Part shown: positions 1 through 64,000 of the stretch, in pieces | Layout of the letters: every line of letters begins with the position of its first letter | How positions within the stretch are numbered: position 1 is the first letter of the stretch | From: Anaerolineae bacterium | GTDB taxonomy: Bacteria > Desulfobacterota > Desulfobacteria > Desulfobacterales > ETH-SRB1 | Direction of reading: 5' to 3' | Length of the DNA stretch: 64,000 bases | Assembly (NCBI GenBank): GCA_035529315.1 | Contig: DATKWZ010000013.1 | Location: 17,807 to 81,806, forward strand | The notes under the pieces: generated by a model | Seen by the model: only the letters and a program-made list of their open reading frames with translations | What the model was told of the DNA's origin: nothing | Databases searched by the model: none | Made by a program: the position numbers and the translations under genes

Positions 1-828
1 GGTCATGGATGACATCTCTTCAAGGGATGATGATGTCTCTTCGATTGAGGCTGCCTGCTCAGATGCTCCTTCGGCAAGAGACTGGCTGGATGATGAAATC
101 TGGCCGGATGATGAGGCTACCTGGCCGATCACTTCATTTAGTGCGTTTGCGACTCTTTTAATGGGGCGGATAACCACTCTCGAGATCAATATAAAAAGGG
201 TTAGGATAACGATTAAACTTCCGGAAAGGCCTATAACTATATTCTTATTCCGCAGCTTTCCAAGGTCTTTATACATCTCTTCGAGACCCTCTCTTACCAT
301 CATGCCCCCAAGTACGGCCTGACTTGAACCATGGCAGTGAAAGCAGCGATTTTCGTTTAGAATGGGGCGAATCGTGGTCAGATAAGGCTTTCCTCCTATG
401 ATTTCTTCATATTCTGTTTTATCGGATTTGCCGTTTTGTATTAATTGATTGATAGCGTTTTCCAGATCGGATGAATCGGTCAGTTCGGATACACTGTTAC
501 CGATCCTCATTTTTTCAGAGGCATAAGTTATATGCTTGTCAAAACCGAAGATTAAAACCTCTTCCCCTTCTCCCATAAGGTCTTCAAGCCCTTCCATCTG
601 GCGCCCGATAGCTTCGGAGTCGCCTGTAGCCATGGGATAGATCATGCCGTTATAGAATGTATCCGCAAGTATGTTTGTTGCATGAAAGACCTCTGCTTTA
701 ATATGTTTCCGCTGGTCTGAGAGATTAATATAAATTATAGAACCAAGAATAAGTGCAAAGAGAATCGCAAGCCCGCCGATCATTAAAGGCATACTTTTTG
801 TCGTTTTATTTGTCTTTTTATTTTCCAT
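1..828 (-). CDS. Methyl-accepting chemotaxis protein, N-terminal 276 codons (3' end runs off the window at position 1); periplasmic sensor carries a c-type haem motif
   Basis: Hand translation of the minus strand from ATG 828-826 stays open to position 1. It is absent from the ORF track because no stop lies in the window. Order: MENKKTNK..., TM1 LMIGGLAILFALILGSIIY, a ~165-aa periplasmic region ending ILNENRCFHCHGSS (CxxCH), TM2 IVIGLSGSLIVILTLFILI, then RPIKRVANALNEV and QSLAEGASEQAASIEETSSSLEEMSSMT, the typical start of an MCP signalling domain. The start overlaps the upstream stop (TAATG). Confidence 0.85.
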   Translation of the reverse strand, partial: MENKKTNKTTKSMPLMIGGLAILFALILGSIIYINLSDQRKHIKAEVFHATNILADTFYNGMIYPMATGDSEAIGRQMEGLEDLMGEGEEVLIFGFDKHITYASEKMRIGNSVSELTDSSDLENAINQLIQNGKSDKTEYEEIIGGKPYLTTIRPILNENRCFHCHGSSQAVLGGMMVREGLEEMYKDLGKLRNKNIVIGLSGSLIVILTLFILISRVVIRPIKRVANALNEVIGQVASSSGQISSSSQSLAEGASEQAASIEETSSSLEEMSSMT

Positions 829-1331
829 TAGTGTGCTCCCCCATAGATTAAGGGTTTAAAACGAAAGGCTCCCACACGTTCCGCATTATGGCATGTTTCA
901 CACGCCTTCAGAGTCAATTTCCCGTTGATATCCTCGGGAGCGCCTGTTTCCGCATGGATGCCTCCAGGACCATGACAAACTTCACATCCTGCGTTTTTAA
1001 GATCAGGTGTTTCAGTTTCTGATTTAAACCCGCCTGGTTCACCATATCCTGTGGTATGACATTTAAAGCATCCTTTAAACTCTTCATCGGTTAATCTATT
1101 TTTCATGGTTTTGATAGACTTGAATGAATTTCTTTTGTGCGCAAATGTTTTAAAATTTTTGTACTCTGTTTCATGACATTCCACACATGCATCCGAACCA
1201 ACATAGGTGTTATCCGCTGCTTCACATCCGAGCCTGCCGAAAGGGGCATAAGATAACAGCCAGAATAAAACCAGGACATAGTTGCATAAAATTCTTGATA
1301 CTTGATATGTTTTTTTTGTTTTTGTCGTCAC
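828..1331 (-). CDS. Tetrahaem cytochrome c, N-terminally anchored or secreted
   Basis: 167 aa. Hydrophobic N-terminus ILCNYVLVLFWLLSYAPF. Four CxxCH motifs (CVECH, CFKCH, CEVCH, CETCH). GTG start 6 nt after AAGGAGGA. Confidence 0.85.
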   Translation of the reverse strand: MTTKTKKTYQVSRILCNYVLVLFWLLSYAPFGRLGCEAADNTYVGSDACVECHETEYKNFKTFAHKRNSFKSIKTMKNRLTDEEFKGCFKCHTTGYGEPGGFKSETETPDLKNAGCEVCHGPGGIHAETGAPEDINGKLTLKACETCHNAERVGAFRFKPLIYGGAH

Positions 1332-1376
1332 TACCCATCCTCCTTTTTCGCTTAATTCCTCAATCCCTAAATCCCC

Positions 1377-1592
1377 CTACCTGTCATCTGCGTCACCACA
1401 AAGATCATGGATCGCTGATTCTGAAAAGCCGAATTTTCTCAATAATCTCATTACCTCGGAAGCAGAAATCTTATGGCATTTGCCTATCTTATAAGCCTTA
1501 ATTTCCCCCTCTTTTATCCACCGATAAATCGTCACCCGATTGACTTTAAACAACATGGCTACTTCTGAAGTAGAATATAGTGATTCCGTCAT
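1377..1592 (-). CDS. Small excisionase/MerR-type helix-turn-helix DNA-binding protein
   Basis: 71 aa. STSEVAMLFKVNRVTIYRWIKEGEIKAYKIGK fits the excisionase-family HTH pattern. SD AAGGTGG. First gene after a sigma-28-type promoter. Confidence 0.7.
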   Translation of the reverse strand: MTESLYSTSEVAMLFKVNRVTIYRWIKEGEIKAYKIGKCHKISASEVMRLLRKFGFSESAIHDLCGDADDR

Positions 1593-1658
1593 TTAACCAC
1601 CTTTTGCAAGCAAAAATTATGCAATATGCAACAATTTCATCCAATGTAACAATTGTAT

Positions 1659-1686
1659 TAATCGGCAAAAAACAAAAAAAACTTTA
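1659..1686 (-). promoter_or_regulatory. Sigma-28 (FliA)-type promoter for the HTH-cytochrome-MCP operon
   Basis: The minus strand reads TAAAGTTT-N12-GCCGATTA (TAAA-N16-GCCGATTA), ~65 nt upstream of the ATG at 1592. Confidence 0.7.
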
Positions 1687-1921
1687 ATCTTGTTCATTCA
1701 GCTTGACTCGTTTCCGGTTGCTTTCAACTTCTTATTACAGGGTTAACTCTCCGCTCTATGCTCTATGCCCTATGCTCTCCGCTCTCCGCTCCCTCCCCAA
1801 TCAGAAACAGATCACCTTGTCTGTGTGAAAATAGATCCTTCGGGAATCATAACCTCCGAGATTCCGGCTAATGAGCTTGATCCCTTCAATTTTCAAAAAC
1901 TCAAGGACAAACCCGACATTT

Positions 1922-2809
1922 TCACTCCGGTTTCCTGTACATGGCTCTATCAACGTTCTGGAATCTTTCGTTAATACCGTGCAATGATTCTGAATGACCG
2001 ATAAAGAGATATCCGCCTGGAACGAGCTGGTCGTAAAACTTTTCGAATAATTTTCTCTGAGTCTGCTGGTCAAAATATATGACTACATTGCGGCAGAATA
2101 TTATGTCCATGCTCGGCCTGATACCAAAATCTTTGTCCATAAAGTTGAGATGGCGGAAGGTAATACAATTACGCAATTCCGGAACAACGCGGCAGAGCTC
2201 CTTTTGAGAGTTTTTACCGCGCATCAGGTATTTCTCTCGCCACATGGCAGGAACCTGTTCAACCGTTTTTTTTAGATAGATCGCTTTTTTTGCCGTGGCA
2301 AGCATCTGGGTGGATATGTCCGTAGCAAGTATGGCAAACTTGTCAAGTGGCCGAGTAGTCAAAAAGAACTCTGCCAGGACCATGGCCAGGGTGTAAGCCT
2401 CTTCCCCGCTGGAACACCCGGCGCTCCAGATGTTCAGCCTCCTCATATTTCCTGTCTGTTTTGACCCGGCAAGCAACGGCAAAACATTCTTTGTCAGAAA
2501 GTCAAAATGCTCCGCCTCACGAAAAAATTCAGTCTTGTTTGTAGTGACTACGTCTATCATCCTGGCAAGTTCTTTAGAGCGACCATGGGGGCTGCTAACA
2601 TAGTCATAGTACTCGCTGTAAGAGGTCAATCCAAGATCACGCAATCGCTTGAGAAGCCTGGCTGTGAGCATGGCCTTCTTGGCAGGCGACATCTTGATGC
2701 CGCATTGGGCGTAAATAAACTCGCTGAAACGCTTAAACTCCTGATTTGACATGGTGGGAGAGTAAAACGCCTGGTTTGCGGCTCTATTCTTCTGTTGCAT
2801 ATTGTACAT
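1922..2809 (-). CDS. cheR: Chemotaxis protein methyltransferase CheR
   Basis: 295 aa. N-terminal helical CheR_N-like region (FKRFSEFIYAQCGI). SAM-dependent methyltransferase core IWSAGCSSGEEAYTLAM ... IIFCRNVVIYFD. The exact start (M1, M4 or M20) is uncertain. Confidence 0.9.
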   Translation of the reverse strand: MYNMQQKNRAANQAFYSPTMSNQEFKRFSEFIYAQCGIKMSPAKKAMLTARLLKRLRDLGLTSYSEYYDYVSSPHGRSKELARMIDVVTTNKTEFFREAEHFDFLTKNVLPLLAGSKQTGNMRRLNIWSAGCSSGEEAYTLAMVLAEFFLTTRPLDKFAILATDISTQMLATAKKAIYLKKTVEQVPAMWREKYLMRGKNSQKELCRVVPELRNCITFRHLNFMDKDFGIRPSMDIIFCRNVVIYFDQQTQRKLFEKFYDQLVPGGYLFIGHSESLHGINERFQNVDRAMYRKPE

Positions 2810-3026
2810 AATTTACTCAACGACTCCCCCCCACCCAACAACATCCTGGCAACGTGAAATGAACCGCCACACCGTTTCCCTCTAAGGGCAGAAGGGGCTC
2901 AACCCAGATTCTTGCAACTCAAATCTTAGATTTTTTGACTCTACTTCTGTCTCAAATAGTGACAAAGCCTTCTTTGTCAGGTCAACAAGGTTGATAAAAG
3001 TAAAATCTGTGTTATTCACGGTTGAC

Positions 3027-3638
3027 TTAAAGGCATGTTATGTCTTGAGCTTTTTTAAGCAGTTCGCTTGCGCTTCTATGAACAAATAAGGCTTTTTCCA
3101 CATAGTTCTTCGCGCTTGCAGATTTATCAAATGCCATAACAGCCATCTCGAGATAGCCTGAAACAACCATACTCAAATTGCTTAAATCGTGGATAATCAT
3201 GCTCGCAAAGTCTTTATTGAGAGCTAATTTCTCTCTGGAATAATCTAAAGTTTTCTTTGTCTTGAAAAATGTCTTTACGCAGGCCCGGATTAAACTCTGA
3301 TTAAAAGGCTTGACTATAAATCCCTCTCCCCCGGACTCAATCCCCTTTTTATGAAAATCAGGATCAGAAAGAACTGTAGTAAAAAGCACGGGTACACCTT
3401 GGGTACCTGTGTCATTCTTTAAGGTCTTGCAAACCTCAAATCCTGAAATCCCCGGCATCATAACATCTATAATAACCAGATCCGGCTTGATATCTCTGAC
3501 CAATTTTAACGCTTTTTCGCAGTTGTCAACGTGATATATGCAATAATTATCGGATTGTAGATATCCTTCCAAAATCATACCGGAAACCGGATCATCCTCA
3601 ACGATTAGAATTTTAGGTTGATTATTCATACTTGTCAT
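3027..3638 (-). CDS. Response-regulator receiver fused to a DHp/HisKA-like helical domain, with no ATPase domain
   Basis: 203 aa. REC motifs ILIVEDD, DLVIIDVMMPGISG, FIVKPF. The C-terminal ~70 aa contain an H-box-like IIHDLSNLSMVVSGYLEM. No N/G1/G2 boxes follow. Confidence 0.75.
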   Translation of the reverse strand: MTSMNNQPKILIVEDDPVSGMILEGYLQSDNYCIYHVDNCEKALKLVRDIKPDLVIIDVMMPGISGFEVCKTLKNDTGTQGVPVLFTTVLSDPDFHKKGIESGGEGFIVKPFNQSLIRACVKTFFKTKKTLDYSREKLALNKDFASMIIHDLSNLSMVVSGYLEMAVMAFDKSASAKNYVEKALFVHRSASELLKKAQDITCL

Positions 3639-3879
3639 TTGTCACTTATCATTGGTCATTGGATTGAATATTGAAAATCAAAGGAATAAATCTTCAATTC
3701 AGCTTAATTGTCTCGTCAAAGCGATAGATAAAGCAAATAAAGGGCCAGGTGGAGAGAAAAATTAATTTTTTTTAAGAGAGGATTTGTGGCGACCAGCTAA
3801 ATATTGCAACATCTGGCATAAAGGAATTATGCGGCACACAATATATGGCAGGATAGTGCTTTTAGAGGTGATCAAATTT

Positions 3880-4006
3880 TGATGGACTCGTAAAAAAGAA
3901 AAATTTACCACGGATGGCACAGAGCGCGCAGAGATAACTATTTAAAATTGCAAAGTTTTCCTCTGTGTTCTCAGCGGTGCGAACCGACCTTCTACGAAGT
4001 CATCAA
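3880..4006. mobile_element. MITE-like element, variant copy (terminal inverted repeats of the cgtaaaaag type)
   Basis: Left end TGATGGACTCGTAAAAAAG. The right end, reverse-complemented, is TGATGACTTCGTAGAAGG. The interior has its own inverted words (ggcacagagcgcgcagag / ctctgtgttctcagcggtgc). No ORF. Confidence 0.5.
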
Positions 4007-4170
4007 TATTTATAATAGAAAATGAATTCCGAAGCAAAAAAGGAAGGGAAAAATGGTTCAGGTGGCCGACGATCAACCTGATACAGCTCATATCTATTTG
4101 TTATTGCAAAGAATAAAGGCCAACAGGCTTATTTTGAGCCAAGGCGGCTGAAAAACGGCCATTCATTCAA

Positions 4171-5592
4171 CTACTCAACCAATCCCAAATCGGCTATCTT
4201 TTTTTTTATGGTGGATCTTGAAATTCCCAGTATCTTGGCAGAACGGGTTCGATTACCTTTTTCTTTCTTGAGCACCTTTTTAATATAAGCTGCCTCTAAC
4301 TTTTTCAGTGTCATGTTATCGGAAAGCTGAAAGTCGGATATGTGAGGTTGATCTGCTGAAAATCGCTCTGATCCATTTTGGCGGGTTAATTCAGGAGGAA
4401 GGTATCTAAGAGTAATTTCATTATCCTGCCCGGAAAACAGAATTGCCCTTTCAATCACATTGCGCAGCTCTCTGACATTGCCCGGCCAGTCATATTTTTG
4501 AAACGCTTCCATGGCCTGGGCGGAAAAAGTCTTTTCCGTGGTCTTTGTTAAAGAAGAGTGAGACAAAAAATAGTCGACAAGCTCTGGAATATCTTCTTTG
4601 CGCTTTCTGAGCGGCGGCATATTAATCTCGAAAACATTTAGCCTGTAAAAAAGGTCCAACCGGAAGCGGCCTTTTTTTATCTCTCTTTCAATATGGCGGT
4701 TGGTTGCTGCGATAATCCTGACGTTTGCCTTTCTTTCCGTTGTTTCTCCAAGTCGTCTGAATAGACCGGAATCAAGCACGGTCAGGACCTTGGCCTGCAC
4801 AGCGCCGGCCATATCGCCAATCTCATCCACAAATAAAGTGCCTCTTTCAGCGACCTCAACAAGGCCTTTTTTATGCCTGTCAGCACCGGTAAAGGCCCCT
4901 TTTGCATAACCAAAGAGTTCGCTTTCCAGAAGGCTTTCCTGCAAACCAGCGCAATTGATATGGACAAAGGGTTCTGATGCACGCTTACCTTCCCAGTGCA
5001 TTGCTTCTGCTGCCAAATGCTTACCTGTTCCGCTTTCTCCTGAAATCAGTACAGGCAGCTCCAGGTTTTTAAACATGTCGATCCTGGCCCGAACTTCTTT
5101 TATCAGGCTGTTCCTGCCGGTTATTTCTCTGGTTCTGCTTCGTCCCGGCGTAAGCCTGCGGTGATACTCTCTCATACTATCGAGGCAGTTTAGCGAATCA
5201 TCAAGCTCACCTTGTAAACGTCTCATCTTGAGCAGGCTGTCAATATGGGCCTTTAGTATGGCCACATCAATCGGTTTGGCCAAAAAACCGTCTACACCTG
5301 CCTTAATGGCTTTTATATTGCTCTCACGGTCATTTAAGGCGGTAATTGCCACAATCGGAATCTTGAATGTCTTAGGATCGGATTTCAGCCTACGGGTTAC
5401 CTCGAATCCGTCGATCCCGGGCATCATCAGGTCGAGCAGGATAATATCAGGAAAAGACCCGGCAACCTTTTTCAATGCCTCTGATCCACTCCCGGCTTTT
5501 TGGGGGGAAAAGCCAAGAGTGACAAGATAAGCCTCAAGGACAGCCAGATTGGCTTCGCTATCATCGACGATTAGTATTTTATCATGAGTCAT
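4171..5592 (-). CDS. Sigma-54-dependent response regulator (NtrC family): REC + AAA+ + Fis-type HTH; candidate top-tier flagellar activator
   Basis: 473 aa. REC with DIILLDLMMPGIDG. AAA+ Walker A GESGTGK and the GAFTGA sigma-54 contact loop (YAKGAFTGA). ESELFG, FRLDLFYRLNV. C-terminal HTH RTRSAKILGISRSTIKKK. Confidence 0.9.
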   Translation of the reverse strand: MTHDKILIVDDSEANLAVLEAYLVTLGFSPQKAGSGSEALKKVAGSFPDIILLDLMMPGIDGFEVTRRLKSDPKTFKIPIVAITALNDRESNIKAIKAGVDGFLAKPIDVAILKAHIDSLLKMRRLQGELDDSLNCLDSMREYHRRLTPGRSRTREITGRNSLIKEVRARIDMFKNLELPVLISGESGTGKHLAAEAMHWEGKRASEPFVHINCAGLQESLLESELFGYAKGAFTGADRHKKGLVEVAERGTLFVDEIGDMAGAVQAKVLTVLDSGLFRRLGETTERKANVRIIAATNRHIEREIKKGRFRLDLFYRLNVFEINMPPLRKRKEDIPELVDYFLSHSSLTKTTEKTFSAQAMEAFQKYDWPGNVRELRNVIERAILFSGQDNEITLRYLPPELTRQNGSERFSADQPHISDFQLSDNMTLKKLEAAYIKKVLKKEKGNRTRSAKILGISRSTIKKKIADLGLVE

Positions 5593-5736
5593 TCACCCGC
5601 CTCCCCGGCCCTGTCAATGAGTCGTTTCATCCGTAACATCATTGACTAACCCATTTAATAAATACACTAAAAAAAGATTGTTGTCAATTTTCCATTGTCA
5701 AAAATGCTTCTATTTACGACATCTACAAAAAAATAC

Positions 5737-5751
5737 GCACAAGATGTGCCA
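5737..5751 (-). promoter_or_regulatory. Weak sigma-54-type promoter candidate upstream of the NtrC-type activator
   Basis: The minus strand reads TGGCAC-atctt-GTGC. The -12 element has G instead of T. ~145 nt upstream of ATG 5592. Confidence 0.35.
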
Positions 5752-5910
5752 TATCAAGGGCATCTATTTTTAAAATGCAAATGTCTTAGGAATTAAGTGG
5801 GCGGCAAAGGATCTAATGGGTGGAAATGGCCAAGAGAAAAAGACTAAATATGGCTTACTGCGTCAAGACAATAACGACGGCCTTTATTTCGGCAGTGGGC
5901 AGGTTACTTT

Positions 5911-6399
5911 TCACATTACCAGAGCGGAAGAAATTATTTCTCCTTTTTCACATGCCTTTTCTTCGGAAAATACCTTATTTTCTGTTATGGGATGTTGAAC
6001 AGGATAATTAGGATCAACAAGAATAACCTGTTTTGCCAGCATTTTTTTTGAATTTACCACGATGGGAGCTCTAAGGTTTGCCGTTACCTTGAAAGGATCG
6101 GAACGGATCGTTACGACAGAAAATAAAACCACATCCTCAGGCGATGAGATTTCAAGTAATCTCGCTTCATCGTCAGATATTAACGGCTCGTAATCCTGTT
6201 TTACAACAAGGGAGTTGATAACGACAAAAGCGACCGAACCATCCTCAACGGACTGAAACCACCAGAAGGGATTCTTTTCCTCCTGTATGAGGAGTACATA
6301 TCTTCCCAGGTGTTCAAACCCCAGCATTCCCCCCTTTATCCAAATAACCCTGGATTCATCAATACCTATGTCTCCAAAACGGGTGGTAGAAATTCTCAC
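5911..6399 (-). CDS. fliW: Flagellar assembly factor FliW (CsrA antagonist)
   Basis: [30 protein letters not shown]... is a typical FliW N-terminus. The GTG at 6399-6397 overlaps the csrA stop (TAGTG), so I prefer it to the longer track ORF ending at 6435. Confidence 0.85.
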   Translation of the reverse strand: MRISTTRFGDIGIDESRVIWIKGGMLGFEHLGRYVLLIQEEKNPFWWFQSVEDGSVAFVVINSLVVKQDYEPLISDDEARLLEISSPEDVVLFSVVTIRSDPFKVTANLRAPIVVNSKKMLAKQVILVDPNYPVQHPITENKVFSEEKACEKGEIISSALVM

Positions 6400-6656
6400 T
6401 AAACTTCCTCCTCTGGATTTTTCAGTCTGTTCCATATATTAGACAGACTCTTGCCTGTTGAATTATCGCGCGCTGTCTCTACCGCCAGGATATTCTGTTC
6501 CCTGATCATTTGATAAACCTCCTCGCGATGAATGGTTACATCCGCGGGGGCATCTATCCCTATCCTTAGCTGCTTTCCCCTTGCCTCGAGGATAGTAACC
6601 TTGATTTCATTACCAATTCTTATTGTTTCGCCTAACTTCCTTGTCAGGATCAGCAT
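6399..6656 (-). CDS. csrA: Carbon storage/translational regulator CsrA
   Basis: 85 aa. [48 protein letters not shown] is the canonical CsrA fold sequence. Located between flgL and fliW. Confidence 0.95.
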
Positions 6657-6661
6657 ATTAT

Positions 6662-7894
6662 TTATCTAAGAAAATCGAGTATTGTTAAATTTCCTATCTT
6701 TGAGGCCACACTGTACGACGCTTGCAAAGCAATCTCTTTCATGGCAAACTTGCTGATTATTTCAGATATATCTGCATCTTCCACGCTGGACATCAGCTCG
6801 GTCAGATTCAGATTCATATCAGCCATGGTATTTTTCGCTATCTCTAATCTGATCATCCTGTTGCCGCACCTGGAAATATTTTCCGATATTTGATCAGATG
6901 AATCCTTAAGACCGTCTATGCAGGCCGCAATGCCGTCCGGATCATTATTCTCCAGAGCCGTCTTCAAATCATTGAGAACCCCGAATACATCAACACTCCC
7001 ATTCCCCTTGTCCGTAAAGGCTGCTTCACCTGAAATGGAGTAAGCAAAGGAGCTCCCTTCTGCGACATTAACCGATAGTTCCTCGCCGTTGCCGTTGTAA
7101 TACCCTGTAGCAAAGGCATGGACATAAAAGATATCACCCGCAGCCAGCTCAGGATCGGCCGCACCGGTATCATCAAAGGTCAAGACTATGCCGTCACCTA
7201 TGTCGCCGGTATCTACTGAACCGCTATCCGGCAATACAAAGGTTTTCCCTGTTGATGTCCAGGTTGCCCCTCCATCATCAGACACATCATAGGTTGCGGT
7301 TTCTGTCACATTATCCCAGGCGGTAATCTTCACCGCATAAGTCTTGTTTACACTGCCTGTATATGTGCCGCTGGACGTCACGCTACCGTCAAAAGTATTC
7401 CCTTCAGCCGCGGCAGCCGTTCCTATCCCAGCAACAGTTCTTTCGGAAGATGAAAAAGGAGTTTCTCCGGTTTTCGTGCCCGAAAAAAGATATTTGCCCT
7501 CATACTTTGAATTGGCAAGGGAAAGCATTTCATCTATAAGCTGCTGCACGGTCTCGGCTTCGGTGCTTCGCACCTCGGCAGATGAGGTTGCTGTTGACTG
7601 GGCAACAGCCACTTCTCTGGCCTTTATTAGAAGGTCGCCCGCAAACGACAGTTTTGATTCCGTAATAGTGATCCATGATCCACGGCTATCAATGTTCTTG
7701 CTGTACTGTTCGACAGACGCCTTGGTTTCTCGAAAATTCAGCACCCTGCTCATGCCGATGGGATCATCCGAAGGTCTGTTAATTTCCTTTAGTGAAGCAA
7801 TTTTTTCAGCGAGTTTATTATAACCCTCCTGGGCCTGAAACATACTATTGACCATTGTATTAAATTTCATGTTTTCTGATATACGCATTACCAT
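6662..7894 (-). CDS. flgL: Flagellar hook-associated protein 3 FlgL
   Basis: 410 aa. Flagellin-like N terminus ([16 protein letters not shown]) and C terminus ([22 protein letters not shown]). Follows flgK. Confidence 0.85.
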
Positions 7895-8110
7895 AATACT
7901 GCCTCATAGACGTGTTAAGTGTTAGGTGTTAGGCAATTGATAAAACAAAGAATTGCCTCAACCTAATCCTCTAATCCCTTAATCCTCTAACCTATACATT
8001 CTGGATTCCGGCTTCCGCCGGAATGACGAAGGAAAGACGCCTTCTCACCCTCTAATCCCTGACCCCCGATCCCTGACCTCCCCTAGCTCTTAGCTCTATG
8101 CTCTCAGCTT

Positions 8111-9487
8111 CTACTGCACCAGGCTCATCAGGGTATCCGCCAGTTCCTGTGTGGTGACGAAAAGCCTGGCCGAAGCATTATAACCGGTCTGATATTTGAT
8201 AAGGTTCATCATCTCCTCATCAATCGACACCCCGGAAATTTCTTCTCTCTTGTTCGCAAACTGGTTCATAAGATTTGTATGATGATCAACACGACTGTTT
8301 GCATACGCAACATCCTGACCGATCTGCGCCACGAAAGAAGAATAATAGGAACTGAACGTTGATTTGCCAGTGTTCATAGTCAGTTCATCTTTTATCTGAC
8401 TCATGGTTACGGCATTTCCACCATCGCCGTTTACCGTCGATGATGCCGCTATCTTATTTACATCCGCGACAATAGCGTCGGCAACCTTTATATATCTGGC
8501 CTCTTCGACTCCTGTGTCAAATGCAAAGAAATTTTCGCCCAGGTTTTGATTAATATCATAACCCAGTATATGCTGGGCATTTACCTGATCAACTATGGTT
8601 TTAGCCAGGTCATCAAGGCTATCCATATAGCCTACCGCCGTGGTGTCGCGAATATCCAGGAAAGCCGCCAGGCTTCCCTTTGTTATAGAACTATTAATCA
8701 CGGTATCTGTGTCATCTTTCAAAACAACGTCATAAAAAGAAGGATCAGAGGGGTGGTTCTCGGTCACGACATCAAGTTCCCATGTCTGACCGCCTTCTAC
8801 CAGCGGCATGCCATTGGACAGGAAGATGCTTATTGAACCACTTGAATCCGTGACAGTATGGAAATTGGCAACCTCGGCCATCTCTAATAAAAGGGTTGTC
8901 CTTTTGTCTCTGAGACTATTCAGACCAGGCTCCTCCGCAACCGCCGTTCCAGACTGTAGAATCCTGTCGTTTATATCAGCAATATCAGATGCATAGCTGT
9001 TGATCTTATCCACCAGAACCGGTATCCGTGTATTTGCGTCATCTTTCACGGAAATCAGCTCATTGCTATATGACCGAAACATGGACGTCAGACTCTGGGA
9101 AACAGACACCAGCGCCTGTCTTTCAGCCTGCCCGGAAGGATTTGTCGACAAATTCTCCCAGGCACCCCAGAATTTATTCAACAATTCATTAATACCCCCG
9201 CCGTCAGTCTCGTTAAATGTCATTTCAATCCTGTCCAGCGCGTCCTTTTTAGCTTCACTGTCCCCGAGATCATTTGCCTGCTCATTTATCTGAGCCTCTA
9301 AAAACCGATCATATATCCTTTCTATCCCTGTTATCTCAACACTTTGAACCAAGGCGCTGAATGCCGCCCGCTGCCTCGAATATCCAGTGGTGTTTGCATT
9401 GGCAATATTGGTCCCTGTAATATTTATCGCTGTCTGATGACTCAACAGACTATCTTTCGCGGTGTTCAATGCGTCGATACCGGACAT
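8111..9487 (-). CDS. flgK: Flagellar hook-associated protein 1 FlgK
   Basis: 458 aa. Axial-protein N-terminal motif INITGTNIANANTTGYSRQ. C-terminal EEMMNLIKYQTGYNASARLF. Confidence 0.9.
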   Translation of the reverse strand: MSGIDALNTAKDSLLSHQTAINITGTNIANANTTGYSRQRAAFSALVQSVEITGIERIYDRFLEAQINEQANDLGDSEAKKDALDRIEMTFNETDGGGINELLNKFWGAWENLSTNPSGQAERQALVSVSQSLTSMFRSYSNELISVKDDANTRIPVLVDKINSYASDIADINDRILQSGTAVAEEPGLNSLRDKRTTLLLEMAEVANFHTVTDSSGSISIFLSNGMPLVEGGQTWELDVVTENHPSDPSFYDVVLKDDTDTVINSSITKGSLAAFLDIRDTTAVGYMDSLDDLAKTIVDQVNAQHILGYDINQNLGENFFAFDTGVEEARYIKVADAIVADVNKIAASSTVNGDGGNAVTMSQIKDELTMNTGKSTFSSYYSSFVAQIGQDVAYANSRVDHHTNLMNQFANKREEISGVSIDEEMMNLIKYQTGYNASARLFVTTQELADTLMSLVQ

Positions 9488-9491
9488 TTGA

Positions 9492-10028
9492 CTATCCTTC
9501 CCTGCTTACAATCCTTCCATTCAGATTGCTTGCTTTTAATCTTCCCGTGTTCATGTAGGTTGAGCCGGGGTAGATAAGCCGGCCTAAAAAATCGATAGAT
9601 TTTCGCACATAAAAGATAGAGGAATCGAGCAACGTTTTATTCTTCTTGTTCAACCCGTGAATGTCCATCAAAAGAGATTTGAGCGCTGACCGGCATTCCT
9701 CAAGATCCCTTTTCTGGCTGTCATCTCCATAGAGCAGCAACGTTGAAAGGCTTCTATCCTTATTGAGGGCCTTATTGAGGGCTTTTCCGTCAAGATTAAG
9801 GACATTAATGATTCTCTCAACCAATTTTGTCCTTGCCTCTTCCACCATCCTGGCCTTTAAAATACAGGTCTCTTTTCTGGAATTACTTTCATACAGTTCA
9901 TCCGCAGAAGATCCTGCCAGGATTTCTCTCTCATTCAGGAAACATTTGTAAAGTTTACCGTAAACATTCAACTCGTTTCTCAGCACTGAAATAAGAGAGT
10001 CATAAAGAAAATGTAGTTCATTATTCAT
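9492..10028 (-). CDS. flgN: FlgN-family flagellar export chaperone
   Basis: All-helical ~178 aa protein between flgM and flgK. The track ORF begins with GTG at 10061 inside flgM. ATG at 10028 (MNNELHFLYDSL) has GAGG 9 nt upstream and lies 5 nt after the flgM stop. Confidence 0.65.
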   Translation of the reverse strand: MNNELHFLYDSLISVLRNELNVYGKLYKCFLNEREILAGSSADELYESNSRKETCILKARMVEEARTKLVERIINVLNLDGKALNKALNKDRSLSTLLLYGDDSQKRDLEECRSALKSLLMDIHGLNKKNKTLLDSSIFYVRKSIDFLGRLIYPGSTYMNTGRLKASNLNGRIVSREG

Positions 10029-10032
10029 TGCT

Positions 10033-10338
10033 TTAAGCCTCGATATCCAGAATTGATTCACCTATCATTTTTCCGGCAATCTTTTCTCCGCCCACATCGT
10101 ATTTTCCCGTTTCTATCTGATCTTGCAATTCCCGAACCTTTTCTTCGCGAACATCCGGGAGTTCTTCGATAGCCTTCTCTGCCTGCTGAATATCCCTTGC
10201 CTCGGATGACAAACTGACCGTCTCTTCCGGAACCACGTCGGTTGCCTGCTTATCAGGCTTGGAATTCACACTCTCCTCATTTATCTTATACCGTGAAATG
10301 AGCTCAATTATGGAATTTCCGGTCTCAGAAATTTTCAT
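10033..10338 (-). CDS. flgM: Anti-sigma-28 factor FlgM
   Basis: ~101 aa. C-terminal KVRELQDQIETGKYDVGGEKIAGKMI matches the FlgM sigma-28-binding region. ATG at 10338 lies 8 nt after AGGAGG. The track start at 10344 is a TTG. Confidence 0.85.
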   Translation of the reverse strand: MKISETGNSIIELISRYKINEESVNSKPDKQATDVVPEETVSLSSEARDIQQAEKAIEELPDVREEKVRELQDQIETGKYDVGGEKIAGKMIGESILDIEA

Positions 10339-10378
10339 CTGCAATACCTCCTTTTTATTTTACTTCCTATTTATAGAA

Positions 10379-10406
10379 ATATCGGCAAGTTTGCAATAAA
10401 ACTTTA
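10379..10406 (-). promoter_or_regulatory. Sigma-28-type promoter for flgM-flgN-flgK(-flgL-csrA-fliW)
   Basis: The minus strand reads TAAAGTTT-N12-GCCGATAT, ~40 nt upstream of the flgM ATG. Confidence 0.8.
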
Positions 10407-10410
10407 GCAA

Positions 10411-10770
10411 CTATTCAGGTTCAAAGGTGTTAGGTGTTCTGCTCCCTGACTCCGGGCCCCCGATCCCTGATTTGAGCTGGCGTAAAAGCATTTGCTGAAG
10501 GCCTATGCCCCCCCCTCTTTTTGCGAGGTCTTCCGCTACCTTCTGATCAACCATTGTGGAATAAATATCCTTGCCTGGAAAGTTGGTTCCGCCTTGCGGA
10601 ACCGTGCGCCGCATGGTCTTGAGCATGTAATTGATGAAGATGGATTCAAAATCAGCGCACGCTTTTTTCAGCTTCTTTTCACTAATTTCCGGTTGCTGTC
10701 GGTCAGGCCTTTTGAGCGCTCCTGTTGGCAACCCGTTTAATCTTATTTCTTCCATCAAATGGCTCCTCAT
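10411..10770 (-). CDS. flgJ: Rod-binding protein (FlgJ N-terminal domain only; no muramidase domain)
   Basis: 119 aa. KKACADFESIFINYMLKTMR and GKDIYSTMVDQKVAEDLAK fit the FlgJ rod-binding domain. The last ~20 codons (GIGGPESGSRTPNTFEPE) are encoded by intergenic-type repeat words. Confidence 0.75.
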   Translation of the reverse strand: MRSHLMEEIRLNGLPTGALKRPDRQQPEISEKKLKKACADFESIFINYMLKTMRRTVPQGGTNFPGKDIYSTMVDQKVAEDLAKRGGGIGLQQMLLRQLKSGIGGPESGSRTPNTFEPE

Positions 10771-10836
10771 TTACTGATCCCTGACCCCTAATCCCTGACC
10801 TCTAATCCTTAATCCTCTACCCTATAATCCCTGATC

Positions 10837-12015
10837 CTATATTACCTTTAAATCCGCCTGGAGCGCCCCTGCAGATTTGATTGTCTGCAATATGGTTATC
10901 AGATCTCCTGGCGTAACACCTATTGCGTTGAGCGCCCTTACAACCTCCTGAATAGTAACCCCCTCCGGTACCACCACCAGGCGATTCTTCTCTTCTTCAA
11001 CACCGATTTCCGTTTCAGTTGTTACAACCGTCTGTCCTCCCGGAGCGATCAGCGTGCCGTCTCCGGCATCAACCGGAGCGCTGCCGGCAGGAGGAGCAGG
11101 GGCAAAGGGGGACGGCTGAGACACCCCTTTTTCCTCTTTTATCTGGATGAACAAATTCCCATGGGCAACGGCAACTGTGGATATTCTTACATTTTCTCCC
11201 ATAACAATCGTGCCGGTCTTCTCATCTATGACCACAACCGCGGGTGAGTCAACCGCAACATTAATGTTTTCAACAATCGAGACAAGCTTCACCATACTCC
11301 CTTTAAAAGATTCCTTTATATTTACAGCAACGGTAGATGAATCAACAAGCTTCGCCTCCACGCCCGCTATCACACCATTTATGGCTGTGGCCACCCCTGT
11401 CGCAGTTGTAAAATCAGGTCGATAAAGATTTATGGAAAGTGACTTCCTGTTTTCAAAATTGTACTCCAATTCCCTTTCGACAAAGGCGCCGTTTGTAATC
11501 CGACCGACAGTCGGGTGATTCTTGGAAATGTTCGCGCCCCCCCCGCCTGCGGCAAAACCTCCGATAGATACAGCGCCCTGCGCCACTGCATAGACATTGC
11601 CGTCCGCCCCCCGAAGCGGTGTCATAAGGAGAGTCCCTCCACGCAGGCTGTTTGCATCACCGATGGATGAAACCACAACATCTATTCTCGACCCCACCTT
11701 GGAGAACGGGGGAAACTCGGCGCTGATCATAACTGATGCCACATTATCTGAAGTCAGGTTATTTCTGGACTCTTCTTTCATCCCAAGCCCCTGCCTGCTC
11801 AACATATTGGCAAGAGTTTCCTTTGTGAATCCGTTTTCAATATCATCGCCGGTTCCAGCCAGACCAACTACCAGGCCATAGCCTACCAACTGGTTATCCC
11901 TGACCCCGCCGATACTGGAAATATCCTTGATACGTACAGCATAAGCATGAGACGCAATAACCAGACCAGCCATTAAAAAAATGGCAATATATTTGAAAAC
12001 TTTCCTTTTTTTCAT
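10837..12015 (-). CDS. flgI: Flagellar P-ring protein FlgI
   Basis: Signal peptide MKKRKVFKYIAIFLMAGLVIASHAYA, then VRIKDISSIGGVRDNQLVGYGLVVGL. I prefer ATG 12015 to the longer track ORF (12054), which overlaps flgH. Confidence 0.9.
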   Translation of the reverse strand: MKKRKVFKYIAIFLMAGLVIASHAYAVRIKDISSIGGVRDNQLVGYGLVVGLAGTGDDIENGFTKETLANMLSRQGLGMKEESRNNLTSDNVASVMISAEFPPFSKVGSRIDVVVSSIGDANSLRGGTLLMTPLRGADGNVYAVAQGAVSIGGFAAGGGGANISKNHPTVGRITNGAFVERELEYNFENRKSLSINLYRPDFTTATGVATAINGVIAGVEAKLVDSSTVAVNIKESFKGSMVKLVSIVENINVAVDSPAVVVIDEKTGTIVMGENVRISTVAVAHGNLFIQIKEEKGVSQPSPFAPAPPAGSAPVDAGDGTLIAPGGQTVVTTETEIGVEEEKNRLVVVPEGVTIQEVVRALNAIGVTPGDLITILQTIKSAGALQADLKVI

Positions 12016-12035
12016 GAAACTATCCTTATTTCTGA

Positions 12036-12737
12036 TCAGAACGGCCATGCCCAATCCACAATACGCGTCAGCCAGCCCGGTCTCATTTTGTCATTAATCA
12101 CGCCATTGCCTGTATAAACAATCTTTGCATCGGCAATATACTGTGATGATATAACATTGTCCGAGGTAATATCCTCGGGTCTGATAATGCCGGAAATAAT
12201 AATGTACTGATCCTCGGCATTTATAGCCAACCGCCGTTTCCCCTCTATAGCCAGATTGCCATTGAAAAGCACCTCGACAACCTTAGCTGTTATTTTTGCC
12301 TCTAATGTACCATCACGGGTCGTTGCGCCCTTGCCCTTAAGAGAATTGGAAGAGGTACCTCCCAGCCCGATTGACGAGCCAAACCTTGAGTTCTGTTCCA
12401 TCATCTTTTTTTCCAATCCCAAAAGGCTCGTTAACCCAGCAGTCGTACTCGTGTCCCTGCTGGTAGTTGTGTCGGCAGAATTGCTGCCCGAGGAAGACTC
12501 GTCTATGATTATTGTAATAATATCATCGACATGCTTTGCTTTATTATCGGCAAAGAGCGAATTTTTCGCATTTTCGCCGGGCCAGATGGATCCTGTGGAC
12601 GGAAGCTGTATTTTCTCCTTTGGAACAGGAACAGGTTCATCTTTTTTTATTGCATTGATATTAGAAGAACATCCGGCAACCACGAACAAAATAAGGATAC
12701 TTATCAAGACTATAAAATTATATGCTCTCCATTTCAT
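12036..12737 (-). CDS. flgH: Flagellar L-ring lipoprotein FlgH
   Basis: 233 aa. Lipobox LFVVAGCSS. Conserved FlgH core DIITIIIDE ... NLAIEGKRRLAINAEDQYIIISGIIRPEDI. Confidence 0.9.
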   Translation of the reverse strand: MKWRAYNFIVLISILILFVVAGCSSNINAIKKDEPVPVPKEKIQLPSTGSIWPGENAKNSLFADNKAKHVDDIITIIIDESSSGSNSADTTTSRDTSTTAGLTSLLGLEKKMMEQNSRFGSSIGLGGTSSNSLKGKGATTRDGTLEAKITAKVVEVLFNGNLAIEGKRRLAINAEDQYIIISGIIRPEDITSDNVISSQYIADAKIVYTGNGVINDKMRPGWLTRIVDWAWPF

Positions 12738-12739
12738 GA

Positions 12740-13480
12740 TTAAAACTCCACCTTCACCAGAGAATTACCCATAACCCTGGCATAAATCACCTTTTTAGAT
12801 GATACATTCCTGACCTTTATCAATTCCCCGTGCATTCCATCCTGATCCGACAGTCCAATTGTAGTTATTCTCATCGTGTCTTTCTCAAAAACAATTCTTA
12901 CCGGCTTCCCCTTCTTTACTATCGGCATGCTTCTCACCATATTCCCTGTCATTTCGGTATTTGGTTTAACATTGGTGCAAAGTTTCATGCCTACAACAGC
13001 ATCAAGGCTCGATATGACATTTGATGGCAAGCGGTCAAACCACCTTTTAACTATTCTCACATCATCATGGTTAATCCTGACATTTCTATTAAGAGACTTT
13101 GTGCTGACCACAACATCCATCAGCACCTCTATCCTTGCTTTGACGGTCTTTGCATTCAGAAATGTGCCATTTTCATAACACCTGACGGTAAAGGAAGAAT
13201 TCCCCATAAAATCCTCATTCCTTCTGCTCAGAACCCGATAGGTGATTTTTTTTCCTGTCAGTCTCACATCATCAGGCACGCCGGCTGGGAATTCCACCCG
13301 CACAACGCTTTTCGGCAAGGACATGTTCTTTTCAATATATGTTCTGACAGCCGCCTTTATCGTTTCCTCTCCTATCACTGCTGCGGAAGCCGCGCACAAC
13401 AGATGCCCGTTAAAAAGAAACAGGGAAACAACACCCGCAATTAAGAAAACTGTCTTATGTATTTTGCCTGACATTCTCAC
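12740..13480 (-). CDS. flgA: Flagellar P-ring assembly chaperone FlgA
   Basis: 246 aa with a signal peptide. The C-terminal region (VKKGKPVRIVFEKDTMRITTIGLSDQDGMHGELIKVRN) is typical of FlgA. Position between flgG and flgH. Confidence 0.8.
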   Translation of the reverse strand: MRMSGKIHKTVFLIAGVVSLFLFNGHLLCAASAAVIGEETIKAAVRTYIEKNMSLPKSVVRVEFPAGVPDDVRLTGKKITYRVLSRRNEDFMGNSSFTVRCYENGTFLNAKTVKARIEVLMDVVVSTKSLNRNVRINHDDVRIVKRWFDRLPSNVISSLDAVVGMKLCTNVKPNTEMTGNMVRSMPIVKKGKPVRIVFEKDTMRITTIGLSDQDGMHGELIKVRNVSSKKVIYARVMGNSLVKVEF

Positions 13481-13499
13481 TCCTCTAATCCTCTAATCC

Positions 13500-14282
13500 T
13501 TACCTCTTGAGGCCGTTAGCCATCTGCAGCATCGCATCCGCTGTCTGGATTGCCTTTGAATTTATCTCGTATGATCTCTGGCCCACAATCATCTTGACCA
13601 TCTCATCCACAACATTTACATTTGACATCTCTAAAAAACGCTGTGAAATGGTGCCGTTCCCCGCTTCTCCGGGATTTCCGAGAGTAGCGTCACCGGAGGC
13701 ATCTGTTCTGTCATAGAGATTTCTCCCCAGGCTGGTAAGTCCGGCGGGGTTGGTAAACCTGGCAAGCTCTATTCTCCCTGTCGCCAGGGAATTGCCTTGC
13801 TCATCGCTTGCCGTCCATGTGCCTCCGCTGTCAAGGGTAAAATGTACCATTTCCATGGGTACGTCCACTGCAGGTATCAATTTAAGCCCTTCAGAATTAC
13901 ACAGAGAGCCATCCTTATCAACCTTGAAATTGCCTGCCCGTGTGTAAACAGTACGCCCATTATCATCAATCTGGAAAAAGCCATCCCCTTCAATAGCAAA
14001 GTCGAATGGATTGTCCGTCTGCATATAATCACCCTGGCCAAACATTTTTTGAACAGCCACCGGTTTTACACCCATACCGATCTCTATACCCACCGGCAAC
14101 TGACTCCCGCCGGATGTCTCGGCCCCTGATTTCGAATATACCTGATACATGAGATCCTGAAAATCGGCTCTTGCCTTTTTAAATCCTACGGTATTAATGT
14201 TGGCCAGGTTGTTCGCAACAACGTCCTGGCTTATCTGCTGCGCTTCCATGCCGGTTGCGGCCGTCCATAAAGCCCTTATCAT
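13500..14282 (-). CDS. flgG: Flagellar distal rod protein FlgG
   Basis: 260 aa. MIRALWTAATGMEAQQ..VANNLANINTVGFK. C-terminal MVKMIVGQRSYEINSKAIQTADAMLQ. Confidence 0.95.
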   Translation of the reverse strand: MIRALWTAATGMEAQQISQDVVANNLANINTVGFKKARADFQDLMYQVYSKSGAETSGGSQLPVGIEIGMGVKPVAVQKMFGQGDYMQTDNPFDFAIEGDGFFQIDDNGRTVYTRAGNFKVDKDGSLCNSEGLKLIPAVDVPMEMVHFTLDSGGTWTASDEQGNSLATGRIELARFTNPAGLTSLGRNLYDRTDASGDATLGNPGEAGNGTISQRFLEMSNVNVVDEMVKMIVGQRSYEINSKAIQTADAMLQMANGLKR

Positions 14283-14305
14283 GTTAATCCTCCCTTTTAT
14301 TATTA

Positions 14306-14396
14306 ATCACCACGAAGAATTTTTTCTTTATCCTTGTTCCCTTTGTACTCTTTGTGGTAAAAATATCGCAGTGTGCGCCTTCAGGTTTAAGTTAAT
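14306..14396. repeat. Dispersed repeat family R1, copy 1 (flgG/flgF intergenic)
   Basis: atcaccacgaag...ctttgtggtaaaaatatcgcagtgtgcgccttcaggtttaagttaat. About 75% identical to copy 2, in the same orientation. Confidence 0.75.
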
Positions 14397-14410
14397 AACC
14401 TTTGTTTTTA

Positions 14411-15124
14411 TTACAATCTCCCGATACGGCTTGTTGACAATTTGTCCTGTTCGCCTAAAGTCTGAATCGCTTTCTGGTATGATTCAAACGTGCGCTGTAT
14501 ATTGATCATTTCAACCATTTCTCTTATAGCCTGGACATTGGAAAGCTCAAGATATCCGGATTGAACACGTGCATTTTCTTCCTTTTTTGCGCCCGCCAGA
14601 TTATCAGGATTAAGATAGAGGCCGGGATTAAGCTTAACAAGAGCAGATGGTTCGCTAAAACCGGTGATCTTCAATGTATCAACTTCATTGCCGTCCACAC
14701 TTATTACGCCGTCTTCGCTTATCAGGACGTTGTTCCCCTCAATGGCAATTTTTCCTCCTCCGCCAAGAACATAATCTCCGGCCTGTGTAACCAGCCCTCC
14801 ATCCTTATTGAGCGTAAACCTTCCATCTTTTGTATAAGCAACACCGGCTTTTGTTTGAACAGCAAAAAATCCATCCCCGTCTATTGCCAGTTCCAGAACA
14901 TTGCCGGTTTTCTGCATAATTCCCCTGGAATAATCGGCCGTTGTTTCCTGTGTCTGCGCGGGTCTGCCTTTATTCGCCTCCGCTTCGGGGCCTGGATTTA
15001 AAAAAAGGAACCGCTCTGCCTTGAAACCGGGGGTGTTAACATTGGCAATATTGTTCGCGACACAATCAAGCCGGCTAATCTGCATTATAGCCGCATTTGC
15101 CAGTATATCGATACCGTTAATCAT
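14411..15124 (-). CDS. flgF: Flagellar proximal rod protein FlgF
   Basis: MINGIDILANAAIMQ..VANNIANVNTPGFK. C-terminal MVEMINIQRTFESYQKAIQ. ATG 15124 follows AGAGGAGG. The 52 upstream codons of the track ORF are translated repeat words. Confidence 0.9.
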   Translation of the reverse strand: MINGIDILANAAIMQISRLDCVANNIANVNTPGFKAERFLFLNPGPEAEANKGRPAQTQETTADYSRGIMQKTGNVLELAIDGDGFFAVQTKAGVAYTKDGRFTLNKDGGLVTQAGDYVLGGGGKIAIEGNNVLISEDGVISVDGNEVDTLKITGFSEPSALVKLNPGLYLNPDNLAGAKKEENARVQSGYLELSNVQAIREMVEMINIQRTFESYQKAIQTLGEQDKLSTSRIGRL

Positions 15125-15157
15125 GTTTCCTGCCTCCTCTTCTGTATGTGAAGTAAA

Positions 15158-15172
15158 GCAATTTGTGTGCCA
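15158..15172 (-). promoter_or_regulatory. Sigma-54 promoter for flgF-flgG-flgA-flgH-flgI-flgJ
   Basis: The minus strand reads TGGCAC-acaaa-TTGCT. ~34 nt upstream of ATG 15124, with AGAGGAGG in between. Confidence 0.8.
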
Positions 15173-15433
15173 CATGGACGGAGATCGGGAGGCGGAAAGC
15201 AGAGAGCGGAGAGCGTGGAGGAGCGGAGAGCGTGGAGCGGAGAGCAGGGAGCAGAGAACGGAAATCGGAATGAATGTCAAATGTGGAGCTCACCTATGTC
15301 AAAAACTGCTCTATTGGGCAAGGCAATCAGCATCAGGAGACAGGCAATTTTGTTTATAACAGGAAATTTTTTCCTGTTCGGCAGGCTCTTTTATATTGGT
15401 AGCAGTTTACGGTTTACAGTTATCGGTTCACGG

Positions 15434-15490
15434 TTGAAATCAATATCCAAAATGCTTCAATCGTTGCATAGTTCATTGAAAAAACTGTGA
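15434..15490 (+). pseudogene. Remnant of a second four-helix-bundle (Avd-like) gene: last 18 codons only
   Basis: The plus strand encodes LKSISKMLQSLHSSLKKL*, compared with the intact copy's LKSISKTLQSLHGSLKK (35038-35427, opposite strand). It is flanked by the same acggtt/gtgaaccg repeat words. Confidence 0.7.
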
Positions 15491-15579
15491 ACCGTAAACC
15501 GACAACCGTTAACTGTCACCTTTATCTTTTCCCATTCAACATTCGATGTTGGACGTTAGATGTTCGATGTTCATCTTTT

Positions 15580-15873
15580 TTAATCCCCTAACCCCTGCCC
15601 CCTGTATCGTTCATTGAGCGAATAAACAAAGGCCAATATTTCCGCGACAGCCTTGTAAAGCTCGGCAGGAATCTGTTCATCCATATCGAGCCGGCTCAGG
15701 ATCTGTGCCAGAGCAGGATCTTCCTTTATCGGCACACTATGTTTTTTTGCGAGTTCTATGATCTTTTCGGCAATGGCGCCCCTTCCCCTGGCGGTAACCC
15801 TCGGCGCCTGATCTTTTTTTCCGTCATATTTTATGGCAGCGGCAATTGTTGTCTCTTTTTTGTCTTTGTTCAT
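15580..15873 (-). CDS. Free-standing FlhB C-terminal subdomain homologue (YlqH / FhlB-domain type)
   Basis: ~97 aa. IAAAIKYDGKKDQAPRVTARGRGAIAEKIIELAKKHSVPIKEDPALAQIL...IPAELYKAVAEILAFVYSL aligns with the FlhB in this window (LAVALSYDQTSTSAPKVVAKGAGFIAENIKDIARKNNVPIVDNKPLARVL...IPANLYRAVAEVLAFVYSM). The alignment begins just after the FlhB NPTH site. No TM region and no NPTH motif. Confidence 0.85.
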   Translation of the reverse strand: MNKDKKETTIAAAIKYDGKKDQAPRVTARGRGAIAEKIIELAKKHSVPIKEDPALAQILSRLDMDEQIPAELYKAVAEILAFVYSLNERYRGQGLGD

Positions 15874-15940
15874 AAAAATACCTAAGTGCTTTGATTCGTA
15901 AATACAGTGACGCAATTTTTTATATGGGTCTCTACTCCTG

Positions 15941-16078
15941 ATGGGTTGAAGACTTATAAGTGCCTAAAGTGAGCTAAAGTGCCTAAAATGCCTAAAGTTA
16001 ATGTACGCCTCCAGCGGGCTAATTTTAAAGTTATAAGTGCTTTAAATACTTTAGCTCACTTTAGGTACTTCAAATTTA
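15941..16078. repeat. Inverted arrays of the word cctaaagtg between the FliK-like and FlhB-C-like genes
   Basis: aagtgcctaaagtgagctaaagtgcctaaaatgcctaaag ... ctttaaatactttagctcactttaggtacttc. The two arms are reverse-complementary word arrays. Confidence 0.8.
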
Positions 16079-16080
16079 TT

Positions 16081-17175
16081 TCATGCCAAAATATCTACGC
16101 TTTCCAGGGCAAACAGGTTTTGAAACTCGCTGGATTCAGCTCTTGTTTTTAAATCATCCTTATCTGTCACACACGTTAAATAATCTATATCATAGCCTAA
16201 AGCCGTAAGCTTTTCTCCAAGTTCCTCTAAAAACAATCTAATAAAATTACATATGTTTTCATCCTTACATTTCAACACACAGCTTATTTTCTTTGTTTTA
16301 ATTTTTGCCTGGACAACAACATCGCCCAAAACATCCATGTTCAGCAAAAACAGCACATTCTTCTCGTTCCGGCGGCCTTTGTCCTTTGAATCCCGATCTC
16401 CCAATTTTATAAATATCTTTGCCAGGCCCATATTCTCCGGGAACAGCAGAGGAACTTGAAACATATATTTACTATCATATTCCTGAAATAAATAATTTAT
16501 TACCCGATGGGAGTCAATTGTTTGCAAAGAGGAACGGATAAATCCGGCAAGTTTTTCCGCTGCAGGAAGATTTCCGGTTTTCACCAACGGCTGAAGCCTG
16601 CCGGACATCCTTATCAAGAGTTGCTTCAGGTTTTGAGAGGCATCCCTTACATTCTCCATCGAGTAACCGAACCTGCGGACATAATCTCTAAAAAAGAGAG
16701 GGTTTTTTAAACTTTCCCTGGAGAATATCAGAGATTTTAATATGCCTTGTATATTCTTGACATTTTTCTTCCCAAGATGCGCTGCAAGGTCTCCTAAATT
16801 TTCAGGGCTGAACCTGTCGATACCGTCTCTGAAAAATTCAAAAAGGGCTTTGGGGTTTGAACGGTAAAATCTCAAACAATCCATTAACCTGGAATTTTGC
16901 GATATTTCATTGGCAACAATACGAAGGACAACCCCGGGATGCAGTTGCATCACCCTTACCGCAATCTTTTCGCCTTTTTTGAGCAATAGCCCGGAATCTG
17001 CCACAACCATGCTGTTTTTCAGCGAAATCAACGCCTTCCCGTAGCGAGGGGTTTCCACTATTTCCGCTTCCACCACTTCGCCGACAGAAAGAGGAGGCAA
17101 AAGTTCCGCCTTTTTTTGAATTTGTAAAAGGTGATTTAATTTATGGGATGCTATTATGGAGGGAAGAATTTTCAT
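16081..17175 (-). CDS. FliK-like protein (putative Flg_hook-type C-terminal domain)
   Basis: 364 aa. N-terminal LSVGEVVEAEIVETPRYGKALISLKNSMVVADSGLLLKKGEKIAVRVMQLHPGVVLRI. C-terminal VLFLLNMDVLGDVVVQAKIKTKKISCVLKCKDENICNFIRLFLEELGEKLTALGY has the same pattern as the FliK C-domain at 36259-37911 (RLTLNPPRLGTLNVDVLVRDNKVHVMLQPENNDVRQILQSNMESLKSSLRNHGL). The similarity was judged by eye only. Confidence 0.45.
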   Translation of the reverse strand: MKILPSIIASHKLNHLLQIQKKAELLPPLSVGEVVEAEIVETPRYGKALISLKNSMVVADSGLLLKKGEKIAVRVMQLHPGVVLRIVANEISQNSRLMDCLRFYRSNPKALFEFFRDGIDRFSPENLGDLAAHLGKKNVKNIQGILKSLIFSRESLKNPLFFRDYVRRFGYSMENVRDASQNLKQLLIRMSGRLQPLVKTGNLPAAEKLAGFIRSSLQTIDSHRVINYLFQEYDSKYMFQVPLLFPENMGLAKIFIKLGDRDSKDKGRRNEKNVLFLLNMDVLGDVVVQAKIKTKKISCVLKCKDENICNFIRLFLEELGEKLTALGYDIDYLTCVTDKDDLKTRAESSEFQNLFALESVDILA

Positions 17176-17608
17176 TCTTTTTTCGATGAAGGTCTAAAAT
17201 AAGACATATCTCTCCTTCAGATAAATTCAACATATCGGCTATCTCTTTTTCAGCCAGACCTTGATCGGCCATTTTTATAACAGCTTCATATTTTTCCCCG
17301 CAACTCGTATCTCCTGACGTTCGATCTTCAAAAATGGCATCTGATTTTTTTATAAGGGTTCTCAATTGATTCTCTTTTTCATTCAGGACATATATGAAAT
17401 CCTTTACTTCATTTAAAGCCTGAAAAAGGCGATCTGTAGAACGCCGGGAGTTTTCGATCACCTTATTGAATTCAGAAAAATTTTTTGAGCCTATTCCCTG
17501 TGGTCTCTTTTTTATTTCTCTGTTTGCCACCCTGATAAGAAATACAATAGCAAGGCACAGCGCTATGTCTGCAAGGATCTGAAGCCCCAGCATAAACTCT
17601 ATGGTCAT
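17141..17608 (-). CDS. Membrane-anchored protein with a C-terminal HTH-like motif (DUF2802-like flagellar-cluster protein)
   Basis: 155 aa. N-terminal TM LGLQILADIALCLAIVFLI. C-terminal MADQGLAEKEIADMLNLSEGEICLILDL resembles a sigma-70 region-4/LuxR-type HTH. The family assignment is from memory of DUF2802 and is not verified. Confidence 0.4.
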   Translation of the reverse strand: MTIEFMLGLQILADIALCLAIVFLIRVANREIKKRPQGIGSKNFSEFNKVIENSRRSTDRLFQALNEVKDFIYVLNEKENQLRTLIKKSDAIFEDRTSGDTSCGEKYEAVIKMADQGLAEKEIADMLNLSEGEICLILDLHRKKNENSSLHNSIP

Positions 17609-17609
17609 C

Positions 17610-17912
17610 TTATACCTTTATATCCACCTTTCCCCCGGGTTCATCGTCAGCAACAGCTCCATCTTTTTCTTTTTTTGCGCTGTTTTCTCCAGGATTCTTT
17701 TCCCTCTTACCACGCTCCTCTTCCTCCCTGGTCACAAGCTGCTCAGCTTCTGCAGGGGCTTTAACTTTTTCTCTCAGCTCCCTGGCCTCTTCGGCTAATT
17801 GAGCTTCAAAATGTCTCTGCTGAACATCAGCCTGATGCTGCTGAACCTGCTGGACACGCTCAATTGCATTGGATTGCAATAATACCTGTTGCACATCAAG
17901 CGATCTGACCAT
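17610..17912 (-). CDS. Hypothetical Gln-rich/charged 100-aa protein, first gene of the accessory operon
   Basis: MVRSLDVQQVLLQSNAIERVQQVQQHQADVQQRHFEAQLAEE, then a highly charged tail. I recognise no domain. Coding is supported by tight coupling to the next gene (stop 17610, next start 17608). Confidence 0.5.
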   Translation of the reverse strand: MVRSLDVQQVLLQSNAIERVQQVQQHQADVQQRHFEAQLAEEARELREKVKAPAEAEQLVTREEEERGKREKNPGENSAKKEKDGAVADDEPGGKVDIKV

Positions 17913-17960
17913 GGCTTTCGCACCCCCTTAAAGAGTAGTAACAGTTCACTGGGAACTGAA

Positions 17961-18010
17961 TTAAGGATTAGAGGATTAAGGATTAGAGGATTAGAGGATT
18001 AGAGGATTAG
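17961..18010. repeat. Tandem 8-9-nt word array (ggattaga/ggattaag)
   Basis: ttaaggattagaggattaaggattagaggattagaggattagaggattag. The reverse-complement words (ctaatcc/ttaatcc) recur at 7965-8060, 10775-10836, 13481-13500, 18110-18140, 18300-18330, 26800-26817, 29825-29863 and 63780-63815. Confidence 0.9.
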
Positions 18011-18195
18011 TTGTTCCGCACGATTATGCCTTTGGAAACCTTGCTGACACCAGATAAACCCTGACAACCAATTTATGGGCTTTTCGCCAAAGCTTCAAAT
18101 CTTTCCAATGCACTAATCCTTACCCCTTAATCCTTAATCCTAACCATCGTAAACGGTTACAAAAAGTAAAGGTTGTTGGTTATCCTCCAACTGTT

Positions 18196-18223
18196 TTATC
18201 GTCACAATCCATCATAATCTTTA
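18196..18223 (-). promoter_or_regulatory. Sigma-28-type promoter candidate for the accessory operon (17912 to 15580)
   Basis: The minus strand reads TAAA-N16-GACGATAA. The N16 spacing matches the other minus-strand sigma-28 sites in this window. There is one mismatch in the -10 element. ~285 nt upstream of ATG 17912. Confidence 0.55.
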
Positions 18224-18329
18224 ACCTTAACAGGTCAGCCACAAAGACACCTGATTGCGAATTTAGAGATTTAGAAATTGATCCGCCTGCAGCGTGATTT
18301 TAATCCCTCAATCCCTTAATCCCCTAATC

Positions 18330-19097
18330 CTAATCCCGATAAGGTATCCTTATCAAAATAACATTAAAGCCCGACTCATATGTAATATGAAAAAGAGTAT
18401 CATACTTCCTCAGGAGAAATAGGGTGTGTAATAATCTTTTATCTTTATCCGGGCCATTAAGGGGATAGCAGTCTGAACTCCAGTTTTCGATTAGTTCTTT
18501 TATTTGGATTTCGGGAATGGGAGCTCCGGTATCCTCGATTTTGACATATACATGTGAATCATCATGGCCTGTAGAGACAATCAGCTCCTTTAATTCGCTG
18601 TCTTTCATGGCATTTACCGAATGTCTGATTATTGAGGACAGAAAAATGGAATAATCGGCTTTTACTCCTGATATTTCCGGAATTTCCCTGTCCAATACCA
18701 GTTTCTTTTTAATATTATACTTAACATCCGGGTAAAACTGAAGGAATTTCATTTCAGCCTCTACAAGCTCGGATAAATTGATTTTTTGGGAGACAGTGTC
18801 GGCCAGCCTCTGAAATTTTCCTGCCACATCATTAAACAGGCTGAAAAATCTGTCCGCTTCCTTTGCAATCAAACCAGCATCACAAATTATCTTTTTGCAG
18901 CCTTCCAGGATCTCAGCATCTATGTTGTCGTTATTATTTACAATAAGTTTAAGACGCTCTGCCCTCCTCTGCAAAAGCTCAGAACGACCCAAAATCCCAT
19001 TTAAGGAGTTGGAAAAGTCGTGAAGAATGCCGGGAATAAGCTCCATGAGATAACTATTTAACATATCAACATGTTCTCTGTGGGCTAAGAGGTGCAA
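18330..19097 (-). CDS. Sensor-less cytoplasmic histidine-kinase-like protein (DHp + degenerate ATPase domain)
   Basis: H-box GILHDFSNSLNGILGRSELL. N-box-like IIRHSVNAMKDS. G1-like IEDTGAPIP. I can see no G2 (GxGLG). No TM or sensor domain. The track start 19097 is a TTG; ATG 19064 (MLNSYL) is an alternative. Confidence 0.65.
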   Translation of the reverse strand: MHLLAHREHVDMLNSYLMELIPGILHDFSNSLNGILGRSELLQRRAERLKLIVNNNDNIDAEILEGCKKIICDAGLIAKEADRFFSLFNDVAGKFQRLADTVSQKINLSELVEAEMKFLQFYPDVKYNIKKKLVLDREIPEISGVKADYSIFLSSIIRHSVNAMKDSELKELIVSTGHDDSHVYVKIEDTGAPIPEIQIKELIENWSSDCYPLNGPDKDKRLLHTLFLLRKYDTLFHITYESGFNVILIRIPYRD

Positions 19098-19144
19098 AAA
19101 TAACTTTTTATGAGTTTATCAACTTTGAGCTTTCAGCTTTGTGG

Positions 19145-19606
19145 TTACAATAAAATAAACTTGGTAAAGTACACATTTTTTATTATTTCATCACTCATAA
19201 AACTATTCAAGGCAATTTTAATTTTTTCTTTTAAGCTTCTCCTGATTTCGTACAAATCGGAAAGCTCTTTTAATGTGTTATATATGATCTTTCTCAACTC
19301 GATCCTCTCTTGCGGCAGTTTCATCCCTTGATTCAGCTCAACAACCACATCACAAACCAGAATCCTGTCTTTCCTCTGATTATCTTTAAAATAAATAATA
19401 AAGTCATTAAAATATTCGAACCTTTCTTCCATGAAAGCAGTCACCGGCAAACTTTTCTTCACAGAGTCTATCGGCCCCTGACCATCTAACCCTATGATCT
19501 TCTGCCCTTCCGCCCCCTGACCATTGGCAGAACCGCCGCCTGCAAACAACACAATGCACAGGCATACGACCATCAGCGCCTTTTTGTAATATCCGGTAAT
19601 AACCAT
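19145..19606 (-). CDS. FliL-like paralogue
   Basis: 153 aa with an N-terminal signal/anchor. FNDFIIYFKDNQRKDRILVCDVVVELNQ ... IKNVYFTKFILL parallels the canonical FliL at 29864-30358 (LVINLMDDNGERYLKAVIQIEV ... VRRVYFTEFLIQ). Confidence 0.55.
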   Translation of the reverse strand: MVITGYYKKALMVVCLCIVLFAGGGSANGQGAEGQKIIGLDGQGPIDSVKKSLPVTAFMEERFEYFNDFIIYFKDNQRKDRILVCDVVVELNQGMKLPQERIELRKIIYNTLKELSDLYEIRRSLKEKIKIALNSFMSDEIIKNVYFTKFILL

Positions 19607-19624
19607 TTGATTAAGTATTCTGTT

Positions 19625-20404
19625 TCATAATTTCGGTGACGGAATCGCTAACCCCGTCGCTGAAGCGGGACTACGGGGAATGTGCTCTCTATTGCGGTTC
19701 AAGACGCCCTTTAGTCTCAGTATTGCCTGGGAGTGGATCTGACAGACTCTTGATTCCGTTAATTCCAAGGTCAGACCTATTTCCTTTAATGTTAACTCCT
19801 CATAATAATAGAGGGACAACACCAGTTTCTCTTTTTCGGGAAGTGAATCTATCGCATTCTTCAATATGTTTTTAAGTTCCATGTCGGCAAGAATGGAAAA
19901 AGGATTGTTTTGATCAATTTTTTCCAAAACATCATGCCTGCCGTATTTTTCACAGTAGCTCGGCGGCAAATCATCCTTGCTCAGAATACAGACACCTCTT
20001 GCTTCATCAAGAAGTTTATAATAATTTTCAAGTGATATGCCGAGATAATGCGAAATCTCTTCATCAGATGGATGACATCCGAACTTTTTCCGCAACACCT
20101 CAAGCGCATCTTCAAGCATTGTTTCTTTGCTTCTAACCGATCTTGGCACATCATCTCTTGATCTTAACTCATCTAATACAGCCCCCCTAATCCTGAACTG
20201 TGCGTATGTTTCAAACCGCACATTCTTTGTTTCGTCAAATTTTTCCAGCGCCGACATCAATCCAATTATGCCGGCGCTGATTAAATCGTCTTTACTCACA
20301 TGATCGGGGAGTCTCATGGCAATCCTCCCGACAATGTTCTTAACAAGAGGCACATATTTAATTATCAGTTTTTCACGCTTTTTTTTATCAGTCATTTTTG
20401 TCAA
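19625..20404 (-). CDS. fliA: Flagellar sigma factor FliA (sigma-28)
   Basis: 259 aa. Region 2 (LISAGIIGLMSALEKFD, FETYAQFRIRGAVLDELR). Region 4 HTH (LSLYYYEELTLKEIGLTLELTESRVCQIHSQAILRL). Confidence 0.95.
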   Translation of the reverse strand: MTKMTDKKKREKLIIKYVPLVKNIVGRIAMRLPDHVSKDDLISAGIIGLMSALEKFDETKNVRFETYAQFRIRGAVLDELRSRDDVPRSVRSKETMLEDALEVLRKKFGCHPSDEEISHYLGISLENYYKLLDEARGVCILSKDDLPPSYCEKYGRHDVLEKIDQNNPFSILADMELKNILKNAIDSLPEKEKLVLSLYYYEELTLKEIGLTLELTESRVCQIHSQAILRLKGVLNRNREHIPRSPASATGLAIPSPKL

Positions 20405-20523
20405 GAAAAGATCCTCAGGTAGATAGGCTGAAGGCTGTAGGCTTTTAGTAGAAAGGCTCTATCTCAAGCGTATGCTTGGCGATACTTCAACCTAACAGCC
20501 TACAGCCTAAACAACCTTTTTAG

Positions 20524-21387
20524 TTATGACCTTCCAAAAAATTTAATAGTCCCGTTTTCATAATCTTCCGGCGGTTTCAAGCACAACTTCTCGATAATTT
20601 TATACATGCTTTTACTCGCCTTTGAATCAGAAAAAATCTCTGTCAGCAGTCTTTGTCTCCTCACCGCTTTTGAAACATTTTGATCATAAGGTATATATCC
20701 CAGATACTCGATTGGAAGATCAAGGAAATGATTCGCTGCATTGCTCAACCTCGTATAAACCTCTGTGGCTTCATTTGAATCCCTAACCATGTTGACAATC
20801 AGCTTAAAGCACTTTGCTTTATAGGTTTGATAAAGTATTTTGATTAAGGCGTAAGCATCCGTCAATGAAGTGGGTTCAGGTGAAACAACTACAATAATTT
20901 CCCTGGCTGCCATATTAAAATACATGACATTGTCGGCAATTCCGGCAGCTGTATCAATAAGCATAAAATCGAAGTCTTCAGCCAGTCCATCCATCTCCTC
21001 CAGAAGGGTGAACTTTTGCCCTTTTGACAGCTCAGCCATCCCGGGAATTCCTGAAGACGCCGGCAGAATCTTGATGCCTCCGGGGCCTTCGATAACAGCC
21101 TCAGACAGGGTTTTTTCGCCGTTAAGGACGTGGTATAAATTATATTTCGGGGTAATTCCAAGGATCACATCTATGTTGGCCAACCCTGTATCAGCATCGA
21201 GCAGCAAGATTCTTTTCCCCATCTTCGAAAAAATATATGCAAGGTTCACGGTTATATTTGTTTTCCCAACGCCCCCTTTGCCGCTGGTAATAGAGATAAC
21301 GCGAGTATTGCGATTATATCTTTTTTGTTCAATTATCGGGGAACTCCCCTTTCTCTTCATTTCTCTCAACACTCCAGCCTGATCCAC
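20524..21387 (-). CDS. flhG: Flagellar number regulator FlhG (MinD/ParA-type ATPase; FleN/YlxH)
   Basis: 287 aa. N-terminal MDQAGVLREM (DQAxxLR FlhF-activating motif). Deviant Walker A SGKGGVGKTN. Directly downstream of flhF. Confidence 0.9.
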   Translation of the reverse strand: MDQAGVLREMKRKGSSPIIEQKRYNRNTRVISITSGKGGVGKTNITVNLAYIFSKMGKRILLLDADTGLANIDVILGITPKYNLYHVLNGEKTLSEAVIEGPGGIKILPASSGIPGMAELSKGQKFTLLEEMDGLAEDFDFMLIDTAAGIADNVMYFNMAAREIIVVVSPEPTSLTDAYALIKILYQTYKAKCFKLIVNMVRDSNEATEVYTRLSNAANHFLDLPIEYLGYIPYDQNVSKAVRRQRLLTEIFSDSKASKSMYKIIEKLCLKPPEDYENGTIKFFGRS

Positions 21388-21392
21388 TAAAA

Positions 21393-22535
21393 CTACCTCC
21401 CTGATCCATGACCCACTATCAGCCTTGCAAGCTTTGCAGGATCCATTTTATTTAAATCATGGGGAACGTTCTGGCCATTTGCGGTGTAGAACACCGGTTT
21501 GCCGACATGATCAATAACATTGTAGATTGAACCAAATTTTTTTGAATCATCCAGTTTTGTAAATATAATGTTGTTATAATCTATAATATCAAATCGTGCC
21601 GCGGCATCCATCATGCTCTCCTGGCTTGATGTCATGCTTAAAACAAGATTCGTTTCCAGAGGGAGACCCATCGTCAGATATTCCTTTAATTTCAATAAAT
21701 AACTTTCATCACCACGACTCTTCCCCGGTGTATCTATAAGTATGGTATCTTTGTCGGCAAACTTATTCAAAACTCTCTCTAAGCCATTCTTTTCAGAAGC
21801 AACCTCCATGGGGACACCCATGATATCCGCATATTTTTTCAGTTGTTCCACCGCGCCTATCCGATATGTATCCGTGGTTATGATGCCCACGCTTAGTTTT
21901 TCTTTAAATAAAGAGCGTGCCGCCAGCTTTGCCAGGGTTGTTGTTTTTCCATCACCCGCAGGACCGACAAAGGCGGAAATCCTCTTTTTCCCCGTATTCC
22001 TCGTATTCTTATAAGAAGAAGCAATAGATCGTTTCATAATATTCTCAACAGCAGCCAGAGTATAATGATGGTTTTCCGGAGCTTCCGTCGAGCCATCGTT
22101 ATTTAACTCTTCTATTAATGCGCAGGCGCATTGTTTTGATACGCCTGTCGAAATCAGGTAATAATAAACTTTTGACAGAGAAGACGAAACTCTTCCATTG
22201 TTTTGAATGCCAAGAACATCGAACAGAAGACCCATTGTCTCCTTTATCTCAGTCAACTCGGCATAAACGCCCCCCTGTTTTTTGAAATCCATAATAAAGG
22301 ACTTTAACTCATTAACATCCGATCTGATTATTGAGAACGTATCCGGTCCCTCTTTTTCGCATTTTTCAGCTTCACTTTCTTTCGAAACTTCAGAATTATT
22401 ATCCCTGGCGGCAATCACCTCGAGTCTGCCCTTCAATCTTCTGCTGGAAAGCACTATGGCGTCCTGGCCCATATCCGCCTTTATCTTCTTCATAGCCTCA
22501 TTTATACTCAGCGCATCGTATCTTTTAATCTGCAT
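21393..22535 (-). CDS. flhF: Flagellar biosynthesis SRP-type GTPase FlhF
   Basis: 380 aa. G1 FVGPAGDGKTTTLAKLA, DTYRIGAVEQL, G3 LIDTPG, TKLDD. Confidence 0.9.
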   Translation of the reverse strand: MQIKRYDALSINEAMKKIKADMGQDAIVLSSRRLKGRLEVIAARDNNSEVSKESEAEKCEKEGPDTFSIIRSDVNELKSFIMDFKKQGGVYAELTEIKETMGLLFDVLGIQNNGRVSSSLSKVYYYLISTGVSKQCACALIEELNNDGSTEAPENHHYTLAAVENIMKRSIASSYKNTRNTGKKRISAFVGPAGDGKTTTLAKLAARSLFKEKLSVGIITTDTYRIGAVEQLKKYADIMGVPMEVASEKNGLERVLNKFADKDTILIDTPGKSRGDESYLLKLKEYLTMGLPLETNLVLSMTSSQESMMDAAARFDIIDYNNIIFTKLDDSKKFGSIYNVIDHVGKPVFYTANGQNVPHDLNKMDPAKLARLIVGHGSGR

Positions 22536-24609
22536 CTTTTGCCGCCAGCATACCCAGAGATTTGATATTTACATCACGAATAATTTCGTTGTGGGAAAGA
22601 ACAACGATATTGGGGAAAAAATTTTCCAGTATCTTGCTTAAATATCCCCTGACATTTGGCGAGCAGAGAATAATCGGCGGCAGGCCTTTGTCGCTAAAGT
22701 TTTTGATAAACTTCTTGAGATTGAATGCAAGCTCTTGTATCAGGGTCGGATCAGCCGCAACAAATGATTCATATTCCGTATGCTGAACAGACTTATTAAT
22801 TCTGTCCTCAATATCGGGAGAAACCATAATAACGGTTATATTCCCATCCGCGTCCTTATATTCTTCTGTTATCCTCCTGGCCAGGGCCTGCCGTGCATAT
22901 CCTGTTAACGTGTCGACATTTTTTGTCAAAGGCGCATAATCCGCCAGTGTTTCCAGTATTGTAAGAAAGTCGCGGATAGAAATCCTCTCCTTCAGGAGCC
23001 TTTGCAATACTTTCTGAAGCATGCCGAGCGGAACGATTTTCGGAATAAGCTCCTCTACGACTCTGGGATGGCTCACTGCCAGACTATCCAGCAAAGACTG
23101 AACTTCCTGTCTGCCTAACAGTTCATCTGCATGTGTTTTTACAATTTCAGTCAAATGGGTCGTAATAACAGAGGCCGGATCGACAACAACAAAACCCTTT
23201 GCTTGAACCGATTCTTTTTCTTTTTCATCTATCCAGACGGCAGGCAGGCCGAAAGCAGGTTCCCTTGCCTTAATTCCCGTTATTTTTACACCTTCATTTC
23301 CTGCAGTTATTGCCAGGTACTTACCTATATGTATTTCTCCTCTGGCTGCTTCAACCCCTTTCAGTTTAAAAACATATTCATCGGGCTTTATCTGCAGATT
23401 GTCTCTTATATGCACGGGAGGCATGACAAAGCCCATTTCAATGGCCATCTGCCTTCTCAACGCCTTGATTCTCTCAAGCAATTCACCGCCCTGTCCCGCG
23501 TCAACAAGAGGTATCAAACTGTATCCCATCTCAAGTTCAAGGGCATCAAGGGGCAAAAGAGCTTCTATGGATTCCTCCACCGCTTTAGCCGGCTGCTTTT
23601 CCTTCGTTTCCTTGATTTTCTTTGACGATTTAAAGGTTCTATATGCAATAACTCCAAAAACAAGAGAAATGGCCAGAAAAGATATCTTGGGCATGCCTGG
23701 AATCAGACCAAATATCAATATGATAGCAGAAGCCGTGGCAATCACCTTTGGCTTGGCAAAGAGCTGTCCTCCTACCTCACTGCCCAAATCAGATGAGGCT
23801 GTAGACCTGGAGACAAGCATGCCGGCGGCAGTCGATACAATCAGCGCCGGAATCTGCGTTACCAGCCCATCACCCACTGTAAGAAGCGTATAGATGCGAG
23901 CAGCATCCGCTATAGACATGCCCCGCTGCAGTACGCCGACAACCAAACCACCAAAAATATTTATCATGGTGATAAGAATTCCCGCGATTGCATCTCCCCT
24001 GACGAACTTGCCGGCCCCATCCATTGCGCCATAAAAATTTGATTCCAGCCCAATTTCACGCCGCCTGCTTCTCGCCTCTGAATCTGTAATCAGCCCTGCA
24101 TTAAGATCCGCGTCGATGCTCATCTGTTTTCCGGGCATCGCATCCAGGGTAAATCTTGCCGCCACTTCGGCTATCCTTGTAGCGCCCTTGGTTATAACAA
24201 TAAAATTAATCAGGACAAGCACCAGAAATACTATAAACCCAACCACATAATTACCGCCGACAACAAAGGCGCCGAATGCCTTGATGACCTGCCCTGCAGC
24301 CCCTGTGCCCTCATTGCCGTGGAGAAGTATAAGACGCGTGGAAGCCACATTAAGGGACAAACGAAGCAAAGTAGCGATTAAAAGAATGGATGGAAAAACT
24401 GAAAAATCAATAGGTTTCAGTGTATAAACGGAAACCAGCAGTATGGTTAGAGAAAAAGTGATGCTGAAGGAGAGGAGAATATCAAGAATAAAGGGATGTA
24501 CGGGTATCATCATGATCAGAAGGATACCTGCTATCCCTATGGCCATCGCGGTAGTACCACCTTTAAACATATCGGCAAAATTATCGGTTTTAACGTAAGA
24601 ATCAGCCAT
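22525..24609 (-). CDS. flhA: Flagellar export gate protein FlhA
   Basis: ~694 aa. Polytopic N-domain. Conserved GAMDGAGKFVRGDAIAGI. Large cytoplasmic C-domain. ATG at 24609 is preferred; the track start 24633 is a TTG inside repeat sequence. Confidence 0.95.
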   Translation of the reverse strand: MADSYVKTDNFADMFKGGTTAMAIGIAGILLIMMIPVHPFILDILLSFSITFSLTILLVSVYTLKPIDFSVFPSILLIATLLRLSLNVASTRLILLHGNEGTGAAGQVIKAFGAFVVGGNYVVGFIVFLVLVLINFIVITKGATRIAEVAARFTLDAMPGKQMSIDADLNAGLITDSEARSRRREIGLESNFYGAMDGAGKFVRGDAIAGILITMINIFGGLVVGVLQRGMSIADAARIYTLLTVGDGLVTQIPALIVSTAAGMLVSRSTASSDLGSEVGGQLFAKPKVIATASAIILIFGLIPGMPKISFLAISLVFGVIAYRTFKSSKKIKETKEKQPAKAVEESIEALLPLDALELEMGYSLIPLVDAGQGGELLERIKALRRQMAIEMGFVMPPVHIRDNLQIKPDEYVFKLKGVEAARGEIHIGKYLAITAGNEGVKITGIKAREPAFGLPAVWIDEKEKESVQAKGFVVVDPASVITTHLTEIVKTHADELLGRQEVQSLLDSLAVSHPRVVEELIPKIVPLGMLQKVLQRLLKERISIRDFLTILETLADYAPLTKNVDTLTGYARQALARRITEEYKDADGNITVIMVSPDIEDRINKSVQHTEYESFVAADPTLIQELAFNLKKFIKNFSDKGLPPIILCSPNVRGYLSKILENFFPNIVVLSHNEIIRDVNIKSLGMLAAKDAD

Positions 24610-24725
24610 TTTTAATCCACATTTACGGTTCAAGGTTCAGGGTTTAGGGTTCAAGGTTCAGGGTTACTGGTTGTTGGTTCTCTGATATCTAATCTTCTCA
24701 CCTTCTCACCCTCCGACCTCTAACC

Positions 24726-25790
24726 TCAACGACTCTTCATGCTGTAAACAAATGCCAGTACTTCAGCAACCGCCCTGTACAAATTTGCCGGTATCATCTC
24801 ATCCACCTCCACCTTCTTATACAATACTCGTGCCAGAGGCTTGTTATCAACAATGGGCACATTGTTTTTCCTGGCAATATCTTTTATATTCTCAGCTATG
24901 AAACCAGCCCCTTTAGCAACCACCTTCGGCGCAGACGTGCTTGTCTGATCATAGCTAAGCGCCACGGCAAGATGGGTGGGATTGGTTATAACCACATCCG
25001 CTTCAGGAACGCTTGCCATCATTCTTTTTCTGGCCGCATCTCTCTGAAGACGCTTTATTTTTGCCTTTACGAGGGGATCTCCTTCTGCCTGCCTGAATTC
25101 ATCTTTTACCTCCTGTTTTGACATTTTAAGATTTTTTTCATATTCCCACTTCTGATAAATATAATCTAAAACAGCAAGAATTATAAGCACAAGGCAAACT
25201 CTGAGAATAATCTTGAAGGCAACCCAGCCGATGTAAATCAATATTCCCCACACGCTCTGGTCCGGCAACGGAATAAAATTCTCTATTTCCCCCTTGATAG
25301 TCACATAAGCAACAAAACCGACTATTGAAATCTTAAATATACTTTTTGCCAGTTCCACAAGGGACCTGATTGAAAACAGTTTCTGGAATCCCTTAATCGG
25401 ATCAATCTTTGACAGTTTCGGCTGCACCGATTCTGCGGAAAGCACAAAACCCACCTGCATGTAATTGGCAAGCAACGCCATGGAAAATGCAGTCGTAAGA
25501 AGAGGGAAAAGCATGGCAAAAATCTTATACACAAGGTTGGTTGAAAGATGCTGAATATTATCGCAATTAACATGGAATTCACCTGCCTGGGCGAGCGACC
25601 ACCTTGTAAAAGCCATCATTTTTTCGACTAAAGCGGAAGAACCAAACCAGAAGAAGACCAGACACGCCAGCAGAACCGCCACAGATGCAACCTCCCGGCT
25701 TTTTGCAACCTGGCCCTGCTTTCTCGCCTTTTCCCGTTTCTTGGGAGTAGCCCGCTCTGTCCTTTCCTGATCTTTATTCTGTTCAGCCAT
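24726..25790 (-). CDS. flhB: Flagellar export switch protein FlhB
   Basis: 354 aa. Four TM segments. Autocleavage motif VVITNPTHLAVAL. C-terminal LYRAVAEVLAFVY. Confidence 0.95.
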   Translation of the reverse strand: MAEQNKDQERTERATPKKREKARKQGQVAKSREVASVAVLLACLVFFWFGSSALVEKMMAFTRWSLAQAGEFHVNCDNIQHLSTNLVYKIFAMLFPLLTTAFSMALLANYMQVGFVLSAESVQPKLSKIDPIKGFQKLFSIRSLVELAKSIFKISIVGFVAYVTIKGEIENFIPLPDQSVWGILIYIGWVAFKIILRVCLVLIILAVLDYIYQKWEYEKNLKMSKQEVKDEFRQAEGDPLVKAKIKRLQRDAARKRMMASVPEADVVITNPTHLAVALSYDQTSTSAPKVVAKGAGFIAENIKDIARKNNVPIVDNKPLARVLYKKVEVDEMIPANLYRAVAEVLAFVYSMKSR

Positions 25791-25807
25791 AATTTTTAGT
25801 TGTCAGG

Positions 25808-25880
25808 GGTCGGGGATCAGGTTTCACGGGTAACTCGTTCCCGCGCTCCCCCGATCCCTGACCCCCGACCATTCCCTGAC
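25808..25880. repeat. Hairpin built from repeat words in the fliR/flhB gap
   Basis: gtcaggggtcggggatcagg ... cccccgatccctgacccccgac, an imperfect inverted repeat around a ~30-nt loop. Confidence 0.75.
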
Positions 25881-25898
25881 GCTTGTGTCAAAAAATCC

Positions 25899-26669
25899 TC
25901 ACATTAAATGGAAAAGCAGGTTCAGCTTGTCTCCAAAATCCAGGAAAATACTGCCCACCATTCTTGCAAAAACGGGAAGAGCAAGTCCGATACATATAAG
26001 CCCCACAGCTATTTTCAAAGGAAATCCAACGATAAGTATATTAATCTGGGGAACGGTCCTGGCAATCAATCCAAAACCGATACTTATCATCAAAAGCATG
26101 GCGATAACCGGAGCTCCTGTCTTAATCGCAACGATAAAAATATCTTTTGAAAACTCAACCATTGCCTGCATTAATTTTCCTGAAAAATGAAAACCCAGGA
26201 CAGGAACAATTCTGTAACTTTCAGCAATAGCGTATAAAAAGAGATGGTGACCATCAACAGCAAGAAATACCAGCATGGCAAGCAGATATTGAAGTTCAGC
26301 TATAATTGAAACCTGCGCGCTGGTTATTGGATCAAACACATTTACAATGGCAAAACCCATTTGAAAGCCTGCAAGCTGTCCTGCAAGCTGCACTCCGGCA
26401 AAGACCAGTCTGCCCACCAACCCTATAGTAACGCCAATCATAACTTCCCCGGCCATTCCCAATGCCAACGATAGAATATCAGGAGACAAGATATGGAGTT
26501 TAACAAAGGGGAAGAGGAGAAATACTATCATCAGAGACAGCCCGCCTTTTACCCTGACAGGGACAGTCGTGTTCCCTAAAATAGGCATGGTTGCTATAAT
26601 CGAAGTCACCCTGAGAAGTATAAAAATAAACGTCTCAACCTGTTCTGCGGTTATTTGCGGCATATTCAT
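25899..26669 (-). CDS. fliR: Flagellar export apparatus protein FliR
   Basis: 256-aa polytopic membrane protein between fliQ and flhB. N-terminal FIFILLRVTSIIATMPILG is typical of FliR. Confidence 0.9.
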   Translation of the reverse strand: MNMPQITAEQVETFIFILLRVTSIIATMPILGNTTVPVRVKGGLSLMIVFLLFPFVKLHILSPDILSLALGMAGEVMIGVTIGLVGRLVFAGVQLAGQLAGFQMGFAIVNVFDPITSAQVSIIAELQYLLAMLVFLAVDGHHLFLYAIAESYRIVPVLGFHFSGKLMQAMVEFSKDIFIVAIKTGAPVIAMLLMISIGFGLIARTVPQINILIVGFPLKIAVGLICIGLALPVFARMVGSIFLDFGDKLNLLFHLM

Positions 26670-26726
26670 GATTCAAAAGCAGAAGGTAAGAAGATGAAAA
26701 AATTAGTAAAGAGCTCAAAAACAAAA

Positions 26727-26817
26727 CTTCTCACCCTCTTCCTTTCTGCTCTTCCTACCCTCCTACCCTCTCACCCTCTCACCCTCTCACCCTCTCACCT
26801 CCTAATCCCTTAATCCC
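26727..26817. repeat. Tandem word array (ctcaccct)n in the fliQ/fliR gap
   Basis: cttctcaccctcttcc...ctaccctcctaccctctcaccctctcaccctctcaccctctcacctcctaatcccttaatccc. Confidence 0.9.
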
Positions 26818-27087
26818 TCACTTTATATACATCGGTATGGATTGAAAGAGTTTCTGTGTATAAGTAACCATAAGGTTGATCATCCATGGGAGCGCAATAA
26901 TGAGGCCCACCATAACGGCAACTATTTTAGGAACAAATGTCAATGTCATTTCCTGAATCTGAGTTACTGCCTGAAAGATGCTGACAATAAGGCCTACAGC
27001 AAGGCCCACTGTAAGCATGGGGGCTGCAAGCAGCAAGGTAACCTTTATGGCTTCGGCGGCCAGCCCAATAATCATATCAACAGTCAT
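26818..27087 (-). CDS. fliQ: Flagellar export apparatus protein FliQ
   Basis: 89 aa from ATG 27087 (MTVDMIIGLAAEAIKVTLLLAAPML...), preceded by AGGAGAGG. Two TM helices. The track ORF is 18 codons longer. Confidence 0.9.
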   Translation of the reverse strand: MTVDMIIGLAAEAIKVTLLLAAPMLTVGLAVGLIVSIFQAVTQIQEMTLTFVPKIVAVMVGLIIALPWMINLMVTYTQKLFQSIPMYIK

Positions 27088-27098
27088 GCGCACCTCTC

Positions 27099-27887
27099 CT
27101 AAACAAAACTTTGAACCAGTGAACCGATTACTAAATTCCACCCGTCAACCAGCACAAAAAGGAGTAGTTTGAACGGCAGGCTTATCATTACAGGTGGAAG
27201 CATCATCATTCCCATTGATAAAAGCACGCTGGCAATGACCATGTCCAGTATCAAAAAAGGAAGATAGATCATAAACCCGATTTGAAAAGCCGTCTTTAAT
27301 TCACTGATTACAAAGGCCGGCATTAATACGGGAAGTTTGATCTCATCGGGGTTTTTAGGCCTTTCCTCTCTTGAAATCTTGACAAAAAGGGCAATATCTT
27401 TTTCTCTGGCCTGTTTTAACATAAATTCCTTTATGGGCTGCGTTGCCAGGTCAAAGGCCCTTTCTGCCGATATCTCTTCATTAATATACGGCTGCAGCGC
27501 CCGCGAATTTATATCATTCCAGACCGGTGTCATGATAAAAAAGGTCAGGAAAAGAGCTAATCCAATGATAATCTGGTTTGCAGGCATCTGCTGCGTGCCA
27601 AGAGCATGTCTTAGAAGGGAAAGGACGACAACAATTCGAGTGAACGAAGTCAACATTACAAGTATTGCCGGGGCAAGAGAAAGTATTGTAAGAAGAAGCA
27701 GCAGTTGAATAACTACCGCTACCCTGCCTGGTTCATCACCACCGTCCCCGACATTCAAACTTATCGAGGGAACGGAAAATGATTGTCCCAACGAAGAGCC
27801 TGCAAAAAAAACAAGTCCCAAAATTACCAGGATGCATATAAGATATTTCCGGGTATCAAATCTTGATGGTCTCGTAAAAAGTGTCAA
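27099..27887 (-). CDS. fliP: Flagellar export apparatus protein FliP
   Basis: 262 aa. Conserved LTSFTRIVVVLSLLRHALGTQQMPANQIIIGLALFLTFFIM and FMIYLPFLILDMVIASVLLSMGMMMLPP. The first ~10 codons overlap a MITE-TIR-like word (gacactttttacgagaccatca). Confidence 0.95.
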   Translation of the reverse strand: MTLFTRPSRFDTRKYLICILVILGLVFFAGSSLGQSFSVPSISLNVGDGGDEPGRVAVVIQLLLLLTILSLAPAILVMLTSFTRIVVVLSLLRHALGTQQMPANQIIIGLALFLTFFIMTPVWNDINSRALQPYINEEISAERAFDLATQPIKEFMLKQAREKDIALFVKISREERPKNPDEIKLPVLMPAFVISELKTAFQIGFMIYLPFLILDMVIASVLLSMGMMMLPPVMISLPFKLLLFVLVDGWNLVIGSLVQSFV

Positions 27888-27941
27888 TTTATGACCTCGT
27901 TGAGTCGTTAAGTAACTGTTTACGGTTATGTGGTTTATCCG

Positions 27942-28310
27942 TCACTTCAACAATCTCTTCAAATAATCAGAAAAAGAGGCGCTTTTGCCTTTCTGCTCTT
28001 GAATATCTTTCAGTTGTTCAAGCGATTCAGAATCCACAATCTCCGTCAACAGGGATATCTTGCTGCTCGAAACGCCGATCACCATAATGTTGCCCAGCAC
28101 ATCAATAAGCATTATACTGCTCTTGGTCCCCAGGTATTTAGCAGATAAAATCTTTATCAATTCTCTGCCATTGATCCCCCCTTCTCCCTTTTTCATGATT
28201 TTTTTAAACAGATACGCGGCAACAATCATAATCCCCACCGTAACGGCAAGGGCAGATATTATTTTCAAAAGAGAGGGAAACAATTCCAGTGAATTCATGG
28301 CGCTCCTCAA
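27942..28310 (-). CDS. fliO: Flagellar biosynthesis protein FliO/FliZ
   Basis: 122 aa. Single TM LLKIISALAVTVGIMIVAAYLF. Followed by the LIKILSAKYLGTKSSIMLIDVLGNIMVIGVSS pattern. Position between fliN and fliP. Confidence 0.8.
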   Translation of the reverse strand: MRSAMNSLELFPSLLKIISALAVTVGIMIVAAYLFKKIMKKGEGGINGRELIKILSAKYLGTKSSIMLIDVLGNIMVIGVSSSKISLLTEIVDSESLEQLKDIQEQKGKSASFSDYLKRLLK

Positions 28311-28314
28311 ATAA

Positions 28315-28833
28315 TTACTTCAAGGTATTAAGTCTCTCGGCAGGGGAAACGATGTCCGTCAATCTAACCCCGAACTTCTCATTAACCACAACCACTTCAC
28401 CCATGGCAACCAATCGATTGTTGATAAAAACATCCATCGGCTCTCCTGCAAATTTCGTCAACTCTATAACCGAACTCTGGCCTAACTGAAGAAGCTCACT
28501 TATCAACATCCTTCCTCTGCCCAGCTCAACAGTCACTGTGAGGGGTATATCCAGAATAAAATCCAGATCCAGCTCTGATTTTTTTGTTTTACCCTGTTTT
28601 ATTTCCTCGAACCTGACGTTACTAACCTCTTTTTTCTCAACCGGTTTTTTCTTAACCGGCTTTTCTTCAACCGGCTTTTCTTCAACTGGCTTTTCTTCAA
28701 CTGGCTTTTCTTCAACCGGCTTTTCTTCAACCGGCTTGACAGATGCCTTCATCTCCTCCTGAACATCGTCCCCGCCGATTTCTTTATCGTTTTTTGTTTC
28801 TTTTACTTCTTCCGCCGACTCATTCTGTTCCAT
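28315..28833 (-). CDS. fliN: Flagellar motor switch protein FliN, with an N-terminal KPVEE tandem-repeat linker
   Basis: C-terminal SpoA domain ILDIPLTVTVELGRGRMLISELLQLGQSSVIELTKFAGEPMDVFINNRLVAMGEVVVVNEKFGVRLTDI. ATG 28833 lies 1 nt after the fliM stop (TGATATG). Confidence 0.9.
   Translation of the reverse strand: MEQNESAEEVKETKNDKEIGGDDVQEEMKASVKPVEEKPVEEKPVEEKPVEEKPVEEKPVKKKPVEKKEVSNVRFEEIKQGKTKKSELDLDFILDIPLTVTVELGRGRMLISELLQLGQSSVIELTKFAGEPMDVFINNRLVAMGEVVVVNEKFGVRLTDIVSPAERLNTLK
28636..28740. repeat. In-frame 15-bp tandem repeat (~7 units) in fliN, encoding (KPVEE)n
   Basis: Plus-strand unit ttcaaccggcttttc repeated with single-base variants. Protein: KPVEEKPVEEKPVEEKPVEEKPVEEKPVKKKPVEKK. 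Confidence 0.95.
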
Positions 28834-28834
28834 A

Positions 28835-29824
28835 TCAATACACCTCTTCCCCAATCATAAGTTTTGTCACCTCTATCGCACGGTTACCTTTATAAAGCCC
28901 TGGCTGTCCCTTAAACTTAAGGATATTTTCCACATAAACATCCAGACTATCGCTGCAATATTGATCCAGAGATATAACATCCCCCTTTTTCAGGCTTACA
29001 ACTTCTCTTCCGCTCAGCTCCGTTCTGCCCAGCTCAACAGTGAGGTTTACATTTACGCGTCTAAGACCCTTCTCAAAGCTGTTCGTCCATTCTTTATCAG
29101 CCACAAATGTTTCTTCCTGATAACCTGCCTGTAATTTTTTACTGATCGGCTCTATCATTAAATAAGGTATGCAAAAATTAATTTTGCCCGAAGAAAAACC
29201 CAGGTCAACTTCAAATTGCATAACAAGCACAACGTCAGTAGCCGCTACAAGCTGTACAAACTGTGGATTTGTTTCCGCTCTCTGATAGACGACATCAAGT
29301 TGTATAATTGTTTTCCACACCTCTTTAAAATCAGACAGTGCGTTTAATACAATCTTCTTTATCAGATTGTTTTCTATGATTGTAAACTCCCTTCCCTCAA
29401 TTTTAACCGTTTCCCGTCCGGATCCACCGAAGATAATATCAACCAGAGCAAATATAACTCGCGATTCAATAATAAAAAGTGAAACCCCTTTTAATGGATT
29501 CATTTTAAAGAGATTAAGACTCGCAGGCACTGGAATTGTTTTCATAAATTCTTCATACTTGGCCATATGCACCGATAAAGTGTTAACAGTGACAATCTTT
29601 TTCAACACCGACGACAGGGTTGTTCTGAACATTCTGGCAAATCTTTCAGCTGTCGTCTCCAGGGCCGGCATCCTTCCTTTTACAATTCTTTCCTGGCCGG
29701 TTAAATCATATGGATGGACTTTTGACGGATCATGGTCTTCTTCTTGCTGCTTTGTCTCAACCTCACCTTCTGATACCCCCTTTAAAAGGGCATCCACCTC
29801 TTCCTGTGACAGTATCTGGGACAT
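28835..29824 (-). CDS. fliM: Flagellar motor switch protein FliM
   Basis: 329 aa. N-terminal CheY-P binding motif LSQEEVDALL. Middle and C-terminal FliM domains. Confidence 0.95.
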   Translation of the reverse strand: MSQILSQEEVDALLKGVSEGEVETKQQEEDHDPSKVHPYDLTGQERIVKGRMPALETTAERFARMFRTTLSSVLKKIVTVNTLSVHMAKYEEFMKTIPVPASLNLFKMNPLKGVSLFIIESRVIFALVDIIFGGSGRETVKIEGREFTIIENNLIKKIVLNALSDFKEVWKTIIQLDVVYQRAETNPQFVQLVAATDVVLVMQFEVDLGFSSGKINFCIPYLMIEPISKKLQAGYQEETFVADKEWTNSFEKGLRRVNVNLTVELGRTELSGREVVSLKKGDVISLDQYCSDSLDVYVENILKFKGQPGLYKGNRAIEVTKLMIGEEVY

Positions 29825-29863
29825 CTAAGTTGTCTCCTTACTCCTTAATCCTTCTTAATCCAT

Positions 29864-30358
29864 CTATTGTATAAGAAATTCGGTAAAATAGACCCTTCTG
29901 ACCTGACCTTTAGTAAGATGACTATTCAGACGCATGGCGATCTCGTCTTTAAGACGCTGTTTCCCCTCAAAGCCTGCGATCTCCTTATAGCTTTTTGATG
30001 AAAGGAGACCAAGAATGCTGTCTGTAATTTTTGGTTTTAACAGGTCCAGCTCCAACACAGCATCCTGATTAGACACCTCGATCTGGATCACAGCCTTTAA
30101 GTACCTTTCACCGTTATCATCCATTAAATTTATGACCAGACTGCCCATTGACCAAACACCCGGTTCCTGAACGGTCTGTCCGACACTTGCTTTTTCTGAA
30201 CCGGAAAGATGGGTCTTATAGTATGTCCACCCGGCAAAACCTGCTGCCGCTAAAATCACTACCCCCAAAAACACTACAATCCATTTAATAATCGATTTCT
30301 TGCCTTTTTTTGGTTCTTTTTCTTCGAGCTCCGCTTCTTCCTTTTCTTCTTCAACCAT
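29864..30358 (-). CDS. fliL: Flagellar basal-body-associated protein FliL
   Basis: ~164 aa from ATG 30358 (GAGGAGGG upstream). TM WIVVFLGVVILAAAGFAGW. LVINLMDDNGERYLKAVIQIEV ... VYFTEFLIQ. Confidence 0.9.
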   Translation of the reverse strand: MVEEEKEEAELEEKEPKKGKKSIIKWIVVFLGVVILAAAGFAGWTYYKTHLSGSEKASVGQTVQEPGVWSMGSLVINLMDDNGERYLKAVIQIEVSNQDAVLELDLLKPKITDSILGLLSSKSYKEIAGFEGKQRLKDEIAMRLNSHLTKGQVRRVYFTEFLIQ

Positions 30359-30392
30359 TAGCACACCCTCCTCAACCTTTTTTGCAGTAGTT

Positions 30393-30421
30393 CAGCCACA
30401 AAGACGCTAAAATTGTGGCTG
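30393..30421 (-). other. Intercistronic stem-loop between motB and fliL
   Basis: cagccacaa-agacgctaaaa-ttgtggctg, a perfect 9-bp stem with no U-tract. The same ccacaaag word recurs at 18236-18250 and 36236-36246. Confidence 0.5.
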
Positions 30422-30426
30422 ACCTG

Positions 30427-31161
30427 TTACTCTTCCTTTAATGCTAAAATAACCTCCACCCTCCTGTTGATATCCCTGTTGTGATCGCTCACATTCGGTA
30501 AAAGAGGTTTTGAATCACCATAGCCTGCTGCAGAGAGTCTTTCCGGGAGAATGCCGCCCTGGGAAATGAAATATTTGATAACATTCACGGCCCGGGCGGT
30601 TGACAGTTCCCAGTTCGACGGAAACCCAGGAGTGTTTATCGGAATATCATCCGTATGTCCCTCTACCCTTATCAGGCTGTCGGTTTTTTGAAAAATAGAA
30701 CAAAGTGATTTAAGGGCAGGCCGATTTTTTTCTTCAATTTCGGCCGTACCTGCCTCAAATAACAGCTTTTCAACCAGGGTAACGCGAACCCCCTCTTTTA
30801 TCACCTTTGCCATAGCCATGCCTTCAGGAACAGCAGAAGCTCCCTCTCCGGTCGTTCCTGCGGTCATTCCGGCTGCTTTGTTTACACGCTCGGCCAATTC
30901 TCTCTTTTTTTTCTCAAACATCATGGCCTTATTTCTTATAGGAATAACAAATGGGGTAAAAACCTTCACATCCTCTTTTTTTAGTTTCGGCGTATCAAAT
31001 ACAGCATTCATGGAACCAGATAAGGCTGCCAGTTTAGATTTATCCATTTCTGAAAGCGAAAGCACTAAAACCAGAAATGTAAGCAGCAGTGTCACCATAT
31101 CATTAAAGGTTAAAAGCCACGCCCCTCCTTTATCTTCCGGTTTTTTAGATCTGCTTTTCAA
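30427..31161 (-). CDS. motB: Stator protein MotB (OmpA-like C-domain) retaining the channel Asp
   Basis: KSRSKKPEDKGGAWLLTFNDMVTLLLTFLVLVLSL, with the conserved Asp in FND. OmpA-like VEGHTDDIPINTPGFPSNWELSTARAVNVIKYF. The start is uncertain: TTG 31161 (GGAGGG 12 nt upstream) or ATG 31209. Confidence 0.8.
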   Translation of the reverse strand: MKSRSKKPEDKGGAWLLTFNDMVTLLLTFLVLVLSLSEMDKSKLAALSGSMNAVFDTPKLKKEDVKVFTPFVIPIRNKAMMFEKKKRELAERVNKAAGMTAGTTGEGASAVPEGMAMAKVIKEGVRVTLVEKLLFEAGTAEIEEKNRPALKSLCSIFQKTDSLIRVEGHTDDIPINTPGFPSNWELSTARAVNVIKYFISQGGILPERLSAAGYGDSKPLLPNVSDHNRDINRRVEVILALKEE

Positions 31162-31843
31162 AATAAAATTCAACCCTCCGGTTTTTCTGTCTGCCTTCAG
31201 ATGTATCATTTGATTCAACAGGATGATATTGACTGAACCCGACTGCGGACAGTCTATCCTCTGAAAATTCTCCTTTCTCAAGAAGATACCGCAGGATATT
31301 AACAGCACGGGTTGTTGACAGTTCCCAGTTCGACGGGAACTCGGGGGTGTTTATCGGAACGCTATCAGTATGGCCTTCCACCCTTACGGTAAAAGGGTTG
31401 TTTCTCACTATCTTTATTATCTCATCAAAATAGGAATAAGCCTCTTTATTTATTTCAGCAGCTCCTGATGAAAACAATACATTGCTTCCAAAAATAATCC
31501 TGAACCCTTTCCTGGTTTTTTCTATGCTGATCGATTTATCCAGGCCTGTCTGTCGAAAATATACTTCCAGGGATTTCATGGCCGGCATGGCAAATTCATT
31601 TTGATCTCCCAAAATATCCGGCGAGAGATTCAGGGTGTCACTGCCTTTATAGGACTCAGCGTTTTCCGGGGACGACACATCTTGTTTTAGAAAGTTTTTT
31701 ATTTTATCATGCCTGACACTTGAATACGACACAAGCATGGCAAAAAGAGCCACTATAATCAGCACAAGAGAACAGTATATCATCTCCCAGCCCGCAGCCT
31801 GAGTCTCTTTTTTCTTATTGCTCTTTCCTGGTTCCTCTTCCAT
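31145..31843 (-). CDS. MotB-like paralogue lacking the conserved channel Asp
   Basis: 232 aa. KKKETQAAGWEMIYCSLVLIIVALFAMLV aligns with the MotB plug/TM segment but has Ser where the Asp is expected (W-x-x-x-Y-x-D). OmpA-like VEGHTDSVPINTPEFPSNWELSTTRAVNILRYL is intact. Confidence 0.75.
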   Translation of the reverse strand: MEEEPGKSNKKKETQAAGWEMIYCSLVLIIVALFAMLVSYSSVRHDKIKNFLKQDVSSPENAESYKGSDTLNLSPDILGDQNEFAMPAMKSLEVYFRQTGLDKSISIEKTRKGFRIIFGSNVLFSSGAAEINKEAYSYFDEIIKIVRNNPFTVRVEGHTDSVPINTPEFPSNWELSTTRAVNILRYLLEKGEFSEDRLSAVGFSQYHPVESNDTSEGRQKNRRVEFYFEKQI

Positions 31844-31863
31844 ATCTAAAATATTAATAATTT

Positions 31864-31941
31864 CGCCACTAAGACACTAAGTTTATAATATAATTTGTCA
31901 ATCATATCCACCCTTTGTGCCTTTGTCCCTTTGTGTCTTAC
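31864..31941. repeat. Dispersed repeat family R2, copy 1 (motA / motB-like intergenic)
   Basis: cgccactaagacactaagtttataatataatttgtcaatcatatccaccctttgtgcctttgtccctttgtgtc. Confidence 0.7.
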
Positions 31942-31956
31942 TGGCCAAACTGCCAC

Positions 31957-32718
31957 CTAAAACACAGATTTTCTCTGCCCAGGCGCTATGAACGAATGGA
32001 GCTTATCTTCCAGAACCCTTGGATTGTCTCCCGCCTGGATAGAGAGGATGCCGCTTATCATCAGCTGCTTTTGCATAAGTTCACTGTTGCTTCGCCTCTT
32101 CAGTTTGCCGGCGGCAGGCAGGAAAACCAGATTTGCCAGGATTACGCCATAAAAGGTGGTTACAAGGGCAACAGCCATGGCCGGTCCTATGGAGGAGGGA
32201 TCATCCATCTGCACCAGCATCTTTATCAATCCTATCAGGGTTCCCACCATTCCCATGGCAGGCGCAAAATTCCCCATGGTTGTAAACATCTCCGCTCCCA
32301 GGCTGTGCCTCTCGGAAATGTATTCAAGTTCCGTATTAAGAATTCTGGAAAGGGTAACCGGTTCAACGCCATCTATCATCAACGTTACCCCTTTGGCAAA
32401 GAAGGGATCTTTAATATCTGCCATTTTGTCCTCAAGGCCCAGTATCCCGTCGCGTCTGGCAATCTTTGACATATCCAGCAGCATTTCTATCATTTTCTCT
32501 GTTTTCAGTTTCTGCCGGAAAAATACACGCTTTGCCACCTTTGCCACCCCAAGTATATCTGCGATGGGATAGTTGATAAGTACGGCGCCGAAAGTCCCGC
32601 CTGCAACAATCATTATGGAAGGAAGATTTACAAACCAAGACGCTCCGCCACCCATCATTACGGCGCCGCCCACAAGGCCAAACCCTACTATAATTCCTAA
32701 AATAGTTGATATATCCAT
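31957..32718 (-). CDS. motA: Stator protein MotA/PomA
   Basis: 253 aa. MDISTILGIIVGFGLVGG... Conserved FAPAMGMVGTLIGLIKML and ALVTTFYGVILANLVFLPAAGKL. Confidence 0.95.
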   Translation of the reverse strand: MDISTILGIIVGFGLVGGAVMMGGGASWFVNLPSIMIVAGGTFGAVLINYPIADILGVAKVAKRVFFRQKLKTEKMIEMLLDMSKIARRDGILGLEDKMADIKDPFFAKGVTLMIDGVEPVTLSRILNTELEYISERHSLGAEMFTTMGNFAPAMGMVGTLIGLIKMLVQMDDPSSIGPAMAVALVTTFYGVILANLVFLPAAGKLKRRSNSELMQKQLMISGILSIQAGDNPRVLEDKLHSFIAPGQRKSVF

Positions 32719-32734
32719 ATGGGACTTTGGAAAA

Positions 32735-32749
32735 GCAAAGAGTGTGCCA
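32735..32749 (-). promoter_or_regulatory. Sigma-54 promoter immediately upstream of motA
   Basis: The minus strand reads TGGCAC-actct-TTGCT. Only 16 nt separate TTGC from the motA ATG, and no SD lies in between. Confidence 0.65.
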
Positions 32750-32752
32750 AGA

Positions 32753-32825
32753 GGATCAGGGATCAGGGATCAGGGATCAGGGATTAGGGATCGGGGGTCG
32801 GGGGTCGGGGGTCGGGGGTCGGGGG
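32753..32825. repeat. Tandem 7-8-nt word array (gatcagg x3-4, then gggggtcg x5)
   Basis: ggatcagggatcagggatcagggattagggatcgggggtcgggggtcgggggtcgggggtcgggg. The inverted partner cccctgatccctgatccctgaac lies at 33072-33094. Confidence 0.9.
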
Positions 32826-32939
32826 TCGGGGTTAACAGTTTACGGTTATCGGTTTACAGTTAACAGTTGATTAAAGGAAATAGTGTAAACCGTAAACCGT
32901 GTGGTCAAAGGTCGAGACCTTTGCATAACTGCTGTTTTA

Positions 32940-33021
32940 GTCATTGCAAGGAGCGACACGACGAAGTAATCTCGTGGATTATCAATATGTTATAAGATTG
33001 CTTCGCTTCGCTCGCAATGAC
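32940..33021. repeat. Long imperfect hairpin element (gtcattgc...gcaatgac type)
   Basis: gtcattgcaaggagcgacacgacgaagtaatc - 24-nt loop - gattgcttcgcttcgctcgcaatgac. About a 30-bp imperfect stem, nested inside other inverted repeats. Confidence 0.8.
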
Positions 33022-33150
33022 AATATTGGTGTTTTGCAAAGGTCTCAGGTCGAGGGTGAAAGACGTAATAGCCCCTGATCCCTGATCCCTGAACAGAAAG
33101 GGTTTTTGACGGGTCGTCAGAAATTTGACATATAACCGCCCAGGTTGTCA

Positions 33151-33183
33151 GGTTCACGGTTCTCTAACCTTGAACCGTGAACC
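33151..33183 (-). terminator. Stem-loop 20 nt after the flgE stop (stabiliser or partial terminator; no U-tract)
   Basis: GGTTCACGGTTC-aaggttagag-AACCGTGAACC, an 11-12-bp perfect stem. The following sequence is not U-rich, so intrinsic termination is uncertain. Confidence 0.3.
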
Positions 33184-33202
33184 CTTCGAATCTAATTAAT
33201 TT

Positions 33203-35032
33203 TTATCTCTTGATGTTCATCAGCTCGGCCATCATCTGGTCGGTTACGGTAACGATCTTTGCGCTGGCCTGATATGCCCTTTGCGCTGTAATCATATTGA
33301 TGAATTCCGTCGCGATATCGGTATTTGACATCTCAAGCGAGTTCGGGCTGATATCTCCCATACCCGCTGATCCGGCCTTATTGACTACGGCAGTTCCCGA
33401 ATCCACGGTTGTGCCGAAAAGATTCTTCCCCATCCGTTTCAGACCTGATGTATTGGGAAAGTCTGCCAAAACGACCTGGGCGATATCGGATGTCTGACCA
33501 TTGGTAAAAAAACCGCTGATTGTGCCATCCGCTATCACGGAAATGCTCTTCAATGAACCGGAGGAATATCCGTCATGAACCAGTGCCCTTACCACGGATG
33601 TGCTCGCATATCCGGTTAAGGCCTCCGCTGTCGTACCGACCAGATCCCATGCTACCACACCTGCGGTTCCAATGGTCGCGCCTGGAATGATGGGCATCGT
33701 CAGACTGATGTCGACAGGGGCTACCTCTGTCTGGACGATTGCATACTCAATCGTGTTACCCGCGGCCCACGTACCTGTCAGGGCAAGTGTGACGTCGGCG
33801 ACTCCGGCGCCATCAAAATCAAGCGTAATCGAGGTATCCGAAGACGCGAGTACCGCTACATTCGTATAGCCGTCCTTGTCGCTTACCGCCCAGGTGCCGG
33901 CGGTTGCTCCCCTCGTCAATACAAGAGTGCCGTCCTGATACAACTGGCCCTCATTATTTATCGTATCTGTCACAGCGCCGTTCATGGTGGCGTGAGTGGT
34001 TACCGCAGCCGCAGCAGAAGTGGTTGCGAGAGTGAGTGTTACTGTAATTACGTCGCCTTCATACCAGGTACCACTGGGAAGGGCCACGGTAAGATCAGTA
34101 GAACCAACAGTGTCATCAAGATCAACTGTTATTTGAGCATCACTGGAAGCAACGACCGCAACGTTAGCGTAACCCAAGACATTTGCCGCTGTCCATGTGC
34201 CGGCAACCGCACCTCTTGTCAGTGTAATTGACCCGTCAGCGGTTATTGCGGCTGGAATATTTTCCGTTACATCCGCAGTCACAACACCGCTACTCGTATT
34301 ATCGGTAATAGTATCAGTGCCGGTCGAGCTGTACACATACTCAAGAACACCATCTGTATCAAATTTAACGCCCGAATAGTTCTGCCCTGTAGCGACAACG
34401 TTGTCGAGATAGGCATTGAAACCCCAGCATCCATCTTCTTCTGTTTTTTGAAAAGTCACTTTGAGTGCGTGGATACCGCCGAGAGAATCGTAAGCCGTCT
34501 GGGATGCGTTAAAGGTTTCCCCGTCAACCGCCTCAGCATTGAGATTTGCGCCGACACCGATTGAAGTTGTGGCGGCCGGGGTGGACTGTACGTTGGCAAG
34601 AGAAATGTCCAATGGCGTATAAGGATCGGCTCCGGTAAGGTTATAACCCTGCACCTTATAACCATTGACGTCAACAAGATAACCCTGATTATCGAGATGA
34701 AATGCGCCGGCCCTGGTGTAGTACTCTCCCCCTTCGGCATCCTGGACTATGAAAAAACCGTCGCCGTCAACAGCAAGATCAGTGGCATTTGACGTTGTCT
34801 CGAATGATCCCGAAGAAAATTGTGTAGTTATACCAGTTACGTCCACGCCACGTCCAACCTGCATACCGCCTCCAGATCCACCTGATACGCTTTGACTTAA
34901 AATATCGCCGAAATGTATTTTCCCGGCCTTGAACCCGGTTGTGTTGACATTGGCTATGTTGTTACCGATAACGTCCAACTGCTTGCTGCTTGATGCCAGG
35001 CCTGAAATACCGGCAAATAATGAACTTCCCAT
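33203..35032 (-). CDS. flgE: Flagellar hook protein FlgE (609 aa, enlarged variable domain)
   Basis: N-terminal IGNNIANVNTTGFK. C-terminal EFINMITAQRAYQASAKIVTVTDQMMAELMNI. The central region contains two ~66-aa repeats. Confidence 0.95.
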   Translation of the reverse strand: MGSSLFAGISGLASSSKQLDVIGNNIANVNTTGFKAGKIHFGDILSQSVSGGSGGGMQVGRGVDVTGITTQFSSGSFETTSNATDLAVDGDGFFIVQDAEGGEYYTRAGAFHLDNQGYLVDVNGYKVQGYNLTGADPYTPLDISLANVQSTPAATTSIGVGANLNAEAVDGETFNASQTAYDSLGGIHALKVTFQKTEEDGCWGFNAYLDNVVATGQNYSGVKFDTDGVLEYVYSSTGTDTITDNTSSGVVTADVTENIPAAITADGSITLTRGAVAGTWTAANVLGYANVAVVASSDAQITVDLDDTVGSTDLTVALPSGTWYEGDVITVTLTLATTSAAAAVTTHATMNGAVTDTINNEGQLYQDGTLVLTRGATAGTWAVSDKDGYTNVAVLASSDTSITLDFDGAGVADVTLALTGTWAAGNTIEYAIVQTEVAPVDISLTMPIIPGATIGTAGVVAWDLVGTTAEALTGYASTSVVRALVHDGYSSGSLKSISVIADGTISGFFTNGQTSDIAQVVLADFPNTSGLKRMGKNLFGTTVDSGTAVVNKAGSAGMGDISPNSLEMSNTDIATEFINMITAQRAYQASAKIVTVTDQMMAELMNIKR

Positions 35033-35037
35033 TTTTC

Positions 35038-35427
35038 TTACCTCCCTTTTTGTTGTAACCGTTCACGGTTGTCGGTTAACGGTTTTTTCAATGAACCATG
35101 CAAGGATTGAAGAGTTTTGGATATTGATTTCAAGTCTTGAATTAATTCCTTTGCATCTAAATCAGAAAATATATTAAGCTCTCGTGAAATATAAATCTGC
35201 GCTCTCAGATCCACAGCCGATTTTTGTGCAATATTTATAAACCGCTGGAAATCCGGAATACTCTTTCTTTCGCTTCCTTCCGCGATACTTGATGGAATAG
35301 ATATAGATGAGCGCAACATTTGATCTTTCATTGCATAATCACGGCAATCTCTTAATAATTTATAAAGACGTACCGATAACCTGCAAGATTTTGCCCGAAC
35401 TTCTAAATCTTCAAAAGAGGTCCCCAT
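35038..35427 (-). CDS. Four-helix-bundle protein (23S rRNA intervening-sequence protein / Avd-like family)
   Basis: 129 aa. LYKLLRDCRDYAMKDQMLRSSISIPSSIAEGSERKSIPDFQRFINIAQKSAVDLRAQIYISREL is the characteristic pattern of this family (SIPSNIAEG-type motif). The tail (KKPLTDNRERLQQKGR) is encoded by acggtt-type repeat words and overlaps the flgE SD. Confidence 0.8.
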   Translation of the reverse strand: MGTSFEDLEVRAKSCRLSVRLYKLLRDCRDYAMKDQMLRSSISIPSSIAEGSERKSIPDFQRFINIAQKSAVDLRAQIYISRELNIFSDLDAKELIQDLKSISKTLQSLHGSLKKPLTDNRERLQQKGR

Positions 35428-35497
35428 AATTCTCCTCTACCTTCTGTTTTTTTCAACCCTGAACCGATAAATACAAACCGTGAATGGTTACCTTTTG

Positions 35498-36145
35498 TTA
35501 AGCCTCTGGTTCATTCACAGAAATTACATCCCCAAAAGAAATATCCTGCCCGTTAACAAAGAGAACGGGAGACCCTTCCTCAAAAGAAATACCGGTTACC
35601 CTCCCTTTTATCCTTGTATAAGAGGTCACAGCATCTCCGCTGGAATCATTTGCGGACACTTCGAATGTATAATTGCCGGGCGCAACACCGCTGCAATCCC
35701 AGGCAACTGAATTTTCCCCCTCTTGTTGAGCTCCTAATTCGAGAGTATCCACAAGTGTGCCGTTTTCATTATAAATTCTGATTGAAACTTCAGCCGGTTC
35801 CGACAAATTATAAGCAAGGTCGGCAGAGGCTCCATCTACTTTAACAGCATCGCCTCTCGCGGTTATTTCCTTGCCTATAAAACTTACCGATTGGGAATTA
35901 TTTAACGAGGACTGATAAAGACCCAGGGTTTCCAGCTGAGTATTCATATTGCTCAACTGTTCAAGGCTGGAAAACTGAGCAAGCTGCGCTGTAAAATCCG
36001 TGCCATCAAGCGGATTGAGAGGATCCTGATGTTGAAGCTGGGCTATCATCATTTTCAGAAAATCATCCTTTCCCATCGTGCTCGTACTCTTTTCAAGAAT
36101 CTGCAAACTTCCGCTGCTGCCGATTATACCGTCTATGCCTGTCAT
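35498..36145 (-). CDS. flgD: Hook capping/assembly protein FlgD
   Basis: 215 aa. FLKMMIAQLQHQDPLNPLD motif. C-terminal Ig/FlgD-like domain. Confidence 0.9.
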   Translation of the reverse strand: MTGIDGIIGSSGSLQILEKSTSTMGKDDFLKMMIAQLQHQDPLNPLDGTDFTAQLAQFSSLEQLSNMNTQLETLGLYQSSLNNSQSVSFIGKEITARGDAVKVDGASADLAYNLSEPAEVSIRIYNENGTLVDTLELGAQQEGENSVAWDCSGVAPGNYTFEVSANDSSGDAVTSYTRIKGRVTGISFEEGSPVLFVNGQDISFGDVISVNEPEA

Positions 36146-36175
36146 TTCATACCCTCCTTAACTTTTTTTGCAATA

Positions 36176-36250
36176 ATTCAGCCTCAAAGACACTAATGTT
36201 ATAGTATAATTTGTCAATCATATTCATCTGTTGTTCCTTTGTGGCTGAAC
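36176..36250. repeat. Dispersed repeat family R2, copy 2 (fliK/flgD intergenic)
   Basis: ttcagcctcaaagacactaatgttatagtataatttgtcaatcatattcatctgttgttcctttgtggctgaac. Shares the core ta(t/g)tataatttgtcaatcatat. Confidence 0.7.
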
Positions 36251-36258
36251 GGTTACAT

Positions 36259-37911
36259 TTACGCAAACAAACTGATACGCTCGCCACTCCGGAAGCGCGG
36301 GTTTTCTTCCTCAAGCAATGTTGGGTCATGATTCACAAAATCTTGCCCACCTCCCTGGTCTTCCTGGTTCCCTTCCCGTTTTCCGCCTTCTCTAAATAAT
36401 GTTTCGTTTTGCCCTGATCTATAATCAGCGCCATAATTAGCGCCATCCGATTTTTCCTGAACAGACACATTTATGGTATCAACGATCAATCCGTGATTAC
36501 GAAGAGAGCTTTTGAGACTTTCCATATTTGACTGCAATATCTGCCTAACATCATTATTTTCCGGCTGAAGCATAACATGCACTTTATTATCCCTGACAAG
36601 CACATCCACATTCAGTGTGCCCAGACGGGGTGGATTGAGCGTAAGTCTCACCCTTCCAGGCCTTTTTACGCTGGATGCAATCTGATTGATCAAAGCCCGT
36701 GGTTCTATGGCGCGACTGTTCACGCTCTCATTAACGGACGACGATCTGCCGGATGCATGAAAAGTCGCATTATGATATCCATTGGCGGAAAAACCACTGC
36801 CGGATGAACGCTCCGGTATTGGAATTCCTTTGTGAAGAATCTCTGTTTTATGATCGGGGAATTCCTTAACTCCTGTTTTTTTATGCTCGGCAGCAGCCTC
36901 TTCAACATTAAGGCCCAAATGTTTCAGTGAATTCCCGATGTCATTTCTGTGGCCGCTCTTTACAAGTGTAAAAGATTTTTTTTCTGTTTTGTCAGGCTCT
37001 GCAACGCTCTTTCCTTCCACAACAGCCGCATTCTTCAAACCGGATTTCAAAAGTCCGGGGGCATTCTCCATTTTTGCCCTCTGTTCTTTATTCTTTGTCC
37101 TCTGACCGCTGACCAGGGCGTTGTTTATTCCGCCTCCGCTCTCCTTAAAGTCAACACCTTTAGAAACAGCAACCGCGCCCTTTACTGTCCTGAAATTTTC
37201 TCCAACAGGATCAGCAACTCTTGCTCCCATGCTTTTCTTAAAAGCCGCATCCTTTCCGGCAACTACTCCGATTATCCCTGACTTCGGCAGCCCTGATTCA
37301 ATGCTTTGCTTATTCAATCCAGATTTCAGCGAGCCCCTGGCATCTCCGGTCAAGGCATGGTTTATTCCGGCCTCGCTCTTCTTAGGGCCACTGCTCACCT
37401 GCAGATTTTTAACTTTCCCCCGGGTCTGCTTTTGGACATCTCTCTTCGACAGCAAATCAATCTTACCGGAAAATGATCTGTTTATTTTTGTCCTCTTGCC
37501 TTTTGACGCATTCATAAAGGGATTGATATCCATCGTTGCTTCGCCCTTCAGAATGGCACCGTGTGAACTTTCCGCAATGCCCTTGCCTTTAACCAGTAGC
37601 GATCGATTCGTTTTTTCGGTCTTATCCTTCCCAGCGCCCATGATATTATTATCCGAATCTATATTAAAGGTATTGCATCGCCTGGTCGCATTACCTTTAT
37701 CGGAACGCCCCCCAATCTTCCCTTTGTCAGGGCGGACATTAAGTGGAGCTTTCTCCGTCTTTTGTGTCGTTGTACGGCATGCGTTCCCCATTACACAGGC
37801 AAACGGCATCATCTGCTCCGGTTCCTTACCGGCCTTCCCTTTCTGCAATTTTTCAGATGAACCAGGAAGACCGACGTCCTGTTGTAAATTCACCAAATTT
37901 AATTCTGTCAT
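36259..37911 (-). CDS. fliK: Hook-length control protein FliK
   Basis: 550 aa. Long K/G/S-rich low-complexity region. C-terminal Flg_hook-type domain RVRLTLNPPRLGTLNVDVLVRDNKVHVMLQPENNDVRQILQSNMESLKSSLRNHGLIVDTINV. Confidence 0.85.
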   Translation of the reverse strand: MTELNLVNLQQDVGLPGSSEKLQKGKAGKEPEQMMPFACVMGNACRTTTQKTEKAPLNVRPDKGKIGGRSDKGNATRRCNTFNIDSDNNIMGAGKDKTEKTNRSLLVKGKGIAESSHGAILKGEATMDINPFMNASKGKRTKINRSFSGKIDLLSKRDVQKQTRGKVKNLQVSSGPKKSEAGINHALTGDARGSLKSGLNKQSIESGLPKSGIIGVVAGKDAAFKKSMGARVADPVGENFRTVKGAVAVSKGVDFKESGGGINNALVSGQRTKNKEQRAKMENAPGLLKSGLKNAAVVEGKSVAEPDKTEKKSFTLVKSGHRNDIGNSLKHLGLNVEEAAAEHKKTGVKEFPDHKTEILHKGIPIPERSSGSGFSANGYHNATFHASGRSSSVNESVNSRAIEPRALINQIASSVKRPGRVRLTLNPPRLGTLNVDVLVRDNKVHVMLQPENNDVRQILQSNMESLKSSLRNHGLIVDTINVSVQEKSDGANYGADYRSGQNETLFREGGKREGNQEDQGGGQDFVNHDPTLLEEENPRFRSGERISLFA

Positions 37912-37981
37912 TATTGAATCACCAATTCCCTTTAATGCTAAACTTGCAATAAGTTCTATAAGTTAGACTGTTTTATTATTG

Positions 37982-38086
37982 ATCACCACGAAGGACACTA
38001 AGGATTTTTTTCTTTATCTTCGCTCACTTCATGCTCTTCGTGGTAAAAACCTCGCAGTGTGCGTCTCCGGGTTTTCTTAAGTTAAT
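37982..38086. repeat. Dispersed repeat family R1, copy 2 (fliK leader, downstream of the sigma-54 promoter)
   Basis: atcaccacgaaggacactaag...ctcttcgtggtaaaaacctcgcagtgtgcgtctccgggttttcttaagttaat. Internal inverted repeat ccacgaag/cttcgtgg. Confidence 0.75.
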
Positions 38087-38118
38087 GGCATTAATCAATG
38101 CCTTACAAAAGTATAAGA

Positions 38119-38133
38119 GCAAAAGGCATGCCA
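38119..38133 (-). promoter_or_regulatory. Sigma-54 promoter for fliK-flgD-(4HB)-flgE
   Basis: The minus strand reads TGGCAT-gcctt-TTGCT, ~205 nt upstream of the fliK ATG. Confidence 0.7.
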
Positions 38134-38265
38134 CACCTTGGGCCTTGAGGATTATGTATAATATCGGTGTGTTATGAAAATAGCTTGGGATGGAAACTTG
38201 GGGCGGGGCAAATATTGCCCGTTGACTTGAAAAAAATGCCGACTCTCAAATACTTTCCTGCTTAA

Positions 38266-38859
38266 CTACTCGGCCGGTTTCGCCTGCATGGTTATGGCTC
38301 TGGTTATCTCTACAGATCTGGCTGGACTTACATACCCTAATATCGCTCCGGCGCTTTTGCTTTTCATGTTCATAATTATAGCCGCGGCTGTCTTGATATC
38401 CAGTTTTTCCAACATGGAACCGGCCCGGGCAGGAGGAGTAGATTCATAAACCTTTGCTATATTCTTGTATTTAATATTATTTCTTTCCTCAACCATTTCA
38501 AGAAGCCCTGTCAATCTCTTCTCTAACTCCTGCAAGCTGTTGATTTTGGAAAGTATTTCATCTTTTAACAAATTTAATCTTCTTTCTTCAGACTGTAAAA
38601 AGTTTTCCCGGTCATCAAGCGCCTTTTGCTTCTCTAACAATGAAGATAGAAGCTTCCTTTCTCCTGACAGGCTGTCCTCGTTTATGTCCCTCGCCATAGG
38701 TTCAAAACCAGCCTTAACCGGCGAATCCGCTGCTGCCTTGTTTACAGTCAGAAGAGAGTTTGCGGTTTCTGAATTTTTTATTATTCCTACGACAGCTGCA
38801 ATCTTTAGCAGAACAATAAACAATATCAAAAGGTTACAGGCAATTATCAACTTCTTCAA
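38266..38859 (-). CDS. MotE/YlxF-like protein (MgtE-N-like domain)
   Basis: 197 aa. N-terminal TM, coiled coil, then C-terminal IAKVYESTPPARAGSMLEKLDIKTAAAIIMNMKSKSAGAILGYVSP. Sits between fliJ and fliK, as ylxF does in Bacillus-type clusters. Confidence 0.6.
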   Translation of the reverse strand: MKKLIIACNLLILFIVLLKIAAVVGIIKNSETANSLLTVNKAAADSPVKAGFEPMARDINEDSLSGERKLLSSLLEKQKALDDRENFLQSEERRLNLLKDEILSKINSLQELEKRLTGLLEMVEERNNIKYKNIAKVYESTPPARAGSMLEKLDIKTAAAIIMNMKSKSAGAILGYVSPARSVEITRAITMQAKPAE

Positions 38860-39298
38860 TTTTCACGCTCCTGCCGAATTTTAAAAGCCAGGACTCATCC
38901 AGCTCTTTCTGTTCCCTGACGATCAAAGACAACCTGTATTCTCCCAGTTTTTTTTCTTTAATAATTTCCAGGATTCTTCTCTTTCTTGAAGCATCAACAA
39001 GCTTTATTCTTTTCTCTTCCAGCTCCTTTCCAATCTGACAGACAATCTCTTCCCTGTGATTTTCCTCATCCTTAATGTGACTGATATAAGAAAGATAAAT
39101 TGAAGCATCAGCCGCGCTCAGCTTTGTCTCGCCCATCTTTTTCAACCGGGAGATCAAATCCGCCCTCTCTCTTCTCAGCTTTTTCAATGTTTCTTTCTCA
39201 GAATAGAGGTTCCTTTTTCTATCTGCAAATTCAAGCATCAGCTGTTCTTCTACCAGTTTTCTGTGTTTTAATACCGGCTGTAATCTGAAATTAAACAT
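38834..39298 (-). CDS. fliJ: Flagellar export protein FliJ
   Basis: 154-aa coiled-coil protein. MFNFRLQPVLKHRKLVEEQ start. Immediately downstream of fliI. Confidence 0.8.
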   Translation of the reverse strand: MFNFRLQPVLKHRKLVEEQLMLEFADRKRNLYSEKETLKKLRRERADLISRLKKMGETKLSAADASIYLSYISHIKDEENHREEIVCQIGKELEEKRIKLVDASRKRRILEIIKEKKLGEYRLSLIVREQKELDESWLLKFGRSVKIEEVDNCL

Positions 39299-39339
39299 AT
39301 AGTAACCGTTCAGAGGTTCAGGGTTCAGGGATCCCTTCT

Positions 39340-40647
39340 CTAGTCAAAAAGAGCAAAAAGTTGTTCTTCGCTCTCTTTAAAACTGATCTTTTCGTTAATA
39401 TCCTGTCTTAAAAATGAATTTACCTTGCCTATCATTCTTATTGCATTGTCTATTTCCGGATTGCTTCCTTCCACGTAAGCGCCTATATTAATCAAATCTT
39501 CAGCCTTCCTGTAGGTTGATACAATATTTAAAACATCGTTTGCCATCTTTCGATGTTTATCATTTACAATATCTATCATCAACCTGCTGATGCTCTCCAG
39601 GACATCTATTGCGGGATAGTGATTACTTGCAGCCAGGCTGCGGGTAAGAGTTATGTGACCATCCAGAATTGACCTGGCCGCATCGGCGATCGGTTCATTA
39701 AAATCGTCGCCTTCCACCAAAACCGTATAAAGGCTTGTTATGCTTCCGCTTTCTTCTATGTTCCCCGCTCTTTCCAGCAACTTCGGCATAAGGCTGAAGA
39801 CCGATGGTGTATAACCTTTTGCGGTTGGAGGTTCTCCGACAGATAGACCGACTTCTCTCTGCGCCATTGCAAATCTGGTAAGCGAATCGACCATAAGGAG
39901 AACGTCCTTTCCCTGGTCCCTGAAATATTCCGATATTGTTGTCGCCACATACGCCGCCCTCATCCTGATCAGAGGATGCATGTCCGATGTTGCCACAACA
40001 ACCACGGATCTGGACAGCCCTTCTTTGCCAAGTTTATTTTCAATAAATTCACGAACTTCTCTTCCTCTTTCACCGACGAGTCCGATTACATTGATATCAG
40101 CGCCTGTATTTCTGGCAATCATTCCAAGGAGAAAGCTCTTACCAACCCCTGAACCTGAAAATATCCCCATCCTCTGACCTGTGCCGCAACTGAACAACCC
40201 ATTCATGGTCCTGATCCCAAGGTCTATCGGTTCTGTTATCCTGCCTCTTTTAAGAGGATTGATCGGCTCGGCATAAATAGGATATTCGCCTTCCGATTCT
40301 ATTGGCCCCCTGCCATCAATAGGATTTCCCAGACCATCAATGACCCTTCCGAGAAGATTACAACCTATTTTTACATTCGACTTTTTTCCCGTAGAGAGAA
40401 TCCTGCAGCCAGGCCCGACACCATCAAGGTTTCCAAAAGGCATTAAAAGAACCTTTTCTTCCATGAAGCCCACAACTTCCGCGCTGATTATCCTGTTATT
40501 GCCGTCAGGATAAATCCGGCACATCTCGCCTATGGAAGTTTTAGGATTATAGCCTTTCACCAGAAGACCAATAACCCCGCTTACCTTTCCATAAACACTG
40601 AAGGGGTTTGTACCCTTGACTGCTCTATGATATTTCTCAAAATTCAT
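39340..40647 (-). CDS. fliI: Flagellum-specific ATPase FliI
   Basis: 435 aa. Walker A GSGVGKS. Walker B VLLMVDSLTR. F1/V1-ATPase-like beta-barrel N-domain. Confidence 0.95.
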   Translation of the reverse strand: MNFEKYHRAVKGTNPFSVYGKVSGVIGLLVKGYNPKTSIGEMCRIYPDGNNRIISAEVVGFMEEKVLLMPFGNLDGVGPGCRILSTGKKSNVKIGCNLLGRVIDGLGNPIDGRGPIESEGEYPIYAEPINPLKRGRITEPIDLGIRTMNGLFSCGTGQRMGIFSGSGVGKSFLLGMIARNTGADINVIGLVGERGREVREFIENKLGKEGLSRSVVVVATSDMHPLIRMRAAYVATTISEYFRDQGKDVLLMVDSLTRFAMAQREVGLSVGEPPTAKGYTPSVFSLMPKLLERAGNIEESGSITSLYTVLVEGDDFNEPIADAARSILDGHITLTRSLAASNHYPAIDVLESISRLMIDIVNDKHRKMANDVLNIVSTYRKAEDLINIGAYVEGSNPEIDNAIRMIGKVNSFLRQDINEKISFKESEEQLFALFD

Positions 40648-40709
40648 TTATTTAGGCTGGAGGCTGAAGGCTGAAGGCTGAAGGTCTTCTCCCCCTTCAG
40701 TCTAACAGC
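40648..40709. repeat. Tandem word array (aggctgaagg)n plus an inverted partner in the fliH/fliI gap
   Basis: tttaggctggaggctgaaggctgaaggctgaaggtcttctcccccttcagtctaacagcctaagagcc. Confidence 0.9.
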
Positions 40710-41450
40710 CTAAGAGCCTATCAACGACTCCCTGATTTTATTTAACTGCTGATCCAGCCTGGCATCAACTACCCCTGAATGCGTCTCTATCACAGCCCCG
40801 CCCTGACCGATTTCTTCATCCTTCTCAATTAATATATCGCCGAAACTATCGAGAAAATCGGGCTTTGCCTCTGTTATGTAACGGTGGTCTTCGGGATTCA
40901 GCCGGATACTGACCCCCTCCTTCTTATGTATATTTCTCATCGCATCTTTAAGGACGGATACTACAACTTCCCTGCCGACGCTCACTTCCTTATGTATAAC
41001 ACTGCCGGCTATTGAAAAAACAAGGTCGATTATTTCCTTTTCAGAGCCTTCCATAAATTCCTGCTTCAGCGCCTTTAATTCTCCGATCAATTTCGCAACA
41101 GATTCTGCGGCAAGAGCCAATTCTCTCTTTTCCCGATCCTTGCCCTCTATTATCCCTTTTGAAAATCCTCTGTCATAGGCTTCTTTTACCGCAATTTTTA
41201 TTCTTTCCTCTATCTGTTCCCCGGGCTGTTTCCAAGGGTCTTCACTCTCGGAACCGACATCCATGTTATTCCCACGGATATTAAAACCTGTTTCACTTCC
41301 CGGAATATGACATATACCCCGAACAAAGATAGCCCGGGCTTTTTCCCTCGAACCTCCCCGCTTGTGCCTCGCAGTGGCAGACTGGTCTGCAAGTTTAATG
41401 TCCTGCGCCTTGATAACCTTTTTGGAATCAGACAAATACATCCTCTTCAT
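40710..41450 (-). CDS. fliH: Flagellar assembly protein FliH
   Basis: 246 aa. Position between fliG and fliI. Central charged helix (EERIKIAVKEAYDRGFSKGIIEGKDREKRELA) and a FliH-type C-domain. The assignment rests mostly on synteny. Confidence 0.7.
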   Translation of the reverse strand: MKRMYLSDSKKVIKAQDIKLADQSATARHKRGGSREKARAIFVRGICHIPGSETGFNIRGNNMDVGSESEDPWKQPGEQIEERIKIAVKEAYDRGFSKGIIEGKDREKRELALAAESVAKLIGELKALKQEFMEGSEKEIIDLVFSIAGSVIHKEVSVGREVVVSVLKDAMRNIHKKEGVSIRLNPEDHRYITEAKPDFLDSFGDILIEKDEEIGQGGAVIETHSGVVDARLDQQLNKIRESLIGS

Positions 41451-42435
41451 GCCCCGCTGCTATTGTTATCTTCTCTTCATCTTCAAGTTTCTTTGCGGTC
41501 TCAATAATCATTTTCTGGCTTTTTTCAACCTCTGACAGTCTTCTTGGGGGCATAACCTCTATATCCTCCCTGAGCATCCCGGCGGCGCGCTTTGACATGT
41601 TTTTAAAAATCTTTTCTCTCATTTCACTGTCAATTATTTTAAGAGAACAGGCTAAAGCTTCACGATCTACAGCTTCAAGCAATATTCTCATACTCCTGTC
41701 ATCCAATTTGAAAATATCATCAAAAGTAAACATAAGGTTTCTGATCTCGCCCGCTAAATCCGCGTTTGTCTTTTCAAGCGATTCTAAAATCCTGTTTTCA
41801 TTTGATCGGCTCATCCTGTTTAAAATCTCTGCAATCATCTTGACTCCGCCGATTTGCTCTCCACTATCTCTTTCTGCAACCATTTCCGATTCAAGCGTTC
41901 TGGCCATATCCTCCATAAACTCACGCGGGACGCTTCCCAGTGTCGCTATCCTCCTTGCAATGTCTTCTTGCTTTTCAGGGGAAAATTGTTCCATAATCTC
42001 AGATGTCTGTTCCGGTCTCAGGTGCGCCAGTAAAAGAGCTGTGGTCTGGGGATGCTCCATCTTTATGGAATCAATTAATATCTGTGTGTCTGTATTTCTC
42101 AAATTTTCAATTATCGGACTCTCCATTAAAAAGCTGCCGTCTTCGATTATTTTTATGAGTTCTTTCCCCTTAACGTCTCCCAAAGCTTTTAATACAATAT
42201 TTTCGACAACGCTGCCTCGAACCGACATGATTCGGTTCCCTTTTTCCTCGGCAAGCGAGCAAAATTCCCTGGCAACACTTCCTACATCTTCATTAGCTAT
42301 CCCGCTTAAACCGCTCATACATTTCCCGACACGTCTGATCTCATCCGGTGCGAGATTTCTCATTACCTCTGCTGCCGCATCTTCGCTCAAAGACAAAAGG
42401 AGCACCGCCGCCTTTTCTTCCTTTGACATACCCAT
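41428..42435 (-). CDS. fliG: Flagellar motor switch protein FliG
   Basis: 335 aa. EKAAVLLLSLSEDAAAEVMRNL, MFTFDDIFKLDDRSMRILL, and C-terminal charged-ridge domain RAAGMLREDIEVMPPRRLSEVEKSQ. Confidence 0.95.
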   Translation of the reverse strand: MGMSKEEKAAVLLLSLSEDAAAEVMRNLAPDEIRRVGKCMSGLSGIANEDVGSVAREFCSLAEEKGNRIMSVRGSVVENIVLKALGDVKGKELIKIIEDGSFLMESPIIENLRNTDTQILIDSIKMEHPQTTALLLAHLRPEQTSEIMEQFSPEKQEDIARRIATLGSVPREFMEDMARTLESEMVAERDSGEQIGGVKMIAEILNRMSRSNENRILESLEKTNADLAGEIRNLMFTFDDIFKLDDRSMRILLEAVDREALACSLKIIDSEMREKIFKNMSKRAAGMLREDIEVMPPRRLSEVEKSQKMIIETAKKLEDEEKITIAAGHEEDVFV

Positions 42436-42446
42436 GCAATTCTCCT

Positions 42447-44033
42447 TTATTTAAGCCAGTTTCTCAATAACTCTGCAAATTTCTGAGCATCCCGACCAGC
42501 TAAATTCCTAACAGCATCCAAGCCTCTGAGACTTTCATCATCTTCCAGATCTACTCCAATCTCCACCAGAGGAGACCTTCCGCCCTTCGGGCCGGCCAGA
42601 CCGTCGGCAGCAGCCGGCAATCCCTTTGCGCCAACACCCCCGATCCTGTCCTTAGTCATAATGAATTTGATTAAAGGACGCAGAATAAAAAATAAAACAA
42701 ATATCAGGGCAATTAACGAAACAAAGTATTTTATGAACGAAACAATCAAGTGTGATTTAGTCGTCCAGAAACCCTCCTCAACAAACCCGGTTTCTAATTC
42801 AACCTTACCGAAAGGGATGCTGGTTACCACTATCAGATCGCCCCGTTGAACATCAAAACCAACCGACCTTTTAACAAGGTCTTCCATATCCTCTATCTCT
42901 TTTTTCGATCTTGGCTGAAACTCTTCAACCCCTTTATCGTTTTTGTTGTAAACACCATCTACCAGCACAGCTATTGACAATTTTTCCACTTCGCCCACAG
43001 GCATTACAGTCTTGCTGATAACCCGGTTTATTTCATAATTGACTATTTCATCTGTTTTTTCATGATCCGTACCATAGGATTTAGCGCTCTGTCCACTGGT
43101 GGGGCTGAAAGTGCTTTCTCCTCCGATAGGCGCGCTCGACTTTTCGCTCCTGCGGTGCAGGCTCCTTACAACAGGTTCTTCAGGATCGTAGGATTCCTCT
43201 GTTTTCTCCATAACTCTAAAATCAAGAACAGCGGAAACCTTTGCCACGACCTTTCCTTGTCCCACCACCTTTTCCAGCATGGATTGGATTCTGTTCGCCA
43301 AATTCTTTTCTATATTTCTCTGAAATTCTATTTGCGAATCTGTCTGCTTCGATAATTCAGACCCGCCTCTGGCCGTTGACAGGATATTTCCCCCACTATC
43401 AACTACCATTACCTCTTCCGAGCTGAGCCCTTCCACGCTACCTGCCACAAGGGAGGCTATACCTTCTATCTGAGATGCCCGCAGCTTCCTGCCTGTTTTT
43501 ATTTTTATAATAACTGAAGCAGTCGGTTTTGCCTGTTTTTCAACAAAAAGTGATTTCTGAGGTATTACAATATGAACTCTGCTGTGTTGGATCTCATCCA
43601 GACCGTTGATTGTGCGTGACAATTCCCCCTGAAGCGCTCTTTGATAATTCAGCTGCTGTACAAAATCGGTAACCCCGAAATTCTTGTTGTCAAATATTTC
43701 AAACCCCACACCCCCGCCCTTGGGCAGCCCGGAAGCAGCCAGGCTGAGCCTTAATTCAGAAACATATTCGGCTGGGATTAATATGGAATCGCCTGCAGAA
43801 GATACCTTATAGGGAATCTTTTTTTCCTGCAATACAGCGACAATCTCCCCTGCGTCCTCAACAGAAAGCCTGGAATAAAGCGTCTTGTATTCTTTCTGAT
43901 TCACGAAGACTACAAACGCCCCGATACTGATTAAAGTAATAACGACGACAACAAGAACAGATAATCTTTTCGATGGGGTTAACGATTTAAAGGTTTTCCC
44001 TAACTGCACAAAAAATTGAAGTATTGAATCCAT
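42447..44033 (-). CDS. fliF: Flagellar MS-ring protein FliF
   Basis: 528 aa. N-terminal TM. YscJ/FliF domain LYSRLSVEDAGEIVAVLQEKKIPYKVSSAGDSILIPAEYVSELRLSLAASGLP. Second TM near the C-terminus. Confidence 0.95.
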   Translation of the reverse strand: MDSILQFFVQLGKTFKSLTPSKRLSVLVVVVITLISIGAFVVFVNQKEYKTLYSRLSVEDAGEIVAVLQEKKIPYKVSSAGDSILIPAEYVSELRLSLAASGLPKGGGVGFEIFDNKNFGVTDFVQQLNYQRALQGELSRTINGLDEIQHSRVHIVIPQKSLFVEKQAKPTASVIIKIKTGRKLRASQIEGIASLVAGSVEGLSSEEVMVVDSGGNILSTARGGSELSKQTDSQIEFQRNIEKNLANRIQSMLEKVVGQGKVVAKVSAVLDFRVMEKTEESYDPEEPVVRSLHRRSEKSSAPIGGESTFSPTSGQSAKSYGTDHEKTDEIVNYEINRVISKTVMPVGEVEKLSIAVLVDGVYNKNDKGVEEFQPRSKKEIEDMEDLVKRSVGFDVQRGDLIVVTSIPFGKVELETGFVEEGFWTTKSHLIVSFIKYFVSLIALIFVLFFILRPLIKFIMTKDRIGGVGAKGLPAAADGLAGPKGGRSPLVEIGVDLEDDESLRGLDAVRNLAGRDAQKFAELLRNWLK

Positions 44034-44040
44034 ATATTCC

Positions 44041-44343
44041 CTACACCTGCATCCGCATGACTTCCTGATAGGCTTCTAATATCTTGTTCCTTACCTGCAT
44101 CATTGTTCTGAAAGAAATATTTGCCTTTTCCAGTGCAATCATTGCCTCATGAATACTGCCTGAATCACTGAGCTCTACCTTTGCAATAGCCTCATCAGCA
44201 TCTAATTGAAGTTTATTGATCTCCCCGATCTTGCCCTTTAAAACATTGCTAAAAGAGCCCTCGTTTCCACCGGCCTTACCGCTTTCTCCCGCAGTATTTG
44301 AGATCGGGGGCATCAAATCGCCCCGAATCAGCATATTATTCAT
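44041..44343 (-). CDS. fliE: Flagellar hook-basal body protein FliE
   Basis: 100 aa. C-terminal HEAMIALEKANISFRTMMQVRNKILEAYQEVMRMQV. Confidence 0.9.
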   Translation of the reverse strand: MNNMLIRGDLMPPISNTAGESGKAGGNEGSFSNVLKGKIGEINKLQLDADEAIAKVELSDSGSIHEAMIALEKANISFRTMMQVRNKILEAYQEVMRMQV

Positions 44344-44443
44344 TTTTAAACGCCTCCCTGCACATATTGTGAAGGTTCAAGGTTCACCGTTCAGGGTTGT
44401 TTTTTTGTTAACCTTCACTAACCTTGAACCCTGAACCGGTTAT

Positions 44444-44857
44444 CTATTTACCAAGTTCCAACGCCTTCAACGCCATATTTTTTGTTGCATCGAATGCGGT
44501 AACGCAAGCCTCATACGCCCTGTTTGCGGTAATCATGTCTGCCATTTCAGCGACCGTGTTGATGTCAGGCATGGCCACAATGCCCTCTGAGTCCGCGTCA
44601 GGATGGGCAGGATCAAAGACCATCTTTATGCTCTCTTTATCTTCCACAACATCTTCCACTTTTACCTTTTGCAAAATATCATCAAAACCGCCTTTTAGCG
44701 GTTCAGAAGAAAAAACAACGGTTTTTCTTCTATACGCCCCACCCTCCGGCGTACGCGTTGTATTAATATTGGCAAGATTTGATATAACAACATCCATCTT
44801 TGCCCTCTGGGCCGCAAGCCCGGACGCACAAATGCTAAAAGCCGGCATGAATTCCAT
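44444..44857 (-). CDS. flgC: Flagellar proximal rod protein FlgC
   Basis: 137 aa. SNLANINTTRTPEGGAYRRK. C-terminal MADMITANRAYEACVTAF. Confidence 0.95.
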   Translation of the reverse strand: MEFMPAFSICASGLAAQRAKMDVVISNLANINTTRTPEGGAYRRKTVVFSSEPLKGGFDDILQKVKVEDVVEDKESIKMVFDPAHPDADSEGIVAMPDINTVAEMADMITANRAYEACVTAFDATKNMALKALELGK

Positions 44858-44858
44858 A

Positions 44859-45200
44859 TTATCTTGTCTCCTTTAAAACAGTATCCAAGCTCCTGAACTT
44901 TCTTACCAGCAGCTCTACGCTAAGATTATGCATAAGATTATTTTCCGCCAGTTTTGCCATTTCAGTGTCAAGGTTGACCCTTTCACCGGAATCGATTACC
45001 TCAAAATCGGCTTTATCAAGCCTTACCCCATCTTTACTGCTGATAAGGGTTTCCAGCTCCTCCTTGAAAACAATATCCTTGGGCCTGTAGTTTGGAGTAT
45101 CTATATTTGCGATGTTTGAGGCTATCACCTTATGCCTCTCCGATCGAAAATCCAAAACAGCAGACAACATTTCTATGGTTTTACCAAATAACGCATCCAT
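44859..45200 (-). CDS. flgB: Flagellar proximal rod protein FlgB
   Basis: 113 aa. RHKVIASNIANIDTPNYRPKD. First gene after a sigma-54-type promoter. Confidence 0.9.
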   Translation of the reverse strand: MDALFGKTIEMLSAVLDFRSERHKVIASNIANIDTPNYRPKDIVFKEELETLISSKDGVRLDKADFEVIDSGERVNLDTEMAKLAENNLMHNLSVELLVRKFRSLDTVLKETR

Positions 45201-45238
45201 AATAACACCCCTTTATGCTGTTTAATGGTATTATTTTT

Positions 45239-45256
45239 ATGCAATACTCATACCGA
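45239..45256 (-). promoter_or_regulatory. Sigma-54-type promoter for flgB-flgC-fliE...fliJ
   Basis: The minus strand reads tcGGTATG-agta-TTGCAT. GG-N10-GC spacing is correct, the -24 element is degenerate, and the -12 element TTGCA is perfect. Sits in the 79-nt gap between the FlrC-like gene and flgB. Confidence 0.55.
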
Positions 45257-45279
45257 AAACCTTGCATACCCCCATTTTT

Positions 45280-46668
45280 TCATGATTTTATGGAGGTTTT
45301 TTGCTCATCCATCTTATATTCATTGAGTTTATTACGGATAGTCCGCACACTTACGCCCAGGACCTCTGATGCCCTGGTCCTGTTTCCTTCCGCCTTTTCC
45401 AGAGTTTTAAATATAAGTCTTTTTTCCATCTCCTTTAACGTGGTGTCTTCCGAGGCGACCGATTCTAACGATGCTTCCGAAGATCGGCTGTGCATCTCGC
45501 CTTCTTTTTCCAGATAAAGATGTTCGGGCAGAATCCTATCTCCGCCGGCCAGCAACACCGCTCTTTCAATCACATTTTCAAGCTCCCTTACATTGCCCGG
45601 CCACTTATAATTTTCAAGTGCCTGCGCAACTTCCTTTGATAACGTGGGCCTGGGCGTCCTGCCGAGCCGGCTGTACTTTTCCAGAAAATACTCACAGAGT
45701 AACGGCACATCACACATTCTTTCCCTCAGGGGAGGAATCCTCACAGGTATAACATTCAAGCGGTAATAGAGATCTTCCCGAAACTTTTTATCCTTAATAT
45801 ATTTTTTTAAATCTGCATTTGTTGTGGCGATTATTCTAACATCTACAGGCACAGATGCCTTGCCTCCCAGCCTGTCGACTTCAGATTCCTGTATAACCCG
45901 AAGGAGCTTTGCCTGAAGCTGAACATCCATTTCACTGATTTCATCCAGCAGCAATGTCCCGCCGGCAGCCAATTCGAATTTCCCAAGCCTCATTCTGGAC
46001 GCGCCGGTAAATGCGCCCTTTTCATATCCAAACATTTCGCTCTCAAGAAGATTATGAGGGATAGCCGCACAATTTACCGCCACAAACGGCATATTCGCCC
46101 TGCTGCTGTTAAGGTGTATATACCGGGCGATTAGTTCCTTACCCGTACCGCTTTCCCCTTGTACCAGAACACTTGATTTGCTTTTTGATACACCCTTCAG
46201 CAACTCCAGAAGGGCAAGCATCCTTTTGTCCCCTGTAATAATTGTTTTTTCCCTGGACAAGCAGCCCTTTAAATCATGTTTTGATCCACCGCCCCTCCCG
46301 TTTTTTTCACCCACCACTTTTTCAACAAGAGACTCCAGATGATCTATTGAAAAGGGTTTCATAATGAAATCTGCGGCCCCTTCTTTCATAGCTTCAACTG
46401 CGGTATCGACCGTACCGTAAGCTGTTATGACAATAACGGGAGTTTTAGAGGAAACCTTTTTAATGCCACGCAGGACATCCATGCCGCCTATCCCGGGCAT
46501 CCGCATGTCTGTAATAACGACTTCAAATTTATCCTCCTGAAATTTTTCAAGGGCATCAGCGCCACTCCCCGAAACTTCGACTTTATATCCGCAACTCTCC
46601 AAGGATTCGGAAAGAGCAATCCTCATTGAGGGCTCATCGTCAACAACCAAGATCGTTTTTGTTTTCAT
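45280..46668 (-). CDS. Sigma-54-dependent response regulator of the FlrC/FleR/FlgR type
   Basis: 462 aa. REC ([13 protein letters not shown]). AAA+ GESGTGK, GAFTGA (YEKGAFTGA), [12 protein letters not shown]-terminal [21 protein letters not shown]. Lies between an HK gene and flgB. Confidence 0.9.
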
Positions 46669-46681
46669 AGTTTCTCATAAT

Positions 46682-46874
46682 TGATGAACTCGTAAAAAGT
46701 CAAAAAGTTCTCTTTCCCGTCATTCCGGCGAAAGCCGGGCACGTAGTGACACGAAGTGAAGCATCAGCGCTAACCGTTAGCGCTATCCAGTCTTTTCAAG
46801 TAGTTGCAGATCATCTGGACTCCTCCCGGACTCGATCCGTGATCTACCGGAGTGACGACTTTTTACGAATTCAT
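46682..46874. mobile_element. MITE-like element, copy A (~190 bp), exactly filling the FlrB-like/FlrC-like intergenic gap
   Basis: TIRs are TGATGAACTCGTAAAAAGTC and GACGACTTTTTACGAATTCATA. The core is gtcattccggcgaaagccg...atccagtcttttcaa..gttgcaga.catctggactcctcccggactcgatccg.gatctaccggagtgacg. Relative to copy B it carries a 47-bp insert containing the palindrome agcgctaaccgttagcgct. Confidence 0.7.
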
Positions 46875-48176
46875 AATCAATGGGAATGTAATATTAAAAA
46901 CAGCCCCACCGCCTTTATAGTTTTCTGCATCTATCGAACCGCCATGAATATCAACGATATTATGGACAATAGCAAGACCAAGGCCCGTGCCTTTCTCCTT
47001 TGTGGTAAAAAAGGGATCAAATATCTTTTTTATGTTTTTATCGGGTATTCCGAGGCCGGTGTCCATAAAACTGATTTCTACGTTTGAATTGTGAGGTTCC
47101 TTTTTTTCATCGTTGCTGTCGGAAATTTTCGTTTTAATATAGAGATTTCCTCCGCCCGGCATCGCCTGCATGGCATTCAGCATAAGATTCAAAAACACCT
47201 GCTTCAACATCTCGGCATTGCCTGTAATTACAGGATCAACATCTTCATAGTTTGTCGTAAGAATGATATTCTCTTTCCCTAAAATCTGTTCGGAAAAAAT
47301 TATAATCTCTTTAAGCACATTATGGATGCTGACCTCCTTCATCAACGGCTTTTGATCTCTTGCAAACATAAGCAGGTTGGATATTTTATTATCCATATCC
47401 TTTACAGCACTTATGATATGAGATGCCCTGTCACGATTCTTCTTCTCTTTCAGCTCCTTTATCAACAAAGAAGCAAAAAGCCCTATGCTTCCTAATGGGT
47501 TTCTTATTTCATGGGCAATGTTCGCCGCTGTTTCACCCATTGCAGCAAATTTTTCCGTCCTTTTTACCCTTTCTTCCAGCTTCTCTAAGCTTGTAATATT
47601 GCGAAGAACAACAACTCTCCCTGTTTCCTCCCCATTTTTTGATTTAACAGCAGAACCAAAGATCTCTAATATCCTTCCTTTCAGCCTTATTTTTTTCCCC
47701 AGACCACCGTCAAAATACCTTAGGTCTAAGCAGCCTTTCGGATCGGACGGGAATTCGTCTCCAAAAAGCGAATTCACATTTTTCCCCTTTACATCCTCTC
47801 TCGAAAAACCGGTAAACGCCTCGGCGCGCCGATTCATCATCGTCATTTTTCCTTCCGGATCCGCTACAATCACGCCGGTCGTAAGGCTCTCGAGGATATT
47901 CTGAAGATAGCTGCTTATCTTTTCTTTCTCTGCCAGGGCTTTTTGTAATTCAATATTTTTGGAATCCAGCTCCTTGTTTATGGCCTTAAATTTCTCTTCC
48001 AGGCCGGCAAAGGCTTTTTGCAGCCTCGCGGTTGCCCGATCAAAGCTCTCAAATGATTGTTGTAAGAACGGGTTTTCCCCTGCCTGTGCGCCATGCCTGC
48101 GGTTTCCGGTTTCCGGTTTCCGGAACCGTGAACTGTTAACTGTGCCCCCTGACCCCTTGTTTTCAATCCCCAACAT
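46863..48176 (-). CDS. PAS-domain sensor histidine kinase of the FlrB/FleS type
   Basis: 437 aa. PAS-like segment (LESLTTGVIVADPEGKMTMMNRRAEAFTGFSRED). H-box AANIAHEIRNPLGSI. N-box NLMLNAMQAM. G1 FMDTGLGI. G2 GTGLGLAIV. No TM. The first ~25 codons are repeat words. The stop codon lies inside a MITE terminal repeat. Confidence 0.9.
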   Translation of the reverse strand: MLGIENKGSGGTVNSSRFRKPETGNRRHGAQAGENPFLQQSFESFDRATARLQKAFAGLEEKFKAINKELDSKNIELQKALAEKEKISSYLQNILESLTTGVIVADPEGKMTMMNRRAEAFTGFSREDVKGKNVNSLFGDEFPSDPKGCLDLRYFDGGLGKKIRLKGRILEIFGSAVKSKNGEETGRVVVLRNITSLEKLEERVKRTEKFAAMGETAANIAHEIRNPLGSIGLFASLLIKELKEKKNRDRASHIISAVKDMDNKISNLLMFARDQKPLMKEVSIHNVLKEIIIFSEQILGKENIILTTNYEDVDPVITGNAEMLKQVFLNLMLNAMQAMPGGGNLYIKTKISDSNDEKKEPHNSNVEISFMDTGLGIPDKNIKKIFDPFFTTKEKGTGLGLAIVHNIVDIHGGSIDAENYKGGGAVFNITFPLIMNS

Positions 48177-50625
48177 ATTTCTCGTATTTCTCTGCCCAGT
48201 TTTTATCTGCCAGGTAATAATCCACTACTCTCGGCCAGAATTCATCGCCAATTTCCCCTTTTAATGAGATGAAGGATTTATCAGTCATAGGCTTATTGCT
48301 CAGATTTGCGTATCCCCGCCCTATATTGAAAAGGGTCCACATGTTTTGTTTGCCTTCAGAAACGCCGTCCCCGGACTTCATTAGGGACTGTTCATACATC
48401 AAAATCGCCTGCTGATATTTCCCTTTATTATACAAACAATCTGCTAAGCCCTCATAAGAATCCATAATCACAGGAGCGGAACATTTTTGCAAGTCGCCGC
48501 AGTTTTTCAGAACCCTATTATAATTTATCAGGGCGGATGAATACAGCCCCATCCCTTTCAGTGAATCAGCATATTTTTTACGGATAGCCGCACCATCCTC
48601 AACCCCTGTTTCGGAACCCAGAGCTTTCGAATAAAAGCCGGCCGCCTCTTTTAAAAGACCCTCTTTGTAAGAAATATCCCCAAGCAGCTTTGTGGCGGCA
48701 ATCGCTATGCTCTTATCCACCCCAGAGTAATTCTCGTGCAGCCCCTCTAATCTCTTTTTCGCCTCTTCATAAGAACCCCTGGCATAATCAATTTTCGCCA
48801 TCTCAAGCAAAAGCCCGCTTGCCCTTTTATTCTTACCGAATACACCTGTCATTTTCCCGAAAAATCCGGCGGCATCTTCTAACAGGCCCATTTCCTTCAG
48901 ACTGCTCCCAATTTTGAATAACATATCAAAATCGCCATTTTTGAACAAAAGGTCTTTGTCGGAATTAAAATATACATCTGAAACAGCGATATAGTCTTTC
49001 TTTGAATAATGATCGTCAATCAGGCGGCCGGCGCTCAATATAAGTTTTTTCTCACCTTCTTTTCTATGCGTTCCGTAAGGAAATCTACCCAGCAGGGAAC
49101 GGTAGTTATCAAACGATTCCTGATACTTTTTCCCTTTTATCAGGGCCTCTCCCTTACGGAACATCAACTCTTCCTCCATATCAAGACCGGAAAGTTTTCC
49201 AGTCATTTTTTCATATGTCTTGATGGGAGCCGCGTAATAATCCATCCCTGCAAGGATATATGCCGGTAATTTTATTTCCGGATCTTTAACCCCGATATTC
49301 GCCATAATGATTGCGCTCTCCCGAGCTTCCACACTGCCGGGATACCGTTCAACCACCAGGCTCAGCGCCTTAAGCGCGCTGCGCAATTGCCCCATTGCCT
49401 CAAAGGAACGGGCAATCTTATAAAGGGTGCCGCTGCAATGTTTACCATCTGGGAACAGATTCACATAAACAAAGAAAAATTCCAGAGCATTATCATATTT
49501 TCCGGTTTGAAAATAATGTGCTCCCAGGTTCAAAAGAGTATCTTCCGGAATATTTTCCAGCGCAGGCCACTTTTCCAAAGCATTACCATACCAGATGTCA
49601 GCGTCATTAAATTGGCGCATCTGAGAATAGCAATTCCCAACAGCAAAATACGCGTCTCCGGCATGTTTGCCGTCTGGAAATCTTTTTATGTATTCTTTAA
49701 ACTTCTCGATTGCTTCGCTAAATTTCTTTGTTTTGTAATACATTTTGCCGGCCATGTATAAAGATTCCGGAGCGTAGTCTGATTCAGGATATTTTGAATA
49801 TAGATTTTTAAATTCCATTAACGCTTCGTAATAAAAAGTTAAGCGGCTGTAACTTTCAGCAAGCCTGTAAGTGGCCTGCGCATTTTCCTTCTTTGAGCCT
49901 GGATAGTTTTGGATGATCTCTCTATATTGATCAATAGCTTCTGAAGCATGTTGTTTATCCCCGTTTTCCCCTAAAAAGTAGTGACAATCAGCTATACGCC
50001 TCATCGCGGTTTCATTCTTTTTAGTTTTAACCATCTCTTTGAATTTGATTAAAGCGTTTTTGTATCTTCCTGATGTAAAATCGCTCATAGCGCCGTCATA
50101 CAGATCCGTGTCCGCCTTCGGGCTTGGATCCACCTTGTCTTTATGAGTTTTATGAGACAGCGCAATTTCTTCTGTGTTCAGTGCATCGGTTTTCGTCTTC
50201 TTCGTGTTCCCGCCAGGCGCGGCTGTTTTATTTTCAGGCTTAGTCTTTAATACTATAGGTTTAGTCTTTAATACTATAAAATCCTTAAACATCCCCTTTT
50301 CTACCAGCTTTTCCCCAGCTTCCAATGCCTCGCCGATACTCTTATACCTCCCTATAAAAACACGACGCCATTCCCCTTTGTTCGGAATGTTCACTGTTTC
50401 ACAGAAAGAATCATACCCCTGAGTTTTCAGGCTGTAGCTCAGCGCTGCGGCGTCATTAAAGTTTTTATCCGAAGCCACATGAACACTGTAATATTCATCT
50501 TCAGCTTCTCCGCAGGAACCTCCTAAACCTGACAAAAAAACCAACAATGCCGCTAAAATAAGAATTATAAAAAATTTGACGCGCAACATCTCTGATCTAA
50601 AAAAAATCATCTTTGACAATCTCAT
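48163..50625 (-). CDS. Large envelope protein: signal/lipoprotein-like N-terminus + SPOR domain + more than 10 TPR-like repeats
   Basis: 820 aa. FIILILAALLVFLSGLGGSCG. SPOR-like YYSVHVASDKNFNDAAALSYSLKTQGYDSFCETVNIPNKGEWRRVFIGRYKSIGEALEAGEKL. Many A-x-Y-x-L-G/A-x-x-Y TPR signatures (e.g. GDAYFAVGNCYSQMRQFNDADIWYGNALEKWP). The stop overlaps the HK start by 14 nt. The start could instead be ATG 50589. Confidence 0.8.
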   Translation of the reverse strand: MRLSKMIFFRSEMLRVKFFIILILAALLVFLSGLGGSCGEAEDEYYSVHVASDKNFNDAAALSYSLKTQGYDSFCETVNIPNKGEWRRVFIGRYKSIGEALEAGEKLVEKGMFKDFIVLKTKPIVLKTKPENKTAAPGGNTKKTKTDALNTEEIALSHKTHKDKVDPSPKADTDLYDGAMSDFTSGRYKNALIKFKEMVKTKKNETAMRRIADCHYFLGENGDKQHASEAIDQYREIIQNYPGSKKENAQATYRLAESYSRLTFYYEALMEFKNLYSKYPESDYAPESLYMAGKMYYKTKKFSEAIEKFKEYIKRFPDGKHAGDAYFAVGNCYSQMRQFNDADIWYGNALEKWPALENIPEDTLLNLGAHYFQTGKYDNALEFFFVYVNLFPDGKHCSGTLYKIARSFEAMGQLRSALKALSLVVERYPGSVEARESAIIMANIGVKDPEIKLPAYILAGMDYYAAPIKTYEKMTGKLSGLDMEEELMFRKGEALIKGKKYQESFDNYRSLLGRFPYGTHRKEGEKKLILSAGRLIDDHYSKKDYIAVSDVYFNSDKDLLFKNGDFDMLFKIGSSLKEMGLLEDAAGFFGKMTGVFGKNKRASGLLLEMAKIDYARGSYEEAKKRLEGLHENYSGVDKSIAIAATKLLGDISYKEGLLKEAAGFYSKALGSETGVEDGAAIRKKYADSLKGMGLYSSALINYNRVLKNCGDLQKCSAPVIMDSYEGLADCLYNKGKYQQAILMYEQSLMKSGDGVSEGKQNMWTLFNIGRGYANLSNKPMTDKSFISLKGEIGDEFWPRVVDYYLADKNWAEKYEKYVGD
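50237..50278. repeat. 21-bp tandem duplication inside the SPOR/TPR gene
   Basis: ggcttagtctttaatactata / ggtttagtctttaatactata. Encodes (F/P)IVLKTK twice, directly after the SPOR domain. Confidence 0.9.
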
Positions 50626-50683
50626 AAAAAGGTAAGGACTCTGTTCGCTTTATTGCGAATTCAGGGATTCGCTGTATACAAAA

Positions 50684-50698
50684 GCAATTTATATGCCA
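50684..50698 (-). promoter_or_regulatory. Sigma-54 promoter for the SPOR/TPR-FlrB-FlrC-like operon
   Basis: The minus strand reads TGGCAT-ataaa-TTGCT, 60-95 nt upstream of the candidate starts (50625 or 50589). Confidence 0.7.
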
Positions 50699-50706
50699 TG
50701 CATCTT

Positions 50707-50856
50707 TGATAAGCTCGTAAAAAGTCCCAAAACACCGTTTTCCGTCATTCCGGCGAAAGCCGTAATCCAGTCTTTTCAATCAGTTGCAGACCATCTGGAC
50801 TCCTCCCGGACTCGATCCGGGATCTACCGGAGTGACGACTTTTTACAAGTTTATCA
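50707..50856. mobile_element. MITE-like element, copy B (~150 bp)
   Basis: Same TIRs (TGATAAGCTCGTAAAAAGTC ... GACGACTTTTTACAAGTTTATCA). The core is ~90% identical to copy A over ~100 bp. Lies just upstream of the sigma-54 promoter at 50684-50698. Confidence 0.7.
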
Positions 50857-50891
50857 TCCTTGACTGTTTTCTGAACCGCAAAAGCGAGCGC

Positions 50892-50981
50892 ATTCCCCGC
50901 TGCTTGCGGCGGGGTTAGCGAGCGAATCCAAAAATAGCAAACATCCTTACGGTCGAAGATTCCCCGCTGCTTGCGGCGGGG
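50892..50981. repeat. Two copies of a 23-bp palindromic repeat, 67 bp apart
   Basis: attccccgctgcttgcggcgggg at 50892-50914 and 50959-50981. Each can fold as CCCCGC...GCGGGG. The spacer is 44 bp. Only two units are present. Confidence 0.8.
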
Positions 50982-51037
50982 AGCTTCAATCTGATTAAAA
51001 ATTATGGGCATTCTCCGGCGGAAACATAAAAATTGTC

Positions 51038-51064
51038 TAAAGTTCTAAATCTTTTCGCCGATAA
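51038..51064 (+). promoter_or_regulatory. Sigma-28 promoter for the small ORF (and possibly the PilZ gene)
   Basis: The plus strand reads TAAAGTTC-N11-GCCGATAA (TAAA-N15-GCCGATAA), 20 nt upstream of GTG 51085. Confidence 0.8.
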
Positions 51065-51084
51065 GAATTAAGTAGAGGTGTGCC

Positions 51085-51297
51085 GTGACAATATCAACCT
51101 ATCAAATCGAAAGCGTTCTTAAAGCATATAGCAAGCAAGTCAGAGTGGAAAACAGGATACAGCATAAACCTAAAAGCTTAAACAAATATGCCGATATTGT
51201 AACCCTGTCATCTGAAGACAATAAAAAAGAAGCTTTTGACAAAATTTCATACAGCCTCATAGATATCCTGCAAAAAGCAAACAATCCGCTTAAATAA
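51085..51297 (+). CDS. Small hypothetical protein (70 aa) behind a near-consensus sigma-28 promoter
   Basis: GTG start 4 nt after GAGGTG. (M)TISTYQIESVLKAYSKQVRVENRIQHK... I recognise no domain. Coding status rests on the promoter and SD context only. Confidence 0.45.
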   Translation: MTISTYQIESVLKAYSKQVRVENRIQHKPKSLNKYADIVTLSSEDNKKEAFDKISYSLIDILQKANNPLK

Positions 51298-51339
51298 TAA
51301 CAGGCAAGAATATCCCCCGATCCACAACCGGTGCAATTC

Positions 51340-51355
51340 TGGCACAGAAAATGCA
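51340..51355 (+). promoter_or_regulatory. Weak sigma-54-type promoter candidate upstream of the PilZ gene
   Basis: The plus strand reads TGGCAC-agaaa-ATGCA, with one mismatch in the -12 element. Confidence 0.35.
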
Positions 51356-51405
51356 TTTGCCTGAATTCATCTCTATCAATAAAGAGACACAATCTAAAAA
51401 TGATG

Positions 51406-51455
51406 AACTCGTAAAAAGTTGAAAACCACTTTTTGCAAAACTTGAGTTCTCACAA
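51406..51455. mobile_element. Miniature or solo-TIR derivative of the same family
   Basis: TGATGAACTCGTAAAAAGT followed by a degenerate inverted partner (ttgcaaaacttgagttctca). Confidence 0.35.
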
Positions 51456-51617
51456 CTGAGCCTTTTGCTTTTATGTTTTGATCAACCGTTAACTGTAAAC
51501 CGTGAACCGTTATCGGATAAAGCAATTGTCATTAAGCTTGACGTAGATGACAAAAAAATGACGCTTACTGTTGGAACGGTCGTTTGCGGTTCAAAAAAAA
51601 TAAGTGGGGGTGGTATA

Positions 51618-52238
51618 ATGATTGATGATTTAAAAAATTTTTCAGAAGTTAAACCGGTCGTGACAAACCATATAAAAAACGTAAAAGTAGATGACGTTCG
51701 AAATCGAGAACACGTAAGAGTAGATGACGTGCTCAAGGTTGATTACCGGAAGATTCCGCAGAAAGACTATGAGACGTGCAAAGACGACCCGGAAATTATT
51801 TTTGAAAATACTTTTGGCAAACCCTTTGAAGTGCCTAAAATTGAGAATGTTAGCTTAGAATTGCTCTACAAGCTTATATATCAGGCAAACCTGAAAATAG
51901 ACCGTATTTTAAACATACTGGAAAGCAAAAATACTGAGAAATATGAATCTGTGAGCGGTGAATATGTGAATATTAGTGGTTCCGGAATGAGATTCATCGC
52001 AAACCAGAGTTTTTCGATCAACGATATTATTGCGCTTAGAGTTTTTATTCCTTTAGTCTCCAAGACGTGGATAAATATACTTGGAAAAGTAGTCTCAATT
52101 ACAGAATCAGAGTCAGCAAATAAATACGATATTGCTGTTAAATTTGAAGAACTCTCTGAAAGCGACAGGGAAATTATCATAGGATATGTGTTTAAAAGGC
52201 AGAGAGAACTCCTGAGACGCAGCTCAAAACGCCCTTAA
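51618..52238 (+). CDS. PilZ-domain protein (putative c-di-GMP effector)
   Basis: ~206 aa from ATG 51618 (GGGGGTGG upstream). RxxxR motif in VRNREHVRV and (D/N)xSxxG motif NISGSG, separated by ~84 aa instead of the usual ~20-30. The longer track ORF (from 51465) starts inside repeat words. The stop overlaps the flaG stop (TTAA). Confidence 0.7.
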   Translation: MIDDLKNFSEVKPVVTNHIKNVKVDDVRNREHVRVDDVLKVDYRKIPQKDYETCKDDPEIIFENTFGKPFEVPKIENVSLELLYKLIYQANLKIDRILNILESKNTEKYESVSGEYVNISGSGMRFIANQSFSINDIIALRVFIPLVSKTWINILGKVVSITESESANKYDIAVKFEELSESDREIIIGYVFKRQRELLRRSSKRP

Positions 52239-52594
52239 ACCATTCCATTAAAAAGCATGCCGGCAAGTTCTTCCATCTTTACTTGCAATTGCTGCAGTTC
52301 TTCAGGCGGGATTTCACGGATCAACCTTCCTGTTTCTTTTTCAGACACGGTAACTGCGGTTTTGCTATTTTTTTCTCCATATGTGGAAAAGGCTATGTTT
52401 ATATTCATCCTGTCCACATATCCCTGGAGTTTTTCCGTTAACTCTCTTACCTGTTGATTGTCAAGATGTTCGCTTGTACCGGATCCAGATGTTTTTACGC
52501 GGTCTTCTTCTTCTTCTGCGCTCCGAATCTTGGAAACAATGGCCGGATTCCCCTGTATATTCAAGGACTCCGAGTCAATTCTATTGATATCCAT
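52235..52594 (-). CDS. flaG: Flagellar protein FlaG
   Basis: 119 aa. LQGYVDRMNINIAFSTYGEKNSKTAVTVSEKETGRLIREIPPEELQQL is a typical FlaG pattern. Confidence 0.85.
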   Translation of the reverse strand: MDINRIDSESLNIQGNPAIVSKIRSAEEEEDRVKTSGSGTSEHLDNQQVRELTEKLQGYVDRMNINIAFSTYGEKNSKTAVTVSEKETGRLIREIPPEELQQLQVKMEELAGMLFNGMV

Positions 52595-52734
52595 TTAATA
52601 CCTCCTCTCTGCTATCATCCTTTTCAGGGCTGATTCCCCTGTCGGCCTTGATTCTATAGGCATTGATCAGCATAGTTATTTACGCGATCCAGGCCCTAAC
52701 GAGTCTTCTTTGACAGCCTGTCTTTTAAATCCTT

Positions 52735-53175
52735 TTAATACGCTCCAGCAGCTCTTGAATCCGCGGATTTTTTCTGACCGGTGTCATGGCTAAAACTGAA
52801 ATTTTCAGGAATGCGGAATATCTCCTTCCATGCTGATTCAAGTTCACTAAGCATCAGAATTACCTCATCAAGGGCTTTCACGTCCTTTTTTACATCCCCC
52901 TCGATTATGCGGCGCAGCATATAATTGTATAGGGATTCGAGATTCCCGGCTATTTTTCCACCCTTTTCGAAATCAAGCGCCACAATCAATTCGCTTATAA
53001 TATTCTGCGCCTTTTGGATAGTCTTGGCTTTTGCTTCATACTCTCCGGAAATATAATTTTTCCTTGCGGTCTTCAGGCTGCTGATCGCCCCCTCGTAACA
53101 CATTAATACCAGTCTTCCGGGGGTCGCCGTTGTCACACTTGTCTGCCTGTAGGCATTAATTCCATTCCCATACAT
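52735..53175 (-). CDS. fliS: Flagellin-specific chaperone FliS
   Basis: 146 aa. YRQTSVTTATPGRLVLMCYEGAISSL ... NLESLYNYMLRRIIEG. Confidence 0.9.
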   Translation of the reverse strand: MYGNGINAYRQTSVTTATPGRLVLMCYEGAISSLKTARKNYISGEYEAKAKTIQKAQNIISELIVALDFEKGGKIAGNLESLYNYMLRRIIEGDVKKDVKALDEVILMLSELESAWKEIFRIPENFSFSHDTGQKKSADSRAAGAY

Positions 53176-53279
53176 GAAAGCATGTCCTCCTTGTTAATTT
53201 AGTTCGCTTTGCTCACAACCGGCCGGGTTGTAAATATCCCATGCAAGTAATTCATAACTTATCTGGTTGTCTAGTATAA

Positions 53280-53307
53280 TTATCGGAAATCTTTTCTTAA
53301 AACTTTA
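53280..53307 (-). promoter_or_regulatory. Sigma-28-type promoter for fliS-flaG
   Basis: The minus strand reads TAAAGTTT-N12-TCCGATAA, ~105 nt upstream of the fliS ATG. Confidence 0.75.
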
Positions 53308-53469
53308 GATAAAAATAACTTTAAATACGATTCTGTTATGTTATACTGTTTCTCAAAAATATGTTATGTTTCAAAATGAGTTTTTGCGGTTCAAGTTTTA
53401 CAGGAACAGCGCCGAATAAAACAATCAACCAAAGCTTTGGACTGTTGAGAAACTAAAAAGACAATAATT

Positions 53470-56133
53470 ATGACCTCAAACGTAAATGCAAAAAAATCCA
53501 TCAGGAAAATAGCCGTTCTTTTTACAGACATTATTGGATCAACCATGTTTTTCCAATCTTACGGCAATCTGGCTGGACGCAAAATGCTCCAGCAACACGA
53601 AGACATTGTTTCAAAAGCAACCACAGATTTCGGCGGAACCGTCGTCAAAAATATTGGCGACTCGATTCTTGCTTTTTTTACCAACCCTCAGGAAGCGACA
53701 AAGGTCGCTATACGAATACAAAAGGAGTTTAACCGATTTAACAAGCAAAAAGATGCTGAGTATGAAATCCATATTAGAATTGGAATTCACTTTGGCGATG
53801 GTATTATCGAAGATAAAGATATATTTGGGGATGTGGTGAATATAGCCTCCAAGCTGACAGATCTTGCGGGAAGCGATCAAATATTCATATCTCACGATGT
53901 TTTTACTCTGGTTAACAGATTATCTTCCCTTCAATTTGAACCTGTTGAAATTCCGGATAAAAACAATGCTCCAATAAAACCGGAAATTTATCAGGTTCTA
54001 TGGGACAAAAGCATCGACCTTGATCCAACCATGATGTCGGTCATTTATATGAGACCTGTCCGGAAATTGGGAATCGGCAATTTTGATAACATCTGGGACA
54101 ATCTCATCAAGGCTAAAGCCCTATTCTGGAACGGCAAAATTGATGAAGAAGCAATAATGGATGATCAATCCGTTATACTCATTGCAAAAAATCCGTCTCT
54201 GCTTATGGATGTAGCCGGTGATATGTTAAATTTTCTTATGGAAAATTTAAACACTGATAAAGAAACAGGTATCCTGCCTGTACAGATAATTATCGACGCG
54301 GGTCCCTGTCTGGAAATCGACAAACTGGTTCGTGAAGGGTTTAAAGCAGACTGGGAAAAATTCAATCCGGGAACAATCTACATATCACCTTCTGCCTGTA
54401 AATTAATAGAAAAAGAACAAGGCAGCCTGGTTATTCCTTCAACATCGCCCGGTCCGAACCAAACCGGTCCGGACCAAACTCAATCCTTCTATGAAATAGC
54501 CCCCGGTGATTATAAACAAAAAGAAAATGCCTTGCTTTTCTTATATCAGGATGCCTTAAGTATAGGACAGAATTCACCCTGCTTTTACTGTGGCAACAAA
54601 GAACATGCTGCACAGAACTGTCCCTCCAAACATCTTGTCGATATGACCAATGTTTTAAATAAACTGGGATATCTTTCTTTTGATAAAATCAACGACATTT
54701 TCCTTGCGTATCTAATGAGTTCAGAAGAGGCAAAGCAAAAAGCTGTAAAATCTCCGGAAGAATCACGCGAGCAGGAAACGTTGGCCTGCCTTGGATTCTA
54801 TGAACTCAAACAGGTCTTTCAGCTTCGTTTCTTCAAAAGTATCTGGGATAATAAAAACAATGAGTGGGACAGGATCACAGCAACAAAGAATAGCGGTGAC
54901 GGCAAAGGCGGTTTTATATGGTTAGCTCAAGATTGCATCCGCGTTTCCAACCTTCTTCAGGCGGAATCGATTTTGCAAACCTGTTTGGAAAAATATCCTG
55001 CCGATTACAGGGTGTACTGCGCACAGTGGTTTCTGAGTATAGAAAAAGCCGATCTCTTCCAGAGCGAATATCACCTTGACAAGGCGCTTCATTACGCGAG
55101 GACAAAGCTTCAGAAAATTTTTATCCTGCTTTTACTCTCCCGTTTTTATGATCTTACAGGCGATACTGACAAGGCTCTAAAAAAAATAAGAGAAATCTTT
55201 ATCATTGATCCCTTTTGCACGGAAGCCGCATATCAGGAGATCATATTTAAATTCCGGCAGGAAAAAATGAATGAAGCACTGGAACAGCTCATTAAACTTA
55301 TTCGGACAAATCGGGAATATTATGTTAACGCCCTAATTGACCCGGACCTGGCCAAGTTTAACAGGATAATTCATCCGGAACTCAAGAAACTTTTCAGGGA
55401 AACCCGTCAAAAAGCACAGAAAATGGCTTACAGCGCTGAAAGAAAATTTTCCACACTCAGAAAATTTTTGGAACAAGGCGATGATGAGATTGAAAAAGCA
55501 GATGCCGTATTGTTAAGGATAAAAGAATTGGCGCACACTGATAGTTACTTCGGATACCTCGACATGGCCTATCTTGGCGATTCCATGATCAGCGCCTGCC
55601 GCAGAATCATAATCCGTCGGAAGAAAGAGTTCATAGATGCTGCTAAAAAAACACACGGGCGCATAGGAAACATTTTCAGCCTTGTAAGAGATTACCATTC
55701 CAGGCTTCTTTCCAATTCTGCCTATAAACAATTAAGAATCGTTCAATCGGAATTTAATCAAATTTTGGAAGCGATAAAATTTAATGATTTTAACGGATTT
55801 CTGGAAATGTCTATACGATATAAGGAAATTTCAAAAGAATTGGATGAGATAGAGCCGGAATTAAAAAGATTAAAAACAATACTGGACATTAAAACATTTC
55901 TAATCATTTTTTTAAAAAATTCGGCCATCATTCTTTCTGTCATCCTGTTTGCAGGCACAATTATTTTCCCCGCCATAGTTTATTATCTTAATACTTTTTT
56001 CCCGGAATTTAATATTTTCACGGCAGGAGATACCGGCTTCTATCACAAGTATTTTATCATTTTCGGAGTTCTTGGAGGATTATCATTTTCCTTTTTCAAA
56101 TCTTTCAAAGCCTTTTTAAAGCGAGATCTTTGA
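53470..56133 (+). CDS. Multidomain protein: class III adenylate/guanylate-cyclase homology domain + CCHC zinc knuckle + helical/TPR-like region + two C-terminal TM helices
   Basis: 887 aa. CHD residues 12-150: metal Asp in AVLFTDIIGST and KNIGDSILAFF, Lys in VVKNIGD, and GDVVNIASKL (Asn kept; Lys where Arg is usual). CX2CX4HX4C at residues 371-384 (CFYCGNKEHAAQNC, nt 54580-54621). Long helical region. C-terminal TFLIIFLKNSAIILSVILFAGTIIFPAIVYYL and YFIIFGVLGGLSFSFFKSF. Confidence 0.8.
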   Translation: MTSNVNAKKSIRKIAVLFTDIIGSTMFFQSYGNLAGRKMLQQHEDIVSKATTDFGGTVVKNIGDSILAFFTNPQEATKVAIRIQKEFNRFNKQKDAEYEIHIRIGIHFGDGIIEDKDIFGDVVNIASKLTDLAGSDQIFISHDVFTLVNRLSSLQFEPVEIPDKNNAPIKPEIYQVLWDKSIDLDPTMMSVIYMRPVRKLGIGNFDNIWDNLIKAKALFWNGKIDEEAIMDDQSVILIAKNPSLLMDVAGDMLNFLMENLNTDKETGILPVQIIIDAGPCLEIDKLVREGFKADWEKFNPGTIYISPSACKLIEKEQGSLVIPSTSPGPNQTGPDQTQSFYEIAPGDYKQKENALLFLYQDALSIGQNSPCFYCGNKEHAAQNCPSKHLVDMTNVLNKLGYLSFDKINDIFLAYLMSSEEAKQKAVKSPEESREQETLACLGFYELKQVFQLRFFKSIWDNKNNEWDRITATKNSGDGKGGFIWLAQDCIRVSNLLQAESILQTCLEKYPADYRVYCAQWFLSIEKADLFQSEYHLDKALHYARTKLQKIFILLLLSRFYDLTGDTDKALKKIREIFIIDPFCTEAAYQEIIFKFRQEKMNEALEQLIKLIRTNREYYVNALIDPDLAKFNRIIHPELKKLFRETRQKAQKMAYSAERKFSTLRKFLEQGDDEIEKADAVLLRIKELAHTDSYFGYLDMAYLGDSMISACRRIIIRRKKEFIDAAKKTHGRIGNIFSLVRDYHSRLLSNSAYKQLRIVQSEFNQILEAIKFNDFNGFLEMSIRYKEISKELDEIEPELKRLKTILDIKTFLIIFLKNSAIILSVILFAGTIIFPAIVYYLNTFFPEFNIFTAGDTGFYHKYFIIFGVLGGLSFSFFKSFKAFLKRDL

Positions 56134-56154
56134 AAAATGGTAGTTATCTTTAAT

Positions 56155-56604
56155 TTATGACTTAATATCCAGAAACCTGGGCTGGTTTCCCCCATAGGCC
56201 CTTATCGCATAGTTTTTTACGCCTTTTCGGCTGTGACGGGCCTTTGACAGCCTGTTTTTAAACTCATCGTGGTGAAACACAAACATGGTCTCAAATTCTT
56301 TATTCAGATGCGCCGCCTCTGCTGCGGTATCATCGATGGCTTTTGTGAGCGTTCTTATTTTTTCCACTGCTTCACCCGGCAAAGCAGATATGGAATCTCT
56401 GATCCTGTTTATCCGGCTGTCAATCCCTTTGATAGCTTTTATGCAGTTTTCGCGTTTCGCTATAAGGGTTTCGATCTTTTCCATATCCTGAAGATCGGCC
56501 TCTTTCAGTAAAGCAGTGGCCGACAAAAAGCCCTTGAACGCGTCCAGCTTTCCCCCTAAAAGACCTAAAATATCAGATGCCTGCATATTATTGCCTCTAT
56601 TCAT
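56155..56604 (-). CDS. FlgN/FliT-like helical protein (putative export chaperone downstream of fliD)
   Basis: 149 aa, predicted all-helical. LLGGKLDAFKGFLSATALLKEADLQDMEKIETLIAKRENCIKAI resembles the FlgN family. The function is assigned mainly from its position after fliD. Confidence 0.45.
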   Translation of the reverse strand: MNRGNNMQASDILGLLGGKLDAFKGFLSATALLKEADLQDMEKIETLIAKRENCIKAIKGIDSRINRIRDSISALPGEAVEKIRTLTKAIDDTAAEAAHLNKEFETMFVFHHDEFKNRLSKARHSRKGVKNYAIRAYGGNQPRFLDIKS

Positions 56605-56663
56605 TATAATACGCTCCGGTTACTCTTCGAATCCGCAGATTTTTCCTGTCCATTCCCATACAT
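56604..56663 (-). pseudogene. Collapsed fliS duplicate: a 19-codon ORF fusing the fliS SD plus codons 1-5 to the fliS 3' end
   Basis: AAGGAGGATATGCTTTC-ATGTATGGGAATGGA matches the fliS start region (AAGGAGGACATGCTTTC-ATGTATGGGAATGGA at 53161-53192). The following CAGGAAAAATCTGCGGATTCGAAGAGTAACCGGAGCGTATTATAA matches the fliS 3' end (CAGAAAAAATCCGCGGATTCAAGAGCTGCTGGAGCGTATTAA at 52735-52776). Its stop overlaps the next ATG (TAATG). Confidence 0.75.
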
Positions 56664-56788
56664 GAAAGCATATCCTCCTTTTACGGGGTTCAAGGTTCAG
56701 CGTTCAAGGTTTAGTTCTCTGACCCCTGACCCCTTGACTTCTAATCTTCTAATCTTCTAATCCTCTAACCTTCTGCCCTTCTGCCCTA

Positions 56789-59700
56789 CTATACCCATCC
56801 GGCCATTGCACTGCTGGTCTGAGCCGAAAGCCATTGACCCTGGTTCTGAATCTTGGCCAGAGCCAGTTCCATGGCCACGAACCGAGTTATCATTGTCTCC
56901 ATCTTCCGGTCAAGACGTGCCTCCATGTTATCAATCTGGGTCTCGAAACTGTCAATGCTGTTTTGAAGTGAAGTCAGCTTGAAGGCCACATAGCCGTCGT
57001 ACGCATCAGTAATGCCGTATAATTCCCTGTCAAACTTTTCAGCAGCGCCCATGGTAATTTTGACGTTGCCTTGATCTTCTCCTTGAGAAGCCAGTTGGGC
57101 AGGGGTAAGAGTGATCTTGATGGACAGCCCCTCCACGCTGGTTGTTTCATCTTCTGCAGGCTCGGACCCTGTAAGGGCCTGTCCCGAACCGGTGGCTGCC
57201 TCGCCATTGATTGTTCCGGCCACGTCAACGCCGGAATCGCTCCCGTTGATTATGCCGGTTGAGGCTGAAATAGTTCCGAAATTGAGTCCGGCAGGTTCTG
57301 TCAGCGTCAGGGTCATGAGGCTAGCGCCCGTGGTATCGTCCGTAAGCTTTATTTTGCCGTCAACCACGCTTGCTGTGCCGCCAAGGGCGGTCCCTATTTC
57401 GGTAAGAAGGGCACCAATATTCTTATATGCCCCGTCATAGACATTAAAAGTAACCTCATCTATGACTGTCCCGTCATGCTCCACCCCGTTGATTTTAATA
57501 GTATCGGCAGTGCTGGCCGCATAGCCGTCAATGGCGTTAAATGCAGTGGCGCCCGTAATGTTAACCGCGCTGCTTTTGTTTACAACATCACCGGTAATCT
57601 CTTCCGCGCCGCTCACCGTCGCATACTGCTTAACGGTAAATGAAACACTGCTTCCGTAATCGTCGCTTTCCAGCACAAGCTGGTCGCCGGCATCCTTTGA
57701 TGCGGTAACAGCCATGGCATAGCGGCCTTCGGTGGTCACTTCCATTGTGCCGAAATCGAGACTGCCGAGGCCTTCATTATTGCACGTCACAGAAATTTCA
57801 AGCTGGCTGCTTCCTGACGTGTTATCGGTAAGGATCAATTTGCCGTTGGAATCGATGTTTGCCGAAACATCGTTCCCATAGGCAGCCTCTATGGCCGACA
57901 ACAGCCCCTGGACAGTATCCGTGGTTTTTTCCTCGATGGTGTATGTGCCTGATATTGATGTTCCGCTTCTTGTCTTTCCTGAGAAAGATATGGTGTCACC
58001 GTTAACGACATTATTGGCCTCTGCGCCGGTATCAATATCCTCCCATACAGTACTGGAAGTAATGGCGTCGTCGGCTACCCCAATCAGGATATTTGCCGTT
58101 GTCCCTGTCCACAGCTCGGTATAGACCGTATCCAGCTCGGAATTGATGGCATTTACGATATCATCGATAGACTTTCCGTTGCCCGTGTCATCAAGGGCAA
58201 TGGTGGCTATACTGTTGCCCTGGGTAATGACTATGGTCTCATCGCTTGCAATTCCACCGCTTAAATCTGTCACGCCCGTGATAGTTGCCTGCTCCGCTGC
58301 CGTGGTAATCGCGACGGCGTAATCACCAGCCACGGTATCTCTGGTATGTGATATATATGCAATATCACCATCCGTGGTGGTTCCTTCAGCTATAAAAATT
58401 CTTCTCACGCCGGCAAAATCGCTGACCAGGGCATCTGTAAAATCACTGTCATTGAGCGAGAGCACGCCGTTCATATCGGAGTTGATTCCGATCAGCGAAA
58501 GGGCATTCATGTCTGTTGGAAGGTCTTTGATCGTGCTGATCAGGATATTCTGGAGACTTGACTTGATGGATGACAGGGTCCCGTCGCCGCTGAGCAAGCC
58601 TGCTGATTCCGTATCCTCATCCCACGCAAACTGGTCATTTATATATTCCAGTATTTCATTATACTTGCCTATAAAGCTCTGAACAGATGATTTTATGCCG
58701 TTCGTATCCCGTGAGATGTTCAAATCAACCTGTGAGCCGGCTTCTATCTTCTTTAAGTTTATGGTAACTCCCGCAATAACAACGGTAATGATGTTGGTAG
58801 AACTGGTTATGGTTGTGCCGTCTATCTTGACGCTGGCGTCCTTGCCCTCGGCTGACTGCATGGTGTAGCCTTCGGTAGAGGCGGCAATCGTTCCAAAGTC
58901 AAGAGTGCCGCCACTGACATTGTTATTGGCGATTAAACTGAGGCTTAACTGACTATCTCCGTCGGTGTCGTCTTCAATCTGAATCTTTCCATCTACGAGG
59001 CTGGCCGTGGCCGTCCTTGAGCCGGTTTTGCCAAAACCATCGGTCGTGTTGTTAATTTGGTCAAGAAGTGTCTGTATCGTCTCATCCGTTGCGATTGTGT
59101 AATCGAAATCAACTACTGAACCATCGCCTCTTGTTCCCTGGATAGTAATTTTATCTCCCGCCACCACATTGGAATTTGTTCCGTTAGACCAAAGGTTGGT
59201 TAAGACGGTTCCTGTGGTAATTTGTGTCGCAGCATCCCCATTAGTATTCACGACTGATTCCTGGGAATGCACCTCGGCTACATCACTCTGCCCCCCGGCC
59301 AGAATCCCTAAGGTCTGAAGCACATTATTCTTGTCGCTGAAAGTGGTCGTCCCGCTTATATCGATGTAGTATCTGGTTGTTCCGTCTTCGGTAATACTTT
59401 CCACGGAGGCTGATATGCCGGCCAAGTCATTTATATTGCTTGCAATTGTTGATAGGGATTGCGTGGCCAGATTAATGTCAAGCGTACTTGTAGTGCCTAC
59501 TGTTATATCGGTACCTGTCTGGGCGCTGGTTAGACCAAGAAGTGAACCAACCGCCACCTCACTGCTCGAAAACCTCCCGGACTCGGCCCCGTCACTGGTG
59601 GGATTTTTTATCGTGGGTGTTGTGCTGTCAAGAAATCCCAACCCGGTGGAAGTGTTTTGCAGGATATTAACCGTGTCGGCGCTCGCGTCAAAAATATTGA

Positions 59701-60295
59701 AAGCTTCTTCACCTGTATTATCGCTTGTCAATATCAAACGATAATCGGTGTCGGAAACCGTCAATATTGAGGCCGTCACCCCTGTGGCATTTGAACCGGA
59801 GTTCACGTTATTGATCTTGTCGCGGATGTCCATCAGGTCATCGGTGTCATCCACTCTGACCGCCCTGCCGTTGATAATGAATTCTCCGGTCAGAACCAAT
59901 GCCTCGTCGTAGCTTGCAAAACTCTTAGACGAAATCTTTCGGGCCTCGGCAATGCTCGAACTTGTTGTCATTTCAATGGTGTGAGACCCTGGAGCAGCAT
60001 CGACACTTGTGGTAATAGACATAAAATCCGATGCACTGTAATTGGCGGAATCGGTAGTTAAAGACGAGGTATATACATTGAAGGAATCACTCTTTGCCAG
60101 TGTCACTGACTGCGTCTTCAGGGACAAAAGCATGGTATTCATGGATCGAAAGGCAGATAGCTTTGCCTGATAGTCACTCTTTCTATCTTCAACTATATCC
60201 ACACGGCGGTGTTCAATCGACATGAGCTGGTCGATCATAGACCGCCAGTCAAAACCGCTTGAAAGGCCACTTATAAGGTTTGTGCTGAGAGCCAT
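56789..60295 (-). CDS. fliD: Flagellar filament cap protein FliD, unusually large (1168 aa)
   Basis: N-terminal ISGLSSGFDWRSMIDQLMSIEHRRVDIVEDRKSDYQAKLSAF. C-terminal LQNSIDSFETQIDNMEARLDRKMETMITRFVAMELALAKIQ. Three internal DGK(I/L)x(I/L)xD(D/N)TxGxS...L(D/N)FGT modules. Confidence 0.9.
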   Translation of the reverse strand: MALSTNLISGLSSGFDWRSMIDQLMSIEHRRVDIVEDRKSDYQAKLSAFRSMNTMLLSLKTQSVTLAKSDSFNVYTSSLTTDSANYSASDFMSITTSVDAAPGSHTIEMTTSSSIAEARKISSKSFASYDEALVLTGEFIINGRAVRVDDTDDLMDIRDKINNVNSGSNATGVTASILTVSDTDYRLILTSDNTGEEAFNIFDASADTVNILQNTSTGLGFLDSTTPTIKNPTSDGAESGRFSSSEVAVGSLLGLTSAQTGTDITVGTTSTLDINLATQSLSTIASNINDLAGISASVESITEDGTTRYYIDISGTTTFSDKNNVLQTLGILAGGQSDVAEVHSQESVVNTNGDAATQITTGTVLTNLWSNGTNSNVVAGDKITIQGTRGDGSVVDFDYTIATDETIQTLLDQINNTTDGFGKTGSRTATASLVDGKIQIEDDTDGDSQLSLSLIANNNVSGGTLDFGTIAASTEGYTMQSAEGKDASVKIDGTTITSSTNIITVVIAGVTINLKKIEAGSQVDLNISRDTNGIKSSVQSFIGKYNEILEYINDQFAWDEDTESAGLLSGDGTLSSIKSSLQNILISTIKDLPTDMNALSLIGINSDMNGVLSLNDSDFTDALVSDFAGVRRIFIAEGTTTDGDIAYISHTRDTVAGDYAVAITTAAEQATITGVTDLSGGIASDETIVITQGNSIATIALDDTGNGKSIDDIVNAINSELDTVYTELWTGTTANILIGVADDAITSSTVWEDIDTGAEANNVVNGDTISFSGKTRSGTSISGTYTIEEKTTDTVQGLLSAIEAAYGNDVSANIDSNGKLILTDNTSGSSQLEISVTCNNEGLGSLDFGTMEVTTEGRYAMAVTASKDAGDQLVLESDDYGSSVSFTVKQYATVSGAEEITGDVVNKSSAVNITGATAFNAIDGYAASTADTIKINGVEHDGTVIDEVTFNVYDGAYKNIGALLTEIGTALGGTASVVDGKIKLTDDTTGASLMTLTLTEPAGLNFGTISASTGIINGSDSGVDVAGTINGEAATGSGQALTGSEPAEDETTSVEGLSIKITLTPAQLASQGEDQGNVKITMGAAEKFDRELYGITDAYDGYVAFKLTSLQNSIDSFETQIDNMEARLDRKMETMITRFVAMELALAKIQNQGQWLSAQTSSAMAGWV

Positions 60296-60430
60296 TCTAT
60301 TTCTCCTTGGTTAAGATAGTTATTCAGCCTATCCACCTAATATTTAGGGTTCATGGTTGCCGGTTCACAGTTCACAGTTTTTTTCAACCGTGAACCGATA
60401 ACTGTAAATCGTGAACTGTTATTAGTATAT

Positions 60431-60458
60431 CTATCGGCAAAATTTTCCTTATACTTTA
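60431..60458 (-). promoter_or_regulatory. Sigma-28-type promoter for fliD
   Basis: The minus strand reads TAAA-N16-GCCGATAG, ~135 nt upstream of the fliD ATG. Confidence 0.75.
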
Positions 60459-60653
60459 AGATTATTTGCCCTGTTTGATTGATTCAGCAAAAACCAAAAT
60501 CCTGAGATCCGAAGTCGAAAATCAGGTATTAGATTAACGGAATTATATATCTTATCAAGCTCTTAACACCTGGCACCTGACACCTGATACCTGATCAATT
60601 CCTACTTTTTACAAATCCATCATGATTAACAGTAGCAAGATCTCTGCCAGATT

Positions 60654-60690
60654 AAAAAACCCCACTCCTGTTAAGAAGCGGGATTTTCGT
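60654..60690. repeat. Degenerate copy of the fliC terminator hairpin (left direct repeat flanking the ATPase cassette)
   Basis: aaaaaaccccactcctgttaagaagcgggattttcgt, compared with aaaaaccccgctcctgttaagaagcggggttttggt at 62144-62180. About 90% identical, with two stem-disrupting changes. Confidence 0.75.
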
Positions 60691-60742
60691 TTGCTTGAAA
60701 ACTCGGATTGACATTCCGAATTTTCAATGATAATATGATTAT

Positions 60743-61861
60743 ATGATTAAACGAGACCATTATTCAGCATGTCTTGCAACCGCCGCAAAAAGATCTCCTG
60801 TTACGGCGCTCCTTGGCCCCAGACAATGTGGAAAAACGACACTCGCGCGCATATTCGGCAAGCAGCATAAGTCCCACTACTTTGATCTGGAATCGCCGGC
60901 AGATCAACAAAGATTACAAAATCCGGAGTTGATGCTCAATTCTCTTCAGGGACTGATTATTCTTGATGAAATTCAAATCAAGCCGGAACTGTTCAATATA
61001 TTGCGGGTCTTGGTGGACAGACCTGAAAACCGGCAGCATTTTTTAGTTCTCGGCAGCGCCTCTCCTCACATTATCAGGAATGTTTCCGAAACATTGGCCG
61101 GCAGGGTTGAATTTATTGAGCTTGCAGGGTTCAATATTCAGGAAATAAATAATATTGAGCGATTATGGCTTCGAGGTGGGTTTCCCCGCTCTTTTCTGGC
61201 TGCCTCGGAGTCTGACAGCTGGGCATGGAGAGATGGATTTATACGAACATTTCTTGAGCGTGATATTCCAATGCTGGGCATTACAATTGCTTCAACAGCA
61301 ATGCGGCGATTCTGGACAATGTTGGCCCATTTTCATGGTCAAACATGGAATGCTTCAGATGTTGCCAGATCAATGGGGGTAAGCGATAAAACGGTCCGAT
61401 CATACCTTGATATTCTCACAGCCACCTTCATGGTCCGTCAGCTTCAGCCATGGCACGAAAATCTGCACAAACGCCAGGTGAAATCCCCTAAAATATATTT
61501 CAGAGACTCAGGACTGCTGCACAGCTTGTTAAATATACCGGACTATCATAGCCTGACAGGTAATCCTCGACTGGGAGCATCCTGGGAAGGATTTGCCCTG
61601 GAACAGGTGTTGCAAATTATGCACCCGACTGAAGCATATTTTTGGGCCACCCATAGCGGGGCGGAGCTTGACCTTTTGTTTTTCCAGAAAGGAAAGCGCT
61701 ATGGCGTTGAATTTAAATTTAATGAAGCGCCTAAGATCACAAAATCAATGCACATTGCGGTTAAAGATCTTTCCCTGGATTATTTATGGGTCGTATATCC
61801 CGGAAAAGAAGAATATCCTGTAACGGATAAAATTATGGTTCGACCGTTAAATAGTGTCTGA
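60743..61861 (+). CDS. AAA-family ATPase with a DUF4143-type C-terminal domain
   Basis: 372 aa. Walker A GPRQCGKTTLAR. Walker B LIILDEIQ. C-terminal KRQVKSPKIYFRDSGLLHSLL is typical of the AAA_14/DUF4143 architecture. Confidence 0.85.
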   Translation: MIKRDHYSACLATAAKRSPVTALLGPRQCGKTTLARIFGKQHKSHYFDLESPADQQRLQNPELMLNSLQGLIILDEIQIKPELFNILRVLVDRPENRQHFLVLGSASPHIIRNVSETLAGRVEFIELAGFNIQEINNIERLWLRGGFPRSFLAASESDSWAWRDGFIRTFLERDIPMLGITIASTAMRRFWTMLAHFHGQTWNASDVARSMGVSDKTVRSYLDILTATFMVRQLQPWHENLHKRQVKSPKIYFRDSGLLHSLLNIPDYHSLTGNPRLGASWEGFALEQVLQIMHPTEAYFWATHSGAELDLLFFQKGKRYGVEFKFNEAPKITKSMHIAVKDLSLDYLWVVYPGKEEYPVTDKIMVRPLNSV

Positions 61862-62136
61862 ACGAAAACCCCGTTCAGGCACGGTTTTAAGTTTTAAGTT
61901 TTAGGTTTTAAGTTAAAAAAAAGATGCAATCTCAGAGATTTAGCAATCTCTAAACAAAATTGAAAAACCATATTTCGGGGTTTTCGTTCAGGCATCAAAT
62001 AAGATATGATGTGGAGAGCTTTGTATATTACGCCATGCGCTGAGCTCTATGCTTTAAGCTTTCACCTTCTCACCTTCCGGCTCCATACTCTTCGCTCTAA
62101 GCTCTTCGCTCCACGCTCTATGCACTTTCTGGGTCT

Positions 62137-62177
62137 AAAATAATAAAAACCCCGCTCCTGTTAAGAAGCGGGGTTTT
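62137..62177 (-). terminator. Rho-independent terminator after fliC
   Basis: The minus strand reads AAAACCCCGC-ttcttaacagga-GCGGGGTTTT followed by TATTATTTT. Lies 45 nt after the fliC stop. Confidence 0.8.
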
Positions 62178-62180
62178 GGT
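62144..62180. repeat. Right direct repeat flanking the ATPase cassette (the functional fliC terminator)
   Basis: See 60654-60690. The two copies are 1,490 bp apart and bracket the DUF4143 ATPase gene. Confidence 0.75.
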
Positions 62181-62221
62181 TTAAGGTTTACTTTGAACTC
62201 TAAGCTCCATGCTCTAAGCTC

Positions 62222-63622
62222 TTACCCAAACAACGCCAAGACCTGCTGCGGCGCCATATTTGCCTGGGCAAGCATGGCAGTACCAGCCTGAAGCAGGATC
62301 TGATTCTTGGTAAAGTCCGTCATCTCAGACGCCATATCCACATCACGGATGATAGATTCCGCGGCCTGCACATTCTCAATAGTTGTAGCGAGGTTCGCAG
62401 CAGCATAACCCAGCCTGTTCTGGGCAGCGCCTATATTACCTCTGACAGTTGCCAAAGCCGATATAGCAGAGTCAATGGTGGTAAGGGCAGATTGCGCTCC
62501 TGCAGCGGTAGCTAAATCTAAAGCGCTTATGCCAAGGCCGGACGCAGTAGCATCCCCAAGGCTGATGTTTACCCTGTCATTAGCAGTGTTGCTCGATCCC
62601 ACCTGGAAGGTGGAAGAACCAGAGCTTGCGACATCAAATGCAAAGCTGTCAAATTCATTATCCGCGTACGCTGAGTCAAGAGTGAGCTTGATGCCCAACG
62701 TGTCAAAATCCAAGGTTTGTGCGCTTCCATCAACAGTGAGCACTGTCTGCACATCACTTGTGCGGGTGTTGGTGAGAGTTATACTGTTAGCAGTAGCACT
62801 GGTTGCTGTCCAGGTCCCGGTTGCGGTAGATGAAGACAGAGTCATACTTGAGTATCCCGCATCAGTGACTATAATCGTATCAGTACCAAATGCCGTGGTG
62901 GTCATAGCACTGGCCCCAGTCAGAGTGAGTCCTATAGTTGCAAACGACAAAGTTAAGCCACCGGCTGCAAGGGTTCCCTCGAAGACTTCTCCGAGAGCAC
63001 CGGTCATCTTAACAGCTGTTCCCCCGCTGGTAGCTAACGTATATGTATCCGCCGCAAGTGCAACTGGACTGTTGAAGGTGAAAGAGACAGTTGCATTATT
63101 GGTGTTAGTATCAGTATACTTGTAATTCAGGCCATTTGTAGTATCAATATCGTAGGTAGTATCAACTAAAGATGACCCCCAAGTAGGTGTAAGCGTTCCA
63201 AACGTCCCGTCGATAAGCTTTGTCCCGGCATACTCGGTTACGCCTGAGATCCGGTCGATTTCCAAAATCAGCTCTGCCTTTTCCGCGTCGATCTTGCCCA
63301 GCTCTGTGCCGGCATTAGCCGAGGCAGCCTGGGTGGCCAGCTCTTTCAATCGAGTCAGCATATTACCGATCTGGTCCATGGCGCCTTCACCAACCTGAAG
63401 CAGAGAACTTGCCTCAGAGGCATTCCTCGAAGCCACTTTAAAGCTTGCTATGTCCGCGCGAAAACTCTGCGAAATAGCCAAACCGGCGGCATCATCGGCC
63501 GCACGGTTGATCCGATAACCGGATGAGAGTCTTTCAAGAGATTTTTTCATCCCAGCATCTGAAACACTCAACCAACGCTGGGTATTTAACGCTGCAATAT
63601 TATTTACAATTCTTAATGCCAT
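62222..63622 (-). CDS. fliC: Flagellin
   Basis: 466 aa. MALRIVNNIAALNTQRWL..LERLSSGYRINRAADDAAGLAISQ. C-terminal EMTDFTKNQILLQAGTAMLAQANMAPQQVLALF. T/S/A-rich variable centre. Confidence 0.95.
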   Translation of the reverse strand: MALRIVNNIAALNTQRWLSVSDAGMKKSLERLSSGYRINRAADDAAGLAISQSFRADIASFKVASRNASEASSLLQVGEGAMDQIGNMLTRLKELATQAASANAGTELGKIDAEKAELILEIDRISGVTEYAGTKLIDGTFGTLTPTWGSSLVDTTYDIDTTNGLNYKYTDTNTNNATVSFTFNSPVALAADTYTLATSGGTAVKMTGALGEVFEGTLAAGGLTLSFATIGLTLTGASAMTTTAFGTDTIIVTDAGYSSMTLSSSTATGTWTATSATANSITLTNTRTSDVQTVLTVDGSAQTLDFDTLGIKLTLDSAYADNEFDSFAFDVASSGSSTFQVGSSNTANDRVNISLGDATASGLGISALDLATAAGAQSALTTIDSAISALATVRGNIGAAQNRLGYAAANLATTIENVQAAESIIRDVDMASEMTDFTKNQILLQAGTAMLAQANMAPQQVLALFG

Positions 63623-63714
63623 GGTTTTATCCTCCTTGATTTTTGGTTTTGTTTAGCCGTCAGCTTTCAGCTTCTCTTGCTTTCAGCTTTGAGCTTTCAG
63701 CCTTTAGCCCCTCC

Positions 63715-63726
63715 GGCATCCTTGCC
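63715..63726 (-). promoter_or_regulatory. Candidate CsrA-binding hairpin in the fliC leader (GGA in the loop)
   Basis: The minus strand reads GGCA-AGGA-UGCC, a 4-bp stem presenting AGGA. CAAGGAUG matches the core of the CsrA SELEX consensus. A second GGA site overlaps the SD (CAAGGAGGAUAAAACC-AUG, 63623-63640). Confidence 0.55.
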
Positions 63727-63859
63727 AAAGAGTTTTTACTCTTTACCCCGTTAAATCTGTAAGCTATTTAACCGGGGCTTAATCCTTACTCCTTAAATCC
63801 TTAATGCCCACCTCCTTTCACCGTATTTATGGACTAATCTTTTTATCCATTTGATATGT

Positions 63860-63887
63860 TTATCGGAAGGTAGAGGGAATTGCTTTA
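63860..63887 (-). promoter_or_regulatory. Sigma-28-type promoter for fliC
   Basis: The minus strand reads TAAA-N16-TCCGATAA, ~240 nt upstream of the fliC ATG. Confidence 0.75.
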
Positions 63888-63896
63888 GGATTTTTT

Positions 63897-64000
63897 TCAG
63901 GCTTCAAGCTCTTTAATATGCCCCTGCATGAGACTTAAGATCTCAGGGTCTTTTGGATCTATGGATAGAACAGTTTCAAGTATACTTGCGCCACGAACCG
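63897..64000 (-). CDS. 3' end of an unidentified gene (C-terminal 34 codons only)
   Basis: The minus-strand frame is open from the window edge to TGA at 63899-63897: ...VRGASILETVLSIDPKDPEILSLMQGHIKELEA*. Too short to assign, but possibly a TPR-like helix pair. Confidence 0.4.
   Translation of the reverse strand, partial: VRGASILETVLSIDPKDPEILSLMQGHIKELEA

Follow-up and report, generated by a model that had tools for sequence, protein, structure and literature searches.

The window, the whole stretch of 64,000 nucleotides that was analysed, comes from an uncultured Desulfobacterales-like bacterium and carries a cluster of flagellar genes whose spacers contain tandem arrays of short words (Table 1). 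Period-7 or period-8 arrays were detected by TRF at or inside 19 of the 20 sites given as examples in the first-pass annotation, and the twentieth (25808-25880) turned out to be an array as well on sequence inspection and inverted-repeat tests, so that the arrays claimed there are all genuine. The word families named for them were likewise all recovered in the window (CTAATCC, CCCTGAT, GGGGTCG, ACGGTT/GTGAACC, GGTTCAG, AGGCTGA, GCTCTAT, ACCCTCTC, AAGTGCCTA, GTGTTAG, ACACCTG, GTTTTAA, TCAGCTT, and TTCGATG), periods of 7 or 8 accounting for 47 of the 65 intergenic TRF rows. Taken over all TRF periods, tandem arrays occupy 1359 of the 8311 intergenic bases of the window (16.4%) versus 1.4% of its coding bases, while 20 shuffles of the gaps yielded 0-119 array bases (0-1.4%). 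The arrays are real, exceed chance and are restricted to non-coding DNA; their density (26.8 array bases per kb) compares with a median of 2.7 in the flagellar loci of 80 other genomes. The view that this is not ordinary spacer DNA is supported, the arrays being far above chance and about a third of the gaps foldable into long imperfect hairpins. However, the statement that nearly every gap is filled went too far, as only about 25 of the 42 gaps of at least 39 nt (some 60%) bear arrays. Similarly, where more than 25 gaps had been described as consisting largely of short words, about 25 carry arrays but only some short ones are made mostly of them (10771-10836, 13481-13500, 24634-24725, 25791-25898, 29825-29863, 39299-39339, and 40648-40709). 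Sigma-54 or sigma-28 promoters lie within several of the gaps with arrays, which are therefore not purely intercistronic.

Table 1. Repeat arrays, array-armed hairpins and neighbouring promoters in the window.
Feature	Position	Strand	Remarks	Detection
GGGATT(T/G)A array	1354..1375	.	1 nt past upstream ORF stop	TRF
GAGCGGA/GAGCATA array, ~6 units	1747..1791	.	complement family at 15179-15262	TRF
CTAACAC x3 array	7912..7933	.	17 nt ahead of flgL start	TRF
AGGATTAG x3.5 array	7963..7990	.	matches arrays 17960-18010 and 10799-10826	TRF
GGGTCAG/GGGATCG words (G4-capable), then GAGCATA/GAGCTAA array	8048..8109	.	begins 1 nt past flgK stop	TRF
GGGATTA/GGGTCAG/AGGATTA words	10774..10841	.	entire flgI-flgJ gap; G-rich in mRNA sense	TRF
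AGGATTAG x2.5	13481..13500	.	entire flgG-flgA gap	TRF
flgF sigma-54 promoter TGGCACacaaaTTGCT	about 15150-15166		adjoined by 15179..15262 array
CTCTCCG-type array, 84 nt	15179..15262	.	C-rich in mRNA sense; adjoins flgF sigma-54 promoter	TRF
ACGGTTT-family inverted array pair	15403..15512	.	arms 15405-15421 / 15483-15499
TTCGATG x4.4 array	15542..15572	.	7 nt past flhB-C-like stop	TRF
AAGTGCCTA (9-nt) inverted array pair	15958..16070	.	arms 30 nt, 87% complementary	TRF
CTAATCC(T) array 17960-18010 facing AGGATTA arrays 18114-18141, 18300-18330	17960..18330	.	one 8-nt unit polymorphic between samples	TRF
AAGCTGA x3 array	19119..19140	.		TRF
AGGCTGT/ACAGCCT inverted pair	20425..20509	.	flhG-fliA gap; 8 units at orthologous L212 site	TRF
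GGTGAGAA words, then GGTTCAG-family array (mRNA sense CTGAACC)	24622..24725	.	flhB-flhA gap	TRF
GGGTCAG/GGGATCG inverted pair hairpin	25808..25880	.	fliR-flhB gap; apparently grown from conserved edge GCGTCAGGGAATGGTC
GGGTGAGA x5.4 + AGGGATTA x2 array	26757..26818	.	directly 3' of fliQ stop; G4-capable in mRNA sense	TRF
AAGGATT/AAGGAGT array	29834..29853	.	runs into fliM Shine-Dalgarno sequence	TRF
motA sigma-54 promoter	32734-32749		adjoined by 32753..32831 array
GGATCAG x5 grading into GGGGTCG x6	32753..32831	.	unit-polymorphic between samples; partner 33073-33092	TRF
Dispersed array-armed hairpin module, loop GTTGATTAAAGGAAATAGTGT	32830..32900	+	copies at other gaps in L212, L213
CCCTGAT x2.9	33073..33092	.	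inverted partner of 32753-32789	TRF
GGTTCAC-word hairpin	33149..33184	-	directly 3' of flgE stop; conserved in 4/6 species
CCTGAAC x3 array	39308..39330	.	fills fliI-fliJ gap	TRF
AGGCTGA x4.4 array + short inverted partner	40654..40709	.	fliH-fliI gap	TRF
GGTTCAG/CTGAACC inverted pair	44372..44440	.	flgC-fliE gap	TRF + inverted 12-mers
ACGGTT-family array	51484..51510	.		TRF
GGCAGAAG, GATTAGAA, GGGGTCA, then CTTGAAC arrays	56687..56787	.	3' of fliD stop	TRF
ACGGTT-family hairpin module	60340..60420	.	37-nt block in common with 15403-15439
ACACCTG x4 array	60566..60594	.		TRF
GTTTTAA x4.4 array	61884..61914	.		TRF
GAAGGTGA and GAGCTTA/GAGCGAA arrays	62062..62222	.	downstream of flagellin stop	TRF
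AAGCTGA x5.7 + TAAGGAT x3.9 arrays	63660..63805	.	inside flagellin 5' leader	TRF
Flagellin sigma-28 promoter	63860-63887

Arrays are not confined to flagellar genes: the neighbouring chemotaxis operon has them too, and pyrC of this genome contains a perfect in-frame (AACTCAA)x7 array, a recent expansion. Arrays make up 16-26% of intergenic DNA in the flagellar and chemotaxis operons versus 3.6% in 10 kb of housekeeping DNA of this genome, and in the related species L215 the housekeeping gaps (n=5) are also less dense in arrays than these operons, which makes a flagellar/chemotaxis enrichment possible. GGTTCAR arrays were found on at least 120 metagenome contigs with GC contents of 0.42-0.68, many of which carry several other heptamer families.

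Inverted 12-mers with no more than one mismatch are present in 13 of 40 gaps, versus 13 of 200 length-matched coding segments; a word and its reverse complement do face each other in these gaps, as had been noted, but in two thirds of the gaps they do not. The pairs were also recovered by find_repeats. Being co-transcribed, the array pairs will fold, and of the long imperfect hairpins foreseen in the RNA about one third of the gaps are capable. Among the 34 gaps of at least 60 nt, 13 fold with z < -2 against dinucleotide shuffles (mean z -2.1), and in 24 the mRNA-sense strand gives the more stable structure, a mild strand bias. The G-rich arm of array-type inverted pairs is always 5' and the C-rich arm 3'; G-first order dominates in 21 gaps and C-first in seven, all of the latter with terminators or non-array hairpins. 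A stop triplet in mRNA sense is contained in 32 of 45 units, versus 22.9 +/- 2.8 in shuffled units (P ~0.0015). Arrays start 0-20 nt past stop codons, leaving the Shine-Dalgarno edge intact, and nearly all of those starting within 20 nt are G- or purine-rich in mRNA sense. The hairpin 3' of flgE shows a G-C to G.U to A-U series among the species that keep it.

These features, together with the higher array density of motility operons than of the sampled housekeeping DNA, are what would be expected of a selected operon architecture acting at the RNA level, which we nevertheless consider unlikely. In such an architecture, the G-first/C-second hairpins and stop-rich units would insulate neighbouring cistrons and set the stability of mRNA segments; read-through ribosomes would be stopped in all three frames, C-rich RNA would be hidden from Rho, and flagellar protein stoichiometry might be tuned, by analogy with REP/BIME stem-loops in Escherichia coli operons. 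The two longest unpaired C-rich arrays lie at operon ends just ahead of sigma-54 promoters, positions at which loading of Rho would do no harm or be of use; they are not situated between coupled cistrons, which speaks against a dedicated intercistronic system of structured RNA as suggested by the first-pass annotation. Nor do the stems look selected for pairing: their mismatches in mRNA sense (G.U 8, A.C 15, other 26) show no excess of wobble pairs, no array hairpin resembles an intrinsic terminator, and a search of Rfam gave no match. The lack of an inverted pair in most gaps also counts against this architecture, and its Rho and ribosome arguments are ones that we infer.

Comparison between samples and species weighs further against it. 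Conspecific contigs from other samples match the window at 99.7-100% identity, and the three indels that distinguish them all consist of complete units within tandem repeats (CTGATCC, +7 nt at 32752; TCCTCTAA, +8 nt at 17990; and 45 nt of a 15-mer repeat in coding sequence). These differences in copy number were, however, read from short-read metagenome assemblies, in which repeats can be misassembled. Across six related species that share the gene order, arrays make up 17, 16, 1.7, 19, 0.8, and 0% of intergenic DNA (the range quoted across related species being 0-26%). The spacers add up to about 3 kb in each of the two most array-laden species, the window's and L212, and to 1-2 kb in the remaining five, the two poorest in arrays having 1.1 and 1.0 kb. 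In L085, L213, and L214 the same operon manages with 0-2% arrays, and its gaps measure 2-40 nt at places where those of the window span 100-150 nt. The gap edges, comprising stop codon, Shine-Dalgarno sequence and sigma-54 promoter (GGATTTTTTGACRCAAGCGTCAG...CAACTAAAAATT; GGAGACAACTTAG; TGGCAC-N5-TTGCT), are conserved, and between them the arrays of related species differ in word or length, or are absent. The arrays thus vary by whole units, turn over between species and are dispensable in relatives. They also appear to grow out of local proto-words, as the array-free L214 has GCGTCAGGGAATGGTCA at the site of the expanded GTCAGGG-type arrays of the window, L215, and L085.

Some array-armed hairpin modules have been copied as blocks. 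One, with a conserved 21-nt loop GTTGATTAAAGRAAATAGTGT, lies at three different gaps in three species (the window's, L212, and L213) and in both orientations; a 37-nt block in which four variant words keep their order recurs at 15403-15439 and 60382-60418, 45 kb apart, 95% identical and in opposite orientation; and L212 has three copies of a 103-nt hairpin module. The same gaps also hold insertions of other MITE-like palindromes and of a 23S-IVP-family gene. All this would suit the explanation that the arrays derive mainly, as remnants or arms, from small mobile hairpin elements of a non-autonomous, MITE- or REPIN-like type that insert in spacers, their tandem words being degenerate terminal repeats. 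We regard it as improbable as a general account: the debris of mobile elements proposed earlier is directly supported for one word family, that of the loop module and the 37-nt block, but most arrays share no unique internal sequence with another site, and many have a single orientation and no partner. Moreover, the arrays emerge gradually from conserved local sequence instead of presenting neatly occupied and empty sites with target duplications, no transposase or RAYT-like gene is present in the window, and the whole-unit polymorphism indicates slippage.

As for a role at the DNA level (G-quadruplex/i-motif or curved DNA modulating sigma-54 promoters) or as multivalent sites for an RNA-binding protein (CsrA, cold-shock protein, S1), such ideas were raised for the same repeat class (PMC4679880; PMC4692102), including the TAACTGA repeats, and here seem very unlikely. 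Two of the largest arrays adjoin the -24 element of the motA and flgF sigma-54 promoters, yet relatives keep these promoters while the upstream arrays are absent or different. G4-capable arrays, which have no counterpart in 55 kb of coding DNA, number only four of about 46. GGA motifs occur in the AGGATTA/AAGGAGT words, the cluster includes csrA and fliW, and the flagellin leader contains arrays; however, no single sequence-specific protein could suit all of the 14 or more unrelated word families.

We suppose that the arrays are, rather probably, hypermutable and dispensable repeat DNA produced by slippage and block copying, and that the folding of pairs in RNA is mainly a by-product. They would originate in short local proto-words, such as GTCAGGG in the conserved fliR-flhB edge, and lengthen, shorten and drift by whole-unit replication slippage, persisting only in places that tolerate a period not divisible by three, namely spacers, leaders and the regions ahead of promoters; on rare occasions an array would lie in frame within a protein loop. 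Some hairpin blocks with array arms would also be copied whole into further gaps, whether by template switching, by gene conversion or in the way of MITEs and REPINs, which would explain both the facing reverse-complement pairs and the vocabulary common to many gaps. The operon itself would have no need of the arrays. Slippage and template switching as mechanisms, and the near-neutrality of the arrays, are what we infer. Against this explanation stand the G-first arm order, which pure drift does not predict, the enrichment of stop triplets, the G- or purine-rich orientation after stops, the conserved flgE hairpin, the possible flagellar enrichment, the mild folding bias, and the dependence of copy numbers on short-read assemblies. 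A few pairs, e.g., the flgE 3' hairpin, may have been recruited to serve as 3' stabilisers or barriers.

The arrays of the window belong to a known class of heptanucleotide simple-sequence repeats (of the STRR/LSSR kind). PMC4679880 and PMC4692102 summarise the work of Mrazek (2007) on heptanucleotide LSSRs and the idea of polymerase slippage. The GGGAATC repeats of Xanthomonas form 70-75 convergent inverted pairs and vary in length between species (PMC4692102). The arrays are of the same class as the cyanobacterial STRRs, as the GGGGA(T/C)T repeats of Nostoc (PMC4692102), e.g., GGGGATT, and as the TAACTGA repeats of Beggiatoaceae, cyanobacteria and Bacteroidetes (PMC4679880). A kind of repeat already known from cyanobacteria, Xanthomonas and the giant sulfur bacteria is thus found here in the genome of an uncultured Desulfobacterales-like bacterium.

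The window comes from an 80-kb contig in the ENA metagenome assembly ERZ27256834 and is filled with a single large flagellar and chemotaxis cluster, whose genes, according to Pfam and public gene calls, lie nearly all on the minus strand. These are cheR, sigma-54 activators, fliW-csrA, flgL, flgK, flgN, flgM, flgJ, flgI, flgH, flgA, flgG and flgF, followed by fliA, flhG, flhF, flhA, flhB, fliRQPONML, motB, motA, flgE, flgD, fliK, fliJ, fliI, fliH, fliG, fliF and fliE and, at the end, by flgC, flgB, fliS, flaG, fliD and a flagellin. In NCBI, the name 'MAG TPA ... [Anaerolineae bacterium]' is given to proteins that match those of the window exactly and sit on a 420-kb contig; this is probably a mis-binning or mislabelling of the MAG. 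The near relatives of the window proteins (76-90% identity) are all named Desulfobacterales, Deltaproteobacteria or Thermodesulfobacteriota, and for this reason the host is taken to be an uncultured Desulfobacterales-like bacterium.

An exact-match measure of tandem repetition was too strict for the degenerate units of the spacer arrays and was replaced by TRF and shuffles. In the window TRF returned 92 rows, with a period of 7 or 8 in 47 of the 65 intergenic rows. Arrays of all TRF periods occupy 1359 of the 8311 intergenic bases (16.4%) against 1.4% of coding DNA, while 20 within-gap shuffles gave 0-119 array bases; per kb, there are 26.8 array bases in the window and a median of 2.7 at the flagellar loci of 80 other genomes. 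The arrays thus display two features of the heptanucleotide class of long simple-sequence repeats (LSSR), namely head-to-tail units of 5-11 nt (typically 7 nt) running longer than chance and a strong preference for non-coding DNA. All word families named in the first-pass annotation were recovered, and its 20 example sites do hold arrays, 19 by TRF and one by sequence reading and inverted-repeat tests. Its claim that arrays fill nearly every gap went too far: the arrays are real and far above shuffles, but are found in only about 60% of gaps. Likewise, reverse-complement pairing is a genuine tendency, as 13 of 40 gaps contain inverted 12-mers, against 13 of 200 length-matched coding segments, but the pairs are confined to a third of gaps; nor are the arrays purely intercistronic spacer, since several of the gaps bearing them are promoter regions.

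Coordinates of the features discussed (window positions, unless another locus is named)
Feature	Position	Strand	Remark
Sigma-54 sites	32734-32749; ~15150-15166		motA; flgF
Other sigma-54 sites	38118; 50683; 5736
Sigma-28 sites	63860; 60431; 53280; 10379		flagellin; fliD; fliS; flgM
Longest ORFs with starts crossing arrays or promoters	14411-15280; 22525-24633; 31957-32718
csrA and fliW, with flgL/flagellin-like neighbour; flagellin 5' leader	6399-6656 (-); 63623-63860
Common 30-nt block	14348-14377; 38034-38063		gaps before flgG and fliK
Leader modules	30378-30403; 36164-36189	-
Leader modules, 37-nt block	31871-31907; 36187-36223
Array recognised by sequence reading	25808-25880
Stem past flgE stop	33149-33184		GGTTCAC words
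Hairpin after fliR	25870-25898
Hairpin after flgE	33095-33125
Terminators (near)	60655-60692; 62145-62182
Array with within-species indel	32753-32831		7 nt (CTGATCC) and unit swaps
Array with within-species indel	17960-18010		8 nt (TCCTCTAA)
Coding 15-nt tandem repeat with indel	28632-28737	-	45 nt (3 units) between two samples
Copied 37-nt block	15403-15439; 60382-60418		second copy inverted
ORF of PF05635	35038-35427	-	between flgD and flgE
Copies of GACTTTTTACGAGYTCATCAA	46681-46701; 46857-46877; 50706-50726; 50837-50857; 51400-51420; 19102-19122; 27863-27883
Nested palindromes	32905-33050; 7995-8030; 46770-46800		in array-bearing gaps
MITE-like element, ~165 nt	L212 7436-7730; L212 8460-8692; L215 8285-8450
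Array within pyrC	L216 15954-16003		in frame

The positions of the arrays relative to genes follow a certain order. With few exceptions, those beginning 0-20 nt past a stop codon are rich in G or in purines in the mRNA sense (GGATTAG, GGGTCAG, GGGTGAGA, GAGCATA, GGCAGAAG), the C-rich ones are those near the next start or a promoter, and the final 10-20 nt ahead of each start, which hold the Shine-Dalgarno stretch, are array-free. Wherever arrays form inverted pairs, the G-rich arm invariably precedes the C-rich one in the 5' to 3' direction, an order identical from either strand; in the window and its relatives G-first order dominates in 21 gaps, the 7 C-first gaps being terminators or a non-array hairpin. 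Since nearly all genes share one strand, orientation to transcription is inseparable here from orientation to replication. A stop triplet in the mRNA sense is present in 32 of the 45 units (22.9 +/- 2.8 for shuffled units), and only 4 of the 45 are free of stop triplets on both strands; as neither 7 nor 8 is a multiple of 3, three units of a stop-bearing array suffice to close every frame. Arrays able to form G-quadruplexes (at least four tracts of three or more G, with short loops) number only 4 of about 46, a minority family, which rules out the quadruplex as a general explanation. We consider roles in DNA structure or protein binding very unlikely.

Several observations concern promoters and gene starts. 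The longest ORF of flgF covers a sigma-54 promoter and an 84-nt array, those of flhA and motA are likewise too long, and the public gene calls for the three genes begin further downstream, so that arrays can mislead naive ORF callers; in practice they also inflate spacers 2-3 fold and weaken short-read assembly. The gaps before flgG and fliK share a 30-nt block (CGCACACTGCGATATTTTTACCACAAAGAG in the mRNA sense), which overlaps a sigma-28-like TAAA-N-GCGATAT match. Near-identical leader modules, consisting of CTTTGTGGCTGAAYTAYTGCAAAAAA plus AGGAGGGT and of a 37-nt block containing TTGACAAATTATA..., stand upstream of fliL, flgD and an ompA-like gene; they could be regulatory or promoter cassettes common to these genes. 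In the flagellin 5' leader, which follows a sigma-28 promoter, there are TAAGGAT/TAAGGAG arrays rich in GGA motifs, candidate sites that CsrA could bind.

The first-pass annotation had proposed that the arrays form structured intercistronic RNA. Folding is indeed better than expected in part of the gaps (z < -2 in 13 of the 34 gaps of at least 60 nt), and the mRNA-sense strand is the more stable one in 24 of 34, a weak signal. If an operon architecture were selected at the RNA level, G.U should be favoured over A.C among the mismatches of sense-RNA stems; a strand-symmetric stem search counted in the mRNA sense 8 G.U, 15 A.C and 26 other mismatches beside 441 Watson-Crick pairs. These counts give no support to such selection, and wobble asymmetry was rejected as a sign of it. 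On the whole, the evidence mostly does not speak for RNA-level selection of the pairing, and we regard a selected RNA architecture as unlikely. A notable case is the stem directly past the flgE stop, which is kept in four of six species, one of its pairs being G-C in the window, G.U in the related locus L084 and A-U in another, L212; this hairpin may serve the abundant mRNA of the hook protein as a 3' stabiliser or as a barrier.

The array hairpins were also considered as intrinsic terminators, i.e. GC-rich stems followed by a T run. The 23 candidates in the window do not exceed the shuffles (20.3 +/- 4.6) and none of them is an array hairpin, while the real terminators have the classic structure, unlike arrays. 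Rfam 15 at gathering score gave 0 matches in the 64 kb and the tRNA scan of the window was empty, which rejects known RNA families and tRNA-derived elements. Two small hairpins, UGACGCAAGCGUCA after fliR and GUCAAAUUUCUGACGACCCGUCA after flgE, are common to all seven species whatever their array content and are candidates for real cis-regulatory RNA elements.

Relatives among GTDB genomes are too distant (best FlhA match 65% identity, loci without arrays), and six loci of related species with the same flagellar gene order were found by protein look-ups. Over the stretch compared, arrays make up 26% of the intergenic DNA in the window's species, 17% in L084 (FlhB identity 87%), 16% in L215 (84%), 1.7% in L085 (83%; GCA_030611115.1), 19% in L212 (80%; GCA_034723035.1), 0.8% in L213 (78%) and 0% in L214 (76%). 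Added up, the spacers reach about 3 kb in two cases, the window's species and L212, as against 1-2 kb in each of the five others. Gap edges are conserved, such as GGATTTTTTGACRCAAGCGTCAG...CAACTAAAAATT in fliR-flhB, GGAGACAACTTAG before fliM and TGGCAC-N5-TTGCT before motA, and between them the content changes. The same word forms 2 units in the flhG-fliA gap of the window and 8 in that of L212; the flhB-flhA gap measures 116 nt in the window and 2 nt in L085; L084 has other words (TAGTCGAG and GAGCAAC) between conserved edges; the fliR-flhB, flhB-flhA and fliQ-fliR gaps carry different words or none across relatives. Thus, as in LSSR, related species often keep the site of an array but differ in its length and sequence. 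The array-free L214 carries GCGTCAGGGAATGGTCA where the window, L215 and L085 carry expanded GTCAGGG-type arrays, which points to seeding from local proto-words. The same 21-kb flagellar operon with 0%, 1-2% or 16-26% of array spacer DNA in close relatives represents a natural experiment: genome comparison could reveal a switch of array proliferation (for example a variant form of a polymerase or of the repair machinery, or an enzyme that mobilises the arrays), and array-rich and array-poor relatives could also be used to test the effect of arrays on transcript boundaries.

Within the species, contigs from ENA ERZ27256827, Logan SRR8554643 and others, and JGI 3300031539 are 99.7-100% identical to the window and differ from it by only three indels, all of whole repeat units; such copy-number change between strains, another LSSR property, is observed here in short-read assemblies, which call for caution, and in these the per-base change rate of arrays is about ten times that of the rest of the window. 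The coding repeat among the three has 7 copies, encodes KPVEE-like units and lies in an ORF of the fliN/fliO region. Taking these data together, we find it rather probable that the arrays are hypermutable and dispensable heptamer repeats. They would be seeded from local proto-words, remodelled by slippage and in some cases spread as hairpin blocks; RNA folding would be a by-product, a few hairpins having perhaps been co-opted.

The spread of blocks brings us to another proposal of the first-pass annotation, that the arrays are debris of hairpin-forming mobile elements. A stretch of 37 nt in which four variant words follow one another in the same order is present twice in the window at 95% identity, and a hairpin module of about 75 nt, with ACGGTTT-type arms around the loop GTTGATTAAAGRAAATAGTGT, is found in the flgE-motA gap of the window, in fliQ-fliR and, inverted, in flhBc-flgF of L212, and in fliQ-fliR of L213; in L212 a 103-nt hairpin module is triplicated in tandem. 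It follows from these recurring blocks that local slippage is not the only process at work and that one or more of the word families spread in the manner of a MITE/REPIN-like unit or via template switching or conversion. MITEs are elements of defined length with terminal inverted repeats, target-site duplications and multiple near-identical copies. At the arrays, two array-armed modules recur, and neither target duplications nor clean empty sites turned up; for most arrays there is no unique core in common with another site, and the window's Pfam-annotated ORFs include no RAYT transposase. Mobile-element debris as the main source of the arrays seems to us quite improbable.

Other repeats of the region were noted besides the arrays. 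The 21-nt motif GACTTTTTACGAGYTCATCAA has seven copies, where 0 are expected, and two inverted pairs with a spacing of 110-155 nt are among them. It often comes after a CCGGCTTTCGCCGGAATGAC-type hairpin and therefore seems to be a small repeat or MITE family of its own; one copy lies inside the annotated fliP ORF, at its 5' end. The nested palindromes in array-bearing gaps, one being GAGACCTTTGCA...TGCAAAGGTCTC enclosing GTCATTGCGAGCGAAGCGAAGCAATC...GATTACTTCGTCGTGTCGCTCCTTGCAATGAC and another a CATTCCGGCGGAAGCCGGAATCC hairpin, are MITE/REP-like elements with no relation to the heptamer words. A MITE-like element (GAATAAATAACTCATACA...TGTATAACTTATTTATTC) occupies the fliO-fliP and fliP-fliQ gaps of L212 in opposite orientations and a site upstream of fliQ in L215. 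The ORF between flgD and flgE encodes a 129-aa protein of the 23S_rRNA_IVP four-helix-bundle family (PF05635) and adjoins an ACGGTT-word array; L084, L085, L212, L213 and L214 have no gene at that place.

The arrays are not strictly flagellar-specific. In the adjacent chemotaxis operon they occupy the cheR-cheD and cheA-cheY gaps, and in a housekeeping operon of the same genome (L216) a perfect (AACTCAA)x7 array lies within pyrC (dihydroorotase), adding LKTQNSK twice in a variable loop. This sole coding heptamer array found is a recent expansion, which survived because it keeps the reading frame. In 10 kb of housekeeping DNA of the window's genome arrays constitute 3.6% of intergenic bases, and five housekeeping gaps of L215 hold 0 arrays, though its flagellar gaps carry them; for a sample of this size, the contrast may arise because long operons have many junctions free of constraint, or it may be a genuine enrichment. 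This possible enrichment in motility operons, the G-arm-first rule and the excess of stop triplets are left over and keep alive a further, quite doubtful idea, that of a lineage-specific operon-building rule admitting spacer arrays only if they are 'Rho-proof' and 'ribosome-proof'. If it were true, the former would mean a G-rich arm first, with the C-rich arm paired once made, and the latter units that leave no reading frame open; C-rich arrays that are long and unpaired would serve as Rho-loading sites at operon ends, just before sigma-54 promoters, and a heptamer-specific copying mechanism spreading array-armed hairpins might be a companion.

Knowledge of heptanucleotide arrays goes back to 1990 for cyanobacteria, with Xanthomonas and giant sulfur bacteria following later. 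The cyanobacterial STRR (short tandemly repeated repetitive sequences), reportedly described by Mazel et al. in 1990 (cited through PMC4692102), are said to be tandem heptanucleotides in non-coding DNA, with several co-existing families and variation between strains; we know of no established function for them. Defined for heterocystous cyanobacteria, STRR1-3 have the units CCCCAGT, TTGGTCA and CAACAGT. The window arrays resemble them in the non-coding location and the several families, but the words differ and the nearest protein relatives are Desulfobacterales or Deltaproteobacteria, so that they are not STRR sensu stricto. A REP is one palindrome of 20-40 nt that has a conserved GTAG/CGTC head and is moved by a RAYT transposase (Bertels and Rainey, 2011, PMC3116915; Di Nocera et al., 2013, PMC3733652). 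Like REP, BIME and REPIN, for which mRNA-stability effects have been proposed, the window holds short extragenic inverted pairs, hairpins in operons and dispersal as units; unlike them, it has no single conserved palindrome in inverted doublets of fixed spacing, the arms being tandem 7-8-nt words of many families in variable copy number, 0-316 nt apart.

Mrazek et al. 2007, as summarised in PMC4679880 and PMC4692102, ranked heptanucleotide repeats first in abundance among the long SSR classes of many prokaryotes and suggested polymerase slippage. TAACTGA repeats occur in marine Beggiatoaceae, cyanobacteria and a few Bacteroidetes, with close relatives lacking them (MacGregor, 2015, PMC4679880); in Beggiatoaceae they form 2-6 copies of one word in one orientation directly before start codons, and in Microcystis and some Bacteroidetes other heptamers are mixed with them (PMC4679880). 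The window arrays share with these the intergenic heptamer tandems, stop triplets in the unit, patchy occurrence among close relatives and mixed heptamers, and the ACGGTTT/TAACTGT family is one substitution away; tandem TAACTGA itself is absent from the window, whose words, in contrast, are many, in both orientations and mostly beginning after stop codons. A metagenome scan for GGTTCAR arrays gave at least 120 contigs (GC 0.42-0.68), many with several other heptamer families, from many organisms including telomere-like eukaryotic contigs and with no contig of the window's organism. A single-substitution network of heptamers was dropped, as everything connects when rotation and strand are allowed. 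The literature searched contains no paper linking such arrays to Desulfobacterota.

A close parallel is provided by the GGGAATC arrays of Xanthomonas, which are about 90% intergenic, near gene ends and transcribed (Rehm et al., 2015, PMC4692102), form 70-75 convergent inverted pairs per genome and retain their sites while length and sequence vary between species (PMC4692102), and by the GGGGA(T/C)T heptamer arrays of Nostoc (Rehm et al., 2015, PMC4692102). The window has 7-nt G-rich units of the same GGGNATC/GGGGATT type (GGGATCA, GGGATTA, GGGGATTA), and GGGATTA, GGGATCA and TAACTGT are identical to, or one substitution from, published GGGNATC- and TAACTGA-type units. The intergenic preference and the keeping of the site while length varies are also shared with Xanthomonas, and convergent inverted pairs of the GGGNATC type, G-rich on the plus strand and then on the minus strand, are present here with the same arm order. 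The window differs in the number of its word families, which is at least 14 instead of one, in words that mostly lack quadruplex capacity, in a Desulfobacterales-like host, in a much higher local density and in having related species that can be wholly devoid of arrays. The arrays are therefore the known heptanucleotide class in a new lineage, unusually dense and word-rich, and the locus extends this class to Desulfobacterales-like bacteria.

Follow-up and report, generated by a model that had tools for sequence, protein, structure and literature searches.

A putative sigma-28-class flagellar operon of Desulfobacterales carries a fliK2-flhX-type gene pair together with a FipA-like gene

In the current study, computational analysis of a stretch of 64,000 nucleotides of Desulfobacterales DNA (referred to here as the window) revealed a minus-strand flagellar operon of four genes, which encode, in order, a 100-aa Q-rich protein, a FipA-like protein, a FliK2-like protein and FlhX. 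With a probability of roughly 0.55, we consider this operon to be a known late flagellar set in its Desulfobacterales form, in which one sigma-28-type promoter would serve two modules and the FliK2-like/FlhX pair would act on the export gate. The four ORFs reported in a preliminary description of this DNA (of 100 aa, TM + HTH-like, of 364 aa and of approximately 97 aa) are all present.

The operon is preceded by genes for FlhF (21393-22535), a MinD/FlhG-type ATPase (20524-21387) and FliA (19625-20404), all genes from flhA to flhX being located on one strand with short gaps, and canonical FliK (36259-37911) and FlhB (24726-25790) are also encoded in the window. The grouping of the four genes is borne out by their co-conservation, the order FlhG-FliA-FliL-like-HK-like-Q-FipA-like-FliK2-like-FlhX-FlgF-FlgG being kept in 30+ loci/genomes, and all four are under purifying selection (dN/dS 0.08-0.33). 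They had been described as tightly packed, which holds for the first three, genes 1 and 2 being separated by a 1-nt gap and genes 2 and 3 overlapping by 35 nt, but not for gene 4, which lies behind a 207-nt spacer with a stable hairpin; across relatives the corresponding distances are 1 nt, −35 nt and −4 to 278 nt. The spacer hairpin (15958..16070, minus strand) consists of inverted arms of CCTAAAGT-type repeats, 30 nt long and 87% complementary, with a predicted RNA fold of −42 kcal/mol (z −5.0), and neither a U-tract at the hairpin nor a terminator-like site on this strand was found. An exact sigma-54 consensus (TGGCACACAAATTGCT; 15157..15172, minus strand), one of two zero-mismatch matches in the window, is positioned just upstream of flgF and is the predicted start of the next transcription unit, before which the four-gene unit ends. 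The FliK2-like/FlhX pair is the stable core of the operon: gene 3 directly precedes flhX and shares its strand both here and in every other locus holding the two genes, including locus L034, where the pair directly follows flhB and genes 1 and 2 are absent, and locus L035, where gene 1 is absent and the pair retained.

Gene 4 (15580..15873, minus strand) encodes a free-standing FlhB-CC homologue of the FlhX/YlqH type, which is 49% identical to residues 272-354 of the resident FlhB (BLASTP, E 2e-25). The NPTH motif of FlhB is found at 270-273 and FlhX starts exactly after this position; in agreement with the initial report of a small protein matching the post-NPTH part of FlhB, its 97 aa contain neither NPTH nor a TM segment (maximum 19-residue hydropathy 1.2). 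The match to Pfam Bac_export_2 covers profile positions 259-335 of 335 (84.8 bits, E 9e-24), while that to TIGR00789 (flhB_rel), a hypothetical-equivalog model, is full-length (E 9.5e-31) and, at 105.9 bits, a near miss on the trusted cutoff of 117.35. FlhX is the most conserved of the four gene products (56-88% identity, dN/dS 0.08-0.22), with the positions of AP...AVAE(I/V)LAFVY invariant or nearly so. These positions putatively correspond to the substrate-docking patch of FlhB-C that is reported for Salmonella (Evans et al. 2013).

Gene 3 (16081..17175, minus strand) encodes a 364-aa FliK2-like protein composed of an N-terminal beta-barrel, a helical middle region and a C-terminal T3S4/Flg_hook-like domain (approximately residues 268-340; 16156..16374, minus strand). 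The resemblance of its C-terminus to FliK-C, already proposed in the preliminary description, is weak when the protein is considered alone, with a Pfam Flg_hook match below cutoff (E 0.019) and an E of 0.046 against the resident FliK in BLASTP, but is confirmed at the level of the family, for which 2844 representatives were found. Flg_hook was matched by 17 of 26 family members, the distant full-length homologues P0197, P0174, P0213 and P0232 exceed its cutoff, and the family HMM matches residues 437-505 of the resident FliK (E 3e-5). Foldseek paired the domain with the SS domain of PscP (5cuk; prob 1.00, rmsd 2.4 Å) and with FliK-C (2rrl; prob 0.97, rmsd 2.5 Å), at E-values of 0.06-0.5 that are not significant alone. 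Profile, transitive and fold evidence together support a predicted FliK-C/T3S4 domain in gene 3, within whose product C299, C303 and C335 are invariant in the clade. The possibility that gene 3 encodes the canonical hook-length ruler FliK was rejected, as residues 16-234 of the AF2 model (pLDDT 74.5) form a folded beta-barrel plus helical domain (pLDDT about 70-90) and no disordered ruler is seen; a distinct FliK of 550 aa, which matches Flg_hook strongly (E 6e-19), is encoded upstream of flgD.

It had been suggested that these genes form an undescribed functional unit, a view which must be abandoned because the pair has already been named in Pseudomonas: fliK2-flhX of P. putida (PP_4328-PP_4329) is an operon of uncharacterised function with an experimentally FliA-dependent promoter, PfliK2 (bioRxiv 10.1101/2021.08.29.457346), and an flhX-fliK pair has been noted in Nitratiruptor (PMC9321776). 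In P. putida, as here, a FliA-type promoter precedes two immediately adjacent genes, the first for a protein whose C-terminus is a FliK domain and the second for one that consists of FlhB-CC only, and this pair, located where the flagellar cluster ends, adjoins flrD/fipA, PP_4328 being compared by its description. In contrast to the present operon, in which the promoter and strand of the pair are common also to the fipA-like gene and to an additional orphan gene, with a conserved 35-nt overlap, fipA and fliK2-flhX of P. putida belong to different, convergent transcription units with an unrelated ORF between them (bioRxiv 10.1101/2021.08.29.457346), and a single operon is therefore not universal. 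An activity of FlhX is likewise documented, since H. pylori FlhX (HP1575), like gene 4 a free-standing FlhB-CC homologue with no TM domain, replaces deleted FlhB-CC and permits export, a ‘spare part’ activity (Wand et al. 2006, as cited in later work).

YlqG-YlqH of Bacillus is the same pair and only the pair is found there. YlqH, annotated as an FlhB-like flagellar biosynthesis protein, is 48.8% identical to FlhX, and YlqG of Bacillus velezensis overlaps the downstream YlqH and matches positions 239-353 of the gene 3 family HMM with its C-terminus, Pfam Flg_hook giving no direct match on YlqG. Unlike gene 3, YlqG has 567 aa, a different N-terminal region and an annotation as glycosyl transferase, and the locus is situated among ribosome-biogenesis and TCA-cycle genes rather than in a flagellar cluster. 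The flhX gene of H. pylori is not known to have a fliK-like partner gene; a single flhX mutant of that organism reportedly displays little phenotype, so the normal role of the protein may be subtle.

The folds of the pair, a T3S4 domain and an FlhB/YscU C-terminal subdomain, are those of the FliK-FlhB switch and of YscP/PscP-YscU, although both partners are here soluble extra copies and folded N-terminal domains replace the secreted disordered ruler of the FliK-FlhB switch. According to our preferred reading, the export-gate module would comprise the FliK2-like protein, with its T3S4 domain and no ruler, and FlhX as a ready-cleaved, TM-less copy of FlhB-CC, which together would duplicate the FliK-C/FlhB-C switch interface as a soluble paralogue, the T3S4 domain being the presumed cognate partner of FlhX. 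The pair would be made only once completion of the hook-basal body frees sigma-28 and would most likely act in trans on the export gate, where FlhX may dock at the FlhB-CC site or bind FlhB-C ligands, with the presumed outcome that filament-type export is stabilised or tuned, whether as a lock or as a decoy.

Two other roles for the pair were weighed. FlhX may be purely a back-up for lost or damaged FlhB-CC, with the FliK2-like protein as its assembly or loading factor and without any role in switching, as suggested by the export that HP1575 permits when FlhB-CC is deleted, by the start of FlhX exactly past the NPTH position with the FlhB-CC core kept at 49% identity, and by the constraint on FlhX, the strongest among the four genes. 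We regard this as unlikely, since it leaves unexplained both the T3S4 domain, a switch effector fold, as invariant partner and the tie to the late sigma-28 class, and since cleaved FlhB-CC normally remains bound to FlhB-CN. Similarly improbable in our estimation is a cytoplasmic sink, in which FlhX would titrate leftover rod/hook-type substrates or non-exported FliK after the switch through the docking patch, with the FliK2-like protein regulating or occupying that patch; the near-invariant AP...AVAE(I/V)LAFVY positions, the late-class promoter and the solubility of the TM-less FlhX are consistent with this proposal, but the patch is assigned putatively, from Salmonella residues, and a sink would require a high copy number.

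The candidate sigma-28 (FliA)-type promoter, TAAAGATT-N12-GACGATAA or TAAA-N16-GACGATAA, is located at 18196..18223 on the minus strand (site letters TAAAGATTATGATGGATTGTGACGATAA) and is the sole zero-mismatch match to TAAA-N16-GNCGATAA in the window. Allowing at most one mismatch, 7 matches were obtained in the window versus 1.8 expected, and other matches are positioned upstream of flgM (10379), fliS (53280), fliD (60431) and fliC (63860). This site and its membership of a class common to those four genes had been recognised previously, and, of 33 related loci from Desulfobacterales/Syntrophales, about 26 retain the motif ahead of their gene 1 orthologue, its conservation extending across loci whose leader is otherwise unalignable. 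Such a strong phylogenetic footprint supports the assignment of the four genes to a putative sigma-28-class unit. The distance from promoter to first ATG is 283 nt here versus 57-120 nt in relatives because a repeat-flanked element has been inserted in the leader. This lineage-specific insertion (17955..18141, minus strand), identified by reading the sequence, its repeats and its RNA fold (−61 kcal/mol, z −3.6), contains inverted arms of AGGATTA/TAATCCT-type tandem repeats around the remnant of a truncated four-helix-bundle (TIGR02436-like) ORF, and is missing from loci L001 and L026, which have leaders of 57-67 nt. In this particular genome, expression might be uncoupled by the hairpins in the leader (283 nt) and in the spacer (207 nt).

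It is quite doubtful that the four genes are instead the distal part of an flhA-flhF-flhG-fliA operon that is read through, the motif being non-functional or minor. The closely spaced, same-strand run from flhA to flhX would allow this, as would the absence of any minus-strand terminator-like site from the interval that separates gene 1 from the HK-like gene, and long flagellar operons with internal promoters are known in P. putida; against it stand the conservation of the motif where leaders cannot be aligned, the occurrence of the same motif class ahead of fliC, fliD, fliS and flgM, and the FliA dependence of PfliK2 in P. putida (bioRxiv 10.1101/2021.08.29.457346).

Gene 2 (17141..17608, minus strand) encodes a FipA/FlrD-like protein of 155 aa, in which an N-terminal TM segment is followed by a putative DUF2802/DUF6115 domain at the C-terminus. 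Of its earlier designation as TM + HTH-like, the TM segment stands, being a single N-terminal hydrophobic stretch at residues 7-25 (mean hydropathy 2.54) as in FipA, whereas HTH matches are weak and the architecture is rather that of FipA/FlrD. The protein scores above the Pfam cutoff for DUF6115 (31 bits, cutoff 27) and below that for DUF2802 (25.5 bits, cutoff 33.5), the latter being passed by its orthologue in L014 (34.6 bits). FipA is a membrane protein with TM and DUF2802 that binds FlhF through DUF2802 (PMC11620751). In common with FipA/FlrD of Vibrio, Shewanella and Pseudomonas (~155-165 aa), gene 2 has an N-terminal TM, the G-x15-E-x2-L motif, a position downstream of flhF-flhG-fliA and FlhF/FlhG encoded in the genome, along with a candidate cytoplasmic C-terminal domain of DUF2802 type, although it occurs outside the Gammaproteobacteria and DUF6115, not DUF2802, is its better-scoring profile. 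Residues G117/E133/L136 are spaced identically to VpFipA G110/E126/L129 (as given by the residue numbers of the published work, not by an alignment), and across 30 orthologues no variation occurs at the G, at the GE pair or at the LI pair. Judged by its sequence, gene 2 resembles FipA/FlrD, an FlhF-partner type, in both architecture and motif, and its binding to FlhF is putative.

Gene 1 (17610..17912, minus strand) encodes the 100-aa protein with a Q-rich N-terminus (11 Q among the first 40 residues), which matched no family in Pfam or NCBIfam and for which no more than 67 homologues were retrieved, every one of them unnamed and a member of the same clade, marking it as an apparent clade-restricted orphan; its dN/dS is 0.10-0.33 and its 1-nt gap to gene 2 is conserved. 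Together with the membrane-anchored FipA-like protein and its putative DUF2802-type domain, it would constitute a placement module, in which, by analogy with gammaproteobacterial FipA, the FipA-like protein may bind FlhF and help to place or activate new basal bodies. Two modules are likelier than one machine because gene 2 has the architecture and motif of an FlhF partner. Assembly of the four proteins into one new export-gate complex, which is close to the view of the preliminary description and would agree with the co-conservation and translational coupling of their genes (1-nt gap, 35-nt overlap), is very unlikely given that the pair persists in L034 and L035, that Bacillus has the pair only, that Pseudomonas fipA is in a different operon and that FlhF is already known as the partner of FipA (PMC11620751).

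A physical chain FlhF-FipA-FliK2-FlhX, of which the conserved translational coupling of the fipA-like and fliK2-like genes (35-nt overlap) would be a reflection, is a speculative and rather improbable reading. If true, a late-expressed module anchored at the pole would supply export gates with either a pre-cleaved mimic of FlhB-CC or a T3S4 domain that is not secreted, flagellar placement and number would be coupled to export-specificity switching, and the FlhX/YlqH family would acquire its first physiological role. FlhX/YlqH-type proteins and their FliK-C-domain partners span Bacillota, Pseudomonadota and Thermodesulfobacteriota, and to this picture the present analysis adds (i) that conservation of the pair extends far beyond Gammaproteobacteria, along with that of the late promoter and of the FipA-like neighbourhood; (ii) that, within the operon, constraint is strongest on FlhX; and (iii) that its partner protein is not a ruler. 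The question is thereby sharpened to whether a soluble copy of the FliK-C/FlhB-C interface acts on the export gate after hook completion.

The window holds a single large flagellar and chemotaxis cluster, nearly all of it on the minus strand, which encodes FlhA, FlhB, FliPQR, FliMN, FlhF, a MinD/FlhG-type ATPase, FliA, FlgE and FlgD, as well as a FliK of 550 aa, FlgM/FlgN, FliS, FliD and flagellin. The four genes under study lie within it on the minus strand and encode, in order, a Q-rich protein of 100 aa (gene 1, 17610-17912), a FipA-like protein of 155 aa (gene 2, 17141-17608), a FliK2-like protein of 364 aa (gene 3, 16081-17175) and an FlhX/YlqH-type protein of 97 aa (gene 4, 15580-15873). 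Close relatives of their products are found in metagenome-assembled genomes (MAGs) of Desulfobacterales, Syntrophales and Thermodesulfobacteriota. The NCBI names for identical proteins place the source contig in an Anaerolineae MAG, in conflict with every relative; all relatives and the gene order point to Desulfobacterales/Syntrophales, and the contig is probably mis-binned or mislabelled.

The operon carries a late-class promoter motif. Within the window, TAAA-N16-GNCGATAA is matched without mismatch just once, by TAAAGATTATGATGGATTGTGACGATAA at 18196-18223 (minus strand), upstream of gene 1. The sigma-28-type site proposed in the preliminary description is borne out by related loci, about 26 of 33 of which have a near-identical site (TAAAGATT...GTGACGATAA) upstream of the orthologous gene 1. 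Apart from this site the leaders of these loci cannot be aligned and, judged by this comparison, the putative promoter is a good phylogenetic footprint. With up to one mismatch permitted, a scan of the window returned 7 sites as against 1.8 expected, and the remaining sigma-28-type sites are situated before flgM, fliS, fliD (60431-60458) and the flagellin gene, as had also been proposed. A possible internal site in gene 2 (17262-17288) has two mismatches and N15 spacing and overlaps conserved codons. Exact sigma-54 consensus sequences (TGGCAC-N5-TTGCT) are present on the minus strand at 15157-15172, directly upstream of flgF and downstream of gene 4, and at 32734-32749, directly upstream of a motA/pomA-like gene. 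The unit is therefore bracketed by the putative sigma-28-type promoter before gene 1 and the sigma-54 site before flgF, and the cluster thus mixes sigma-54 and sigma-28 classes.

The order FlhG-FliA-FliL-like-HK-like-gene 1-gene 2-gene 3-gene 4-FlgF-FlgG recurs across over 30 MAG loci, including ones whose gene 3 has diverged to 28-35% identity, so that the four genes are indeed co-conserved. Their description as tightly packed holds for genes 1 to 3, with a 1-nt gap between genes 1 and 2 that is conserved in relatives and a 35-nt overlap of genes 2 and 3 (17141-17175, minus strand) that is kept in most related loci; it does not hold for gene 4, which follows a spacer of 207 nt (-4 to 278 nt in relatives) whose hairpin folds at -42 kcal/mol and in which no terminator-like site was found. 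The conserved overlap suggests translational coupling between the stop region of the fipA-like gene and the start of the fliK2-like gene. Purifying selection acts on each of the four genes (dN/dS 0.08-0.33), the value being lowest for gene 4, whose product is under strong constraint. Genes 3 and 4 constitute the stable core of the operon, and at one related locus (L034) this pair directly follows flhB without genes 1 and 2.

The product of gene 4 is a free homologue of the FlhB C-subdomain, as first described: it shares 49% identity with residues 272-354 of the resident FlhB, beginning immediately past the NPTH site (FlhB 270-273) and possessing no transmembrane segment. It matches the last 77 positions of Pfam Bac_export_2 (E 9e-24) and also TIGR00789 flhB_rel (E 1e-30, slightly below the trusted cutoff). 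The AP and AVAE(I/V)LAFVY positions, which we take to be the substrate-docking patch of FlhB-C, are retained, and this sequence feature provides a lead towards a possible docking-patch role for FlhX. In tblastn searches of a plasmid collection FlhX matched chiefly full-length FlhB, plus Bacillus YlqH, and no useful match was obtained there for the FliK2-like or the FipA-like protein.

The likeness of gene 3 to the FliK C-domain is weak when this protein is considered alone, both by profile and by BLASTP, yet it is supported at the level of the family (2844 representatives at 50% clustering) and of structure. Pfam Flg_hook is matched by 17 of 26 aligned members, its gathering score is exceeded by more distant full-length homologues, and the only other match to the family HMM among all window ORFs is the C-domain of the resident FliK; the family profile found no genuine match among PDB sequences. 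Using AlphaFold models, Foldseek retrieved both solved T3S4 domains, that of PscP (5cuk) with prob 1.00 and the FliK-C of Salmonella (2rrl) with prob 0.97, at 2.4-2.5 A over 69 columns, although the E-values were not significant. Gene 3 shares its T3S4 domain type with canonical FliK but differs in its N-terminal two thirds, which are predicted to fold as a beta-barrel and a helical domain; in view of this predicted fold, and of the additional FliK that the window encodes, a canonical, ruler-type FliK was rejected. Reading the conserved EFQNLF of the C-terminus as an FxxxΦ gate-recognition motif was likewise rejected as unsupported, because the first F varies in distant members. Three cysteines of the T3S4-like domain, two in a CxxxC (C299 and C303) and a further one at C335, do not vary within this clade and might serve in metal binding or redox chemistry; the third is missing in the most distant homologue and Bacillus YlqG aligns none of them.

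The product of gene 2 begins with a hydrophobic segment and ends in a domain that matches DUF6115 and, less clearly, DUF2802; its G117, E133 and L136 have the same spacing as G110, E126 and L129 of FipA, and the protein appears FipA-like by this sequence criterion. FipA, known earlier as FlrD, is a membrane protein that partners FlhF and is required for polar flagellation (PMC11620751). Gene 1 is an orphan, for which searches of Pfam, NCBIfam and homologues identified no family and no relatives beyond the clade, its 67 homologues being all unnamed and of that same clade. Conserved between fliA and the operon are a sensor-less soluble histidine-kinase-like protein (18330-19097, minus strand) and a second, divergent FliL-like protein (19145-19606, minus strand), while a sigma-54 activator response regulator is encoded further downstream of the operon (4171-5592, minus strand). 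The kinase-like protein and this regulator could be an FlgS/FlgR- or FlrB/FlrC-type pair, which is of note given that FlrD/FipA was originally connected with FlrBC.

Elsewhere in the cluster, a plus-strand gene for a PilZ-domain protein (51465-52238) is preceded by a sigma-28-type site with N15 spacing and an exact GCCGATAA (51038-51064, plus strand), and its product could be a YcgR-like c-di-GMP brake of the late class. The FliD filament cap protein (56789-60295, minus strand) is unusually long at 1168 aa and contains a Flagellin_IN motif, and the FliN/FliY-like switch protein (28315-28854, minus strand) carries a 15-nt coding tandem repeat (28632-28737) yielding (KPVEE)x7 in its N-terminal linker.

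Nearly every intergenic spacer in the window has a separate set of tandem repeats of 7-8 nt, in many cases arranged as a pair of inverted arrays (for example 15958-16070, 15405-15499, 17960-18141, 24622-24672, 26757-26799, 40654-40720, and 32753-32900 with 33073-33092). These resemble cyanobacterial STRR-type repeats and form extended, stable hairpins at the RNA level (z -3.6 to -5.0), which might serve between flagellar genes as elements for the processing or stability of RNA. The flgD-flgE interval contains a full-length gene for a four-helix-bundle protein (TIGR02436, '23S rRNA intervening-sequence protein' family; 35038-35427, minus strand), enclosed by an inverted pair made up of repeats (arms 35055-35084 and 35462-35491). 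A truncated copy (VHWKDLKLWRKAHKLVVRVYLVSARFPKA, then a stop; about 18040-18125, minus strand) lies inside the comparable hairpin that the four-gene operon has in its leader, and the arrangement resembles an IVS-like element, either mobile or processed. Insertion of this repeat-flanked element accounts for the 283 nt between promoter site and ATG in the window, compared with 57-120 nt in relatives, where other insertions occupy the same spot.

While the observations of the preliminary description were confirmed, its interpretation is supported in part. The operon had been put forward as a candidate for an undescribed functional unit, but the same pairing is published for P. putida, in which the gene for a protein with a FliK C-terminal domain (PP_4328) and that for FlhX (PP_4329) are named fliK2-flhX and form a FliA-dependent operon adjoining flrD/fipA, the function being 'still uncharacterized' (bioRxiv 10.1101/2021.08.29.457346); an flhX-fliK pair is also mentioned for Nitratiruptor (PMC9321776). 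In Bacillus velezensis, similarly, YlqG overlaps YlqH and its C-terminus matches the gene 3 family HMM. YlqH-like FlhB-C homologues had further been said to lack an assigned function, whereas H. pylori FlhX (HP1575) is reported to serve as a 'spare part' once FlhB-CC (the piece of FlhB following the cleavage site) is deleted (Wand et al. 2006). Both statements therefore need correcting.

We propose that sigma-28 would drive the operon once the hook-basal body is complete, that the FipA-like protein would work with FlhF, and that the T3S4 domain of the FliK2-like protein would bind FlhX as FliK-C binds FlhB-C. FlhX may in turn dock onto FlhB-CN, the binding partner of cleaved FlhB-CC, or bind FlhB-C ligands, whereby late-mode export would be stabilised or tuned; the FliK2-like protein and FlhX could be viewed as a lock, a spare part or a decoy. 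The operon adds a further member to the already known, functionally open fliK2-flhX kind.

Follow-up and report, generated by a model that had tools for sequence, protein, structure and literature searches.

The catalytic domains of the mycobacterial class III adenylate cyclases Ma1120 and Rv1900c (LipJ) are the best sequence and fold match to the first cyclase domain (CHD1) of an 887-aa protein encoded in the window, i.e. the whole stretch of 64,000 nt analysed here (27-28% identity; target-normalised TM, TMt, 0.85-0.90). Shared features are the Lys/Asp pair that specifies adenine, the two metal-binding Asp residues and an expected action as homodimers. CHD1 differs in carrying Lys in place of the transition-state Arg, and in the protein it is followed by a degenerate second cyclase domain (CHD2), the CCHC knuckle, helical repeats of about 400 aa and, at the C-terminus, a membrane hairpin; there is no alpha/beta-hydrolase domain. 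The NCBIfam model LipJ was rejected as an assignment, reaching 58.7 bits against a cut-off of 800 and matching the cyclase domain only. Tandem enzymes such as the mammalian membrane AC (C1/C2), soluble AC (sAC) and sGC alpha/beta likewise hold two cyclase folds, one of them degenerate. There, the two domains work together, the degenerate half often provides a pocket for regulation and the catalytic residues are split between the halves, whereas here all of them lie on CHD1. A tandem pseudo-heterodimer of the C1/C2 type was rejected, as both folds but no complementary catalytic split were found. The mycobacterial Rv0386 type, with its cyclase-ATPase-TPR architecture, and TIGR04510 also begin with a class III cyclase domain and continue into a long helical region of TPR type. 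In comparison, the present protein has neither a P-loop ATPase nor an HTH, its middle domain adopts a cyclase fold, and its knuckle and membrane hairpin are absent from both families; TIGR04510 ('peptide modification system cyclase') was set aside after matching the cyclase domain only (28.5 bits, cut-off 400). The knuckle resembles zf-CCHC (PF00098), a retroviral example of which is HIV-1 NC finger 1 (CFNCGKEGHTARNC), in spacing its ligands as CX2CX4HX4C and in having an aromatic residue behind the first Cys and a Gly behind the second. In contrast to the retroviral and eukaryotic cases, it occurs once, within a signalling protein of a bacterium, and it carries an additional invariant Tyr and the CPSK tail.

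Second-messenger proteins that stand under the flagellar sigma factor, tying signalling to the motile state, provide a further point of comparison. The FliA regulon of Escherichia coli includes the c-di-GMP enzyme PdeH (YhjH) and the PilZ protein YcgR. To our knowledge, no class III cyclase is known to be conserved as part of a flagellar sigma-28 regulon. In Pseudomonas putida, BifA is a second-messenger protein of the FliA regulon (PMC5300878). All of these act on c-di-GMP, whereas the protein described here, a class III cyclase without homology to them, is predicted to produce cAMP; YcgR finds a parallel in a PilZ gene of the window that likewise lies under a sigma-28-type site. A literature search returned nothing relevant on FliA-regulated adenylate cyclases or tandem bacterial cyclases, nor on cyclases with a zinc knuckle or bacterial CCHC knuckles. 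On balance, and by a modest degree, the sequence features reported below favour a tail-anchored class III adenylate cyclase that is a member of the sigma-28 (FliA) late flagellar regulon.

Locus and protein family

The cyclase gene is the sole plus-strand gene between fliS-flaG and fliD in a flagellar cluster of about 60 kb, and its surroundings are arranged as follows:

51085-51297, plus strand: DVU0524-like gene (NCBIfam NF041863, 34.1 bits, below the cut-off of 40)
51465-52238, plus strand: gene for a PilZ-domain protein (Pfam PilZ, 47.9 bits)
52235-52594, minus strand: flaG (Pfam FlaG, 64.6 bits)
52735-53175, minus strand: fliS (Pfam FliS, 137.7 bits; TIGR00208)
53470-56133, plus strand: cyclase gene, an 887-aa ORF with ATG start for a membrane-anchored class III cyclase-family protein
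56155-56604, minus strand: orf149, encoding a small helical protein, between the cyclase gene and fliD (FlgN at 17 bits, under the cut-off)
56789-60295, minus strand: fliD (1168 aa; Pfam FliD_N and FliD_C)

The first-pass annotation had described a plus-strand ORF of 887 aa that splits the minus-strand filament genes, which the Pfam and NCBIfam assignments of the neighbours bear out. The start given for the annotated region, 53308, lies 162 nt 5' of the ATG, in the intergenic region between fliS and the cyclase gene, which begins at 53470 and has no in-frame start further 5'. The small orf149 is convergent with the cyclase gene across a gap of 21 nt and is possibly FliT/FlgN-like. At a related locus (L010), a FliT gene lies within the corresponding set of filament genes, between flaG and fliS. 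The neighbourhood of the cyclase gene shows no gene for a cAMP receptor, which counts against a FliA-regulated cyclase.

The protein is in no curated family, in agreement with the initial remark that its architecture was unfamiliar. Its family, as yet without a name, comprises about 350 clusters at 50% identity; the named clusters all derive from MAGs, mostly of Desulfobacterota. In many Desulfobacterota MAGs, the length of about 890 aa is kept and the gene stands in a core-genome context. As the members are all from MAGs, some hosts may lack flagella, a further point against the FliA reading. A scan of genome contigs with the single protein as query yielded five close relatives and one spurious TPR match. 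Among informative loci of at least 41% identity, 8 of 19 have flagellar or motor neighbours, in three unrelated arrangements (PilZ/flaG/fliS/fliD; fliW-csrA-flgL-flgK...; motA-ompA-like), and the PilZ gene recurs next to the cyclase gene by synteny in L002, L010, L013 and L027. Below 41% identity, none of 18 loci has such neighbours, which again counts against a FliA-regulated cyclase. Flagellar neighbours are also missing from L001 and L005 (76-78% identity) and from L007-L009, L011 and L012 (39-58%). A FliI-like neighbour in L030 was set aside as ambiguous, as it could be an ATP synthase or T3SS ATPase. Elsewhere the gene follows NifU or unrelated genes; in L007, L008, L011 and L019 it lies directly 3', on the same strand, of TusA-DsrE2-cysteine desulfurase-NifU (three loci, or four if L011 and L019, with their identical promoter site, are counted apart). 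This placement hints at another connection and counts against the FliA reading. Because homologues sit in so many contexts, gene position alone is weak evidence for regulon membership.

Domain architecture of the cyclase protein

The following features were located within the ORF:

53491-53949, plus strand: CHD1 (residues 8-160), catalytic cyclase domain with D20, K60, D64, D117, N124 and K128
54025-54429, plus strand: CHD2 (residues ~186-320), degenerate cyclase-fold domain predicted with AF2 and Foldseek
54580-54621, plus strand: CX2CX4HX4C knuckle CFYCGNKEHAAQNC (residues 371-384), from pattern and family conservation
54652-55869, plus strand: all-helical region (residues ~395-800), TPR-like repeats (~481-623), then long helices
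55921-55989, plus strand: hydrophobic segment 1 (residues ~818-840), within the stretch 804-844
56044-56106, plus strand: hydrophobic segment 2 (residues ~859-879), followed by a basic tail

Residues 8-160 form a class III cyclase domain whose active site is nearly complete and includes an ATP-type Lys/Asp pair. Pfam Guanylate_cyc (PF00211) matches residues 8-153 with 54 bits (cut-off 21.9), a sequence search of the PDB finds the Ma1120 cyclase at E 1e-18, and the full-length AF2 model superposes on Ma1120 chains with TMt 0.85-0.90, an rmsd of about 3 Å and 26-28% identity. The cyclase signatures initially read near the N-terminus, with the residues named there, thus hold in profile, sequence and fold. 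K60 and D117 align with the adenine-specifying Lys and Asp of Ma1120, which predicts ATP as the substrate. The transition-state Asn is present as N124, and K128 occupies the position of the Ma1120 transition-state Arg, so that the earlier observation of a Lys at this place is confirmed and the active site is a variant rather than a canonical one; the replacement could lower or change the activity, which counts against the favoured reading. Among 202 CHD1 domains of the family, the six catalytic positions are each kept in about 88-91%, down to 25-30% identity: the metal Asp residues D20 in 177 and D64 in 182, the specificity pair K60 in 184 and D117 in 180, and N124 in 178, while position 128 is Lys in 177 and Arg in 11. 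About 10% of these domains have lost a catalytic residue.

Pfam and NCBIfam offer no model for residues 160-887. Profile-profile comparison gave no significant similarity between CHD1 and CHD2 (probability 9%, P 0.003), and the nature of the second domain was decided by fold search instead. The AF2 model of residues 165-350 (pLDDT 80.5) recovers class III cyclase domains as all of its top 50 PDB matches in Foldseek (best E 3.7e-5, TM about 0.45-0.53). By this modelled fold, residues ~186-320 are a second cyclase domain stripped of catalytic residues, with P196, W209 and D276 invariant in the family and without the metal Asp, the transition-state residues and the Asn/Arg helix. The degenerate domain proposed in the first-pass annotation is thereby upheld as a fold; its role as partner is not: with all catalytic residues on CHD1 and none on CHD2, the two together would not make up a full active site. 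In the AF2 monomer, the two domains are not in the canonical head-to-tail pair, and tandem-cyclase structures, including C1/C2 and sAC, superpose poorly on it and not as a pair (TMt about 0.3, rmsd 19-20). Autoinhibition of CHD1 by CHD2 is hence unsupported by the model.

The knuckle, annotated from the start as an exact CX2CX4HX4C, is indeed found at residues 371-384, within a strongly conserved block (residues ~355-410) ending in CPSK. The pattern is present in all 249 family sequences that span the region, and its chance expectation from composition is about 2e-5 occurrences in this protein. Pfam zf-CCHC scores 18.1 bits (cut-off 20.8) over its whole 18-residue profile; among 10 relatives, two pass (24.0 and 21.9), two score 13.7-15.6 and six are without match.

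Further downstream, AF2 models residues 395-886 as all-helical, with pLDDT mostly 85-97 in the helical region, which agrees with the helical character first assigned to it; the TPR likeness is less firm, with TPR_14 at 17-20 bits, below cut-off, and a PDB sequence search with residues 350-887 giving just a weak match to a consensus TPR protein. As to the two membrane helices, the first corresponds to one long segment above the Kyte-Doolittle cut-off (804-844), which AF2 continues as a helix over 777-843 with the family-invariant P834. The second is weaker in hydropathy, yet AF2 predicts a helix at 855-886, and Y858, K860 and G866 in its region are nearly invariant.

A predicted sigma-28 (FliA)-type promoter

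The published sigma-28 consensus is TAAAGTTT-N11-GCCGATAA (PMC4866697; -10 element PMC12784957). The pattern T[ACT]AAGTTT-N11/12-G[CT]CGA[TA]AA, scored out of 16 positions, was used for the search. Sites and regulatory genes of the window relevant to the cyclase gene are:

10033-10344: flgM, in the same window as the cyclase gene
19625-20404: fliA, encoding a sigma-70-family protein with regions r2/r3/r4, adjoining flhG
51038-51064, plus strand: sigma-28-type promoter, TAAAGTTC-N11-GCCGATAA, before the DVU0524-like gene (51085-51297) and PilZ
53280-53307, minus strand: divergent sigma-28-type promoter of fliS-flaG, TAAAGTTT-N12-TCCGATAA, by pattern match
53391-53418, plus strand: sigma-28-type promoter of the cyclase gene, TCAAGTTT-tacaggaacagc-GCCGAATA (N12 spacer), ending 51 nt before the ATG
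60431-60458, minus strand: sigma-28-like site of fliD, by pattern match

The site of the cyclase gene scores 15/16 under the degenerate and 12/16 under the strict Salmonella consensus, equal to the best flagellar sites of the window. Seven sites in the window reach at least 14/16. With 89% of the window coding, all seven nevertheless fall between genes and in the right orientation, preceding flgM-flgN, fliS, fliD, the DVU0524-like gene, the cyclase gene and two other ORFs. A generic scan for sigma-70 promoters and terminators around the cyclase gene performed no better than on shuffled sequence. Across the family, 27 of 48 genes have a sigma-28-type site within 450 nt upstream, the boxes being conserved and the spacers unrelated; the other 21 have no recognisable site, which counts against FliA control. 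The sites before these 27 genes make up 30 of the 58 found in 2.0 Mb of scanned strand sequence, i.e. about half of the motif sites fall in about 1% of the sequence, just 5' of family genes. Under the strict pattern, the sites outside the family all precede flagellar genes except one before a small HTH ORF, and none of 34 non-family cyclase genes is preceded by a site. The motif is also present in loci without flagellar neighbours (L007, L008, L009, L011, L012, L024 and L029), while in L010 and L013, where the gene directly follows PilZ, there is no site of its own and one lies upstream of the DVU0524-like-PilZ pair. Together, this suggests that the cyclase gene is turned on along with the late flagellar genes. 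The recruitment into their regulon, originally proposed from gene position, is thus supported on other evidence, namely a promoter conserved even far from flagellar genes.

Proposed function and alternative explanations

As a FliA-dependent gene, the cyclase gene would start to be transcribed once FlgM has been exported, after completion of the hook-basal body, so that the enzyme would be present only in cells finishing a flagellum. Two chains may pair CHD1:CHD1, creating two active sites that would make cAMP at the membrane and tie this signal to the motile state. CHD2 would most likely hold CHD1 in an inactive intramolecular pair, or else serve as a dimerisation or regulatory module; the knuckle may be a structural or ligand-sensing zinc site, and the conserved hairpin may contact a membrane partner. 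If so, motile cells of the phylum would make a cAMP signal while building the flagellum, which would allow the path from motility state to metabolism or behaviour to be tested. The family would also be a naturally occurring fusion of an active cyclase domain with its own dead copy, and its bacterial enzymes would carry an invariant zinc knuckle of retroviral type. The dead copy and the knuckle pose questions of mechanism that a single purified protein could address, in a field, cAMP signalling of sulfate-reducing and related anaerobes, that is almost unexplored. A bolder version, which we consider rather unlikely, is a late-flagellar checkpoint messenger of flagellated Desulfobacterota: a dedicated, tail-anchored adenylate cyclase made only after FlgM export, silenced by CHD2 and triggered through knuckle or hairpin by a flagellum-related cue, with proton-motive force, the stator, the export apparatus and a ligand such as RNA or a nucleotide as candidates. 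It would be the first case of a bacterial cAMP pathway tied directly to the completion of the flagellum, and of a retroviral-type knuckle that functions in a signalling enzyme of bacteria.

The protein might instead be a pseudo-enzyme or a membrane-anchored, helical scaffold at the flagellar pole or motor, whose cyclase domains just dimerise or bind nucleotide and make no cyclic nucleotide. The Lys in 177 of 202 members, the roughly one tenth of CHD1 domains with a lost catalytic residue, and variants in which a degenerate cyclase-like domain only is fused to the knuckle-helical core (a group of ~700 aa and the first L051 paralogue) point this way, and the conserved hairpin residues and the large TPR-like region suit protein binding. 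However, Lys is a conservative replacement, some members carry Arg, and retention of the six catalytic positions in most of the family, even in distant members, is hard to explain without catalysis, which makes a scaffold unlikely. An ordinary signalling cyclase without flagellar role, its placement due to local rearrangement and its upstream motif coincidental, would account for the loci of 76-78% and 39-58% identity that have no flagellar neighbours and for the 21 genes without motif. It is improbable given the concentration of motif sites before family genes, the flagellar genes (bar the one HTH ORF) behind nearly all remaining strict sites, the 34 other cyclase genes without motif, and flagellar adjacency that arose in three different arrangements.

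Equally improbable is a cyclase linked to sulfur, Fe-S or redox state, in which the invariant Cys3His ligands would bind zinc or an Fe-S-related ligand or act as a thiol switch, the output would report sulfur or iron-sulfur status and the flagellar link would be secondary. It draws on the four loci with the TusA-NifU cluster; there, however, synteny runs through many further genes (GrpE-DnaK-rubrerythrin...) and may thus be one clade's gene order, such neighbours are not seen in other clades, and the 200-300-nt gap before the gene holds its own sigma-28-type site, for which reasons the link is kept as a minor rival. An antiphage cyclase (Pycsar/CBASS-like), whose cyclic nucleotide triggers an effector, is extremely improbable. 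PADLOC gives weak PycC matches (best 45.5 bits) and a candidate defence ATPase (PDC-S01) is encoded at a distance of 4.6 kb, but the PycC matches cover the generic cyclase domain only, and the Pycsar reading was rejected on these matches and the genomic context. The first-pass annotation had dismissed it for want of an adjacent effector, and rightly so, as the neighbours are fliS and orf149/fliD. Moreover, the distribution of the ~890-aa family is not patchy or of the defence-island kind, and the promoter upstream of the gene is of the flagellar sigma-28 type.

The cyclase gene and its locus

The cyclase gene occupies window positions 53470-56133 on the plus strand and encodes a protein of 887 aa with an ATG start, which is supported by the conservation of the N-terminus in homologues. 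Position 53308, given as the start in the first-pass annotation, is intergenic and lies 162 nt upstream of this ATG; no in-frame start was found upstream of 53470. The public gene call for P0001, a protein 100% identical to that of the window, has 862 aa and begins at Met26, so that the first strand would be lost along with Asp20, which binds metal. The surrounding DNA is a flagellar supercluster of ~60 kb with nearly all transcription on the minus strand; the last 13 kb of the window contain four plus-strand genes, of which the cyclase gene is one. It interrupts the filament genes, as the first-pass annotation had claimed, by splitting fliD and the small minus-strand gene orf149 from fliS-flaG.

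Genes of the window in map order
fliW, csrA, flgL, flgK, flgN, flgM, flgJ, flgI, flgH, flgA, flgG, flgF
fliA, flhG, flhF, flhA
motB, motA, flgE, fliK, fliI, fliG, fliF, fliE, flgB
sigma-54 response regulator, histidine kinase, TPR/SPOR protein
flaG, fliS, fliD, flagellin

Family and architecture

A word-indexed search retrieves 358 relatives, mostly of ~890 aa, and an exhaustive HMMER search of 1.84 billion representatives, run with residues 160-887 only, detects 347 clusters (50% identity), of which 153 reach E <= 1e-30. All named members derive from metagenome-assembled genomes labelled Desulfobacterales, Desulfatiglandales, Desulfovibrionales or Thermodesulfobacteriota, together with some generic 'Deltaproteobacteria' or 'Pseudomonadota' entries and one Nitrospina fragment. 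They are annotated in generic terms ('adenylate/guanylate cyclase domain-containing protein', 'hypothetical protein'); the architecture is covered by no curated Pfam or NCBIfam model, and the cyclase protein does not reach the cut-offs of the TIGR04510 and LipJ models.

For an architecture survey, the family alignment was split into five sub-profiles and 268 family proteins were scored. The main architecture consists of an N-terminal class III cyclase domain (CHD1), a degenerate cyclase-fold domain (CHD2), a CX2CX4HX4C knuckle, a helical region and a C-terminal hydrophobic hairpin. One variant of ~700-740 aa lacks CHD2, and another of ~700 aa lacks CHD1 and carries a degenerate cyclase-like N-terminal domain. 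Cyclase-less and cyclase-bearing genes can stand side by side: at locus L051, a 700-aa cyclase-less paralogue (6992-9094, plus strand), made up of a degenerate cyclase-like N-terminus, a knuckle and a helical region, is located directly upstream of an 883-aa cyclase-bearing member (9622-12273, plus strand). This tandem suggests that active and inactive members of the family may assemble into hetero-oligomers. Known cyclase-TPR fusions carry a P-loop ATPase, whereas CHD2 and the knuckle take that place in this family.

The catalytic domain CHD1

The Pfam model Guanylate_cyc matches residues 8-153 with 54 bits (cut-off 21.9), and CHD1 aligns to the Mycobacterium avium cyclase Ma1120 with an E-value of 1e-18. 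AlphaFold2, given an alignment of 110 homologues, yields a full-length model (mean pLDDT 84.1, pTM 0.69) that superposes on Ma1120 chains with target-normalised TM scores of 0.85-0.90 at 26-28% identity. The canonical positions are present, namely the metal-binding D20 and D64, the adenine-specifying pair K60 and D117, and N124; K128 stands at the position that the transition-state Arg has in Ma1120. Across 202 family CHD1 domains, D20 is kept in 177, D64 in 182, K60 in 184, D117 in 180 and N124 in 178, while position 128 is Lys in 177 and Arg in 11. As judged from this alignment, the catalytic positions are under selection. Read through the established residue rules of class III cyclases, their conservation speaks for an active site that is functional with Lys in place of the Arg of most cyclases, and also for ATP as the substrate. 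CHD1 is closest to class III cyclases of the Ma1120/Rv1900c type, from which it differs by the Lys in place of the transition-state Arg.

The second cyclase fold CHD2

The proposal that residues ~186-300 are a degenerate cyclase copy gains little from profile-profile alignment of CHD1 and CHD2, which finds the right register at a non-significant probability of 9%; the predicted structure, instead, bears it out. An AlphaFold2 model of residues 165-350 (pLDDT 80.5, pTM 0.75) was compared with the PDB using Foldseek. Every one of the best 50 matches is the catalytic domain of a class III cyclase (best E-value 3.7e-5, TM ~0.45-0.53), and a second cyclase-fold domain is therefore accepted. Neither the metal aspartates nor the Asn/Arg helix are present in it; P196, W209 and D276 are its family-invariant residues.

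In its tandem cyclase domains the family resembles mammalian C1/C2 and soluble AC, but it lacks their defining complementary catalytic split. Class III active sites span a dimer interface, with the metals held by one subunit and the Lys/Asp/Asn/Arg set supplied by the other. A CHD1:CHD2 pair could not be active because CHD1 holds all catalytic residues and CHD2 none, so CHD2 is more likely an autoinhibitory decoy or a dimerisation/regulatory module than a catalytic partner. The AlphaFold2 monomer model gives no support either way: its comparison with the tandem cyclases soluble AC and AC9 aligns ~400 columns, but the superposition is poor, at a TMt of ~0.3 and an rmsd of 19-20 A.

Knuckle, helical region and hairpin

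The knuckle at residues 371-384, CFYCGNKEHAAQNC, is the most constant feature of the family and belongs to the block that is most strongly conserved outside the catalytic part. The pattern C-[FY]-Y-C-x4-H-x4-C, usually followed by PSK, occurs in all 249 sequences spanning the region and is kept down to 22-25% overall identity. Spacing and ligands match a zinc knuckle, with borderline profile membership: Pfam zf-CCHC scores the query at 18.1 bits over its whole 18-residue profile (cut-off 20.8), and two of ten relatives pass. The function of the knuckle may be structural, as a zinc site, or may lie in the binding of a ligand or RNA or in thiol switching.

Residues 395-886 are predicted by AlphaFold2 to be all-helical with high confidence, and TPR profiles match this region at sub-threshold level only. 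The C-terminus comprises a long hydrophobic stretch (804-844), a weaker second one (~859-879) and a basic tail, a pattern consistent with a hairpin in the membrane and an otherwise largely cytoplasmic protein. The hairpin would be more than a passive anchor, as suggested by residues that are invariant or nearly so across the family (P834, Y839, P845, Y858, K860 and G866).

A conserved sigma-28-type promoter

A putative promoter, TCAAGTTT-tacaggaacagc-GCCGAATA, at 53391-53418 ends 51 nt before the cyclase ATG and matches the sigma-28/FliA consensus of Salmonella, TAAAGTTT-N11-GCCGATAA (PMC4866697); the -10 element of sigma-28 promoters has also been described (PMC12784957). Both strands were scanned for at least 14/16 matches to T[ACT]AAGTTT-N11/12-G[CT]CGA[TA]AA. 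The window, which also contains fliA and flgM, yields seven sites, all of them intergenic though 89% of the window is coding, and all pointing at a downstream gene: flgM-flgN, fliS-flaG, fliD, a DVU0524-like gene followed by PilZ, the cyclase gene and a further two ORFs. No site in the window scores higher than that of the cyclase gene, at 15/16.

Selected sigma-28-type sites of the window
1659-1686 (-): before the gene of a 71-aa HTH_17 protein (1377-1592), then a multihaem cytochrome gene (828-1331)
18196-18223 (-): before an unannotated 100-aa ORF (17610-17912)
51038-51064: near-perfect, before the DVU0524-like gene and then PilZ (51085-52238, +)

The HTH_17 and cytochrome genes and the 100-aa ORF are possible non-structural members of the regulon. 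The DVU0524-like protein, of 70 aa and FlgM-associated type, scores 34 bits (NCBIfam cut-off 40), and the end of the PilZ gene overlaps the convergent flaG by 4 nt.

The scan was extended to the whole data set (2.0 Mb counting both strands). Here, 58 sites reach the threshold, 30 of them at most 450 nt upstream of a family gene, and 27 of the 48 family genes with enough upstream sequence have such a site. These include members at 29-37% identity to the query (L025, L038, L039, L041) and members without flagellar neighbours (L007, L008, L009, L011, L012, L014, L024, L029). A stricter pattern gives 31 hits, all before family or flagellar genes except the one before the small HTH ORF of the window, and none of the 34 non-family cyclase genes in the same data set is preceded by a sigma-28-type site. 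The spacers are unrelated in spite of the conserved -35 and -10 boxes, so the recurrence is not explained by common descent of the upstream DNA. At L010 and L013, the cyclase gene follows PilZ after 9-29 nt without a site of its own and a site precedes the DVU0524-like-PilZ pair, an arrangement that fits a single sigma-28-driven operon. From these promoter sequences, the family is predicted to belong to the FliA regulon across much of its range.

Gene neighbourhoods of homologues

Loci were gathered by exact-protein look-ups, one genome scan and one metagenome scan with the family alignment, which together yielded 37 loci whose flank on at least one side reaches 3 kb or more. Flagellar or motor genes occur within 7 kb at 8 of the 19 loci with at least 41% identity to the query and at 0 of the 18 below 41%. 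The flagellum-adjoining loci fall into three unrelated arrangements.

Neighbourhoods of family genes (identity to the query in brackets)
PilZ/flaG/fliS/fliD side: window, L002 (Eth-SRB1, 78%), L010 (73%), L013 (67%), L027 (45%)
Convergent with fliW-csrA-flgL-flgK-...: L015, L018 (44-46%)
Directly downstream of motA and OmpA-like motB: L020, shorter L023 (43%)
Unlinked, between recD2 and an ATPase: L005 (76%)
Unlinked, biosynthetic genes downstream: L001 (78%)
Unlinked, after TusA-DsrE2-cysteine desulfurase-NifU: L007, L008, L011, L019 (48-58%)
Unlinked, unrelated neighbours: L012, L009

PilZ-cyclase adjacency recurs in L002, L010, L013 and L027. Flagellar genes make up an estimated ~1-2% of such genomes, and against this background chance is an unlikely cause of an adjacency that recurs in different arrangements. 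Adjacency is nevertheless far from universal, and position links the family to the flagellum only in part. The interpretation offered in the first-pass annotation is borne out in part and in sharper form: gene position varies, but the predicted regulon membership is conserved, and the promoter is the stronger evidence.

In L007, L008, L011 and L019 (~5300-9800 in each), the conserved same-strand block upstream of the cyclase gene encodes rubrerythrin, a cytochrome b561-like protein, flavodoxin and a SHOCT protein, continues with TusA, DsrE2, cysteine desulfurase and NifU, and is followed by a gap of 200-300 nt that harbours the sigma-28-type site. The upstream site is identical in L011 and L019, two loci that may be near-duplicates. 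At the most distant loci (L047, L051 and L059, 22-29%), the family gene is followed on the same strand by an ORF of ~260 aa and by genes for a histidine kinase and a sigma-54 response regulator.

Proposed working and comparison with known systems

The cyclase gene would be transcribed with the late flagellar genes once FlgM has left the cell. The C-terminal hairpin would anchor the protein in the inner membrane, and two chains could pair CHD1:CHD1 head-to-tail, creating two active sites that make cAMP. The nearest functional analogy for a FliA-controlled cyclase is found among c-di-GMP proteins. E. coli places PdeH and YcgR under FliA. In P. putida, BifA is under the same control (PMC5300878). 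A Pycsar antiphage function, already judged unsupported from the sequence, is rejected, as it fails on both effector and distribution.

Full-text literature searches of incomplete coverage returned neither this architecture nor an adenylate cyclase under FliA control, and the conserved architecture and its predicted regulatory placement are rated as undescribed. For specialists in second messengers and flagellar regulation, the conserved FliA site and the invariant knuckle would be surprising.

Other features of the filament locus

In the region 63623-63889 (minus strand) of the window, the flagellin gene has a weaker sigma-28 site, TAAAGCAA-N12-TCCGATAA, and a leader of ~240 nt that ends, at the ribosome-binding site, in AAGGAGGA. 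Leader and imperfect site would suit control by CsrA/FliW, whose genes lie at 5911-6656. Antisense to fliD and the flagellin gene, and located between the two, is an AAA_14/DUF4143 ATPase gene (60743-61861, plus strand). It scores 276 bits against PDC-S01, a candidate defence family of PADLOC, and looks like an insertion into the filament locus. The window fliD (56789-60295, minus strand) encodes 1168 aa, ~2.5x the 471-474 aa of fliD in L010 and L013, and long Thr/Ser/Gly-rich inserts part its FliD_N and FliD_C matches.
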